64,000 nucleotides of DNA from Ascidiella aspersa (lineage: Eukaryota): contig OZ004610.1 in assembly GCA_963924565.1 (NCBI GenBank), positions 11,904,001-11,968,000 of the forward strand. Direction: 5' to 3'. Shown one piece after another: positions 1 through 64,000 of this stretch. The stretch's first letter is position 1. Each line of letters opens with the position of its first letter. Below the pieces are notes generated by a model. That model made no database searches and was not told where the DNA came from. It saw only the letters and a list, made by a program, of their open reading frames with translations. The position numbers and the translations under genes were made by a program.

Positions 1-221
1 CACGACAAAATCTGCTTATTGTGCTGTTTAGAAGAAACAAATCATAGCTTTTGCTCAGAGCAAGAAAAGCGTAATATGAACTTACACTTTCGACCTTTTA
101 TGATGAGTGTTCTCTAAACTTATGTATAGTCGACTAATCCCTTTTTTTCAATCGTAATCTATCGTCTTAACTTAACGCAATCAAATTTTAATATCTTGCA
201 GACATAAACTCAGGCACTTAC

Positions 222-3200
222 CCAAGCACTGATGAACGACACCAGACCAAGACCCATTGCTTCGGCATTTCCTGGATTCCAAAGGGTCTGCGTTGTATCC
301 GGCGTGACAGCGCACTGTGCATTCAGAAGAAACTCTAAAATTCCCATCCGCATCCTCCATTCCAGTGCACTCAACGTAACCGTTATTTGGGTCAGACAGC
401 TTAGGGCAGGTCACAGCTTCATATAACAGCAAACGTTGGTTAGATTTGTTTTTCGGATTTTCTATTAACAATTTCCGTAAGTGTAAAACTATTAAGTTAA
501 AAATGTCAAGGGTTTTATGAAAAGAAATCAGACACAACAAATAACCCCTTTTGACATTATGTGCGTTATACGCATGTATGAGACACCAAAGTTCACACTG
601 AATGCTTGAAAACGGCGATTTAATGCCCTTGTAGTGATATTTGGTTAGTTTATAGTAAATTGTCATTCGTCTTCAACCGGGAGGATTTTTTCCTTTTAAA
701 TCTATTTTAATTTTAGCCAATTTTCTCACGTCTGCAAACTGGAGCGACGTCGGACCAGGTGCGATTCGCCTGACACACTCGAAGACCAGGGCCGACCAAG
801 AAATGGTTACCATTGCAACGGTAACGGCACTCGGATTGCCAGGAAAGGTTTTGGTCGCACACGATGTCTCCGTTGTCGGGCGGTGTTAGCTTGGGACATT
901 GCCACTCTGGAGTGCAAATTCGTATGTTCATATTCCGTTATAGCGTCTGATCAGCTTTTTAGTAGAGTAGTCTATGGCAAGCGGAATGAAATTAACCATG
1001 TTGTTCAGCACAATACATGTAGAAAAAGTAGGCCAATTGAAGCGTATCGCAAATTAGTAGTAATAACAGTGATGCGTTAAAACAGGCTATATTTTATTTG
1101 GGCTAAATTAGTTCACCTTTGTTGCCAAACGGTACGACTCCCGGTGTACTTTTGGGGTTAACATTTCGTAAAACTTGTTGTAAATTTAAAAAATAATAAT
1201 AAGTTGTTTTCTCGCTTCGCGCGATTTTTTGTAAGACACGTTGTTTCACCTTGACAGATGGCAAGCATGCCTGACCAATTTCCATTGTCCTGACACGTTC
1301 TCGAACTTGAACCGAGTAATTCGAAGCCAGGATCGCAAGAAAACAAACACGTTGAACCGTAAGCAGATATGCCGTCAGTTCCTAAACATTCCATATTTCC
1401 GTTCAGTGGAGGGTTCAACGCTGGGCAAGTTAGAACTGCAAAATAATAAAAGGGGCCTAAAGTCTTAACCTTCAATGTACGTCGGACCATACTATAGTGT
1501 CAATCAATTAATTGATATAATTTTGTATATGAGAGTCGCATGTTTTTTTTACCATTTATTTATTTTCAAATACTTTTCTCTATAGATGCTTGTTTCTCGT
1601 CATTATCAACTATAGGATTTGTAGAGAATTCGTATTTAACTCTATAAGTTGAAAATAGGTGTATTTAATATGAGATGTTGAGAGTCAACGATAACATTAG
1701 TTGGTTTGCGTTTCGCATTTCAGTTTGACACAAGTAACATCCGTGGTACCTGCACACTTCGCCTTCGTACCAGACCAGGTAGCATTTCTAAGGCAAACTC
1801 TTGTTTCTGACCCGGAAATGACGTAACCTGCCTGACAAGTAAAGTTACAGGTACTTCCGTACAAAGACTCGTTTGTGCAGATGGTCGATCCGTACAAAGG
1901 ATTTGCAAGACGAGAACAGTTGATCACTAAAAACATTTCAAATTAGTTCGTGTATTTTATTGAAAGTGGTTTAGACTATTTTAATTTAAGCCTTTAGGAC
2001 CCAATGTCAAGGTTCACAGAGTGCATAATGCATTTACTTAGTCTTACTTTAATTGATTACCGTTCTTTGCGATAAGAGTTCAACCTTGTTAGTTAAATGT
2101 AACTGTGAATACATTTTCTCCTTAAAAATCCTGTTCTAACAAACGTTTGATGCAATTCTGTAAGCCAAAGACCGCACCAGACCCACAAGTTTTCAAATTA
2201 GTGGATAGTTTATTAACAGGAATTTAAAACTGTTGTGTTGGGAGGTACGAAAGAGCGACATTCTAAACTGGAGACTACATGTATTGAATGCTGTTAATGG
2301 GACAATAGTACTTAACGAACCTATGCAATCGGACTCTTCACCCGTCCACGATCCATTCGCCTGGCAAGCTCTGAGCGTGGACCCTCGTAATGTGGATCCC
2401 TCGCTGCACGTGGTTAAACATTCACTGCCGTATGGTTGCCACTCAGAAGCTACGGTAGCACATTCTGTTTTTCCAAGTGAAGGGTTTCGCAAGGGTGGAC
2501 AAACGACGGCTGTGGACAAGCAAAATGTCGTGTTAATCAGCAGCTAAAGTGAGATGTCCGTGAAATATGTATGCGAGAACTTAAGGGATGCGAATATAGA
2601 TTTTAATGTTAAATATATTTTCTTTATTGTTTTAAAAACGAAGTTTCTTTTTTTAGTGCATTTTCAATACCGCTTTGTTTTAAACGTTTGCGTTTAAGAT
2701 CTAACAGATGAAACGACATTATGACACAATGTAGGCATTGCTTTCTCACATGACCAATAAAGGGACATTGTATAACACGTTTTGTTGCAACGGCAAAACA
2801 TGGTAAATGCATGATGGTACCGACTGAGCAAACTTTGGATTGCAATCTTACTGGGGAATAGGTATCTCTATGATTATTCTCTGATAGCCGCGTTACAACA
2901 CAAGTATAATAGAAACACAATTTGTGCTAAAAAATATACCCAATTTCGCAAGGTAAATTTTTTAACAGCAATCGCTTTGTGTCTACGTTTCTCAAACCTA
3001 CTTTAAATTAACTAGATTAACTATAGAGAGCTACTTAAATGAAAACACAGCAACGCCAAACTTCACGGGTGACATTTTTACCTGAGCAGTTTGCATCGAT
3101 ACCGCTCCAGCTGCCGTTGGACTGACACACTCGGAAATCAGAACCGCTTAACTTTGATCCGGTGCTGCAACTGGTAAAGCATTCGCTCTTGTAGGAATGT

Positions 3201-6200
3201 ACCCCGTCAGGTCCGCTGCACACAGTTTCACCTAGTGACGGATCGCTCAGTAGTGGGCACTCGACAGCTGAATAAAAAACTAGCACTGTGAACAACATAA
3301 CCTAACCTCAGCTACACACATAGTCACCATAACCTCTATTCCTTACTTTAGAAAATATAGTTTAAATACAACTTTGCCGCTTGACAATGTTTTCGAACAC
3401 CTTGTCGGTAGCCTATTTGTTTGAAAACTATTTTACATGATTCGATCCAGTGCCCTAACCGTGTAATTTTCAACGTGTGTAATTGCTAATGTATATTTGT
3501 TTTATTTATTTGCTATTGGTTGTAAGTTGCTATCAGAACGTTCGCTCTAAATTTGTCAAAACGTGCACACATTTTTTTGAAAATAATGTTAAAAAACGCA
3601 ACTAACGAAGTCATCATTAGTTGTATAATTTCAATGTTGTTATGAAAGTTTGACTGGTTTGATATTGCTAATTTTCTGTTATAGTTAGCTACATAATATT
3701 TTACTACACGTAAAATCGAAAGTTAAGTTTTACATTTACAAAAGTAAAAGTATTTTTGTCAACATACGTCTGCAATGGTTCTCCCCTCCGCTCCAGGTTC
3801 CATTTGATTGACAGATTGTCTCGCCAACTCCCAAAACCCGGTAACCAACGTCGCAAGTCAATATGCATAGGCTGGGATACATTGAACGGCTTGAAGCTCC
3901 AGAGCATTTGAAGGAACCATTGGAAACGTTTGCAAGAGGCGGACATTCGACAGCTAAAATTAGTTATCATTAAATGATTGTTGAGTTTCGTTTTGAATTG
4001 CGGAACACCGATAAGCAAACTTGTTTTAACCTTTAATTACATTTTTAGTATTTTTTTTTTTTTTTTTTTTTTTTAACAACTGTAAACGTTAACCATTACG
4101 CACCACTCTCTGCAGCAATTTAGCAAGCTATGGGGTTACACTGAAGGTAAACCTGAGTGTCGTTTAGTACCAAACCATTTTAAGGTGGCTATATTAATTG
4201 TGTCACTAAAATAGTTTGACTTGTAAAAATGAAAAAAGGTAATCCATTCAATACAAGGTAACCGTAAAACATGTTTCCTAAATATGTTATAAGACGTATG
4301 CAACGCCACAACGGGCTACAAGTGTGCTTGCAAACTTAGGCAAAACATACGTTCGCAAAGTGTATCTTGTCCAGACCATGAGCCGTTCACCAGACAGGCC
4401 CGTAGCGGGGAACCACGCAGGTCGAAACCTTCTGCACATCGAAAGGAACAGACACTGCCGAATGTGGAATCATGCTCTGAGTTGTTGCAGTTCTTCGCAC
4501 CATAAAGGGGCGTGGAAAGCGCCAAACAAGGTTTTGCTAAACAATTGGATAAGATTTTGGAGAATAATGGTTAGAGGTTGTAGTGAGACGGAATAAGAAT
4601 ATCAAATCCTATAAAGAAGTCGGTATCATTTTGAACGTTTCGATTAACTCTTTATTCATTTTCAACATAATTGGATAAGAGTTATTTGTAATGAAATTGC
4701 ACGAAAGTGAAAAGATAAAACGAAAATCTAGGCCTTTAAAATGGGTTCATAGGAAACGTATTGGGGTCCGCGCTTTAGTTTTGCGTACACTTGGTGAAAT
4801 GAAATGTTAAACCTTTAAAAAAATGAATGTTAAACCTTTAAAGCAGTGGTTCTCAACCTGTGGTACGCGAAGTCATTTTGGGTGGTAGGCTATACGCAGT
4901 ATGTTTTTAAGCAAAATTACAGTTTTATCAAAAGGTTAAGCATTTATTTTATTGTAATAAGCTATACATTCATTATAATGATTGTATAGTTAAATATTTT
5001 ATGCTTCTTTAACGATAGGAATTGTTATCTTTCTGGAACATCTATGCAAATTTATTTTATGACATCATAGCAAAACAACAAAGAATTACAAACTTAACTA
5101 CCAGTATCTTGCAAGTTGAAAAAGAGAAACTTTTTTGAGTGTAGTGGGCCGCATTTGTTTTGAAATTTCTGGCCTAACTATAATTAGCTAATCCACCTCT
5201 TTTAATAATCCTATATAGCCTTCATTTTGAGTAAAGTTGATTTTTTCGACAATTTGTTGGTACGCAACAAGATCATAGAAGCTCGAGGTGGTACGCGGTG
5301 AAAGAAAGGTTGAGAACCAGTGCTTTAAAGGGTAACAGCAAATTGTGTTTCGAAATAGCCCTTGCTAATCGGTGATTAATCGTTTAGCCATTAGCGTTGG
5401 GCTACCTCTATTACCTTTGCATGTTCCAGATTCGTCTGTCCACGTCTGATTATCCTGGCACTCCCTGAAGGCATTTCCTAACAAGAAATAGCCAGCACTG
5501 CAATTGACTGTACAGTTTGCTCCTATGGCGTGTGGACCGCGGTCACTGAAGCATTCGACGGAAGCGCGAAGCGGAATCGTTGGTGGTGGACAGGTTTTAA
5601 CTGCAAGGAAAAATATTCGTTGAATAACGTAGATGCAAAAACGACTTTTCTAAAGTGCTATTCAAATTGAAAGTGTGTATTAAAGGACAAGCGTAACGTT
5701 TACTTGACTGGTTTGACCTACTCAACTTAGCTTGATAAACATAATTTAGTATATATTTTAGTTACAGACTAATCAAACAAGAACAGTTATGGCATAATGG
5801 ATTTTCTCGCATCTGCCCCAACAAAAAAGACTTAATGTTTCAAAAAGTGACTATCGTAAACTTGAGACCATAAGTCTAAACATTTTACGTTTTAAAACCA
5901 AAAATGACAACACCGCGCATTGCCACATAACATTAAAGTAGCGCTTAATAAGAAACAGCATTACTTTGACAAACAGCATCTTGTCCGGTCCATGAGCCAT
6001 TTTCCGTGCACTCTCTTTGTCGAGAACCAACCAAGTTAAAAACTGCCGGACACGTAAAGGTACAGATATCACCGAATGAAAGCGCTTCTTGAGTTTTGTT
6101 GCATTTCATTTCGGTGAGCGGCGGTGCAGTCAACGGCGGACAAGTAACAGCTGAAAACATGATAAAGTTAATTTTTATTGGCCGATATTGGCCTACTATT

Positions 6201-9200
6201 TTCAAGGTGAACTTTTACGAATAAGTTTGGTCTTACAAGCAAAACAGGGCAAATTTAACAGTTTAAAATATAACCTAGCTCAGTTCCAATTTTGACCAAA
6301 TTAACTTAATTTTTTCGGGATTAAAGCGCTTTAGTTACTATCAAAAACCAATTAATTAAATTTTCCCCTAGGGTGAAAACGTTTTTTATGTCCCACATTA
6401 TGGCCACCTGTAATAGTAGGCTATAAGGTTCCGCAACTACAATACTGTAAAAAGCTTCAACTAGAGAAAAGGCTGTTTTCTATATAATTTTTAGTCCAAA
6501 TATGCTAACGTTTTAATGAATACCAGCACAAGTTGCACGACTTCCACTCCAAGTGCCATTTGCTTGACACAACCTTAACTTCGAGCCGTCCAGAAAAGAA
6601 CCGGTACTACAGCTTGTTTCGCATTCACTACCGTAGCTGTTGGCTCCATGAAGACCGCTACACGTTGTTTCACCGAGTTGAAGATCTCCCAACAGGGGAC
6701 ATTTCACCACTGAAGTTAAAACATGTTGTGTTAAATAGCTGTTGAAATGTAATCAATTTAATTTGAATGTAATTTTGAAATTGTTGGAATAGTAGTGAAT
6801 GTTTGCTTATAGCCTTAGTGTCAATATAGTGTCAACTTGATAAACTTAGGGGGCGGAAAGACACGATTTTTTTTCTCCAATTGAACAACATATATTTGCT
6901 GTATCTATTTTCGGTGATGATTTGCAATTACCCCATATTCCATGCCGATATTGTGCTAGGTCTTTGTTATTTAGTTTTTTTAGGTCAAAAAATCGTCCTA
7001 CTCATTATACAATTGCAGTTGTCTATATTGCTTTACTTCTGAGAATTATTGAATTGAATGTTTTTTTAAATAACATCGCATGAGCAATCCAAATGTACTA
7101 TCTACTCTGCTTAACGTACCTGCACAGTTCGATTGTTTTCCACTCCAGATGCCACTTCCTTGACAAACCCTTAACTTGGAACCAACTAAAATGAAGCCAT
7201 CGTCGCAAATTGTATCGCATTCGCTGCTGTAGAAATTCGACCCATACAAACCGCTGCATTTAGTTACACCCCAAGCAGGATTTTGCAACACCGGACACTC
7301 CACAGCTATCAAAGAAAAAACAAACAATTTGAAACCATTTTCTATTACTGATCTGCATTTCTTATTGAACATAAAATCAGTTGCGGCCTTACGTTGACAG
7401 GTCGAAACCATGCCCGACCAGGTGCTATTCGCCAGGCAACGCCTTTCCTTGGAACCTACAAGGTTGTAACCGAGATCACAAGTGAAACGGCAGATCGCAT
7501 TTGTTGTCCAAGGACCTTGCTCTCCGAGACATTCCAGGGCGCCGTTTAAAGGACTCGACAACTGCGTACAAGTCGTCACTGCATAGCAAATGATACAACT
7601 TTTCCTTGATGTTTTGATATTCATTTTTCGCGTTATTCCATCCTATGTTTTATATCAAGCCGCAGAACTTTAAATACCCAACTTGTGGTGTACAAAGCAA
7701 GATTTTCATCAGACAAAAATTTTAAAGTTAAATGCATGATTCCAAGTTTGAAACAAATTCTACTGAAATAAATATTGCTAGACACAACTGTTATAGAGCG
7801 TTATTTAAGCGTTTTCTTATCATCGTACAACTAGGTACGGTATAAATAAAATGTCAGTTTATTTTTTAGGTTAACTACGGACAAAATAATAAATAAAATC
7901 ATCGGAATCACCCCGTTAGATAGCTTCATAAACTTCTAACCTTTGCATAGCGCTCTCTCGCCGCTCCATGTCCTGTTAGCGAGACATTCTCTAACCTTCG
8001 ATCCGCTCAATCGAAAGCCAACATCGCATGTCGCAACGCAAACGTTGCCATAATACGCGTCGCTCCGGTGGCATTCCATCTTTCCGTTAAGCAATGAGGA
8101 GAGAGACCCGCAAAAAATTGCTGTTGTGGGAATTTAAAAACCAAACTTATCACTCTTTAAAAATTTATTAATAATACCGTACATTATTTTCATTGTTTGT
8201 TTTACGAACTATGCCTGTTTCAACACTGCCGGTTGCTGATGTTTTTCACAAGATTAAAAAATACAATAACTAAAACACACACAATACTTAAGTGACGACA
8301 AGATTGACATCACAACTCCTGGTTAAAAGCTACGAAATTTGAAGTAAATACATCATTTTAAAATACATCGCAGTTAACGTAATGATTTTCATAATGGTAT
8401 TGCTATAATAAGGACATTGTAAGAACTTCAACCAAAGTTTAGGAATATATTTCTGTGAATTAAATGCAATTAAATTTGACTAATGGAAATTTTCCTTCGC
8501 TAAAACATTTTTAATTTCATTTACGAATGACTTACGTTTACACACAGCGCCTTCTCCCGACCAAGATCCATTTGATTGACAGGTGAATAAACTTAGTCCG
8601 TCAACCTCATAACCGTCGTGGCATTCCAGTGTACAGTGGCTGGAATAGGCGTACAAGCCCAAATCCCCAGAGCAGTTAAAATTACCATTGGAAATGTTTC
8701 CGACTGGTGAACATTGGATAACTGATAAGGTGAAATAAAAATGGTTAGAATGCGCAACCAGTCCAGCCTTTCAACTAAACCATAATCACTAGTTTTGGTG
8801 CAATTAATAAAACACGACTTTTAAAAATAAAACTAATCATTGCCATTACTATTAAAAAATAACAAATTAAGAAAATACGGTCAGATTGTTTGTATGCACT
8901 TTTGTAGCAAGAAACATACCTTGGCAAACTGTTTGCACGCCTGACCAGCTGCCATTGTTTGAACAAGTTCTTTGATTGGAACCTAGCAGCTCGTATCCAG
9001 ATTCGCAGGAAAATGTGCAAGTCGCACTTTGTGAAAATGGCCCGTGGGCGCCGACGCAGTCCATGTAGCCATTGTTGGGAGGTTTTAAAGCCGGACACTC
9101 AAAAGCTGCAAAAGTGACTAAACAGTTCAAGTAATGCAGAAATGCTCGTATTGTGGTTCCCAACTTTTGTTAAAGTTTGAACCGAATGAATAACTGATCG

Positions 9201-12200
9201 GAAAAATAACGCCAATGTATCATTGCTAAGTAAAAAAATAGGATTTAGATAAACAATACAAAAACTAGTTTCGAAACGTTTTTAGTTGCCGACCAGGTAC
9301 GATTGGGAACAGCACGATTCAATAAACGAAATACCGAAGAATAGGTCCGATCACAAATTATCTTGAAAAACATACTCATACACTAGCAGTGTAATTAATT
9401 AAGGATTTATGTAAATTGAGTAACAAAGTTTGATAACAAAGGTTTGTTCATTACACAGATAAACTGCTGTTCGCCCATAAGCCGTGATATACTATCTTGA
9501 AAAAGTGATACCTTCGCAAAATGCTTCTGTTTCCGACCAAGTGCCATTCTCCCGACATGTTCGAAACTGGGGTCCTTGCAATCCAAACCCGCTCTGGCAA
9601 ACAGTTTCACAAACGCCTCCATAGGATCTCGTGTTGCAGCGAATCGTTCCGTAAAGGGGATTGTTCAATGAGGGACAGTCGATTTCTACATAAAAAAAAA
9701 ACAGTTTTAAACATTTTGTAACAAACTGTTTGCACTTGTCGATCAACAGTATTAGGCTATATCAGAGGTGTCCAACATGAGGCACGCGACCTAATAAAAA
9801 ATGGCGCGCAAAACATAAATTGCGAATTCGTGACAAACCGACGTTAAATATTAAATATGTTAGAAATGACATTTATTTTATTGCCAATGCATTAACCACG
9901 TAAAAGAGAAAGTCGTGTTATTACTTTCGCAAAAGCTTCCCATGCCGCTCCACGATCCGTTGGGTTCGCATGTTTTTCGTCCATTTCCTACTAGTTTGTA
10001 TCCAGGTTTACAAATCGCCGTGCATTCGCTGCCGAAGGAAAAGTTTCCGTATTTTCCAACGCAGTTCCACGTTCCGTTAATCAAAGATTGAAACGCAGGG
10101 CACTGTATGACTGCGAATAAGATAACGTTTAATTAAAAACCGTCAACCTTTCCAGGTTTTTTTTTAAGGTTTGGTTTGGGTGACCACTAAGTAGTTTTAA
10201 GAGACCGCAAGTGTTTCATTTAAATACCAAAAAGTTGCAAGTCCAAAATTTGGGAAACCGCTGGAGAAATTTGGGGGACCGTTTCGTTTCTTTACCTTTA
10301 CATAATGCTTCAACATCCGACCAAGTGCCATTCTCCCGACATGTTCGAAACTGGGGTCCTTGCAATTTAAACCCACTCTGGCAAACTGTTTCACAAACGC
10401 CTCGATAGGAGCTCATGTTGCACCGAATTGTTCCGTAAAGGGGATTGTTCAATGAGGGACAGTCGATTTCTACATAAATAAGAAAACAGTTTGCAACAAA
10501 TTATTTGCACTTGTCTAAACAATATTGTATGCTTTGCCTGCATGTTATTCTACAAAACGTGAATTACAGATTCGTGACTAACCGACGTTAAATATTAAAT
10601 ACCGTATGTTAGAAATAATATTTATTCTAAAAAAAATTGCCAATACGTTAACCACATAAAAGAAGAGCTTTGGTATTACTTTGGCAAAAGCTTCCCAAGT
10701 CGCTCCACGATCCGTTGTGTTGGCATGTTTTTCGTCCATTTCCCACCATTTTGTATCCAGGGTTACAAATCGCCGTGCATTCGGTGCCGAAGGAAAAGTT
10801 TCCGTATTTTCCAATGCAGTTCCACGTTCCGTTATTTAGGTTTACAAACGCAGGGCACTGTACGACTGCAAAATAGCAAACGTCTACTTCAGAACAACTT
10901 TATAAGTCTTTCATTATATCTTCACAAATTTCAACGAGACAAGAATGATGGATGTTAGGCAATTTTAAAACTTTTGTTCTAATGTTTTTCTTTTTTTTAC
11001 CATCGGTAACGTTTATTAATGACAATTGAAATGATCAGTGACAATGGTTTTGATCAATGCTACTATAACTTACAATCACAACTTGTGTTTTGTCCGCTCC
11101 AGGTTCCATTTTGCAGACATGTTCGCGAATGCGATCCACTTAGTATCCAACCATTGGAACAGTTAAATTCACACACACTCCCAACTATGCTATTTGTACT
11201 TGTGGCAATGCACGCAGTTTCACCAAATCTGGGACTGTCCAACGATGGGCAGGTCACGGCTGTTTAAAATGTCACTGGTTATGATAAACCCATAACATTA
11301 AGTTGTCATACATTATAGATAGTTTCGGCCAAATTCATCCTTTAGTTGGATAGGCTTTAATGTACGTATTGGCTATATTACGACCTTTATGTTTTGAAGT
11401 TTCATGTGTAACAATTTTTTTAAGTAATTAACGATAACCGACTGACGTTTGGTATAATGTGAATATATGAAAACGTTCTTAGGCTGACACACAGTATATT
11501 TCTGGCTCCACGATTTGTTGTGTTGGCAAGTCGCACGCTCGTCGCCAGCAACTTTGTATCCGGGGTCGCAAATAGCGACGCACTCGCTTCCGTAGGAAAA
11601 GTTTCCATACTCCCCGATACAATGCCACGTTCCGTTGGCGAGGTTGCTTAGCGTTGGGCAAAGCACAACTGATAACAATAAACTATAGTTTACATCTACT
11701 GTTTTACGTTGTCAGATGACGACCGTAAATAAATAAAACTAAACGTTTTTAATAGTAATCATTTACCTTCGCATCCGCTGCTCTGACCGCTCCATGAACC
11801 ATTCTCCTGACAAGTCCTGCTCTTAGATCCAGTTAGTCTCCATCCTCGAGTGCAGTTAAATTCGCAAACGCTCCCGTAGGAATAGTTTCCACCAGGACCG
11901 TTGCATTTGACATCAGCAAAATTGGAAATATCCAACGAAGGGCAGGTTACCGCTGTTTTAAAAAGAAACGGTTTTATTGCAAAAAGGTAATTCTAGTTTT
12001 GGCGTTAGTAACTATTCTTTAAAACGCTAAAACAGTTTTACTCCTTTTAAAAGTTAAAAAAATGTAAAAATCTGTTTATCGTTACAAATACTGTGGAGAA
12101 AAATTAATGATGTATTAAAGGCACAGAAACACTCTTTAAAATTCTAATAACGCTAATTGGCGTGCTTCTCGTCAACGCACCACTTAACGTACACCGGTAC

Positions 12201-15200
12201 CCTAAAAGCGTGTCCAAAAATAAGTATGTGAACACAATTCACACCTGAACAAGTTGCGTTTGATTCGGACCAGGAACCGTCTGGCAGACAGAGCGAGAAA
12301 GAAGGTCCGACAAGCTCATGCCCGGGGTCGCATTCCAGCACGCAGAAGTAGTTATACTCGTAGGCATCCGCAACCTCGTAGCAGCTGGCCGATCCGTTTT
12401 CGGGAGAAGGAATATCGTCGCACTTGATCAACGTGGTGCTGTTTGTGTCTGGTGAAAAAAAATAATAAACTTACCCAAAATCCCAAAAGGTAGTAGTAAC
12501 CTACCAACATGCAGTGTTGTATAACTTCAGTACACTCAAATCACTGTTTTTAAATGACTTGACTTAAGTATTAGAGATAAATTGAATTAACTTGATTTAA
12601 GTCACTACGACAAACGACTTGACTTAAACTTACGTCATTTACAAAATGACTTCGCATATATTCAAATGTTTTAATTAAATATTTTTTATTAAAATAGGGT
12701 TATTTTAGGCAATTTTACTATTCCTAAATAACAGGAGTGGCTGAAAATTGTTGTAAAAAGACTTTTGGGTCTCTTCTTGTGTTTATTATTTAATCTTCTC
12801 GCAATTATTTAAGAATATTCAAAAAAGCGAAAACTGGTTCAGAACAACGTTTTATATATACATTCTGCGAAATCCTTTATCACGATATATTGTTAGTTTC
12901 ATTATTTATATGACATGACGTCATATGCAAGCTTATCTAAACAATAGGAAACATTAGCTCAGCGGTCACTGCGCAATTTCTAAGAAAGGCGATTTAAATT
13001 TAAATTGCATGATTTTTTTGGGCAAAACCAACACATTTCGCAGATAAGCAAATAACTTTATTAGGTATACTTGATTTTGTAGTTTTTCCTCTTGTAACCC
13101 TTGCCGCAAAGTGTTTTTCATTATAATACCCAACAAATAAATGTGCCTGACAAAAACTTACCTTTTTGACAGGTGACTTCGACGCCGGACCAAGTGCCGT
13201 CTGCAAGGCACGTCCTTGTGTCCGAACCGTTCAAGGCGAAACCCGCGCTGCAGTTGAGGAAGCAAATCGCTCCGAAGCTGGACGGACCCGACTCCCCATA
13301 ACACGTGACGTTGCCCCAATCAGGTCTCGTCATTACCGGGCACTGAATTGCTTCACGAGACAGCATTCAAGGTTAAAGCATTGTACGAAAACAAAAAGGG
13401 ATTTAAATGACGTAACTGCAGCGGATGACTTTTGGAGCAAATCAACGCCAGTTGGGAACGTTTTAAGGGAGGAAGCAGTAGGATTTGGTAAAATAAAGCA
13501 ACCATTAACAAATCCAAAAATTAAAACTAAAAAGTCTCTTAAACATAGCGCTACCAAAAATAATGTGGAAACAAAACAATAGTTTGGTTAATACTCTTAT
13601 AATTACTTTTGAGGATTGAGATTTAAAAAAAAAGAAAATACTATTTAAAAAAATTTTATTGAAAAGGTTTCTTTACACTGATGTAAATTGCAATTTTTTA
13701 GTCGAGTCTGCGCATCGTTAGGTCCATGTCACGAACCCCTAACTTATATCAGTAAAACTTCATTTTACAAGGCGCATACCGGTGCAGGTGAATCCCTGGG
13801 TGGAGGGCAGCCACTGCGCGTCATCAAGTTCGTCGGGCTGGCCGCAAGTTGTGGTGCTGGGACCCTGCGCTTGGTAGCCGTCATCACAGAAGAGTTCGCA
13901 ATGTGCGGCGATATCACACGATCCTAATGAACACTTCGAAGAAAGAATGTTTTCAGCAGTGTTTAAATATTGTAACATATTGATCTTCTGTAACTGAAAG
14001 CATCCTATATCTAAAACATTATGCTGGCAGTATTAAAATCTTTGTAGCCTACTTTAGTCGATAACCATATTCCTCGAGAACAATATTGTGACCTCATTAC
14101 AACGTTTTTTTTTAGTAGGCTTAGTTATAATGTTTCGGCCGAACTACAGTTGTTGTTTTTTGAAAAGGTTTAAAACTTCTTTATAATGGCTTTAACTGTA
14201 AGTGATTTTTACTGTCACTTTTGTGTAAACTTTTTTGTCTAATTTTTCTCACCTTGTCTGAACAGTTTGCGCCACCAAAGCGCGGCGGAGCAAAAAGGTC
14301 ACAGAAGGGGTATCCCGTGGTTGACGTTCCGTCCCAGATGCACCTAGAACATTGGTTTATATATTTAATTTTCTAACTTTATATAAACTCGATTAGAAGT
14401 TTATAATTTACTTAGTTTCAACTTTCAACCAACCTAATCACCACTTCTTACATTATATTATTAAATACACGAAAAATTTGAACAGATACGACAGAGTTCT
14501 TTCTATTTTTTAAAGCTTTAAACAGTAAGATTTTATTGGTGATTGGACAAATTCGCCTCACTTTAGACCAGCGGTTCTCAACCAGTGGGCCATGGCTCAC
14601 TGGTGGGCCACAGACCAATTTAAAAAGCTAGAATTAGTTTCATTTGTGTCATTATATTTAATTTTACAGGAATAATGGCATGGGGAAGCATTAAAAAGGA
14701 ATGTAAATTTATTGTTCAGCCGCAAGTATCTCACTAATGTACGGTTGAATAAATAATCTGTTTTGAAATATGTTCTGCTGTGTTTTGTTCTAAACATATT
14801 TTAAAGTTTTTTCTTTCATAAAAATTCTATTGGGCCACACAATTTTTTCCCAACGTAAATAGGCCACGAAAGAAAAAAGGTTAACAGCCACTGCTTTAGA
14901 CCGTGCCGTCTGAAAATATTGTCATTAACTTTTGGCTTAAGTTTGCGGAAATATTGTAAAAAAAGAGTGCCAAAAAGTTTTTTTTCCAGCAGAACTTACT
15001 CAAAGCAGCAGGAAATCCTCTAACACTTTTACTTCGTCGCTATATACACTCGCAAAAACCATAAACAAAACTTACGCAATACTCCGGCCCGCGTCGACAT
15101 CGGGAGGAGTCCACGAACCGTTCTTCATGCATTGCATGTCGACCTGCAGTTGTTCCCCGGGCTGCGTGAACCCGGGCAGGCACTGGAGGGAGCATTTGGA

Positions 15201-17607
15201 CGTGTAATACCGGTTGTCGGGCTGGCACAGGTACTGTGTGAAGCGAGGCGGAACGATCGTGCCGCAGTCGTGGTCTGGAGGTAATGATTCGACACAAGAT
15301 TTTAGCTTTGCTAAATGTAGGTTAAGGGCCAGTGATCACCAGTGTTGTAAACAAGTCATTTTGAAATGACTTAAGTCCCAGTCAAGTCATTTGTAAAATA
15401 ATTTAAGTCTAAGTCAAGTGATATTTAAAATTACTAAGTTGAAGTCGAGTCTTGTCTTTTTGGATAAATAACAAGTCAAGTCCCAGTCATGTCATAATTA
15501 AAGCAAGTAAATTCCAAATCAAGTCCCCCCAAAATAATTAAACCTTAAGCTATTAAAATTGGTTATATTCGTCCGATTATGAGCAACACCTTAACTTATA
15601 AGTACCGAAAAGGCAATAGAGAGCAAGCAAATTTTTTTATGTGCAAAAAAAAAGGAAAAATAACCCAATTTTTAGAAAAAAAATGCTTAATGAAAACACT
15701 TAATTTCAAGCCAAGTCATTTGTCTAAAAGACTTAAGTCAAGTCAAGCCATTTGCCCTAAAGGCTTGAGTCAAGTCATTTGAAAACATTAAGTGCAATTA
15801 AGTCAAGTCATTGATTTAAGTCATTTACAACACTGGCGATCACAACGGCAACGTAACGCGTGCAAGATATTTACACTTAAAAGTGTAATTACCTGGGAGA
15901 CCTTCGTTGCATCCCTTTTCTTTGTCACCACAACAATATCTATAAAAAATAGGATTTTATAAATTTTGTCTGTTAACCTTTTTGCAGTGAATCTCAAACT
16001 GTGTGCCCAATTCTTATTGCAAATAGGCATGTAAGCAAACATGCGAGACTCGGATGCACATTATTCTTTAGATAACCTGCTAATAATGTGGTATTTACCT
16101 ATTTTATAGTGTATTTTAGGCGATTGTCAATTATGTTGTTTTGTATAATGTGGGCCGCGAATTTTGTTTGTATTTTTTTAGCACCGCAAGTTAAACAAGT
16201 TTAAGAACCATTTCCTTTTGATATGCACGATACGTACCTTGTTTAGGGCAAACGTTGCGGGCAACTAATTACCTGCAAACAGACAGCAGCGCGTTTCCGT
16301 CGTGGTCACATTGGGCAGGTTCCCACTCAGTTTTATTGTTCTGTCTCTGGTTGTTCTTGCATGCAGTTTCCTGCTTGCAGCCCTTTTTGATCAGGATCTT
16401 TGGGGTTCCGGCAACGTCCCGTCTAATTCGAATCTCGGTCTGGCACCAGTTCTATCACAACAAATCAACAGAACGAATTCACGACAGTAAAACACTGGAT
16501 GCATAACCGTGGTCTTTAAACCAATTACGAGCGCCGCATACTGAAGTTCAAACATATTTTTTGTGGTAGGCCTATGATGTTACAAAGCTGCGTCATAAAA
16601 CAGTACAAAATCATGCGTTTATTTGGTGTAAATGGACAAAACTTCAGATATCAAAGGTGGCAAAAAATACATTGACAAAATATACTACAAAAAGTAAAAA
16701 GAATGTATTTACAGATTAAAGTTGGCAAAAAATAGCTTAGGGCTATTGTCCTGGTGAATCACTCCCCCCCTGGTGACCCATTTTTATTTTTGTGCCCATG
16801 TTTTTGCAACCCACTTTGTTGTGGCCTCCACAACATACAGCTCCACGTATTCCGCCGTGACATAAATTTATCCACATGTTAAACTATTGATTAAAAAATC
16901 CGACTCGTGTGTCAAAAAGTTTGCCAACCCCTATCGCCATCAGTCTTTCACTAAACTATTGTACGCCTCAGTCACTTTAACTATAGTTATGTGCATAACT
17001 AAATTGTGTGCATCGTTTATTTCGTTAAACATTACAACAAATGTATGATCAGTTGTTCACACAAAACACAAACAAAAAATATATAAGGAATTAACTGAAA
17101 TCATGTTGTTGCATTGCAGGCCTCACGTGAGCCGCTTTGAAAGGTTGCCCGTGCCGTACGTTGTGCAGGCCTGTTTTACAAATTCGTATGCATACTTTGC
17201 AAAATTTATAAAAATGTTATTTATATTAATTGAACTAGAATATAAGGTTCAAAATCCTTTTTGTCTGACTTATTTTACTTGCTTCTTGACCAGGTCATCA
17301 TAAAAAATCGAACTGAGTCTTCGTCTAAGTAGCCCACGTGAATAATAATAAATTATTTTACTCTACCTCGTTAATTGGACATTCTTTCATTCCTTGTTGG
17401 TTACACTCAGCATTATTGGCTGCATCTTTGCAAGTGTAGCACCATCTTCCATTTGTTACTGTTGGACTGATAACTGCAAACAACAATATTAACTCGTGTT
17501 TTTGCTTTTCCAATTTGCATCTACCCTGGAATTAATGGCTACCAGTGAAAACTTTTATTTATGTTACACTTACCTAGCATTGCTATGCAGACGGGCAGCA
17601 ATTTCAT
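222..17607 (-). CDS. Gene B (3'-partial): SP-LU(Ly6/uPAR)-CCPx>=27 glycoprotein with selectin-type sushi repeats; continues past the left window edge
   Basis: Exons: 17574-17607 (MKLLPVCIAML), 17367-17473, 16273-16451, 15893-15939, 15076-15274, 14253-14343, 13780-13933, 13162-13350, 12245-12448, 11767-11952, 11483-11668, 11074-11259, 10680-10865, 10296-10469, 9925-10110, 9512-9685, 8920-9105, 8536-8721, 7941-8120, 7393-7578, 7120-7305, 6524-6709, 5965-6150, 5415-5600, 4351-4536, 3768-3953, 3082-3267, 2321-2509, 1750-1926, 1250-1435, 730-906, 222-416. About 1815 codons lie in the window and no stop is reached. All junctions are GT-AG except the donor at 11482. Confidence 0.88.
4051..4190 (-). 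mobile_element. Possible 3' fragment of a retroposon (SINE/LINE tail) ending in poly-A
   Basis: A 24-nt T run (4051-4074) adjoins a ~115-bp segment of higher GC than the intron; no TSD found. Confidence 0.3.
4844..5322. mobile_element. Non-autonomous hAT (Buster/Charlie-like) MITE
   Basis: TIRs CAGTGGTTCTCAACC / GGTTGAGAACCAGTG; perfect 8-bp TSD CTTTAAAG (4836-4843 and 5323-5330); subterminal GGTACGC motifs. Confidence 0.9.
9500..10880. repeat. Recent tandem duplication of a two-CCP-exon unit (period ~755-785 bp)
   Basis: Exon 9512-9685 matches 10296-10469, and exon 9925-10110 matches 10680-10865. The intervening intron also aligns (ACCGACGTTAAATATTAAATA...GTTAACCAC). Confidence 0.95.
12542..12660. 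mobile_element. Degenerate fragment of the AAGTC-type MITE, opposite orientation
   Basis: CACTGTTTTTAAATGACTTGACTTAAG resembles the reverse complement of the 15835 end; clustered GACTT repeats; no matching second end found. Confidence 0.6.
14569..14893. mobile_element. hAT MITE (same family as 23398-23686)
   Basis: TIR CAGCGGTTCTCAACC / GGTTAACAGCCACTG; TSD CTTTAGAC on both sides; internal sequence similar to the 23398 copy. Confidence 0.9.
15340..15835. mobile_element. hAT-like MITE rich in AAGTC pentamers
   Basis: 12-bp TIR CAGTGTTGTAAA / TTTACAACACTG; 8-bp TSD GTGATCAC / GCGATCAC; many AAGTCA repeats near both ends. Confidence 0.88.
15893..17473 (-). CDS. Gene B LU/three-finger domain (12 Cys, 3 exons; absent from the ORF track)
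   Basis: Hand translation: WCYTCKDAANNAECNQQGMKECPINE/NWCQTEIRIRRDVAGTPKILIKKGCKQETACKNNQRQNNKTEWEPAQCDHDGNALLSVCR/YCCGDKEKGCNEGLP. It aligns Cys-for-Cys with the gene A LU domain. Confidence 0.85.
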
Positions 17608-18417
17608 TCTCGAATTAACCCGAATCCAGTCTCCGTGTATAAGTGTTTAAATAACTCGCGAACGTTTCAAATAACGTTATATCACTCCAATGTAAATTTG
17701 AAAACAAGCGACATGTACATACGACCTTGATATTTCGGACTGGCATTATGTTTTTTTACTTCTCCCTGCATGGCAAGTACGCATATGTGTAATGGCATTG
17801 CAATCAAAGTCGCGCTGTAGCTTCTAATGAGTTGTGTGAGACTTGATGGACCTGGATTTTAACCCCGGGCGCACTTCTAATGCAGCGCAGGAAATTGACG
17901 CGATACAGGCAATAATCTTCGTGAAGGTTCCATTTGTGTAGACTTTTGTGACAGAGCATAATAGCGTCGTGTCGTGGTTCACTTTGATAGTAGCATGCAA
18001 AGTGTTCAGTATTGTTTCACAGCCTTGACCTTATTAAAAAACATGCTCAAATATCCCCATTTTTTCATGTAAATTCCTTAAATATGGAAACAATAGGTCA
18101 ACATGCAAACTACGGCTTTGTCCCTAATGTAACAACGACAAGTTCCTTCATGATTCAGATCCCTATTTGCTATAGTGTCAATGTATATTAATATTATTGC
18201 AAGATGTCACCAATCATTAATTGAGACAAAACAACTTTATACAATAGTAGCCTATATAGAACAATTGTTCAATCTCTTGAACATGTTAAAGTTGTTCGGC
18301 CATTTTACACATCAGTTGTATATAAACCATTTTAAAAAGTAAACGTTGTAATTTGTTTTAAGAGATACCTAAAGTTGTAACAACAAAAGCGACAAGTCTT
18401 CAGGCTACATTTTAAGT

Positions 18418-18461
18418 TTTATTAGCATTTGTCTGGAATCCAAGCTGATGGCTGATTTATT
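18418..18461 (-). terminator. Candidate polyadenylation signals of gene A
   Basis: AATAAA on the minus strand at 18456-18461 and 18418-18423, ~400 nt after the stop codon. Confidence 0.4.
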
Positions 18462-18836
18462 CTAAACCTGCTGGAGTTTAATTTGAAGCCTGCTTGATCG
18501 CACAAAGTAGAACGGCTAATTGGTTAATTGGAGTTAACAACAAGGTTCAAGCACGCTTTAAAATGTATTTGGCAATACAGCAAATACCGACAGATAAAAC
18601 ACCGATATAACATGCAATAAACATCTCTGTTATATACAAGTTGGCAGAAGAAAAAAGTGAAATATTTGTGCCTTGGGGTACTGCAGAGATACAAAAATAA
18701 ACTCACAACATATATTTCATTTACACGTAAAGATGGTGCTAGAATTTTTCAATTAACTGTCCGATATTAAGGTTAATTTCAGTTGGCCTACTAATAAAAA
18801 ACAGTGAAGAAAAAATGAAGGCAAAGTTGCAGTTAG

Positions 18837-19877
18837 TTAGCACTGGACACTGCAGACTTGGTCGGCCACGTTCGTCACGATTTCGTTAATGTCGGAAACC
18901 TCGGCCAGGCTGTAGATGTTGTCCTTAATTGGCTTGGAAGCGATGACACTGAGATCTTGCAAGTGTGAGCCAGTGATGCCGATTGCGATCACGTGAGCGT
19001 CCGAGTCTCTCAGTATTTTTGCTGCAGTAAGAAATGAAATACAGTAAGAAATCGAAACAACGCGCACTTCTTGGCCAATGTATTTTAAGCTGTTTGCGAG
19101 TTTATACCGATTGTGCCGGCTGACAATTTATTTATTAACCAACTTACCATTGTTGACAAGGTCGTCTTTTGCGTTTCCGTCGGTCAGAACGATCACTACT
19201 TTCTGGATGCCAGGTCGGGCTCCCATTAAATTAGTTGCGACGAAGTTCAGCGCTTGACCTTGGTCAAAAATGACAATGTTTACTGTGTAGCTTGTTTCCC
19301 TTTTATGCATGTTGTGTATTTCTTAAAGGTGATTAGTTGACTTTTATCTCGTTCAAGATTTTTTTACCGAGCACAAAAAGAAGCGCTATTTTATTAAACT
19401 TATAGAAAAGTTCTCCTTCGGCATTTAATAAACGTACTTGCCACATCAAAATTAACATTTAACGAAAAAACAGACTTAACAGCGCATATAAGTCTTTTTA
19501 GGTCAAGGAAAAACGAAAAAGGGGTCAACTAACCGGCGAGCGTTCCCTTGCCAGAATAGTTGAGCTGTGAGATAGCGTCGTCCACTTCTGATTTATTAGC
19601 GTGCCAGAAGCGGCCGCTGGGCACGTATACCACAGAGTCGAATCCCACCAACGAGACTTGAGTAAACTTTGCGCTGATCTCGAAAGCGCTGTACATCTGA
19701 GAAAAAGAAAAAATAGGGTATAAATGTGCACGCCGCTTAATAGAAGGGAATGCATGTGCCCAGCTTTACTTACCGATTTGGTGAAATTGATGATGGTCTG
19801 GAAGTTTACTTCGCCGATGCTACTGGAACGGTCGACGACAAACACTAAGTTCAGTCGAGCCTTTGGTGGACATTCGT
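18837..19877 (-). CDS. Gene A C-terminal VWA domain (4 exons) with intact MIDAS
   Basis: [14 protein letters not shown] (DxSxS), GKGTLAG (T), VVIVLTDG (D), VIAIGI; stop TAA at 18837-18839. Confidence 0.9.
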
Positions 19878-22800
19878 CTGTTTTATGAATAAACAAATTT
19901 ATTCGTTGTCCCGAAACATTGGATTTAGGACCCAACTTAGCGTTTCAGTTTTGATCTACCGATCACGAGATTTTATGACAAATCAACTTAGACGGCCACT
20001 CTCATATTAAGATGACCTTAATTTTTAGGATCCTTTTAGGAAACAGTACCGCCATACAATTGGTGTAAAAAAAGTTTTTCACAATAATATCACATTTTTT
20101 TTCTTAGTTGGCAAAGCCACTTATATGTTGCGTCGCACCGCGCGTGGTTTGTTAAACTTTTTAAAATGGGGTCCATTTTCTCTTGTTAAAGGGAAACCAA
20201 GTCAAATACCTAAACAGCAAGGCTTTCGTCCGCTCCAGTCGAGGTCGGGTTGGCAGATCACTTGACTGGTTCCTTGCAGCAGGTAACCGTCGTTGCATGA
20301 GTACTGACATACAGAGCCGGTTTTGTGCCCGTCACTGCACATCACTGATCCGGCGTTCGGGGCAACGACAGGCGGGCAAACCGATTCTAAAAGAAAAACA
20401 GTCTTTATTAAATAGAAGCAGCTTTTTCGTGCGGAGATCGAATTTCGACACGCTCAGTTTTACCAATATGTCGTGAGCTTCAACAGTGTTTTGTCGCATT
20501 TGTACACTTACCAACGCAAACCGGGAGAATGTTGTCCCAGGCCATATAAGGAGCGACGCAGGTGACAGACGCAGATGGCCCGATCAGTGTGAAGCCTGGC
20601 TTGCACGTGAAGGTACAAGTCGAGCCGTTTCTCCAGCCGTCCGTGCATTCTACGTTTCCGTTCGGCATACCGGCGAGCGCGGGTTGGCACAGAGTGATTT
20701 GTTCTGTGGAAATTGTAAAGAAGACGTTAGTTAGATGTTTCATTCCACAATTATTAAGTCACCTAGTTATGACTACTTAAACAGGAATTTATATGTTTGA
20801 GAGATGACATACATGGTCTATTGGCCTATAAATGTGTTGCATGTAACGTTACATTAATTAAGGAAATCTAGAGAAAGCTTTTACTATGGTTGGAAAGGAC
20901 ATATGACACATAAAAGAAAAGAAAAAAATAAACGCCGTACTTCTTTTCATTGACAATCGGAGTAATTTTCTAGTTAGCCAGTAATGTTATTATATTGTTT
21001 TGATTTTGCGGCGCTGCTTTGTTTACGAGTGCGCCAAGCGTAATAAACTCTCTGTTTTTTATTTTATTACTGTTGGGCTGATAACGTACCGTTGGTTTTC
21101 TCGCTATCGCACACGTATCTCGCAAACTCGTTGCAGTAGAGGTCGACCCAGAGGAAGTCGCGTGTGTTGAATTTGACGGGATCAGACACAAGATGGACGC
21201 ATCGCGCACCAGTACCTGAGACAAGTTAACAAACCTATTGATCTGAGCAAAATAATTAGTTGAAAGACAAATAATATCAAAGCAAATTGTTGTCAAAGTC
21301 ATGCAAAACATTTTGGTGAGGCAAGTTAAGTTTTGTAGCCTAATTCAATGAGACACGTAAATATATCGTATACCCTTTACGCACCAATTTATTAGAAATA
21401 CATTTTTTAAATTAATTCTATTCGTTGTCCAGCTTTGTGCGTCACAAAGTTTTCTTATGTTCAGATGAATGCGTTGTTGTAATGGAATATCGTAAGTTTC
21501 TTAAATGGTGATCATTACACAAACGGAATGTCGTAAGTTTCACAAACAGTAATAAATAAATAAACGACCTGCTTAACAACTTACCCCCGCGAATGCTCGG
21601 TTGTTTGGGAGCCCACATCTGGTAGTCACGCGGCAGAAGTGGGGCTCCGTCTCTCCATCTGAGCTTTCCTGGCTCATAACGGTCGTCGAGTCCGATCCAG
21701 GGTCCGAGAATCACGGTGGTCAAGTCGTTGAGGGGCACGAGTTTGTTCTGCCGAATAAAAATCAGGACAAAGTCAGGCAACATGCTTAAATTAAGGTTTT
21801 AATGTGCCGTATAAATATATGCTTTCCGTTTGAGTATAGTTATATGTTCATTTTGTTTTACACTGCCGCAAATGGTTCGCGAGCAGCTTTTAATTCTCAT
21901 GTAGAGTTAAATTAACGGAAATGTAATCTTCATTAGGCTGCGGTAAGTTACATTCTTTCATTGTCGCTTTGATTTAGTCTAGAATCTGGTGCTATATTGC
22001 AAGGCTTTTATTCATTTTTGTTTTGAAGAATCTCGGTTTATTTGACCTGGGTTTTATACAGAGCAACGTTTGAGAAGCAGTCAGTTAATTAAAAATTATC
22101 TTAAAAAAATGCCAAATTTGAAAAAAATAGGAAAAACCTCAGCCAAAAAGAAAGGATGAATACAACTCACCAGGAGGATGGCGTTAAGTGTGTCGTACTC
22201 CTCCTTGGTCTTGATGGAAGCCGGATGTCCGCTCTCAATGTTTGCGCACGCGTCCGATGCGGTGTAGGAGGGATGCTCGGGATCAACCACCAGGTACTTG
22301 AAGCAATACTCGCCCTGGAGAAGCTCGTGAGGTGGGCAGGGAAGGTCCAGTTCTGGACAGGATAAACAAATGTTTTGGACATTGCAGTACATCAAATGCA
22401 TTAAGTTAGAGCAGTGTTTCTGAACCGGGGTACCGCGGCACCCTGGTGTGCCATTTCTAATGCTCAAAAAAAAAAAAAAAAAAAAAAAAAAGGTGTCGAT
22501 AGGTAATTAAGAAAGGGGGTGTCGAAAGGTAATTAAGAATTTTTAGAAACCTGATTTTTTAGGAACTTGATTCCGAAGAAAGCAGGGGGTACGACATGTA
22601 GTGTGAAATCATGCGCTATTAGGCATATTTGTGAAGAATGCATAATTTACGAAAAGCAACAACAAAAAGCCATTAGTAAATTGTCTGATTGTTTGTGTGT
22701 TGTAAATATTGTTAAACTTACAAGACTGTATTTATTGCGTGTATTCAACAAATAAGTTATAAATTGATTGAGCTTAATTCGGATTATTAAAATTCTATTT

Positions 22801-25800
22801 ACATTCTAGACAGGGGGTACGAGAAAATTTCATCTACGCTCAAAGGGTACGAGCGCTAAAAAGGTTAAGAAACACTGTTCTAATAGAAACAGATATCTGT
22901 TTTGCACGATACGTCAGTATCCTGATAAAGACGTTCTGTATAGCACGTCGAAACGTCGATCTATTATATATTCTGCTGGAAGAGCAACACTCCGTTATAT
23001 ATTATGCCTGGCAGCAATAGCTTATTTCACACTGTTCTAAGTTGGTTGTTTGGTTCCAGTTCCATTTATAGTGACAATTCAGTAACACACTCAACGAAAA
23101 TTCCAGTCAGGCGCCAATCTATTTATTATTTTTGAGGCGGGCGTAAGTCATAAAAGGTTGAGAATCACTGAGTTGGAGAGTTAACAAATTTTGCGTCTAC
23201 GTCTGTTTTAGCAATGAAACGATGCGAAAAGCGATGGCTGTCACTATATTTATAGTTTAAATTATTGATCGATTATAGGTCAGTTTTCTGTAAAAGTTGC
23301 TTCACTAACTTTGCAACCGAACTTTCATTTAAAGTCAATTGGCTACAACTTCGAACTATGTTAACCCAAAATAGCATAAACCTATAAGGCTATAGATCAG
23401 CGGTTCTCAACCAGTGAGCCATGGCTCACTGGTGGGCCATAAGAGCATTTGAGGTGGGCCACATTTGAGGATGGCTTGGTGAGAAATTAAAAAGGAATAT
23501 AATTTTTTTGTTCAGCCGCAAGCATCTCACTAATGCAAAGTTGAATAAATAATCTGTTTTGAAATATATTCTGCTGTGTTTTGTTCTAAACCTATTTTAC
23601 AGTTTTTTCTTTCATAAAACTTTCGGGCCACAGAATTTTTTTGCAACGTTAATGGGCCACGAAAGACAAAAGGTTGAGAACCACTGCTATAGATATTGTC
23701 GTTGATTAAAAACCAATACAGCAGCAAATAAAATTGCGTGAACGCCTCGGATAAATGTTAATTTATTTTAACCGAGGCGGCATAAAGTTGCTTTAACACT
23801 TTAAGCACAACTCTAATCAATTGTTCATGTGTCCCTTACCCATTCTTCTAAATATGTCTTCAACAAGCTTCAGCCACTAAACACTTGATTATATTTACTT
23901 GTGCAGTTCCTGCCATCGCCGATGTACTCGGGAGCGCAAGTACATTCGAAAGATCCCGGCGTGTTCACACAAATTCCGCCCTCCTCCGAACTCATACAGT
24001 CATCCAGCAGCTCGAGACACTCGTCGATGTCCACGCAAGAGAAGCCGTCTCCGCGGTAACCAGGAATGCAGGTGCAACTGAACAGTGAAAGCATTTGGCT
24101 ACTATTACAGGTGGCATTTTTGCGAAACTTTCTATATATTTAAAAGTTGAGGGCATTCGGCTGGTAGCATACAGATTCAAAAAAGGGAGATGGAGCCTGT
24201 AGTGTACAATGAGACTTACTATGGCCATATCGCACTGCTGTTGCGTAACTCTTTTATCCCCCCCGAAAAAAGTAGAGGAATAAATTATTAGCGCGGGATG
24301 AAAATATGAGAACATGAAATATAAATTTTAGAAGGAAATTATTACCTTGCTTGCAGAAGGGAAGTTCCCCGATCCATTCCTTGGTGATGAAATCGCAGAT
24401 GATGACGTCATTGCCCTGGAGCGTGAAGCTTTTGTCGCACGAGAAGGAACATATGGAACCGACCCGGTTCCCATCGGTGCAGGATCCGGCTCCGTTGACC
24501 AGATTCAGTACTTCAGCGGGAAGTTGGTCGCAAAGCACTACAGGAAATATATATTTTATTTCTATCTCCTTCATGTTTGATTGATCAAGGTTTTCATCTA
24601 ATGCGAACATGTTTTTTCAACTGTTAGGGATAACTTCGGTTTTCGGTCTACTTATGGCAAACCAGTACTTGAGTGAAATTACGCACAGTTACGCCCGCAT
24701 ATAAGCCAACAAGTGTTCTTAGGCTTCTAAGATTTATGTGATTTGTATCTATAGTATGTTATTTCTGTCTTATTTTAATCAGGGACCTACAAACGAATGA
24801 CAACGTACTGAGTTTGCATTGCGGATTGTTATCCCAATCTGGAATTTCACCGGCGCAAGTCGCTTTGCTGCCTCCGTTGGCCTCGTAGCCCGGATCGCAA
24901 ACAACTGTGCAAGTGGAATCCAGTTCAGTGCCGCTGGTGCAGTCCACCTGACCGTTCTCCACCGAAAAGGGGCGGCAGTTCACTACCTGAGTCTTTTCAG
25001 CAACTGTAAACGCAATAAAACTTGGATTATTTTGAAAATGAAGTTATTTTTGAAAAAATAAAACTAAAAACAAAGCTTTTGAGCATAATGGTTGGAGGTT
25101 GTAGGAAGACGATCATTTTGAACGTTTCTATGTTTACTTTAGTCACTATGTTGGCTATGTTGACTATGTTGAAAATGAATAAAAATTATTCGAAACGTTC
25201 AAAATGATACCTTCTTCTGTATAGGCTTTGATATTCTTATTACGTAAAAACAAAGCATTCTTGAATAAATCGTGTCACAAACTTTTGCATGGTTAACGAC
25301 TTAGAGTTCCAACTTCGAATTTAATTTACTGTTAGAAAGACTACGTTCCACGACAACGTTTTTGTCGTACTTACGAAGGCATCTTGGTTTTGGGAAGGAC
25401 CATATCTTGGACGACGCGTCGCATGTGACTACCCCTGTGCCGAACAGATCGTAGCCCTCGTCGCAAACGAACGAGCAAACCGAGGAAAGTCTGTTAAAGT
25501 TGGTGCAAGCAGAGCTTCCGCTTCGTGGGGGTTGCGTCATCTTTACGTCGCACGCATCGCACGACTCGTCTGGTCGAGGTAAAAGTATTATTAAAGGTTA
25601 CTTTAAAGTACACATAATGTATTGAATCAAATACTTTGGGAAATGCCGTATTTTAAAGTCAATGGTTAAAATTAATTCTTCAAGAATGGCCGCAGAAGAT
25701 GGGGCGTTATCATTTTTGCCTCAAGCTACTTTTTCTTGAATATCATGCAATGTTTAAACTTTAAAGGCTATAGAGGATTCATGATTTTATTCGATAAACT

Positions 25801-27303
25801 CGTTGAATTTGTTTAATGTTTATCCGATTTTTAATATACCTAGATAGAATTGCCCTTTGTATTGACTTTAACTCACCGTTTTCATTTCAAATGGTAAGAA
25901 AGTATAACATTTCAAGCAGCTAGTTATAGAGTCGCAAACTTGCAAACAAATGTTAACCTTATATTGACCAGTGACAGCATTAATGGCAGAATCAGTATAT
26001 CCTCATTCAAATAAATAATGGATTCATCTATTTATCTATCAGAACAGTGTTGCCAGTCCACATCTGATCACACAAGTGGAGGCGACAATGTATCTCACCA
26101 TAAACGCATCTAGCCTCCTCTCCCGACCAGACCCGTTCGTCCATGCACATCCGTCGATCGGTTCCTTTCAGCCTGTAGCACTTGTCGCACTCGAAACTGC
26201 ACACGTCCGACTTTACATCGTTGTTGTACGAGCAGAACATTTTGCCGTTCCTGGGCGCTGACAGCGGGGAACAAGTGCGTTCTACATAAAGGCACGAGCA
26301 GGTTGAGCTACCAGCCGATCGGGACAAAATAAATTAAAATACATTAGGGCATATTTTGGAATTAATTTTGCAACAGATGTTGGCAAAACGGTTATACATC
26401 ACTGCAAGGTCTTTAGCTGGTTTACTATGTTACTGATAAGTGTGCGAGTTATATCAAAATCGGATAACCGCCCTGGCTACGTTTAGTACTTACGCTTCAT
26501 GTCTCCGTTGCAGCCTGGCGTGGAACAGCAGTGTCTGCAAACCGACAGTGGCGAGTTGGCGATCGTGTTGCACTGAGTGATGGGCCATGCTTGCATGTAG
26601 TTCTGCTTCTCGTTGTTCATGCAGGCGTGTGTTTGCTTGCAACCCTGAAAAGACAGTTTTGTAGTCAAATATTGGCAATGTACTTTTCATTACAACTAGC
26701 AGCTTTTGGACACCAGGCGTAATAAGATTGGAAGTAAGTTAACTCTGCATCCAATATGTGGCTTTTCGAAATTATATCCGCCATGTAGGCTAGCCTTCAG
26801 ATAAGGACTTAAAAATGGCGAGAACAACAAAGTGTTGGTGTTGTTTCAATGAGTAAACAGGCCACTCCGATATTGCTAATCAATTCCAATTAGAAAGAGG
26901 GGATTAACCTACACCTACCTTGTTGATGATGATCTGCAGCTTATGGTCGGTGTTCCACACGCGGATCTCGGTCTGGCACGACTGCTGTGAGGCCTGACAC
27001 GTGACCAGGTTCCGGTTGCATTCCTCGTTGCTGCGAGCGTTTCGGCAGGTGAAGCACTGCAGGTTGGTGGAGCTCTTGGCCAGGATAGAAATGCCGAGAA
27101 CGCAGCTGGGTAGGATGGCCGCCAAGCACAACAACGCTGCACGTGGAATTAAGCGGTTAACTCGCATACTTACCATGCCGTGCGCCGCTGCACGGTTACA
27201 AGAGCGATAAAAGCATATTCACTACAACAAATTAAATGAGGGTTTAGTATCAGACGAGCTTAATAGAGAGAGACTTACATTGCACATTTAGATTTAGAAT
27301 CAT
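18837..27303 (-). CDS. Gene A: secreted mosaic protein SP-LU(Ly6/uPAR)-CCPx4-halfEGF-cbEGF-CLECT-CCPx2-VWA, 18 exons, ~923 aa
   Basis: Exons: 27279-27303, 26919-27136 (or in-frame acceptor at 27187), 26494-26644, 26099-26281, 25375-25569, 24809-25003, 24346-24537, 24220-24250, 23899-24077, 22171-22352, 21585-21747, 21090-21215, 20512-20703, 20210-20386, 19774-19877, 19534-19696, 19148-19258, 18837-19021. Junctions are GT-AG and phase-consistent; total 2772 nt. N-terminus [23 protein letters not shown]; no transmembrane segment before the stop. The start exon (27303 versus the ATG at 27176) and the 31-nt exon are the least certain parts. Confidence 0.85.
21090..22352 (-). CDS. Gene A C-type lectin domain (3 exons)
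   Basis: [30 protein letters not shown] / [22 protein letters not shown] / [19 protein letters not shown]. Confidence 0.88.
22412..23170. mobile_element. Composite hAT MITE with one left end and two right ends
   Basis: Left TIR CAGTGTTTCTGAACC (22412). Right TIRs GGTTAAGAAACACTG (ends 22877) and GGTTGAGAATCACTG (ends 23170). The TSD matches only the outer end (AGTTAGAG / AGTTGGAG). GGGGTAC motifs and an internal poly-A are present. Confidence 0.7.
23398..23686. mobile_element. hAT MITE (same family as 14569-14893)
   Basis: TIR CAGCGGTTCTCAACC / GGTTGAGAACCACTG; TSD CTATAGAT on both sides; GGGCCAC subterminal repeats. Confidence 0.92.
23899..24077 (-). CDS. Gene A calcium-binding EGF exon
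   Basis: [27 protein letters not shown]...[23 protein letters not shown]. Confidence 0.9.
26494..27060 (-). CDS. Gene A LU/three-finger domain (12 Cys)
   Basis: [62 protein letters not shown]. The N-terminal CxxC and C-terminal CCxxxxCN are the LU signature. Confidence 0.8.
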
Positions 27304-27483
27304 CTTTTCTTGATGTTTGAAACGAATCGACGCGCTGCGCTAAGTTTCAGTTCTACTAATAAAGAATGCAAGGTTTGCCTCCTGAAAAACAAAGAAGTAT
27401 ACTGTTAGTAGCTTGCATACAGTTAAACTGGTATCGATGCTGATCAGTTCGCTGATGTCGTTCTTCCTAAACTGATCGAAAGC

Positions 27484-27520
27484 AACTGATGATGATCTGT
27501 GAAATCCATGGCGTTATATA
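27484..27520 (-). promoter_or_regulatory. Candidate TATA + Initiator core promoter of gene A
   Basis: Minus-strand TATATAA (27520-27514) with TCAGTT 33 nt downstream (A at 27487), ~185 nt upstream of the ATG at 27303. Confidence 0.5.
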
Positions 27521-29315
27521 CTCGAAACGCCACGAATTAATTTGATAGTTTTTGTTGTCGGCGTGCACCCTTAACCCTGCTATAAAGCTCGTCAAACCAG
27601 TAATTGGCAGTTACTTTTGTTCGTCTACTTGTTTAACGATTGTCTGGCCTGTTTTCTCGTTTTCACTGAATTCATACCGCGCTGTTGAACCGACGCGAAC
27701 GCAGAGGCGATTCGGCGTATCGCCTATATAATTTTATCAGTTTGCGTGTTTAAGGCCTTCAAGTGCAAGACACGTCTTCTAAAGATTGCTAATCGAAATT
27801 CTCGACGGCTTTTACGAGGTGTAACGACCGTCCTGCGACCACGCGACGCAAGTAAATAGACAACCTTGCCATTTGCTTTATTGTAATAGGTCGTGATGTC
27901 ATTTGAGGCAGTAAAATTTGGAAATGGCAAAGGTGTTTTGCTTTTAGAAAATATCAAAATATGCATTGGTTTGATACAGAGCACTTTAGTTGCCGAAGTT
28001 GGTATTTGTAGGACACTTACATTTTGAATTTTCGGCCGACTTTCCGCCCTAAAACGTCGGTCATGTTAACATTTCCACCACCAACTTTTAAATCTGGCTA
28101 TTTCCAAGTCAATTTTTATCATTCTCAATTACAAAACTATACAAGGCAGCTTTTGAGTTTAAGTATCAATTTTTAATTTATTGGCGTGTTGCGCTCCTGG
28201 TCTAAACCTAGTTTTGCACAATAAGTAGGCTATACCTTCTCTTAAACAGTTTTTGGTTTCCATGCTTTCAGCAGGCGACACGTAAGGTATATTTCGAGTT
28301 GTCGCTGTATAAACTTCGTGTTGGTGACACGTAGAGGCCCAACATTTCAAGACAATAATTATAGCCCTCTTCCTGCCCCATTCTGCTGGGAACGAGCGCG
28401 ATCGTTTATTTCTATCCTTGTCCCACGTATATGAGTAGCAAACACACAGTCGAAAATTTTGTTGGTTATATTTTTCTTACGAAAGATGGAAAATTTACAG
28501 AACACGAAATTTCGCGACCGTTACAGAGCTGATAGAGATAGAGATAGCAAGAGTATGAGTGGCAATTAATTAAAAAACTGTTACTTATATCCGAGGGTGT
28601 TTTGTGTGTGAAGGACATATGATGCAATAATGGCGTAAAAAACATGAAGTCGGTATGCTACGAATAAGGGTAATAGATATATCTGGTGATTCGGTTATAA
28701 AAAACGGAAAATATGCCGCACTCGTTGTAAAAACAAAAACACTTTTAAAAATGGATTCGATGCGAGAGACGTACGCTACACTCTCGGTCCGGATTAAAAA
28801 CTTTAATAAAAACAACGAATGTTAGTGTTTATATACTTAGCGATAACGTATAAGCTGCTTCGGCAGGCGAGAACAGAGACGTGAGTTGCTGGGCGTATGC
28901 TTCATAAAAATTTTCAGCCCCGAGAAGTTACAACAAATCAACGCGCAGGAGGAAAAGCGGCGAGAATGGAGAGCACACAAAGATATGCACAGGGGATAGC
29001 CTTCGAGGTGACAAACCACAAAAAAACAATCTGCACCAGCTAATTCGGCAACAGATTGATTAGCTCTACTCAACGGGAAGATAGTTAATACAAACAGTAG
29101 GATAAAAGGCGGATTGTCAAAAGGCACCGGCGTACTTTGCGTTATAACACTCCTGGATTTACGTTTAAAGGCGTCTTTTATAAAAAAAGTTTTTGGCATC
29201 CGATAAAGGAAGGCACATAAATGAAATGAATACTACAAAACTCAAAATAATTGACGTGATTAGGTCTTCTGGTAAACTGCTGTCAAATTTTATGCTTTCA
29301 TGCATTAAAAGTCAA

Positions 29316-29321
29316 TTTATT
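29316..29321 (-). terminator. Candidate laminin polyadenylation signal
   Basis: Minus-strand AATAAA ~1.3 kb after the stop, followed by a U/GU-rich tract; other AATAAA hexamers exist (e.g. 30078-30083). Confidence 0.35.
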
Positions 29322-29810
29322 GATAAGGGAAAGGCGTTTTGGTGTACAACACAAAATAAACAAGAGAAAGAGAGAGATACTCGACTATGTACAGAGAATA
29401 AATTAGACAGGGACGTATGTGCTCACAGCGCCTCCGGTGGTTAAAATGCAATCGGTGCAGTAATTTAGCGGTGGGCCTACTTCGTTTTTTTTCTCAAGTA
29501 CAATTTTGGATTTGGAAATATTCTTTCTGCTTTTGAGGTAGTCTTGTGATTGTACATCGCCGATGCAGTGAGCACACAACGACAAAACGAGAAGCGGGTT
29601 ATTGGTTACAAAAGGCCCCAGCTCAACAAACTGCAGGATTTTAGGGTTTTTTGTACAAGGTGCTGTGGTAAGCGCTTTTCGCTGGCCAAAAGCACGCCGC
29701 CAGGGCGCCTACTAACACTCGGCTGAATGCGCTTTGTACATGCGGAGATCTACATAAATCTTCGTTTGGCGGAAATGAGCATGACACGCCCGCCGTTAGC
29801 AAAGCACAAA

Positions 29811-29830
29811 AGCAAGCAAGCAAGCAAGCA
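29811..29830. repeat. (AGCA)5 microsatellite in the presumed laminin 3' UTR
   Basis: agcaagcaagcaagcaagca is visible directly. Confidence 0.9.
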
Positions 29831-30616
29831 AAGGCTTTAGAGGCGCGGGCGTCAGAAGCACCATCAGTTTAAGCAAAGCCGCTAAAAGTAAGGAAAGAGA
29901 AGGGACACAAAAGATATGCTGCAAGGCGACACGTGAAAACGCAAAATAAAATTCGACTAGATAAAAAAACGAACAAGTGTGGTATACAAAGCGGAGTTCT
30001 TTTCTTTTGGGGAAGGGGGGTAAGCGGTGATTGGGTTGGGAGGGTGTGAGCAGGGGTGGGGCCAATTGGGGCGACACTTTTATTGCGTTGGTCACCCACC
30101 CGCACAGCTGAATAAAGAGCACACACGCACAGAGAGAGTAACGCGGGTAATTCTATCTCGGCGATCATAGAGGCGACAAAAGATGCTGATAAAAAAGGGC
30201 GAATTCACACCATAAGTAAAATGAAAGAGGCGGCACCCGGAAACTACTCGCGGTGCGTAAAAACAAATCTGCCCTGACGCGACCCTTCGACGTGCTGTTT
30301 ATCGCAAATCCGCCAGCAAAAAAGCACACGATAGAAAACGAGGGCGCGTGGCGATGGACGGCGGTGCCGGGCGGCTGTTTTTTAAGGTCAGAACAGAACG
30401 AGATAAAAATAATGGCGGTGCGATTTGGAGGCGGCGAAATGGAGCGCGTGGGGAAACGGAAGCGTTAAGCGCCGACCGGCGGTGAAAAAAATATCGGAAA
30501 AACGCCGCGGGTCTTTTTTGCGCGTTTTCGGCGCGCGGGTGTCTTTACTCTCTACAAGGCGCGTCGGGAAAGCAAAGATGAAAATGTTAACCTTCCGCGC
30601 TCTGCAAGGCCCCTAA

Positions 30617-33600
30617 TCACTGGCCCTCGTCCTCGACGCTTGTCACGGTGTTGCAAGAGACGGGAATGCTGTCTCGGATTTCTTGCAGGTTGTCCACGTC
30701 GCGGGTCAACTCGGCGATCCGACTGTCGTACTCGGCCAGGGTGCGGTTCTGTCGCAAAGCGGCCGCCTCCAGCGTCTTGATGGCCGCGGTCAGGTTGGCC
30801 ACTTCCACCTGGTGACGTAGACGGGCCAGCTCGTTCTCCAGCGCCGTGATTTCCTCGTCAGTCACGTCGGCCATGTTGTCTGTCGAAGGGACAAAAGGCG
30901 CGGTTTTAAAGTGGGTAGCAAAATCAGGAGTGGATACAATGGGAGGAAGGGTTCAGACCTATTCGCGTGGCTACCTTAAAAGTACTTTTTCTGGTGGTTT
31001 AGTAGGTTAGCAAGCTCTCTTGTATACTAGCTTTTTAAATGGGCAAACTTGCATTTTGAGCATTGTGTAAAAAAATACAGGAAGGAGTAACTAATTTTCC
31101 CATATTGCACTTCCACGTAAACCACATTTACTTTTACCGCGTTCACTCAGTATGCCGATTCTATTCGTACACTTTTATTATATCATGTGGGATAATATAA
31201 AAATGTGACCCAACACAACATTCAAATCAGTAAGTGTCATTCTTTAAAAATAAAAACACACTGTCGTGAAATCAAACATTTGCTTCACCTTTTAGGGCTC
31301 GCAAGCTGCAGAATTGCACAGATTATTTTTTAGATATAACTTACTCAGTCTGTCGAGCAAATCGTTAAGCTGGCCGAGGACAACATGGACTCGATCTTCG
31401 CTCGTCTTTGCCTTCTTACGGGCGTTTGCCGCCGCTGTAGTTGCCTGAAAAGTAAAGAGGTGTTGTTAACAAATGCGGGGTCGCAACACTCATTTTTTCT
31501 TTAGGGGAGAACCTTGTCCCACAGTTAGAAAAGGACAATACGTTCAAAAAGCGTTTTGAAAAAAAAAAGGCATTTCTATGTTTAATGGGACATATTGGAT
31601 GCTTGCAAAGTTAAAACATGACATAATCCGACGTTTGGCTAATTGACCATTACTATTTGCCAAAAAAGGATTGAAACATGGCAAAGTATATTGTTGTGAA
31701 CAGAATTTACTTTATTTGTTTGTTTTTTTAATTAATAAATATAGATATAGCATGTGCGCATTTAAAATATTTTTAGCTGTCTTTTCTGCTACCAGAAGCT
31801 TCTTGTCGTACAGTTATTGAAACCACATCCGATCAGTTCAGCGAAATTTCGTACTAAAAATGCTCAAACGTTTCTCGTCGACCAACTACCAGTTTGCTTT
31901 GATCAGTCGACTTACACGGTCCACGGCAGCCTTGTCCGAGTTGGCTTGATCGGCTGCAGCATTTAGGCCTTGCTCGGTCACATCCAGGTCGGATGCGAGT
32001 TGGTCGATGTCTTCGCTCACGTTCCCGGCGCGGTTCCTGCTGGCGGCTGCCTCGTCCAAAATGTTTCCGGCGGCCTGATTGAAAAAAAAAACATTGTTTA
32101 TTATCGGAATTAAGAAATAGAAGAAACAATTGTGCTCTAAGACTTTTTTGTCGACAGAACTACCCTTATGTTGCCCATGCATACTGCACAAACCCTTTAT
32201 GTTATACCTATCTATCTCTACAAGATAGCAATTCCGAAATAAGCAACGTACACGCAATCATTCTTGTTACGAAAAAGCAATTATAACGAAACTGTTTCAG
32301 TCTGCATGGGTCCGCAACTCACCGTCTGTATCTCGGACGAGATGTCCTGGGCCTGCTGGGCTTTGTCCCTGGCCTGGAGGGCCACTGAGCGCGCCGATCC
32401 GAGGGCTTCGCGGGCTTCCTGGGTCTTGTTGTTGGCCGTGTCGATCTTGGCCTGAATGGCGTCGGCTCCGGCCAGCGCTTCCTCGGCCAAGGCGCGGTTC
32501 GTTGTAATTTCCTTGTCGAAACCTGGAAGCGAACGTTTGGATCTTGATTCGTGCTTTTAAAACTTACATAATCTCGCTAAATTCTCGCCGAGGTTCGACC
32601 ACAAGGCCACGTTTTGTTTCTAACTTAAACGCCAACACAAAAAGCATGTTGAAAATGCTAGCCCTAAGCCTTAGTTCTTTTGAGAGCATTCTCAGAAAAT
32701 CAGGTCTGTCGACATGAATGTTACAAAACACGAACAACATGTTTTTTAACTTACTCTCTAACGAGGCCTTGTTGTTGAGTACCGACTGGTAGGTGGCGTT
32801 TCCAACAGCAACCGCCTCTTGGCTCGACAAGTATGCGCTGTGCACTTGGGCCATTAGCTTGTCGGCAGACTGCAAAAACAAAAACAACATTGTAAAACAG
32901 CTTTGAATTAAAGTACCAAATAAACACATTAGACTGTGTTGCGGTTTCAAATATCGCTAACTTTAACATTTAAAGTGCTTTTTTTTTTCAACTTACGTCC
33001 TGCATTGCGTCCACAATGTCCAGTTGATTACGAGCGAGCTCTATCTGTGATGCGTATTGCTGGTGGTCACGCTTGTATTGAGCGTCCAGGGCGTTGATCT
33101 AAAAAAGAAGAACGAATTTAATGCCAGAATAATTTTACGGCAGTGCAAATCACGGAAGATCACTAGATGATTTAAACCTTGTTAGCTGTTGTTATTACTT
33201 TAACTTTTTAGACAGGAAAGCAGTAGTCGAATCCATCAAAATCATAGTCGAATCCATCATTCACGATTTATGTTAAATCGATTACCACATTAGTGTTTCA
33301 AAATATTTCCAAAAAGTTTTTAGTTTTTCCGGTGTTCCACAAACCTCGGGCAAGAGAGCCTCGGCTTCGGTCTGAATGTTCTGTGAGCGTGTGTTCATGT
33401 CGTCGGTGTCCACTTCGGGCACTACAAGCTTGCTGGCTTCGGTAAAGAGATCGGTAGACTCGTTCTTGGCCTTTTCCGCCTTGCTTTTAAGCACCGGAGC
33501 CAGGGTTGTCAACTCGTTAAGCAAAGCGCGGGTGGCCGGAATCTTGTCTCTGCGCGCGTAAAATAGGGTATATAAAAATATAAATAGTTCTATCAACTTA

Positions 33601-35673
33601 GGCCCAAAAAATATAATTTTTGCTCCTATAGTTTACCGTGAAAGCAAATCAAAAACTCGAAATATTGGTCGTGAAATGTAATCTTTACAGTCGAACAAAC
33701 AGAAGACAAAGTCAGACACAAAAGTTGTCTTACTCTGAGTTAATCATGTTGTCGAGCGTGTTAAGCAATCCTTCCAAAGTGTCCACGGCACCGTCGACCG
33801 CCGCCTTAGCTTTTCGCGACGTATCCAGGGCCTCCTGGGCTGTGTCGACCACCGATTTGGACTCCATCTGGTGCCTACAGGGAAGAATAAACTCGGTATT
33901 AAAAGTGTGTGTATATGGAGGGTCGTTTGATCGGCCTTCCTTAGGGATTCTAGCGACCGGAACGAGCGTACTTAACAGTGACTTTAGTTGAAAGTTAGAG
34001 TTGACAGTCGAAGGACTCGAACGAAGATAATGACATTCCCAAGCGACCGGCGCGCTCACGTGACTTTTCTAGCCTGGGCAGCTCGAATACAGACAGGCGC
34101 CGGCTGAGAGAAATAATTGCCAGGCGTTCGGGTCGGAATCACGCTAAATGGCCAATTGTTGGGTCAAAATTTCCGGTCAAATTGAGACGATTACGTTCGA
34201 GCCGGAATTTCTTTCCCGCTATAATTGTTGCCTTAGTTGACGAACCTGTTGGCAATCGTTTCGGCTTCCAGAGCCAGGGTGCTCATGTTGTTGTTCTTGC
34301 TCAAACTGTCGTCGGCGATAACTTGGGCGGCCATGAGGTGCTTCATAGCCTGAAAGATAATATACGTGGAGTTATTTTACTGTTGCTTTATACCTGTAGG
34401 CTAGAAGTTGCTGCGTTTGTTCCAATATTAAAATAAATAAATTATTTCTAATATTATAAATGCATAATAGAAGAAGCACCTATTCGTGATAGTTAGGAGT
34501 ACAATTTATCATTGGCAATTACACGATTTAAGTCGTATAATTGCCAATAACACCAGCACATAATTAGTTCTGATTAGGATTAACCTGTAATAGTTCTCAG
34601 GAAACTAATCTTACAACAACGTAAAAGTACAGACAAAAGTGTAGCGTTTTTTAACCAAATAGTTTAACATTGTGGCCGAACTTTCACCCTAACAAGACTA
34701 AGTCGCCGGTCCTGGATAGAAACGCATTTGATGCTAAATGATATTTATACAATTTTATAACAACTTACGTCGTCCAGCTGCTTCTGCGCGTGGTCAAGCA
34801 AATTCTTGATGTCTAGGGTGTCGTTCTTGCTGCTGTCCATCGTTTCGCGCGCCTCGTCCACCGAGTTGTTGCACTGCTCCACGTTGTACTCCACCATGGT
34901 CAGCTTCTGGTAGATCTGATTCAGCTGCTCCTCCACCATGTCGGTCTTCTCCTGAAGTTCCGCCATCTTGCCTGTGGCGAGGTTGAAATTTGAAACAATG
35001 TAAAAAGTGCTCGGTGTGCCCGTTATGTGTTAATGTTTACGTAGATTGGAAATCACCTCAAATACAAAACAGATACGGCTGAACATAAACTCGTGATGCT
35101 TTGCAAACTAAGCGGTTGTACATGCAAATCCATAAAATGACTTCGGATTTTCCTTTTTTGTATAATTTCCACCAATGAGGTGGAATTAGGACTATTACTA
35201 ATCAAAACGCAATTTGATAACTGCTATCAAATTCTTCAATGAGGTTTTTTTTTCGACCCATCTCGAGCTAATGGCCGTATTGTCCCCCATTCGTCTCTAT
35301 CATCCTGGTATAAAGTAAACTAACCACTTAAACAACTCACAGGTCCGCTCCCAAAAATAAATAAAGGCTGGTTACGATAAGACTTCACATTTTCAGTCTT
35401 AAAAAATAACGGCAAAAACAGCGAGACACGCGTCAAATAAACGACGACCCAATGGTGACTCAAACATGAAATTACCTTCGTTCTGGGCAGCACGCTCCTT
35501 CATCATCTGCACTGTCTTGTTGAGTTCGGCCAGCTGAGACTCGAAGTCGTCGTCACTGGTGGAATCACTGGCGGGCTGGTCGCCGATGTTAGCTGCGATC
35601 TCCTCAAGCCTGCCTAGCTCCCTGCGGTGGACGTCCACTGCGCTCTGGACCAGGCCGTAGCAGGCCGGACACT
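30617..35673 (-). CDS. LAMC1: Laminin gamma exons 19-29: coiled-coil long arm and C-terminal tail
   Basis: CPACYGLV followed by Ala/Glu/Gln/Leu-rich heptad exons, ending [18 protein letters not shown]-stop (TGA 30617-30619). Confidence 0.92.
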
Positions 35674-38600
35674 CTGTGCGGAGGGCAAAATGGTGACGTT
35701 AGCAATGCGAATGCGATTTTTTTTGTTGCTTTAACAACACTATTAAGTTCGTAAGGCAAAGACAGGCTATTTCAAGGTTAGCAGTCGACACAATAAACAT
35801 GACATTAAACACTGAAAGTAGAGATTCCATAGTAGCCTACAGTACATCCACACATTGTAAACAGTTTTCTTTCACCAATACACGCACATACCTTTGCATC
35901 CGCTCGCAATATCGAAGTAGTTCTCCTGGCACTGGTCGCACTTGACTCCGTGAACACCGTCCTTGCACACACAACGTCCGTCCTCGCCGCACTGGAGGTC
36001 GGCGCTACCGTCCGGGTTGCAATTGCACGCTGTGTGTTTGTAAATAATACAAAGCGTTATTAATCTGCCCGCTTGTCATTCATGGGAAGTCTATAGAGCG
36101 TTGAGTTTGAAATTCATGAATAGTTGAAAAGATTAATAAACTGTTCATTCGTTATCAATTTACTGTCTCGAGAATATATAGTTAAAATATTTAAAGCGAC
36201 CAATCTTTACTGCCATTGTGATTTTGCGGCCACAATTGTTGAGTGCTAGCATGTCGTGCACAAGATCTAGGCAAAAAGTCAGACTAAATTTTCCGATACG
36301 TTAAAAAAATGTAGCTGCGCAATCGACTTGGTACGTTAATGTTACCTAATTAAAAGTCGCCTTATACATATCTGTAGAGCGCCCGAGCTAGGTATTTGAG
36401 AACGCCCGAGAAAGGTCTGGCAAAAAATTTCAAGCGAATCCCTTTCGTTCGCAGCTTATTGCCAAAAGTCGGGAGTGGGGCGAAGTGTATTGGCGGGATG
36501 TTGTTTTTGGCGGAAAGGCAACGAGAGGCCATGGTGGAATTCCTTCGGGCGGGTTCACACCGGCTTCGGTGTGCGAGAAAGTAAGCGTTTCGGGGAACCG
36601 CAATTCCCCGCACGTTAGGAAAGGCCTGGAGGACCTTGGGCTTCGCAAAATTGAATTACGAACAAACCGCGGAGACACGTAAGCGAAAAGAGCAGCGCAG
36701 ACATGAAAGCGCGAGCACCCAGCGATAGCGCACAGTATATAAGTCACAAAGGGGCGCGTCGCTATTTCTAAGAGATATTTATAATGCTTGAATGTTTCAT
36801 GTGAACAAAAATAAATACGGAGTCCTTAAACCTATTCATAAATTTTACCTAAATTTAGTTGTATCTTCACAGAATCTAACCAAGCTCTGTTACACTCATA
36901 GACATAGTGAGAAAGTTGTACCGCACAATTATACACGAATAATAACAAAATCACAATTAACTTAAATATTTCCACTCTAACTCAAAAAACGAATAACAAT
37001 CAGGTAGGTCTCTCACCTTCGCACCCGTCTCTCGACAGGCTGTAGTAGTTGGGCAAGCACTGGTCGCATCTGGTGCCGCCCACACCCGGGTTGCATTCGC
37101 ACTGGCCATCGTCCTGGCCACACTCGCCCGTGCTGGCGCCCGACTGGTGGCAGTTGCACGCCTCGCAGCCGGCGCCGCTGTGCAGGTTCCAGAAGCCTGG
37201 TCTGCAGTGGTCGCACGATCGACCTGGAACCACAAATTTGGTTTGAAAATCGCTACAAACAACGATGCACTTGGCTGCCGTATTAAAAGCCTTATTCGCG
37301 TGTGTTACTGTTACGCAGTTCCAACACCCAGTTTGCTAGGTCGCGTACTATTGGCTAAACAGTTCACGTAATACAAACGGCTTTAGGCGAAAAAGTAGTT
37401 ATTGTATAAGTTTTGTGACATTTTCGATGTTATGTTAAAGCAGCTGTAAATTAATCCCGTATTTTTTTACGCATTGGGCCACAACAATTAAGTTATGATT
37501 TGAATCATACATGTTATTTAAAAACTGGGAAGTCATTCTTGGGTAAGGTATCTCACGGCTCACAAGATCACAAACAAAATTGTAATTTATAAGGTTTCGT
37601 TATTAGAAGCGAACCAGAGCACGAGGCAACTTTGTTTCCCAGCTTTGAAGACGACAGTCAATTCAAGAGCAAAAGATTAATATCATAATGGCAAGCTGAC
37701 AAACCTTCAACATTTGGCAGGCACTCGCACTGTCCGGTCGACGGGTTGCAGGCTGTCACGTGACGGCTTCCCAAGTGGTTACATTCGCACACTGAAACAA
37801 GAGCAAAATAAAATGATTAAGAACAGTAAGCGCAATACGTAATCGTATGTTAAACGTTTCTGGAACCTGTTAATGATGTGGTTGGTTGTTTTTTCAAAAA
37901 TAACCTGACTGGAAAGGTATTTTTTACATTGTCTTTTACAGTTATAAGCTTGTTTATTGTTCAAGATTGATTTAGAAAGTTTAAAATATACTGTATGTTT
38001 AAAACAACCATAAATACATGTATGCCGTCTTGGTTCCCACTTTCTTCACCATGTAACAGTCCAAGCAGAGCGATCATAACAAACGCTACAAACGACTGAA
38101 AATTCCTCAGCACCAACTAAGCAAACAACTTACGTCTACAGCGCTCCTCGGGCACGTTGGTGACCGGCTTGCCATAGTAGCCGGGCAGGCACTGGTCGCA
38201 GTGGAAGCCGGTGGTGTTGTGGATGCACTTAAGGCACTCGCCCGACGTGCGGTTGCAGTTCATGATGGCGTTCTCATCGATGTTGTCATTGCACATGCAG
38301 CGCTGGCACGGGCCGAAGCCGCGCGGGTCGCCAAACCAGCCGTCCATGCACATCTCGCACTGCTTGCCTGCAAAGCGGAAGAACTCATTAAGTGTGTAAA
38401 GATTTCAAGCGAAGTGCGTTGTGATTTATAAATAGGCTAGTTTTTACTGTGGTGTGTGTCACGGTTAAGGTCATTTTACGTCACTTAATTACAAGCAGAC
38501 AATGCGTTTGGAAAGCTAACAACATATTTGCAGGTATGTTTCTGTAAACTTTATTATTAACAGCAACAAAAACCGCAAAACACTAAACAAATTTATCCAT

Positions 38601-41600
38601 TTTATTACATTTTAACGATCAATAGTTATAAACCGTAGACGTCAACTTAATTAAGAACAGAAAGTTGTAGCTGGTAATGTGTCCGGATGAAATATCAGTC
38701 TGCCTAAAAACGAAAGAAAGTCGTACTTTTCGTACTTTAACGGCTTAGTGCCTAACAGTCAATCACAATTTGCTTCTTCGTTGAGTCGCAAACAGCGGCT
38801 AAACATGGGCCGTTTTTAACTCTAAAAACAGCACCCACCTGCGTAGCCGGGTGGGCAACTAGTGCAGACCAGGCTGCCGTCGTCCAGAAGCGCACAGGCC
38901 GAGCTCTGTGGACACGGGCACTGGGTGCACTCCTGCGGCGTTCCGCGTTTGGACTCGTCGCCGCTGAAGTAGAAGCCGTCGTCGCAGAGCTCGCAGTGGT
39001 CGCCCATCGTGTTGTGGTCGCAGTTGCAGATTCCTGTTTGGGTATAACGTCGCACACGGTTATCGACTTGCGGTCGTGTCGCGACAAACAATAACGCGAA
39101 GGCCAATAAATATGCTGTCGCTACCAGGCATAGTATACTAAAAATAAGTTCTTCTGGTATATATTTGTTTTTCCAACGTTTCGGCTAACTATTCAGAAAG
39201 CCTTCATCAGGGAATAATACACATGGCCAACAAGAACGATTCTTCGTGAAACGCGAAGGCCACTTAATTGGCTCGGGATTAATGTGGTTAAGGTTGTAGG
39301 TGATTTAAGTAGCTGTGCGATCGAGTTAAGCCACGCAGACCATGCGTAAATACATTTCTGAAGTCTAGAAGGTACATTTCTCCGTAAGCTCCAATTCAAA
39401 CGTGACAGATATTAAACCTAGGTCTACTGGCATCGTAGCCGACTCACCTGTCTCCTTGTCGCAAGTTTGAGCGTGCCCGTTGCAATTGCACGGAACGCAG
39501 CGAGCCAGCTTGCCACCGTTGGGTGGGTCACGGGTGTAGCCGGGCAGGCACTCCTCGGCAAAGCTCTGTGTATAGGGGTGGATGTTGCAGCTTTCCACCC
39601 AGTTGGCGCTAGGTCCAGCGCCCAAGTACTCGGCCGTGGTCATGTGCACGTTGTCCAGGTAGCCGACCACTGGAAAGGACAAAAAATAACTAAATAAATT
39701 TCAGTTGACTTGAATAATACCTTACAGCCTTAGTAGAGAAAAAATAGTAAGCGTCGCGATGAGATTAAAATATTTTTAATGTCACACCCTGAGAACTTAG
39801 CACATTTACTCAAATTTGTCCAGTTAGTAAAATAACAAAAAAGTTACAAATGTTCATATTAAAAGGTATGTAAGAATATAACTTCGGGCCGCAAATTATT
39901 AGAAGGAAAGCATCCAGCAATCACATTCAGTTGTTTAGGACGCCACCCAACTAATAAATAGGAAAGGAGAATCATAATTGCGCTAAAAGCCTAACTATTT
40001 TCTTTGACCAAAAAAAAAAATTAAATATAAATATAAAATGAAAACACTAATAAGTCGATCACTTACGGCCTTCTCCGTACGTGGACCTGATCTCCAGTGA
40101 CTTGAGCGTGTTAAGCAGTAGCTGGAATTGGAAAGGAGTAAGCCGGGGTCGGAATCCGGCTGCTTCGTGCAAACGGAAGCGGTATGACTGCTGCTCAGTG
40201 CTGGGGAGAGGGTTGCCCTGCGCGGAAAAATATTTTCGTTGCTTATGGTTGCTTCTCTAAACAGCGCGTTATTATGTTCTCACTAAACGGTGGTAAATTG
40301 CTTTCCGAAAATTTTGAGTGGTTGCAACAACCAAAAACATATGCATCGATTAAAGTAATGAGTGAGTTAGTTTATAATATTCGATAAAATCAAAACGCTT
40401 TTATCACTTGATTTTTACACTGATGATGGCATGAGTTATTGCTGAAATGTCTGTAAATTGCGAAATGTCGATTTTGTCGAATATTATGGATTAAAATTGC
40501 TAAAAAAACGTGTATTGTGTTCTAGAGTTAGTTCAGTATTCTGATTGTAAACATTTAAATTCAAAATTCCCGTAGCTGTTTTTTTTTCTGTATAAACCTT
40601 TTACAGATTTATTTGAAGCAAAAACCGTGACTTTCGACACCCATCGTTCGAACGACCTAATTAATTTATCAACTTATATTGTACAATACATTCCTAAGCA
40701 TACATACTAATGTATTATTCCCTAAATCACAAGGTTCCCCAACTGACCTGTCCTGTAATTCTGATCTGGACGCGGGCGTCGTCACCGTTCTCGTCCTCTC
40801 CCACTAGGATGAGGTCATCCGCTCCAGCAACCGCGATCCCGACACCGTTGATGTCGAAGGATCCACTGCCGACGTCCAGGAAGGCCTCGCCCTTGTTTTC
40901 GAGCCACAGGTTGAAGTCGAGCATCTGGTTGTAGCTGAAACGCTGCTCGCCGAGAAACTTGGCTGAAAGCATTAATTTAATTTTCGTTATTAGTTTGTTA
41001 AAGTGATAAAGAGTCGATTAAAAACTTGGCTGAAACCATCAATTTAAGTTTCGTTATAGTTTGGCAAAGCGATAAAGTGGTAACGGCAGTTTTTACTTAA
41101 ATTTTACTGCCTTTTAAGTTAACGTCAAATTGCAAGTAAAAGCACATTGTACAATAAACAGTCATAATTTACTGGCCGATATTCGGAAAATTTAAATTTT
41201 GTCTCAACACGATTCCAAACGTTTAGCATGTTACCTGGAGCAACAAAGTACGACATGTAATAGTTTTCCGGGTCCATGCTGATCGCCGATCCATCGTAAT
41301 GCACTGGCGCCGGGTTGCCGCGACTGTCACGCCCTGTCCAGTTGTCGACATCTGACGAAAAATAAATAAAATAAATTAAAAAATTCTAAAGTCGCAACGA
41401 TAAGACCGGTCTGTGAACCGTCCGAAATCACATTATGTAGTTTAAAAGGCTTTGGTCGGCCCAATTGCCACGTATCGCGTATTGGTGATTTAGAATTACA
41501 CAAAGCAAGTTTACATAAACGGAAAAAAACTGTCCGAAATCACACTATGTAGTTTAAAAGGCTTTGGTCGGCTCAATTGCCAAATATCGCGCATTGGTGA

Positions 41601-44600
41601 TTAAGAATTACACAAAGCAAGTCTACACGAGCGACCAAAACTGCCATAAGCATCACAAGAGTCGCCGCACAGGGGAGTCGCGACCTTTACGCCGTTTCGA
41701 AAGTTCGCTTTGATTGCAGCGCGCCGGGATTCGGCTATTTCTCGGGGGAGAGCAAAATCAAGTCCCATTAGCAATTGTCGAAAGACGAACATTGTGTGAC
41801 GTCACAATGGAAATAAGAGGCGGAACGGTCGAGAACCGAGAAAAGTTACAAGGCCATACAGTGAAACTACACAGTCGGATGTCTAGGACGGGAGTTCGAG
41901 CGACTTTGTTTGGTTATGGTTTCTTGTCCAATCGCTCGAAACGTCGACACAGGAAATGCCGGCGTTTCGCGACGACGCCATTAGGCCTGACGTCATTGTT
42001 TGGCCATGCTGTATAACCTTGCGCCGAGCGTCTAAATGTAGAGAACAGTTTCTTCGATCACCTTAAACGTTGACCTCGCGTACCAAATTAACACATTACG
42101 TGGCCTCAAAGTGCCCATATAATAGCAAGGAAAATAAAGAAATTGTACAAGGGACGCAAAAAGCGGGCCAGCCACTTGTTAACTGGCCATGAATGTCGAC
42201 AGCAAAAGTCTCGCGGTTACACGGCAAGCTGCTGTATCTAGGCGACGAAGATGTTGTAACGCTGCCAGGGTCAATTAACGACTGTGGTTTCGCGAGGCTG
42301 CTGGATCTTCTACTACGCCTTAATGCCTGATTAGTGTTTACCCACGCGAGCCTTGGTTACAAACAAATGCACACATCCCAGGAAAGTTTATTCGTAAGGT
42401 TTCCAATCAATCCTACATTCTCGATGTATATGAGTCACCTGTATATCGTTGTCTGAAACATTTTTTGCGATGTTGTACATGTTTACAGTTTGTTACTGCG
42501 GTAGGGACCTCCGGTTGAGCAACGTCACAGGCTTATAAGGTATAACCCAGGTAAGCAAGAGTGAACGCCAAACCTACCCGATTGGAAGTCACTAGAAATG
42601 AAGGCTGCTGTGTAGTCGGGCGACACCGTACATACGGAGGAGTGGCCGTAGCAGAAGCAGGCGGTGCAGCCGTAAGGGTCTTCTGCCAGCAAGTTCATGA
42701 ATCCAGGCTTACAACTGGTGACAGTAAACACAGCATTTTAACGACTTCCATTACGATGGATGATTGTGCCGAGCAATAGTCACAAATGGTCGTAAAATAT
42801 CTTTCCTTTTTATTAAAAAAAATGCTCTAAACTAGTAGTTGTTAATATAGATTGGGAGATAAAATACTGCTGTTGGAACGAATGTCAGCACTGAACAATT
42901 TAAACAAAGATTATTCTCACAACATTGCAAGCTTTATTAGTCAATAAATTATTGCTTTGCCAGACTAAAGATTTCTTACATATCACAGTTGTGTCCCTCC
43001 ACGTTCAGTTTGCACACACAAGTTCCGGTCTCAGAATCGCAAACTGTTCCTTCCACACTTCCAGCTGGTGAGCATCGGCAAAGCCTAGAATTTTAAAACA
43101 ATAAATTATCTTAATGTATAAGTCAACATTTAAAACAAAAAAACAAAGCATAATTAATATACGTAAACGTAATATCAGCGCTTTACCATCAACTATACAA
43201 AAAACTAGCGTTTTTAGGCAGTAATAAGCTAATCACATATTAAATCATTCAACGCTATTCGATGTTAAGCTTGATGTTAAGTCGTCGGTAAAATGTCATT
43301 TGTATTGCCCGCGAGTACATCAGCAGTCCCAAGTGGGTTGATATTAACCAGTAGACCTAATTATATCGCTGAGGCGTGTTATCAAATCGCGTTGACGCGA
43401 CGCAACGCAAAGGCATCGTAGGAAGCGAACCACCAAATAAGTTAAACGGCTAAACAAGTGAGCTTATGTGTGTTACTTACGAGCAGCCCGCTTCGCTGAG
43501 TCCGTAGTATCCGTTCATACAGCGATCGCACCTGGCGCCTCCCACACCTGGCTTGCAGAGACACTGGCCGTTCGTGTCGCATTGAGAGCTGGTGGCACCT
43601 TGGGGAAAGCAACAGTTTGAAAGCAAACAAAACCCGAACCCTTTGGCAAATAAAACGAGGAGATAGCGAGCGCGCATTGTTTGTTTGTTTGAAGGGGCAA
43701 AACTTGGAAAGGGCGCGCCTTCGTGAAATTGAAGGACGGCGATTCATTAACCAAAATTCAACTAAAATGGAGCACTTTAAAACTAACTTATAACACTGTT
43801 TAAGATATTAAGAGGTATACGTAACTAAAAAAGCGGGACATACAATAAAAATTTAAATTAGGCGTATGAGTTCTCCCGGTGCAACGAGCGGAGAGTTTTA
43901 ACATATTTAAAACAATATATGTTTATTTAAACTTGTCCCAATACTTACCAAGTCCGCTGCACTCGCAAGCCGTGCACCGGTTGTTGGCCGGGTCGCGGAA
44001 GTAGTAGTCCTTGCAAACCTCGCAGTGGGGCCCGGCGGTGTTGTCCCTGCAGTTGGTGCAGTAACCCCCGTGGCCGGTCTGGCGGTAGCGCTCCGGGTCG
44101 AAGTAGCAGGTCTCCGATAAGCCGTTGCAGTCGCACTCTGCGGGAAAAAGACAGATTAAAGCCGGGCTTGTTGCGGATGTTTGCTTGTGGAGCTTTGGCC
44201 GGCGGTGAGTGGGGACATGGGGCAAATAACGGCGTTTAATCAGTGCGCATGCCAGTCAGCACACAAGCTACCGTACACATGACGCAGGACTGGACCTGCT
44301 GGCCGACGACACGAGATAATGCGAATCGAATAGGCCTGTCGTAAACGAGCTTCTCGGACGCACGTTGGGAGTGTGACTGGTTGCGTGGTAGGCCGTTTTA
44401 ACGGCATTTAGTAGAGGGCAACAAAAATATATATTTGATTATAAATTTTAGCCGCCAAAGAATTACGCCGAAATGATTCGACTTAAAATCTTACGCATAT
44501 ATATCGAAAAAGGAAACCACCATTGCAAATTGTAAAATAACATACATACGGTAAGCCACGACAAAGGCACCATTGGCGTGGTTTTATATTTACAATACCT

Positions 44601-47600
44601 GGCAAGCGACTGAAAATTGCAGAATTACTACTTTGTGCAAGCCACGGAAAACCAATCTCGACGTACGCGATACGGCCAAGGTATAATTAGACGTTTGTGA
44701 AACAAAAACAAAACATAGTATATCAATTAGCAAATGTAAATTAGTTGAAAAGACGAACGGCGGAAAGGCTGTGCACAGGTACCACAAACCGTGAACGATT
44801 TGTGATCTCAGACTAGGAGTAAACGGCTTTCGAGTCATTCAAAGTCGGGGCTTCGACTGAACTTCAATGCGTGCTTTATACATCACAATAGCACCGTCTT
44901 CACGATCGAGTGTTTTCGAAAGGGCGTACCGCGGCCGAGCGAAAATGACGGCAATCAGGCGACGGATGCGCCCGGCGCTTTGAAGTCTTCAACGGCGGCG
45001 AGCGACTAAGTATAATGCTACTTTGCACGGGCGATCAGAAGCCAAACGCTATTTCCATTTGTCGCTCGCCGATTTAATGGAGATGATGTCATACGTGTAG
45101 CATTGACTTCACACGACAAGATGTGTTTTCGATCTACATAAGTGTTTTTTTAACATTTGACCGAGTTTCGCAGGTCTAATTTCGTGTAATTTGGGCACCA
45201 TACTGTTGAAAGTGAACCTTAAATAGCAGAAAAAACAGTCACTTTTTAAGCTTTCGTTTAAACTGTATAATATTATTCACTCGAAAACGGGCCGATTTGT
45301 TACAAAAGTCGCTAAAAATTGACTGGTTCAGTCATGGCCACCGACTACGTATTAGGTTCAAAGTTATGGCGGAAAATGTTTGTAGTCAACACGTAACGCT
45401 CAAATTCCGCAAATAAACGGCCAACTTGGCCTAAACTACAATAATCAGACGTCTTGCTGTTTTGTCGCGTAGCGTGACGACCGATAAAGCCCCAATTGGC
45501 GCAAAGGCGACATTAGCGTTCTGCCATGTGGCTGACCGCCCCGCAAATCGCACGCGGTAATTTCGGCTCGGCGTTAATAACTAGTAAGAGATAAAAGAAG
45601 CTCGAAAATCGCGCTTTGTGAGGGATCCTGACGCTTCCTTAGGGCGGAAAGAGTCACACCTGCTCCGTTTGCCGACGAATCGACAATTGACGCGCGACGG
45701 AAATGGCGAAATTGTTATTATTTCTGAGCTCCTACCTTCCCACTCTTCGCCGTTCCACATAATGTAGGCCCGAGAGGTGGAAACAGCCTCAAGGATCAGC
45801 ACCATCAAGAGCAATCGTTGAATTTTTGCTTGCTTACATCCCTTGTTGTTATCACAACGGAAACGAAAAAGCTGACTGTGCATCGCGCTGGTCAAGCAAC
45901 AAAAGCAGCAGCAGTGGCACCGCCTAACACAAAACTCTAAACTCTATACTACACTGTATATTCTGTAAAGTGGTCAGCCTGTAAACCGCCGAAGACACAG
46001 CAGCAACAACTGGCGTCTGTTTCAGTCTCGGTCTCGGCAAGTAATTCGTTCGCTACGCTCGATGGGCGACTTCTTTCTGATAGCGCAACTGACCACTCGC
46101 TGCTCGTACCGGCGCCGTGTCCCGAATAAAGGGGGAGTTCGCGTCTCCGGCAAACGGGGATGCTGGTTTGAGAACGCGCCCTAATCACATTAGAAACGAG
46201 AAAGCGATATTCTGGTGGCCCCACGGGTCCATTAGTACCAAGTTGTGTATGCGTAGTAGGCGAACTACACGCTATTCCGGACGGCGCTCCAATTCTTTGG
46301 AACGCCAAAGCGCAACGGTAAGCCACAAGGCCACAATACGAATCCCTCTGCGCAAACTCAGCTCGAGAAACAATATAATAGAGTTAATGACGCATTCCGC
46401 GGTTGCGGAAACTCAATATACAGCGATTTCTCGCCTGCTGTAAAGATCGAAGCCCACAATTTGATTCGCGATTCAGGACTAACGTAAAACGACTGTTTCA
46501 GCTTCTCGCCGTGCGACTAACAGCTGCTTCCAGCAAACCTCCCTTAAGTTGGCAAGAAGTCGAACGCATGACATCGGAAATGATGTTACGAGGGTAAACA
46601 GTGATGGGAGAGAGTTGGCAAAGTGCGGTCGGCGACATACAATTACTTTGGTTGTATATGGTGAACAACTTTCGGGAAGGCAGAAGGCTGCGTCGCGGCG
46701 AGTTGTCATATCTTGCCACTTTTCTCAATGATGTTAAACACGGGTTGGACACGAGGGCAATTTCAAATCGAAAGCTAATCCGGAAACTTTTGGGGCAATT
46801 GCTTAGAAAACGCCACAGGAAAATTACTGTGGATTCATGGACGCATAAACATGGTTGTTGGAAGTTTTAAAAATATATCTCACTCTAATGGTCATCAAAT
46901 ATTATTGTTTTTTTGCCTCGCGAAATAAAATGAAACGTAAAATGACAAATTAAATGAATTACTTTGCTATGCGACTAGCCGGGAATTTCGGTCAGAATGA
47001 CTGCATTGTAAAACATCGTTACAATTTGTTTTAAGTGTTGCTCGACCAGAGAAAATAAAATAACGTCAACACAAATAACTTGTATCACGTTAAATAACCA
47101 ACTCATGTTATATGCTGACCTAATCCAAAAACAGTTAGACAGACAACAGCTTTTTAAAAAAAGTGAAAAAACAAAACACTTTTAGTATATTGGGAATATT
47201 TACAACGGTTTACTTGGAAGGCAGGGCGAGAGCAATTAAAACACAATAAATCAAAGAACTACATCTTGCATGGATCATGCCTATATAAAGTTATACGCCG
47301 CACACGTTATAGAAAGGCAAGCGCATTTTATCGCGCACCGAATCTTAACGCTTGGTTTCCCTTGTTAGGCCTTACACGCTACACTTTACCGCTACGACGC
47401 ACTTACCGAGAGATATGAACATCTTAAAATGGGGTCTACTGCTGGACAGCGACATCTGCCGGCAATGTGAGAATCGTCATGGAGTCGCTATTTGGAATTT
47501 TGTTCTGCGGCTGGCGGTTTACGGTTGTAATTGATAAAACTAGCAAGTTATGCGCCGACAGATTTTGGAAACATTAACAACATGCAGGCAAACTGCATAT

Positions 47601-50600
47601 GTAGCCAGGTTTTAAGGCAGTCAGGATAAAAGATAATAATCCGCTGTTGGGAAATTCGCTTATTGTTCTCATTAATCGCGATATCGCGGAAAAGCCGCAT
47701 CGTGCCAAGAGTCGGATTTTTATTGCGTCAAACAAGAGAGTGTTTATTTGACTGCGCAAAACCGCAACGGTCCGTCAATGCCGAAACGATATACGCCTTG
47801 GCGATAAAACCCTGACTGACAGCTGATCACCTAGATTACTCAAAATTCGAAGGCAAGCCGGCAGTATGATTGCAAAAACAAACCCTGTCAATGACTCATG
47901 TGGTGTACATGACGTTGAAGAAGGGTCAGCTAGTCCACAGAAAAGGATGTCAGACAAACTCCTCAACCAGTCCACGCCAAACATGTTTGAGTTCGCAGCA
48001 ACTCTTGTAGTGTTGCAAAAGTGCAACCGGCGGTTACAGAGGGCGGGGCCAAAGCCGACGGAATAGTTGTGAGCCGCACAAAGCCCGGATTGTGTTCTTT
48101 TGGTTTACGCGCGGTGGCCTGACAAAATAAGCCAAGGCCGCAAAAATTCCGCCCGCGATCTGGCGAAAGTGCGTCGACTCACCGGAAGCTGCGGTTCGGC
48201 ATTTTTTTTTAAAGCCTGTCGCTAAATGAACGGAGTTGTACCCCTTTTTAGAGATTACCAGGTCATCCATCGGTAAACAACAGGTTGGCTGATCTGGATT
48301 ATGGCAACTCATGTTTCGCTGCTCGATAACATCAGTTTGTTGCTAAACCGGGTAGGCTAATTACTGCTTTCCTCTCGAACCGTTTGTTCTTTCTTGGGAT
48401 GCATTTATGAGATCGACCGTTGATCTAGTGATGATTTTGTTGCATGTATTGTGTGTGTTGTGTAGTGGATAGGCTACGAACATTTTTACCGATACAATGC
48501 TTAGTGTGGCATTTAATATAACTCTAACAGATCAGAGTCTTTAACAATTTAAACCTGACGACTATCTCTTTCCCGTTTTTCGTGACAACTAATCAAATCC
48601 TCGTAGAAATGTAAATATAACTAAAACCTTACCGGTGGAACTGAAAAAATGTTTTTATTCACTGGGAGTTCCCTAAAAACCGTATTCTAAACATAGCAAA
48701 ACGCTAAGGTAGGCTGCAGCGCAAAACGAAAGTGCAATTTTCTTAACAGTCACGGAATCTTTCGTAGAACTCAACAGCTAAGACATGCCTCCTTTTCCAT
48801 ATACATGTCGATTCGACATGGCGAAAGCAAACAAACAAATACAAGGCGGACACCTACCGGCACATTCCCCAGGGTCCTCGCGGGTCGCTCTGCTCCAGGG
48901 CTTGTCGTTAAACATCGGAGCACACTTCTCGCAGTCTGGCCCGGCTGTGTTGTGCTGACATTCACAAGTAAGAACATCTTCGTAGTTCAGGTGACAGGCG
49001 CTGGCGTGGCCGTTGCAAGAGCACCTGCGAGTGGTGATTGGAAAGTTGTTAACGCGTATTACTACATTTTGCGCCTTTTTTTAAGCAATTACACCAATCC
49101 TTGAAAGCCTTTTTTCCACACGCCAACTGATATAGCAGGTTGTGGTTTTCTTATTCGTCAAGATATCGTGTAGGGCGGACAATTGTTTGCAAACTTTATT
49201 GACAATGAATGTTCATGGACCTCTGTCATCTTTTAGTGGTTTATTTTTAGTGGTCCTCTGTCATCTTTTAGTGCGGGACTATAATATATTAAATACACAC
49301 TTATTTACGTGTTTAGGGCATTTTTTGGAACTTAATTTCCGTTTGTAGTACTCTCTAACGCCTTCAACCAAACCCAACGTTAAAAAACACTGGCGTAGGG
49401 CCACTATAGGACTCACAATGTTAGCTAACATGTGGCTGTGGCGGAAAAGATTAGGTGAAACACGAAGCACGAAAAATGGCACTATTGTGACCGTTACGCG
49501 ATCACGGATTTGCAGCCAGCGTGTTGCATTTCCGCCTTGGGAACAAAGCGAGACAATGGCGCGGGGTCATCTGCCTTTGTCCGTTTCAAGTGCTACTTCC
49601 CGCCTCAAGGTTACGGTGCCATTTTTCGTACAGAATAACCTGTGCGTTGCCATCTTTTGACAGCAAAATCTGAACCGCGCTTCAAACATTACTTTGTTCT
49701 TAGTGCGATCTCCGGTTTACGCAATTACTTCGATAGTTATGTGCAACTGATGCTTGTTGCGGACGGACGCTCCAGGATTTATACCCTTTCAAATAGTTAC
49801 TCTTTCCTATTTAAATCCAATGCACCATAATATAAAATACAATAACAGGTCAATACACAACGATGGGGAAAATATACGTCAATCCAGCGCAAAGAGAAAG
49901 CTACGCAGCATGGCGCAACCCTAGCAGCGACCAGGGCTTGAGGCACTAGTACCCACAAGTCCCACATCTAGGCAGCAATTATAGAGGCGAGGCCCAAATT
50001 TCCATAGCTCGCAACACGGGACTAACAAAGCCTTACAACATCACGCTGCAAAATCAGCAGCAAGGCGCAGTATTTACAGAGCGGCGAGAGCGCCTTGGCT
50101 TTGAACGGAACTTTTTAAAGTTCGGCGCGGTTTTGCGTCAAGTCGCCCTTCGCCGAGAAAAGGCCGATCCGGATTGCGTGGGACGGTATGACGGGCGCGG
50201 CGTCGCACCGCAATCTGCGCAAATGCCAGAAAAGGCTTACGAGAAGAGGCCGCGACGCGACGCAGATGACTAACCGATTAATGAATATACACATTAAACA
50301 AGCACATTCGCTCAGCGACTAGAAGTCTGTCTGCCTGTGTTTGCTCTCACCTGCCGCCGACTGATAAGTCCGAGATGGCGTAGTAGTAGGACTTGAGCAC
50401 CTTGGGGTCGCGAAAGACCTCGTCACCGAAGGTGTTGATTCGGTTGAGCGTGATGCGAATTGCCACGGCCTTGACCCAATCCTGGTAAGGGTAAAGAAAG
50501 TGGTTAAAAAAACGCCTGGGTATTTAGACAAATAAAAGGCTAAATGTTATTGCCAAGATGTAAACATCAAGTAACATACCACGCTTTCGTGGTAGGTATG

Positions 50601-53600
50601 CTATATTGAAGGTTCACAAAGGTCTAGTATGTTTGAGGTTTACATTAACAGCAACCGTTCTCCTTTTAATAGGCCGATGCCAGAGTAGTTGAACTATGTT
50701 AAAGGAATTCAGGTTATCGCGAAACGTCGTCCCGCTCGTTTAGATAGGGATGTAGGTCGCCGAGATGACACGCGGGCGCTGCCAACCGGGTCAGTTTACG
50801 TTTCGATCTGCGCCGGCGCGTTTATTTACGCTCGACTTCCGCTGCGGCAACAGAGATTAGCGACGGAAAAATAGCCGAGGCCTTGTCGTTTGGCCGAAAG
50901 CACAAGCAGGGCTGGCAGGCGGCGTGATGCTTTTGCCTGGGGCGTGACCGCTTCGAATGCGTCCGGCCGCTAAAACGATCGCGCTTTGATTTGCAGCAGC
51001 GAAGCCTTTTCGCTCTCCTGCATTGTCAACTACGAACCGCAAGAGCTTCCGCGTGACGCAGATAGCTCGAAAAGCCGCGTTTCCTTCAGCTAAATATGTT
51101 TGCAGTTCGGCGCTGGGTGTTGCAAACGCTATGAAGTGCTGAAACGGTGTTTAAATTTTAAACGTACGCTGCGAACGGCATTTTAATGCATTTCGGCTCG
51201 CTTCTATTTGAAGCGTTTTGTTGTGAATGTCGATTCACGCACCACACTCCAGGGAATGAATTCGTTGTTGTCAAAATCTTTCGCATTATGTGGTTACATA
51301 CAAGCGCTAGTAATGCTGGAAATTGATGCCGTGTTGCACAATCTTTTGCAAGCCGGAATTAAGGCTGCAAGATACTGGGCCAATAGTTCGATTATCGCAA
51401 TCGGAGGCGTTCTTTTCCGATTGGCTTGGCGCGGTGTCAAGCGCAAACACAATGGGCAAAATTCGATTTAGTCTGTGGATGAACTACGTTCTAATTGTTG
51501 GTTGGCAAACTGTGGAGTTCAGACAGTCAGATTTCCGAAAACCAGTAGGTGTGTAAAGGCAATTTTATTCTACTGAGTGATTAGCGGTTAAGTGCAGAAA
51601 GGTGGACTGTGTTCCTTTAAAAACTTGGACGCAGTAATATCTGGGTCACCGGTCAGTCGACTTCCGTATTTTAAACGACAATTCCTTACGTCATAACGCG
51701 GTCGTATTGGCGCAATCGAGACGAAAATAGGCGCGCGATAGGCAATCTGTAACTGTAGCCAAGCGTTCAAACAAACCCACTTAAAGAATAGGCCCCCTTT
51801 CAACATCGAGCGCAGCACATATAGTGGTGCCTAAAGGGAGAGAAAGTTGCCTTATCGGGGACGTGCAATTAGCCCGTCACCACTTGGCGTGCAATCAACC
51901 TTGGGTAAATTCATGGGCACCGACCCACTTGTCAATCTAACGCAATCCCACCTGAAGCACTAAGCTCCTGTCGAAGTTGTAGGCGCTTGGTCGGCCTTCC
52001 AAGGTGCTGAACGCCACATTGCCCCCGGTCAGCGGCGAAATGTCACTGTAGTCGTCCGTACATAAGGCCTTTTGCTCGTTGGCAACGGTCACTATGCCCT
52101 GCAAGAAAACAAGACCTAACGTTTGCCACCTGTGTATGCCATAACAGATACGACAACATATCAACGAAAGGACAAATTATTCCTTTGGTTAGGAAAGCGA
52201 AAACCTGACGTAACATGCCACATAGTTGACACAGCACAGCATTTTACCAAAGGCTCGCGTTGCATGTTGCAACATAACAACTCAGATGGGGAAAAAACTT
52301 ATTTATATTCGTATTTTCAATAATAGTACTTACTGTAAATGTGATATACAATACACACTTTAAAAAAAATGGGAATCTAACCACATCTTTTGGTGCTGAC
52401 TATTGAAAGTAAAGAAGAGTGTAGGGCCTTAAAAAACATCAACCAGGTTAAAATAGGTTTCCGGTAGTTATAAATGGGGTTCTCTTACCTTGTTGTCAAG
52501 GCCGTAGGTTGAAAAGCAAGAGCCGGAATAGTACTGGAAGGGCTGCCACTCGCAGTCGTTGCAACTCTTCTTGTAAATTGCGAAGCTCTCAGGTCGCGAC
52601 GTGTGAAACTTTAGCCTCACGTAGGTGATGTCGAAGGACTTGGCTGTGTGATGTAATAAAGGCATGTTTGCATTCAATTTTGGTATTGACCTGCACGGTT
52701 CGCACGCGACAGTTATATGCATACGATTTGGCGACGACGTGTTATTGCGAGGTGCAACACAAAAAAAACTCGGTAGGCAAAGTGGTTATACGCTCTATCT
52801 GGTAACAATTGCTTTAACGCCTATGGTTCACGCGCCATTGACTTAAACGATAGCAATTTGTGAAGAAAAGTAGAAAAGAATGACATCCGTTCCCAGCCAA
52901 CAAAGAAACCGGAAATTTTGCCTGTTTTTCCACAATCAACAACCTACACCGGCAGCTGGATTGCATGCGGCCTAAAAACTTTACCAGCTGATTGCGCGTG
53001 GATTCCGCACAAAACCACCGCCACGGTTGAATCGCCCCAAGCTAGTCGGCACGAAATTTAAGCAGTTGCTGTTGACAAGGGAGAAACTGCGTTTTCGTGG
53101 TGCTTTTTATTTTCGCTTTAACAGTCTTTCTCGGTATACGAAAGTGACTTTGGGTGAAAAATGCGTTCGAGTTTACAGTTTCGCTGCAGTTGTACAGCTG
53201 CAACAGGGAATATTTGTTTGACCACCGCAGCAACAACGAACCAAGCCAAAATTTGTTGGCGTCGGCTGGAAATAATCAACAAAAGGCAGATGCCGCTCGG
53301 TCGTACGACGTTTCGGAGAACGCCCCGTACAAAGCCCAAGCACTCTCGCGCTGAAAACCCTATGAAAACGCATCGTCGGCATCGCCGGCCTTCGTTCGCT
53401 GAGCGACGGCGAAATGTGACCCGCCTTTTCTCTCTTTCTTTGGGGCGCCCGGCTACGTTTCTAGACGAGAAAGCGCGGCGCGCAGGAAGTCGCTTGTCTA
53501 GAACCATTCAGAGCAAAGAAGCGCGAATCGCCAGCCTCTACAGCAGTGCCGAAAACCGGCGCTCACTTGATGCGGGTGCTGATCGTAAGGTACAGGGGCA

Positions 53601-56600
53601 TGCGCGAATACACATCACTGTTTTTAAGTGCTGCAAGGGTATGTCGGTTGCGTATTTCAAACAACACTTACGGTTGCCTATCGCCGTTAATGGTGGCAAA
53701 CATTGGCGAGCGTTCAAAGCGTTTATGTGACAACTGAACCTAGAGGTTCATTATACAGGCGCTTCAAACACACAGAAGTGGCGCAATCTCATTGTATCTT
53801 TGAGGGGCTGAAGGGGCGGCGGCTTTTAAAACAGGCCAACTGCAAATACCGGCAGCTCGGCGAAGCGTCGATGGCCATCGAGCAAATCTAGGTCGAATCG
53901 AACGGTCAAGCCAAATCGCCGTTGTTTTTACGCGTGCTTTGCGAAAAATAAAGAAAAACTTTCGCCGCGCGCCTTGTGGGCCCAGGTAGGACGCAATCCG
54001 TACGCGAAAGGTAAATATTGTCCTAGCCGGGACATAAAATACCGGTGAAAATGAGAACGAGCAATGCAAAAAGGCGGCCATCTACTCGTTATACACTGGA
54101 TCCGAGAAAGTTGAGCGACACGCTAAATCTGGGTTAAGGACGTTTGGGGACGCTGCTGGTGTAAAATAATCCTTGCGAGCGCCATAAGGGCCATAAATCT
54201 TCGAGGGGTATTATTGAATTCTTGCAGACCACGTAGAAGCTTAACAGGCGACATATACTCAATGACGGGTGTGGCCGATCCAAATACAATACTATCTCTA
54301 ACTCCTTCTGCGCAATTTTGTGTAAAATATTAGGAGCGGTATAGCTGCGATAAACAACTTAACAAAAATCGCAGACGAAATTAATCAAACTCTGCGGACA
54401 AGACATCATCAATCGGCGGTCGAAAATTTATATCGACCCGACACAAATGATATTCCACTATTTATGCAGCAAATCCCTGTTAAGTACGGCGCTGTCAATC
54501 TTTCCAGCAGTGAAGAGAAGAGAATGACAACGAAGCGATAGCCAGCATAGCGTGGCGTGTCGGTATATGACCGACCAATTACAATTCGGATGCGGACAAT
54601 TCAACTGGGGCCTGAGAAAAATCCGGCCAAGTCTTTGATAAACGGATGTAAGGGGAGGGGACGTGCTAGCTCGCGCGATTTGAGCCTTATGTTGTTTAAC
54701 GAGGCGTGGGCGCTTATTTGCTGACAGGTTGTTGCTCGCCAAAATGACACACCATAATGGCGACGCGCATTTCTAAAAACCTGAGAGTTAATCTCTCAGT
54801 GAGGTGAGCTAAACACGAAACGCATCAGTCCTAAGCAAATCACAAGTTCTAAACTTGGAATGAAGATCAAAGCCGGCGCCCTGCGTATGCCATATGAATG
54901 CAATTATAAGCTAACTGCGCATGAGCGTCGATTCGCCAAGGCTGCCAAGAAAGGTGTTGCGTTTCAAAAGGTCCCGCCGACCATATATACGCACAGCGCA
55001 GAACACAGAAGACAACTGGCGATTCATTAGCGGCGCCACCGTGACAAAACACGTCGGGCTTAACGGCAACTTTTCCACTTTCGCCCATTGCACCGTACAA
55101 TGCACATCACACACACAGGCGAGAAATATGGCCTCAAATTTTGCCCAGCGTCGGGTTTCTAGGCCGCGCCATGGGAACATGAACGTTCGCAGGAATGCAA
55201 GCGACTCCGAGCCTGTCAATTATCGGGTTCGGCTCTAGGCCAAAGCCAACTCCAGCCTCCCTCAAGGCTTAGCTGGAAATGTCGCGCGGCGGCCTCGTGT
55301 GTAACTTGGTGGGCGCCTGCTAGCATCGCGACTGATGTATGTTGGGCCGCGTATTGCCCGTCACAACATTATCGCGTCGGCTGGAACAGGGAGGGGTGGG
55401 GAGGGGGACCGTGATCGCGCGCGCGCCTCGCATTAATGTGGCACGGGAGCCCTTTACATCTCGCTCTAATCGTGCGGTTACATTCCCCGTGGGAGGTCAG
55501 ATATGACTCTTGATGCGAAATTGAGCGTTCGCGCGACGATACCTAGTCGACGTTTCGTGAAAGGTTACAATTTCGTGCGCTTCTCGCGTTGACCTTAGCG
55601 ACCGTACAAGTCTTGTAGTTTATTCTGCACAGCTACTGCAAACACCGAATGTTTATTCTACGTCTTTGGACCTTAAAAGACGTACGAATCTTTTTAGGTA
55701 AAAAATAAAGTTTTCGCAAGTTGTGGGCATGTTTTCAGCGCAAGCGCGTTAGTTTCATATAGAATTCTATGGTTATACTTTCAATAATAGTTTGCATTGC
55801 CTTGTGAGAATGCAAACATGTTATGTAACTGGCACCTGGGGGCCGCAGCAATTAGCAGCTTGCGAATGACCGCCACAACACAACGGCACTTTACGATCGA
55901 AATCATTGTTAGCTGACGATATCAGCCGCTAAATAATCGCCCACTGCAAATTGGAGGGTGGCGCGTAATTTATTGGCCTTTTTGTGCGGAAAGACAAAGC
56001 GCGGCTTTGGAGCCGCTGAGAGACGTCGACGCGGTTCAAAAGCGCGTACCGCTTTGGCGCGCAAGGTCGTAAATGACCGACTTACAGGCCACTTCAAAGC
56101 TCTTTGAGCAGCCACTTTGAATCACACTTGCAGCCGTTCCTAACTCAATCCTAGCATAATGGTCAAGGTGGGAAGCGGAAGGTTTACCGCTTGCTTGTTC
56201 TTGGTTAGCGTATCACACAAGCATGAGCACCTGTCAACCGTTTCACGGGCATTTGAGTCGCGTTAATCAAAATGTCACGTTCCGAACAGTAAGAGCAACC
56301 GCGAAATTCTACCGAAGATCGAATAGGCAGCCGAGGCGGGTTGCGGTATCTTAGGGTTCGCCGCCACTAACTGGTTACGGTTCCAAGGGGAGGTAACAGT
56401 GAGGCGGAACGAGTCGCGCGTGCTGTGCGTCGCGCGCATAAGCCCAAGGCCGAAACACGCCAGGAATTCCGTAAATGCCCGTAGCTGGGCCGCCTCAATT
56501 TCGGGTATCGCCGTTTTTACGCGCAATGTTTATTCACAGCGGCATCCACGATCGCGCGCCTCGAGAAAACGAGGTTTTTATCTCGTTCTGGATATCGCCG

Positions 56601-59148
56601 TCCAATTTAGCTACTTCCGCGATCAAGTTATGGTCGCAAAGTTATCCCGGCGTTTTTCGTTAGACATTTACAGTTTTGCTTGATGTGTGTGTACGCCGAC
56701 TGTGGTTAATTTGCGGTGTAATTTGTTTAAAAATTGAATAAAGCCATAATTTAATTTAAGCGCAGTTATCGTTACGCTGGTTTGGCACTTTTATACAAGA
56801 AACGAATGGAAATGGCGCTCTTCGTGTGGAGTCAACCATTAGGCATAAACAAAGGATGTTGCTTCGACACAACCCAGTTTTCAGTGAAATTTTCAAGGGG
56901 TCACAGGAGTACGAAAAACAAGCTTACACTGGCAGGCGAAAAACAGAAGCCGGGTGCCACTTAAAACTGACCCCTGGTGGCGGCCAGAACTGAGATTCGG
57001 CAAGCGATTTAAATGACATCACTCAGCCTGAATGCTGACAAGACAATGTGGAACTGGGTTAAAAAACACACCGAAAGACGATTTAACAGGATGACACAAA
57101 AAACGACATTTCTAGCAAAACTGCTTATCACGTTCGCCGCACAACGACACCCGGGGGCTGATATGGCGTTGCATTTATTTTACCAAGTTGTTATTTAAGG
57201 ATGTTGCGGTCTCGTCTAAAAGCTCTTCGAGGTTTCCGGGCAGGGCGACCGACAAATCCAGTGATGCGCGGTAATGACACGAAGGCTCAATTTAAGCGTG
57301 GGTTAAGGCAGGATGCGACCGGATAACACGTCCATAATAAGGGCACTCTGGACGCTATGAAAACCACAATTAACCTTACGCCGTCGCCATTAATTGCTAA
57401 TCGCCCAACCGACTTAAACGCACTTGTGCTTAAGTAGTTTGCAGTAGGTTTACCAGTTCTCAGCGTACGACGCCGTTCGCAATATTATGGCAAAGGCGGT
57501 TTGTACGTACAATCGTTCTATTCATTTCAAAGCACCACACAGGTGACTGATTGCGGCAGATCGCCTTTTCTGCAGCTGCATCTAGCGCCGAGCGCGAAAA
57601 ATGTTGCATTCGGGCATTTCTGACATCGGCGGTTTCCGCGTGTTTCTAGACGGCGTGCTTCCTGGTTTTAAACTGCCTAGCGATTGTAATAAGTCACGAT
57701 CAAGGTGTTGCGATATTGCGCGTTGACGAACAGGCTTTATTTCTGAGCAGCCGTTAATATATATGTCCAGTTGTGTGATTACACAACTGAACCCCATGTA
57801 TACATATTTTAAAACTGGCGAAGCGCTAAACGCAGTATTACTCCAAAGAAATTACGGTTATGGGTTATAATTAAATTGAATGTGGCGTTTCTGGCGCTTG
57901 AAAAAGCCAGTAAAACCGAATTCTCCATTGCACCAAAAAGCTTGGCGTCGTTTAATGATCGTCTGGGGTAAATTTGGCAAATGAAACAGCAAAAGCAGGA
58001 TGTCGTAGGGCAGCAATAGTTCGCCAATCGATGGATATATTGGAATCAGTTGCCTTTGTTGGAAACGTAAAACAAATTGGGCGCGAAGTGAGGTGCCAGC
58101 AACGGCAGTAACAGCAGCAGTTAACTAGGTCGACCGGCTGCAGCCTCTGTATAGGAATCGGCGGTGCGCTAGCGGCCATTCAAGATCGAGACGCGAGAAA
58201 TTGCTTTCTTGTGTTGCGATCGGGCTGCAGACAATTGGCCTTTATTACACCACGCGACCGGGTAAAATCACCGCTGGGTACGCCGAACAAAGGCGCTTAA
58301 TATCTCGACCGTTGTGAAACCTATCTGCTTATCCAGCCGCAAACCCCCAAAAAACAAGAGTTGGGAAACTAGGACTTTGTTCTACTTGATTATTACAACA
58401 TGTGATACAATTATCCGCGTTTTTGGCTATAGTACAATTTCATGACATGATTACATTTGAAGTGCCGAGGTAATTCAACTGTTGCACAATGTCTGACGCC
58501 CCATACGTCGACATACTTGACATAATTAAGACTTTGGTGGGGTTATAAAATAAGCCCGCTTACGTATAGAGTGTAAATATCGTCCTTTGTACGTGCACCG
58601 CCTAATGGGGATATTTGTTTGGCCGGGTACCGGGGCCAAAGCAAACATAAGCACATATTGTACACAAAACCAGCGCACCTAACCGAGTCTTTGCCTAGTG
58701 CAATTGTACAGCACTTAGACAGTCACGTTGTAACACGACATAATGTAAATGTAAAATACTCACTTAAGTTGAGTGTGATGTTGACCATGGTGGGATATTG
58801 TACGTTGTGCAGCATCGTTTGTGACTGCCACCAGGTGCCTTCCTGCTCGTTGTTTAAATCCGTCAAATATGCGACGTCGTGTCGCTTGTCGCGCACGGCG
58901 TTGTTGCACATGTGGCAGGACTTTGTGACGCCGGTGACGCCGGTCTGCAGGCAATATTCCTCGGGAGGTGTACCGCAGGTGTTGCTGGCAACCACAGTTC
59001 TGCCGTAGGCCGCGTTTACAAACGGCGGCAGGCACCTTTGCGGCCGGTGGTCGGCCGTATAGCACATGTTCATTCTGGCCGTTGCGGACGCGCACAATGT
59101 CACTAGGCCCACCAGCAGGGCGTCGAACATTCGGAGATGGCAAATCAT
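30617..59148 (-). CDS. LAMC1: Laminin subunit gamma (gamma-1-like), complete 29-exon gene, ~1629 aa
   Basis: Exons 5'->3': 58764-59148, 52489-52643, 51952-52098, 50351-50481, 48858-49024, 43949-44137, 43481-43598, 42980-43084, 42578-42714, 41235-41351, 40748-40962, 40067-40217, 39448-39669, 38839-39033, 38134-38367, 37705-37791, 37017-37223, 35892-36029, 35476-35673, 34769-34971, 34246-34349, 33734-33874, 33345-33549, 32997-33098, 32755-32869, 32323-32522, 31916-32074, 31345-31444, 30617-30879. All junctions are GT-AG and phase-consistent; total 4890 nt. Signal peptide; LN domain ([94 protein letters not shown]); LE repeats; L4/LamB (YFVAPAKFLG); nidogen-site LE (NIDENAI); coiled coil after CPACY; short C-terminal tail. 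The start could also be the ATG at 59130. Confidence 0.95.
39448..41351 (-). CDS. LAMC1: Laminin gamma exons 10-13: L4 (laminin B / domain IV) globular domain
   Basis: [23 protein letters not shown]...[18 protein letters not shown]...GYLDNVHM...WVESC. Confidence 0.9.
40955..41077. repeat. 67-bp-period tandem duplication spanning a laminin splice acceptor
   Basis: AAACTTGGCTGAAA(G/C)CAT(T/C)AATTTAA(T/G)TTTCGTTAT..GATAAAG occurs twice. Confidence 0.9.
41420..41627. repeat. Intronic tandem duplication, 2 x ~96 bp, period 112
   Basis: GTCCGAAATCACA(T/C)TATGTAGTTTAAAAGGCTTTGGTCGG...GAATTACACAAAGCAAGT starts at 41420 and at 41532. Confidence 0.95.
50351..59148 (-). CDS. LAMC1: Laminin gamma exons 1-4: signal peptide and N-terminal LN domain
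   Basis: ORF-track fragments 58723-59163, 52468-52722 and 51937-52164, plus hand-translated exon 50351-50481, give the gamma-type LN motifs. Confidence 0.93.
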
Positions 59149-62100
59149 GTTTCTCGCTATCAAAGCAGCAGCACGCGATTCTATGTACGCTCGCTCGCCC
59201 CTATTGCCGGCAAAATCTTCGCGAACCTTTACAAACCACAGGAATCAGGCGGGCTCGGGGATACAAATTGCGCTTTACTTGAGTTAAAACCCGCTGCCAA
59301 CCAGTCTCTCCTTCGTCCGATCTGAATCAGAAACAAGATTCTTGCTAGATTACAAGGCACAGACAAAAAGTTAACCGCAGGCAGAAACAAACTGGGCACA
59401 GCTGATCTGAAGAGAGCTAGTAAACAACTGAAACACAAACGCGCGCTCACTGCTGAACTAAACTGACAGCACAATTGCCTTCTCGCTCCAGGTATTGTCC
59501 TGCCTTTTCCAAACCAGTCGCGTAGGAAGCGGGGAGTGTCTACACTGGCCGCTTGCGCCGATGCGCTTCGGTGCCTACTCTGCCCTTTTTTCTCTCCGGG
59601 CCACTCTCAAGATCATACCTGACGCATTTTCTCTCGAGGTATGCGCTGCGCTGTCTAGCGTTGGAAAATCGAAGCACGAAAACCTGGCCTAAAAAGCAAA
59701 AGGGCAACATTTAGTCGTATTTTGCTTCTTAGTCAGCTAATACATACGCTTTCGACGACGATTGTGTTCATACGGCCAATGCCCGGCGGTCCACATCTAC
59801 TTAAAATGGAGAAACAGCTTCAATGGACAAGGGCTGTTGTTGGGCGAGAACTCAAACCCCGGCTGCAAGAAAACGTAGGAAACCATAGCAGGTCGGTGCG
59901 ACGTATAAGGAAGTATTTCGTCTTATAAAGGTAAAGGCGCTGGAAACAAAAACAGCGGTTCCCGGCAAGACGGGAAAGTTGTCGCGTCTCGTGTTGTTGC
60001 TTGATTAGCCGATTTCCCAATTACGCTTTTTAGTGCTTGGCGCCTAAATTCATGTTGAACACTGTCTCTAGTTGCCCGGTGTTTTTTCGTTCTTTCGCAA
60101 AACCCTACGTCTATTCATTTATTAAATCTTTTGTTTTTAGCTAATGTTGGAACTCTTAATAATAAGGCCAGCATTTCGTTAAACGTGACTCAAAGAAAAC
60201 ACGGACATTCCAAAGCAATAATCTAGGACTAGGTGTTATCTCGATGCCTAGAATAGCATCAAACATGGATCGACTTTTTATTTTGACTTTAAAATGTGCT
60301 GAAACTTGCACCCAGAAGGTAGGTAGCCGCTAAACTATCAACCCTCGCAATATTTATATGAAAATATTAGGTTTGTTTGAATCAAATTATATTAGAGAAT
60401 CCAAAAATCTTTCAACACAACTACTACACATACAAAATGTCCGAATGCGCCCCGGCGAAGTTCTTTTGTTTTCGTGTGGCCTATATCAAAATTAAAACTG
60501 CGCCTCACTTGGTTCTCCGACGCGTCATATGTACGTCAACTGAGACCACCTCTGGCCACGTATCGTTTCACCAGCCCAAATTCGATCTTGAATCTCGCGT
60601 CAAACATCCACGACTCTGCGTGAATTCCCCCTGGGGTTCGTTTGCAGTTCGTTTTCGCATCTTCTCGGCGGAATTGTCGCTTTGCTAACGCGAGCAAACG
60701 ACTACGCGGTCGTTAATTGGTTGGCACACTGGTGCGAAATCTAACCGGTTAGTGTCGCGATCAAAAAGTTATCACACGGACGATCAGGGCGTTTTTTACC
60801 AAAGCGGCCATGGTTTGGTGTCTCTGGAAAAAACCCAGTAAAGAAATATCACGAAGTAATTAAAAGGAACTGAAAGTCGTTATGAGCATGATGCTCATTT
60901 TCTATTGATAACTTAAAATTAGAGTTTGCCTTTTCCTGGTAATATACGTTAATCTAAACAAACTCTGTAAGCCGTTACATTAGGTTATACTTGCTGCACC
61001 ATTTTGTGCTATTTAACACCGCTTAAATACACGCTTATCATTTTTGTAAGGCTATTACGTAACTGTTAAGTTCTAGGGGTAATACATGTTTGAAAACCGC
61101 ATGTTCTTGCTCAATTATACGTTCGGGATTTAGCCCATAGCGAAACGAATTTTCTAAACGTGACTGGCATTTATCGAAAGAAATGATGCGAACAATCCTA
61201 TTGTGTTTGACGCCGTTATAAGATATTTTTGGATGTGTGACATCACTACTTTGTGCGTGTCAAGGCTACACGATTCGCCTAAATTAAAAATATAATAGAA
61301 GAATACCACTTTAGAAAAAACTAAGATCGCTGTTTTTACATGGTTTATATTAAATATAATCCGTATTTTACTCGAACAATAATTACATTAAACTCTAGTG
61401 TAGTTCGAACTAAACTAAAAGATTTGAACCAAATCTTAATAGCACAATTTTAAATCTTAAAAAGCTTTGAAGCGACTCTAATTATATTTATTGTTATGTT
61501 ATGTTAAACAAGCAAGAACATGAACATCCCGTTTAGTCTGGGACCAGGTCACCTTACTGCCCCCCGGTCCGCAGGCGTGATATCCTGTTCCACCGCCAAC
61601 TACCGCCTTACGCAACCCGCAAACCAACAGTTACGATAATCACCCGAAGAGATTTGGGGCCACTTCTTAAAATAAAGAAAAAAACTTTGTGGGTTCCTCA
61701 TGACTTTAAAATGCTAAGACTGGTGCGATTACCACAGAGACTTTACAAACATCCACGCCAACCCTTTATTGCTCCACACCGCTAATTGACTTGCTTTTAG
61801 TGGGACAGGATGTTATGTGTAGTACGCCTAATAGACACATCCCCTAGAAGGGCTTAGATGCACTTACCCATGTGAAATCGCCAAGCAGCCCAACTCCGAT
61901 TCAATTAGAATAATTACCACCTCGGCGGTGTGTTGTGGTTGCAAACCTGGCGCTTATCTAACGGTGCATCGAAATAGGCTTATGGAGTTAGATCACGAGC
62001 CACGGCTGTTATTGTTTATCGATGGCATCACACTTATATTTTTGAAAAAGGATTTTTACAGGTACAACGCAGTGTTAACAGTGAGAGCAAACTAGAATTA

Positions 62101-63661
62101 ATTTATTATAGGCAAAAACTATATTGTGAAGAAAAATGTTGAACAACAGTTGCGGTGTAGGCCAAGGAATTGGCAAATCGTTATCTAACTTAAATAAATA
62201 AAACTCTTTTATTCTGTTCTACATTAACAAGTGTTTATTTCTACATTTTTTTCCCATATCCTGCACTTTTGGGAGATCTGTTCATTAAACTTCGAATCAC
62301 ATTTACCGCGATTAAAGATATATTAAGTCGATTCTGATATATCAACATTAAACCGTGATCATCAAAAAGTTTGTTGCAAATCAAAACGGATTTCTACAAG
62401 TCCTCATGAATGCCAAGGAGAAAAAATTGTAAGAATAGGAAACGGCGCGTTGAATTGAAATACGCCTACGCAGACGCGGAGAAAAGCAGAAACACATTTT
62501 CTCCATTGAAAGACCAATTCTTCTTTTTAGCGTCAATTTAACGGGATTTTCCCGACTGTTAATGTTAAATGTTTGCTGATAGCGTAAGCGAAAGGTGCGA
62601 TTTCCAAGCAAAACGCCGTTGAAACAAGGCTGTATGTCCAGCCCGCTGTCCGCTGCGTGGGCGCGCGGGAACTGGGTCAAATTCAGCGAACAACCGCCCT
62701 TGGTGAATAGGTGACGTAACAAGCGGTGTTGGCCCTCCTGGCTGGAGCCGCAACTTTTAACGCGCTCACAAACAAAGGAACAAACGTTCGCACTATTTTG
62801 TGCAAGCAGCCTGCGAGGTGGCAATTTGCCCGATAGCAACGATTGTTTTTATGGCTTACATAACTGCGAGAAGCGGCCTGCGGGATTTTGTGCTAAATAA
62901 CGTCAAAGAAAATTTGGACGCGGCGAACTAATGTAGATCGCTTATCGTGTAATAAATCCCTATTTCGTTTTCGATACAAAGAAGGTCGAACCTTTAGTCG
63001 GTTGATTATATTCATATCATCCATGAGTAGGGTTAAAAATCGGGACGCTTTTAAACGGTTACCAGATTCAGCATTTTTTGTGGTCATTCAAGTATGACGT
63101 CACAATAATCGTCGTAGCATGACGTCATAAAACATGTTGTTTGCAGTCACATTTTCGATCCAAAATAGAATTAAATGTATTCTAATTGTTTACGGAGAAT
63201 TAAAAAGTCAAATATAATTTGCGACGAAATACGCCTTAACCAATTTTGTTTGGGAGACATTATTTCATACGAAAAAATGAATTTTATCTAGAATTATCTT
63301 GATTGCAACAATCGTGCTAAGAAGTTAGTTATTCACCAGCATAAACTATATATTGAATTTTATAGAAACTACGTTTAATTATTTGCGAATTTACGTAATC
63401 GTGTACCACTTTTGGGTAGAAGGCTACTTTCTTCGAGAGGTCGTTGTTCGATTTATTTTTTACCAGCATAGCCTATACTTAACTATATAATGCGCTAACA
63501 GTCAACCTATCACAGGGCCAATCGTACATTATAGTGACTTACAATTACATTCACATTTAACGTAAGGAAATGAAAAACGTATAGTATTTGGCTACATTAG
63601 TTATCACTCTCATTTAAGTTTAGCAAAATACCGTTCACAACAATCTAACATCCGTATAAGG

Positions 63662-64000
63662 CAGTGGTTCCCAAACTGTGGTACGCGTACCACCGGTGGT
63701 ACGTGAGAGGCTTTTAGGTGGTACGCGACTAACTTCAGCATACGTATAAATTTGCGAAAACTTTCAACTTTTAAAACTTTAAGATTGGGTAATTTGTAAT
63801 GTTGCGTTTTGGTTACCTTTAATTTGAGGTTTCACACGTTTATGACGTAACACTTATCTTGTTCAAGATAATAAAACCCTAATTGTTAGCTGGTTTAGTA
63901 TGCATGAACTGATAGCAGCAGTATAGTATTGTCGCTCGTATGCATTGACCAGCTGTTTAATTTATGGCTTTTATGTCTTTCTGGAATGACGTTTGTTAAA
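63662..64000. mobile_element. hAT MITE left end; no right end within the window
   Basis: CAGTGGTTCCCAAACTGTGGTACGCGTACCACCGGTGGTACG; same GGTACGC subterminal motif as the 4844 element. Confidence 0.75.

What the first reader, a model, noticed from the sequence alone, without database searches (positions are those of the whole stretch)
222..27303. Tandem pair of secreted genes fusing a 12-Cys Ly6/three-finger head to CCP arrays: candidate uncharacterised recognition or complement-control family
Seen: two adjacent same-strand genes begin with a signal peptide and a homologous LU domain (shared CQTEIR, KGCKQxxACxNNxxQN, WxxxQC, SVCRxCC..GCN), then diverge. A carries 4 CCP, EGF, C-type lectin, 2 CCP and VWA; B carries >=27 CCP. 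The LU head of B is invisible in the ORF track because it is split over three small exons. Established: in vertebrates LU (CD59, uPAR, Ly6), CCP arrays (factor H, CR1, selectins), C-type lectin and CCP+VWA (factor B/C2) sit in separate proteins, and LU proteins are usually small and GPI-anchored or secreted alone. Inference: this is a lineage-specific system with a conserved three-finger head on interchangeable stalks, one short and adhesive/lectin-bearing, one very long. Possible roles are innate immunity, allorecognition, adhesion or tunic/matrix assembly. Automated pipelines would probably label both P-selectin-like or SVEP1-like and miss the LU head.
Basis: partly seen in the sequence, partly recalled or inferred. 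Interest (0 to 1): 0.8.

Follow-up and report, generated by a model that had tools for sequence, protein, structure and literature searches.

The report
Sea-squirt three-finger-headed Sushi-stalk proteins
Two neighbouring sea-squirt genes encode secreted proteins that carry a Ly6/uPAR-type three-finger domain in front of a chain of Sushi modules; they belong to a large family found across tunicates, which databases label "selectin-like" or "SVEP1-like" without seeing the head, and which very probably includes Ci-sushi, a Ciona gene already studied in metamorphosis.

Summary
Gene A (window 27176-18837, minus strand) reads signal peptide, 12-Cys LU head, 4 CCP, EGF, divergent CTLD, 2 CCP, VWA. 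Gene B (17607 to beyond the left edge) reads leader exon, 12-Cys LU head in three exons, about 29 CCP, a short WSxW exon and a C-terminal QPD/WND C-type lectin domain. Every splice phase fits. All 34 CCP segments match Pfam Sushi.

A family member with the same head folds confidently as a three-finger domain (LYPD6B Z 10.5; Lynx, CD59, uPAR and snake toxins follow).

The pair is not isolated. A head profile finds 257 protein clusters, and every named head-plus-Sushi hit is a tunicate. The window's own genome gives 101 exon-level matches. The usual layout is LU-(CCP)n-VWA. Gene A has collinear orthologues in Ciona, Clavelina and Styela.

Public names are SVEP1-like, CSMD1-like and P/E-selectin-like, and Pfam misses the head. 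Published Ci-sushi qPCR primers translate to two head motifs found in one Ciona-lineage LU-CCP-VWA protein, so one member has probably been studied functionally.

No RNA support was obtained for this locus, and function remains inferred. Other windows of this genome were also flagged for LU mosaics. Verdict: a real, unnamed domain architecture of a familiar kind, of moderate interest.

The parts
26919..27176 (-). Gene A exon 1: start codon, signal peptide and the N-terminal half of the LU head (Cys 1-5, ...[21 protein letters not shown]); donor AAG|gtaggt, phase 0
   Evidence: Pfam Toxin_TOLIP 26.7 bits (cut-off 21.2), UPAR_LY6 E 2.9e-4, UPAR_LY6_2 (Lypd6) E 7.7e-4.
26494..26644 (-). Gene A exon 2: C-terminal half of the LU head (Cys 6-12, [15 protein letters not shown]...[17 protein letters not shown]); acceptor cag|GGT phase 0, donor C|gtaagt phase 1
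   Evidence: Head profile E 6.3e-19 in the own-genome search. 62-65% identical to the Ciona and Clavelina orthologues.
24257..26333 (-). Gene A CCP modules 1-4, one exon each, inside open segments 26333-26031, 25597-25304, 25043-24762 and 24616-24257
   Evidence: All match Pfam Sushi. Phase-1 acceptor of CCP1 fits the exon 2 donor. Collinear with Ciona P0025.
23873..24139 (-). Gene A EGF / calcium-binding EGF exon
   Evidence: Pfam EGF_3 2.9e-15, cEGF 3.1e-11, EGF_CA 6.6e-10.
21070..22506 (-). Gene A divergent C-type-lectin-like domain in three exons (within 22506-22099, 21783-21442, 21225-21070); has the WIGLDD and Cys framework but no EPN/QPD or WND motif
   Evidence: Middle exon matches Lectin_C at E 0.0088. 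77%, 48% and 71% identity to Ciona P0025 residues 516-679. A profile of the orthologues' region matches B's CTLD exons at 26.2 and 16.4 bits, in order. Full-length orthologues do not reach Pfam Lectin_C.
20205..20758 (-). Gene A CCP modules 5-6
   Evidence: Pfam Sushi. Collinear with the orthologues.
18837..19944 (-). Gene A VWA domain in four exons, with DxSxS (DRSSS), GKGT and TDG MIDAS residues, then the stop codon (18837-18839) right after ...VCSVQC
   Evidence: Pfam VWA on the first and last exons. Orthologues score VWA at 1e-30 to 1e-35 and end at the same ...QC. Sequence.
17574..17607 (-). Gene B probable leader exon: ATG, MKLLPVCIAML plus one base, consensus donor G|gtaagt (phase 1)
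   Evidence: Inferred from sequence only. It completes a signal peptide with the next exon; no RNA support.
17367..17473 (-). Gene B head exon 1: end of the signal peptide and LU Cys 1-4 (RWCYTCKDAANNAECNQQGMKECPINE); acceptor tttgcag|TT phase 1, donor GAG|gtagag phase 0
   Evidence: Pfam UPAR_LY6_2 E 0.026.
16273..16451 (-). Gene B head exon 2: LU Cys 5-9 (NWCQTEIRI...KGCKQETACKNNQRQN...LLSVC); donor AG|gtaatt phase 2
   Evidence: Head profile E 3.7e-19. No Pfam match on its own.
15893..15939 (-). Gene B head exon 3: LU Cys 10-12 (R)YCCGDKEKGCNEGLP; donor G|gtaatt phase 1, leading into CCP1
184..15335 (-). Gene B CCP array: 27 Sushi modules in the window, mostly one exon each and phase 1-1. 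The first two are atypical. The array continues left of the window.
   Evidence: every segment matches Pfam Sushi. Continuation in L024.
9495..10899 (-). Recent tandem duplication of a two-CCP cassette inside B's stalk (period 755-784 nt, exon DNA 87-91% identical); an older third copy at 11505-11671 is 70% identical
   Evidence: protein sequences.

Best explanation
A and B are two separate, intact genes for secreted modular extracellular proteins. They belong to a tunicate-wide family whose constant part is an N-terminal, divergent Ly6/uPAR (three-finger) domain. That head is followed by a stalk of 1 to about 29 CCP/Sushi modules and a C-terminal binding domain, usually a VWA.

Gene A is signal peptide, LU, 4 CCP, EGF, CTLD-like, 2 CCP, VWA. 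It is an old orthologue conserved in Ciona, Clavelina and Styela. Gene B is LU, about 29 CCP, a WSxW exon and a CTLD. Its stalk has recently grown by duplication of a two-CCP cassette.

The architecture, fold, family membership and distribution are shown. The mechanism is inferred. The C-terminal module fixes the protein to matrix or to a glycan-bearing surface: a VWA with an intact metal-ion site in A, and a calcium-type QPD/WND lectin domain in B. The semi-rigid CCP stalk sets the reach. The three-finger head at the far end binds a protein partner. The proteins would therefore act as extracellular tethers or cell-to-cell communication molecules.

The one probable family member with functional data, Ci-sushi, is described as a cell-adhesion or communication protein needed for tail-cell apoptosis at metamorphosis. 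The family arose and diversified by exon shuffling, because every module is a symmetric-phase exon.
For: Gene structure and phases.

Domains.

Gene A is collinear from head to C-terminus with Ciona XP_026690968/XP_078486624, Clavelina XP_076807524 and Styela LOC120338298. The 12 head Cys, the CTLD framework and the MIDAS residues are invariant.

Head fold: AF2 model of family member P0021 has pLDDT 82, about 95 in the core. Foldseek top hits are LYPD6, Lynx2, erabutoxins, LYPD6B, PSCA and uPAR. In the independent VIA search the top 39 rows are all three-finger folds; LYPD6B Z 10.5, Lynx1 9.5, CD59 8.6.

Family size and layout: 257 clusters at E <= 1e-3, with the head at residues about 45-120 of proteins 90-1955 aa long. 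LU-(CCP)n-VWA is seen with 3 to 25 CCP. Named members come only from Ciona, C. savignyi, Clavelina, Styela, Phallusia and Oikopleura. The own genome gives 101 exon-level matches.

Transcript-like contigs carry head, CCPs and VWA in one ORF with no room for introns, for example P0060, 1596 aa on a 5163-nt contig.

B's CTLD has QPD and WND. B's stalk cassette is duplicated.

Ci-sushi link: the primers in PMC4389792 translate to QACEANEA and SVCRCCC. Both occur in P0249, which reads signal peptide, LU, CCP, VWA. Its nearest relative is a C. savignyi protein.
Against: No RNA evidence for either gene at this locus. The one RNA run of the species showed no reads on B's exons or on the part of A's last exon that lay within the stretch (about 6% of the run was read and the tissue is unknown).

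The fold was shown on a 14-Cys family member, not on the 12-Cys A/B type. The full-length model of the Ciona orthologue of A was unusable in the head and in the CTLD (pLDDT 20-45 from a 7-sequence alignment).

Pfam does not detect the head in full-length family members. Sequence similarity to solved LU proteins is weak (Lynx2 E 0.2).

A's CTLD is supported only by motifs, one sub-threshold Pfam match and a profile match to B's CTLD.

No binding partner, localisation or phenotype is known for A or B. The tether mechanism is inference from domain types.

The Ci-sushi identification rests on two primer translations, not on a transcript alignment.
Confidence: 0.6

Rival explanations
1. Humoral immune or complement-regulating proteins. 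The CCP array would act like factor H, CR1 or DAF on C3 convertases and the LU head like CD59. Alternatively the CTLD would act as a pattern-recognition end that opsonises microbes.
For: CCP arrays are the hallmark of complement regulators. PDB hits of the CCP region include CR1, CR2, DAF and factor H. CD59 is among the structural matches of the head (Z 8.6), and Pfam CD59 matches A exon 1 weakly (E 0.011). B's CTLD has a canonical QPD/WND sugar site. The family is large and clustered, as immune families often are.
Against: No test was possible. The head is closer to LYPD6/LYPD6B/Lynx than to CD59. CCP modules are common in adhesion and matrix proteins. Gene A is conserved one-to-one across ascidian orders, unlike fast-evolving immune genes. 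The probable studied member, Ci-sushi, acts in metamorphosis.
Confidence: 0.15
2. Tethered signalling modulators. The LU head acts like vertebrate LYPD6 or Lynx, binding and tuning a cell-surface receptor. The stalk and the VWA/CTLD only place it in the matrix. The family would then control developmental events such as metamorphosis.
For: The best structural matches are LYPD6 (6gbi), LYPD6B and Lynx1/2. Exons A1 and B1 weakly match the Lypd6 Pfam model. Ci-sushi, the probable LU-CCP-VWA member, is reported as a JNK target required for tail-cell apoptosis. Other SVEP1-like genes change at tail regression in Ciona.
Against: Fold similarity does not show a shared ligand. Sequence identity to LYPD6-type proteins is about 20-29%. 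There are no expression data for A or B. This idea overlaps the best explanation and differs only in what the head does.
Confidence: 0.15
3. Gene-model artefact. The LU exons belong to small separate LU genes, or to alternative short transcripts, lying upstream of ordinary CCP genes.
For: No RNA of this locus was seen. Retaining the intron after exon A2 would stop translation three codons later (...DMKRKY stop) and give an LU-only secreted protein. B's leader exon is only inferred.
Against: Splice phases fit at every junction in both genes. No anchor signal or independent end follows the head exons. RefSeq and ENA models of three other ascidians join head and stalk in collinear orthologues. 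Intron-free contigs encode head plus CCPs plus VWA in one ORF. The head sits at residues about 45-120 of long proteins in well over a hundred clusters.
Confidence: 0.05
4. Allorecognition or self/non-self determinants, as with the CCP-bearing fester genes of Botryllus.
For: The proteins are CCP-containing and extracellular, the family is expanded and clustered, and B's stalk varies in length by cassette duplication.
Against: Both proteins are secreted, with no membrane anchor. Gene A is a conserved orthologue across orders. Polymorphism was not assessed beyond ordinary intronic SNPs in one DNA run.
Confidence: 0.03

Closest known systems
Vertebrate single-domain Ly6/uPAR proteins, especially LYPD6, LYPD6B and Lynx1/Lynx2
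   Same: Three-finger fold with the C-terminal CC...CN signature. They are the best structural matches (LYPD6B Z 10.5, Lynx1 9.5, Lynx2 8.8; Foldseek top hit 6gbi, LYPD6). There are weak Pfam matches to the Lypd6 model.
   Different: Those proteins are small, and by my own knowledge GPI-anchored or secreted alone. Here the domain is the N-terminal module of proteins about 1000 to 2100 aa long, with 12 or 14 Cys and a family motif (K.CKQ..AC.NN..QN ... SVCR.CC). Sequence similarity is only marginal (E 0.2 to Lynx2).
SVEP1/polydom and CSMD proteins (the names given by annotation pipelines)
   Same: Long secreted or surface proteins built of many CCP modules with VWA and EGF. SVEP1 is a matrix adhesion protein (my own knowledge).
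   Different: No pentraxin, HYR or CUB domains were found in the family members scanned. In the family the VWA is C-terminal. The LU head has no counterpart in SVEP1 or CSMD.
Selectins (CTLD-EGF-CCPn-transmembrane)
   Same: Gene A and the selectins both combine a CTLD, an EGF and CCP modules. Pipelines name many family members P- or E-selectin-like.
   Different: The domain order differs: in A the CTLD is internal and lacks EPN/WND, and in B it is C-terminal. There is no transmembrane segment or cytoplasmic tail. An LU head and a VWA are present.
Ci-sushi (Ciona KH.C11.274, 'P-selectin-like'), a JNK target required for tail-cell apoptosis at metamorphosis
   Same: Very probably the same family. 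The published primers translate to QACEANEA and SVCRCCC, and both lie in the head of P0249, which reads signal peptide, LU, 1 CCP, VWA.
   Different: It is a minimal member (419 aa, one CCP, a VWA without the DxSxS motif, a 14-Cys head). It is not an orthologue of A or B. The texts I could read describe it only as a sushi-domain adhesion or communication protein and do not mention a three-finger head. The original 2007 paper is not held.
Complement factor B/C2 and the regulators of complement activation (factor H, CR1, DAF)
   Same: CCP modules next to a VWA (factor B/C2), or long CCP arrays (factor H, CR1). PDB sequence matches go to CR1, CR2, DAF and factor H.
   Different: No serine-protease domain. 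The extra LU, CTLD and EGF modules are absent from those proteins. No functional link was tested.
LU domains inside other mosaic proteins: the TGF-beta/activin receptor ectodomains, and echinoderm and hemichordate proteins found here
   Same: A three-finger domain serves as the ligand-binding module of a larger protein. ALK1, ActRII and TGFBR2 are among the structural matches. The CKQ..AC...SVC.CC..CN motif also occurs in Holothuria (4 copies, top profile hit), Ptychodera and Diadema proteins.
   Different: Those proteins have other partner domains (kinase, Apple/PAN, LDLa, adhesion GPCR). None of the named non-tunicate hits joins the head to a CCP stalk.

Membership tests
Ly6/uPAR (LU) / three-finger domain superfamily | Cysteine framework of 8-10 or more Cys, with an N-terminal L.C..C and a C-terminal CC....CN | tested here: met
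   A: LQCFTC ... [14 protein letters not shown]: WCYTC ... SVCRYCCGDKEKGCN. Both have 12 Cys, all at family-invariant columns.
Ly6/uPAR (LU) / three-finger domain superfamily | Significant match to a curated LU/three-finger profile | tested here: inconclusive
   Exon A1 alone reaches Toxin_TOLIP at 26.7 bits (cut-off 21.2). UPAR_LY6 scores 21.7 against a cut-off of 24.8. B's exons score E 0.026 or nothing. Full-length family members do not match. The joined head was not scanned, because spliced models were searched exon by exon only.
Ly6/uPAR (LU) / three-finger domain superfamily | Three-finger beta fold | tested here: met
   Tested on family member P0021 (14-Cys type): pLDDT 82, and every top Foldseek and VIA match is an LU or three-finger structure. 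Not shown directly for the 12-Cys A/B type, because the model of A's Ciona orthologue had pLDDT 20-35 in the head.
Ly6/uPAR (LU) / three-finger domain superfamily | Small protein made of LU domain(s) only, GPI-anchored or secreted (the typical vertebrate form) | tested here: not met
   The head is followed in frame by CCP exons. Orthologues are 980-1110 aa.
CCP / Sushi repeat | Match to Pfam PF00084 with the four-Cys and Trp framework | tested here: met
   All 34 segments (6 in A, 28 in B including 2 outside the window; one of B's window segments holds two modules) match at E <= 0.001.
VWA domain with MIDAS | VWA profile match plus the DxSxS, T and D metal-site residues | tested here: met
   VWA matches on A's first and last VWA exons. 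Orthologues score 1e-30 to 1e-35. DRSSS, GKGT and TDG are in A and invariant in the orthologues.
C-type lectin domain (gene B, C-terminus) | Lectin_C profile match and the Ca2+/sugar motifs (EPN or QPD, and WND) | tested here: met
   Three consecutive exons match Lectin_C positions 3-33, 41-76 and 76-106, each at E about 1e-3 to 4e-3 and below the cut-off alone, in order and with fitting phases. QPD and WND are present. The exons lie outside the window, in L024.
C-type lectin domain (gene A, internal) | Lectin_C profile match and the Ca2+/sugar motifs | tested here: inconclusive
   Only the WIGL exon matches (E 0.0088). The orthologues' profile matches B's CTLD exons at 26.2 and 16.4 bits. The Cys framework is present but EPN/QPD and WND are absent. 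The AF2 model is of low confidence there.
SVEP1/polydom | Pentraxin and HYR domains together with CCP, EGF and VWA | tested here: not met
   No Pentaxin or HYR match in A's orthologues or in other family members.
Selectins | N-terminal CTLD, then EGF, then CCPs, then a transmembrane segment and cytoplasmic tail | tested here: not met
   The order in A is LU, CCP4, EGF, CTLD, CCP2, VWA, stop. B ends in a CTLD and a stop. No hydrophobic C-terminal segment is present.
Complement factor B/C2 | CCP3, VWA and a trypsin-like serine protease | tested here: not met
   A stops right after the VWA. No Trypsin match in the orthologues.
Tunicate LU-(CCP)n-VWA/CTLD family (defined here) | Signal peptide, an N-terminal head with K.CKQ..AC.NN..QN and SVCR.CC..CN, then CCP modules, then a C-terminal VWA or CTLD | tested here: met
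   A and B both fit. The family is documented.

The most novel reading that the evidence does not exclude
The family is a tunicate invention of matrix-tethered three-finger ligands. A LYPD6/Lynx-like head, held at a set distance from matrix or glycan by a CCP stalk of evolvable length, tunes cell-surface receptors and so times events such as tail-cell apoptosis and metamorphosis, as Ci-sushi may do. A second possibility is that it joins CD59-like and factor-H-like activities in one chain as a complement regulator.
Probability: 0.15. Interest if true: 0.7.

Novelty: new variant of a known kind. Interest (0 to 1): 0.45.

Why it matters
The result gives a name and a definition to a large family that tunicate genome annotations scatter under misleading vertebrate names (selectin, SVEP1, CSMD1, CR1, matrilin). 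The family has dozens of genes per genome and occurs from Oikopleura to Styela. All members share a three-finger head that standard profiles miss.

It probably re-annotates Ci-sushi, a gene already tied to the control of metamorphosis, as an LU-CCP-VWA protein. That points experiments at the head as the likely ligand-binding part.

It is also a clean example of exon shuffling and cassette duplication setting stalk length. It shows that LU domains in invertebrate deuterostomes are ordinary building blocks of mosaic proteins, not only small GPI-anchored proteins.

It does not reveal a new kind of molecular system, and no function has been shown for A or B.

Tried and rejected
- RNA support. The one RNA-seq run of the species (X4) was laid on window 13000-18999. 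It covered only high-copy repeats in B's introns and no exon of B, nor the part of A's last exon inside the stretch, so it neither supports nor refutes the splicing.
- Fold of the A-type head. I folded the full-length Ciona orthologue of A with its 7 orthologues. The head and the CTLD came out at pLDDT 20-45, which is unusable. I did not hand in cut-out pieces of proteins, because the tool admits only whole returned proteins.
- Joined models. Joined (spliced) head or protein models of A and B were not built, scanned or folded.
- Pfam on full-length family members does not see the head.
- A profile of the head against PDB sequences gives only Lynx2 at E 0.2.
- phmmer of the Ciona fragment P0156 against PDB lists only VWA and CCP chains among the 60 best shown, with no CTLD.
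- An exon-level tree of the heads is weak. It places A with its orthologues (support 0.90) and B elsewhere, so I rejected a recent A/B tandem duplication, with low certainty.
- One gene rather than two was rejected. A has a stop at the same C-terminus as all its orthologues, and B has its own leader exon.
- Chambon et al. 2007 is not held.
- Literature searches for LU plus CCP in tunicates found nothing.

Full report
WHAT IS THERE. The window is G000:C4:11904001-11968000 of a 308-Mb genome. Earlier follow-up notes in this scan call that genome a tunicate (sea squirt), and the closest protein relatives found here are all tunicate. It has no N runs. On the minus strand, open segments with GT/AG borders define two genes.

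GENE A. Exon 1 (27176-26919) encodes [28 protein letters not shown]..., a signal peptide, and then [48 protein letters not shown]. The donor is AAG|gtaggt. Exon 2 (26644-26494, acceptor cag|GGT) encodes [50 protein letters not shown] and ends in phase 1. The next exon starts in phase 1 (gtag|AA CGC ACT TGT) and is CCP1. After that come:
- three more CCP exons;
- an EGF/cbEGF exon (EGF_3 2.9e-15, EGF_CA 6.6e-10);
- three exons with a C-type-lectin framework ([21 protein letters not shown]...RWRDG, RCVHL...WVDLYC...YVCD);
- two CCP exons;
- four VWA exons with DRSSS, GKGT and TDG;
- a stop right after ...VCSVQC.

GENE B. The head lies in three exons:
- 17473-17367: ...ISPTVTNGRWCYTCKDAANNAECNQQGMKECPINE;
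- 16451-16273: NWCQTEIRIRRDVAGTPKILIKKGCKQETACKNNQRQNNKTEWEPAQCDHDGNALLSVC;
- 15939-15893: (R)YCCGDKEKGCNEGLP.

The phases are 0, 2 and then 1 into CCP1. The first head exon has no ATG. About 100 nt upstream I found ATG AAA TTG CTG CCC GTC TGC ATA GCA ATG CTA G|gtaagt (17607-17574). In phase 1 this joins the acceptor tttgcag|TT and completes a signal peptide. This leader exon is inferred.

The window then holds 27 CCP segments. I fetched the DNA to the left (L024 = C4:11894001-11904000). It holds two more CCP exons and a phase 1-1 exon, DCSWYWSEWDNCDNKP..., with no Pfam match. After these come three exons that match Lectin_C positions 3-33, 41-76 and 76-106, carrying QPD and WND, and then a stop. 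All phases fit.

All 34 CCP segments match Pfam Sushi.

IS THE HEAD A THREE-FINGER DOMAIN? Exon A1 alone passes Pfam's cut-off for Toxin_TOLIP (26.7 against 21.2 bits). It also matches UPAR_LY6, the Lypd6 model and CD59 more weakly. B's first exon matches the Lypd6 model at E 0.026. The C-terminal halves match nothing in Pfam.

Instead I built a profile of the Cys5-Cys12 part from single exons of A, B and paralogues in the same genome. I searched it against 1.84 billion representative proteins and obtained 257 clusters at E <= 1e-3 and 93 at E <= 1e-10. The match usually lies at residues about 45-120 of proteins 90 to 1955 aa long.

A 135-aa member made of signal peptide and head only (P0021) was folded with an alignment of 47 members. 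Mean pLDDT was 82, and about 95 over the core. Foldseek against the PDB returns only three-finger structures at the top: LYPD6 (6gbi), Lynx2, erabutoxins, LYPD6B, PSCA, uPAR and TGFBR2. An independent search of 48,161 chains with VIA-align returns 39 three-finger/LU rows before anything else. These include LYPD6B at Z 10.5, Lynx1 9.5, GPIHBP1 9.4, Lynx2 8.8, and PSCA and CD59 at 8.6.

The family head is therefore a three-finger domain. A and B align to it at all 12 of their Cys. They lack one Cys pair of the commoner 14-Cys form, reading CRHCC and CRYCC instead of CRCCC and having no Cys after CN.

One caveat applies. The 12-Cys type itself was not folded successfully. The full-length model of A's Ciona orthologue had pLDDT 20-35 in the head.

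WHAT FAMILY IS THIS? Counting Sushi modules in the hits with a local HMM, together with Pfam scans, shows a common layout: signal peptide, head, (CCP)n, VWA. The number of CCP modules ranges from 3 to 25. Variants have a CTLD in front of the head (Phallusia P0003, and P0012) or mucin-like tails.

Every named protein that joins the head to Sushi modules is from a tunicate. The species are Ciona intestinalis, C. savignyi, Clavelina lepadiformis, Styela clava, Phallusia mammillata and the appendicularian Oikopleura dioica. Weaker hits from a sea cucumber, a sea urchin and an acorn worm carry the same CKQ..AC...SVC.CC..CN motif in other architectures.

The names given by the sources are SVEP1-like, CSMD1-like, P-/E-selectin(-like), complement receptor type 1, matrilin-2 and uncharacterized. 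The precomputed Pfam lists hold only Sushi and VWA.

In the window's own genome the profile gives 101 exon-level matches at E <= 0.01, with clusters on C8 (21.34-21.54 Mb), C5, C3, C1 and C7. Loci I read there show head exons followed by CCP exons. Other first-stage notes on this genome had flagged LU mosaics too.

RELATION OF A AND B. tblastn shows that A is collinear from head to C-terminus with Ciona XP_026690968/XP_078486624 (LOC100182036), Clavelina XP_076807524 and Styela LOC120338298. In their alignment the 12 head Cys, the CTLD framework (WIGLD, RWRDG, four Cys) and the MIDAS residues are invariant, and all end in ...QC. A is thus an old ascidian orthologue group.

B has no clear orthologue among the representatives. 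Its head is 50% identical to A's over 36 comparable positions and 51-58% identical to several other members. A weak exon-level tree places A with its orthologues (support 0.90) and B elsewhere. The two genes are family members lying 1.2 kb apart, not a recent duplicate.

B's stalk carries a tandem duplication of a two-CCP cassette. The period is 755-784 nt and the exon DNA is 87-91% identical. An older copy is 70% identical. Stalk length is therefore still changing.

A's CTLD is divergent. Only the WIGL exon matches Lectin_C (E 0.0088), and the orthologues do not reach Pfam. A profile of the orthologues' region does match B's CTLD exons in order, at 26.2 and 16.4 bits. It lacks EPN/QPD and WND, so sugar binding is doubtful.

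TRANSCRIPTS. One RNA-seq run of the same species was available. About 6% of it was read and laid on 13000-18999. It covered only high-copy repeats in B's introns and no exon. This says nothing about splicing.

Indirect support is as follows. RefSeq and ENA models of three other ascidians join head and stalk. Several database proteins also sit on contigs too short to hold introns. Examples are P0060 (1596 aa, head plus 17-19 Sushi plus VWA, on 5163 nt), P0112 (860 aa on 3290 nt) and P0140 (1005 aa on 3276 nt).

LINK TO A STUDIED GENE. Searches of the held library found no paper that describes LU plus CCP proteins in tunicates. Ci-sushi (KH.C11.274, 'P-selectin-like', cluster ci0100139289) is described differently in the papers I could read. 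[quoted passage not shown] Two others describe it similarly (PMC8495957, PMC13225635). All cite Chambon et al. 2007, which is not held.

The qPCR primers printed in PMC4389792 translate to QACEANEA (forward) and SVCRCCC (reverse complement). The second is the family's head signature.

A search with a family alignment returned P0249 (419 aa). It contains ...CKQKQACEANEAQN... and ...NSVCRCCCNDDLCN... 25 residues apart. It reads signal peptide, 14-Cys head, one CCP, VWA. Its nearest relative is a C. savignyi protein at 57% identity.

Ci-sushi is therefore very probably a minimal member of this family. This rests on two primer translations, not on a transcript alignment.

HOW IT LIKELY WORKS. The following are shown: the proteins are secreted and have no membrane anchor, the head is a three-finger domain, the stalk is made of CCP modules, and the C-terminal module is a VWA with an intact metal site (A) or a QPD/WND CTLD (B).

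The rest is inferred from what these domain types do elsewhere. The C-terminal module would fix the protein to matrix or glycans, the stalk would set the reach, and the head would bind a protein partner. The proteins would then be tethers or cell-communication molecules, which agrees with how Ci-sushi is described.

Immune or complement roles and a LYPD6-like receptor-tuning role remain open. A gene-model artefact is unlikely.

VERDICT. The 'system' is a large tunicate family of a familiar kind, a mosaic extracellular protein family built by exon shuffling. Its head has gone unrecognised, and one member has probably already been studied under another description. It is a new variant of a known kind, of moderate interest.

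Noticed in passing
window 14400-15000 and 15340-15800: High-copy interspersed repeats lie in introns of gene B. Summed contig depth in a DNA run is tens of thousands against about 57 for the flanks, and these are the only parts of the 6-kb stretch with RNA-seq reads. They are probably transposable elements.
   Followed up: no
window about 31000-59200, minus strand: The upstream neighbour looks like a laminin chain gene. An N-terminal laminin-type segment (...[21 protein letters not shown]...YCLQTG...CHMCN...) lies at 58723-59163, and coiled-coil-like segments lie at 31886-32950. The region is richer in G+C (0.42-0.49) than the LU-CCP genes (0.36-0.41).
   Followed up: no
window 26486-26494: If the intron after A's exon 2 were retained, translation would stop three codons on (...DMKRKY stop). 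That would give a free LU-only secreted protein and so a possible short isoform.
   Followed up: no
L024:8400-8540 (C4:11902400-11902540), left of the window: A phase 1-1 exon sits between B's last CCP and its CTLD. It encodes DCSWYWSEWDNCDNKPINTRSRSTIATFPHNDCNFTVVTQKE, which has a WSxW motif like a truncated thrombospondin type-1 repeat, but it has no Pfam match.
   Followed up: partly
G000:C8:21346000-21536000: A cluster of at least nine head-bearing genes. The head lies in three exons and is followed by CCP exons, and the copies are very similar to one another. This is probably the array noted earlier as s1-792909.
   Followed up: partly
L014/L015 (G000:C5:22616952-22624271): LU heads of the same family are embedded after calcium-binding EGF repeats, so the head is not always N-terminal in this genome.
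   Followed up: no
L022:2329-5109 (C4:11886329-11889109), minus strand: A single open frame of 927 aa made of repeated EF-hand-like units. It is the next gene to the left of B. A carboxyltransferase-like gene lies further left, in L025.
   Followed up: no
protein P0001 (Holothuria leucospilota KAJ8019844.1): The best profile hit of all (E 8e-33, four matched stretches) is a sea-cucumber protein that UniRef names as Apple-domain-containing. Here its N-terminus matched Pfam CD59 and Toxin_TOLIP. It has several LU domains carrying the same CKQ..AC motif, so this LU subtype is older than tunicates.
   Followed up: partly
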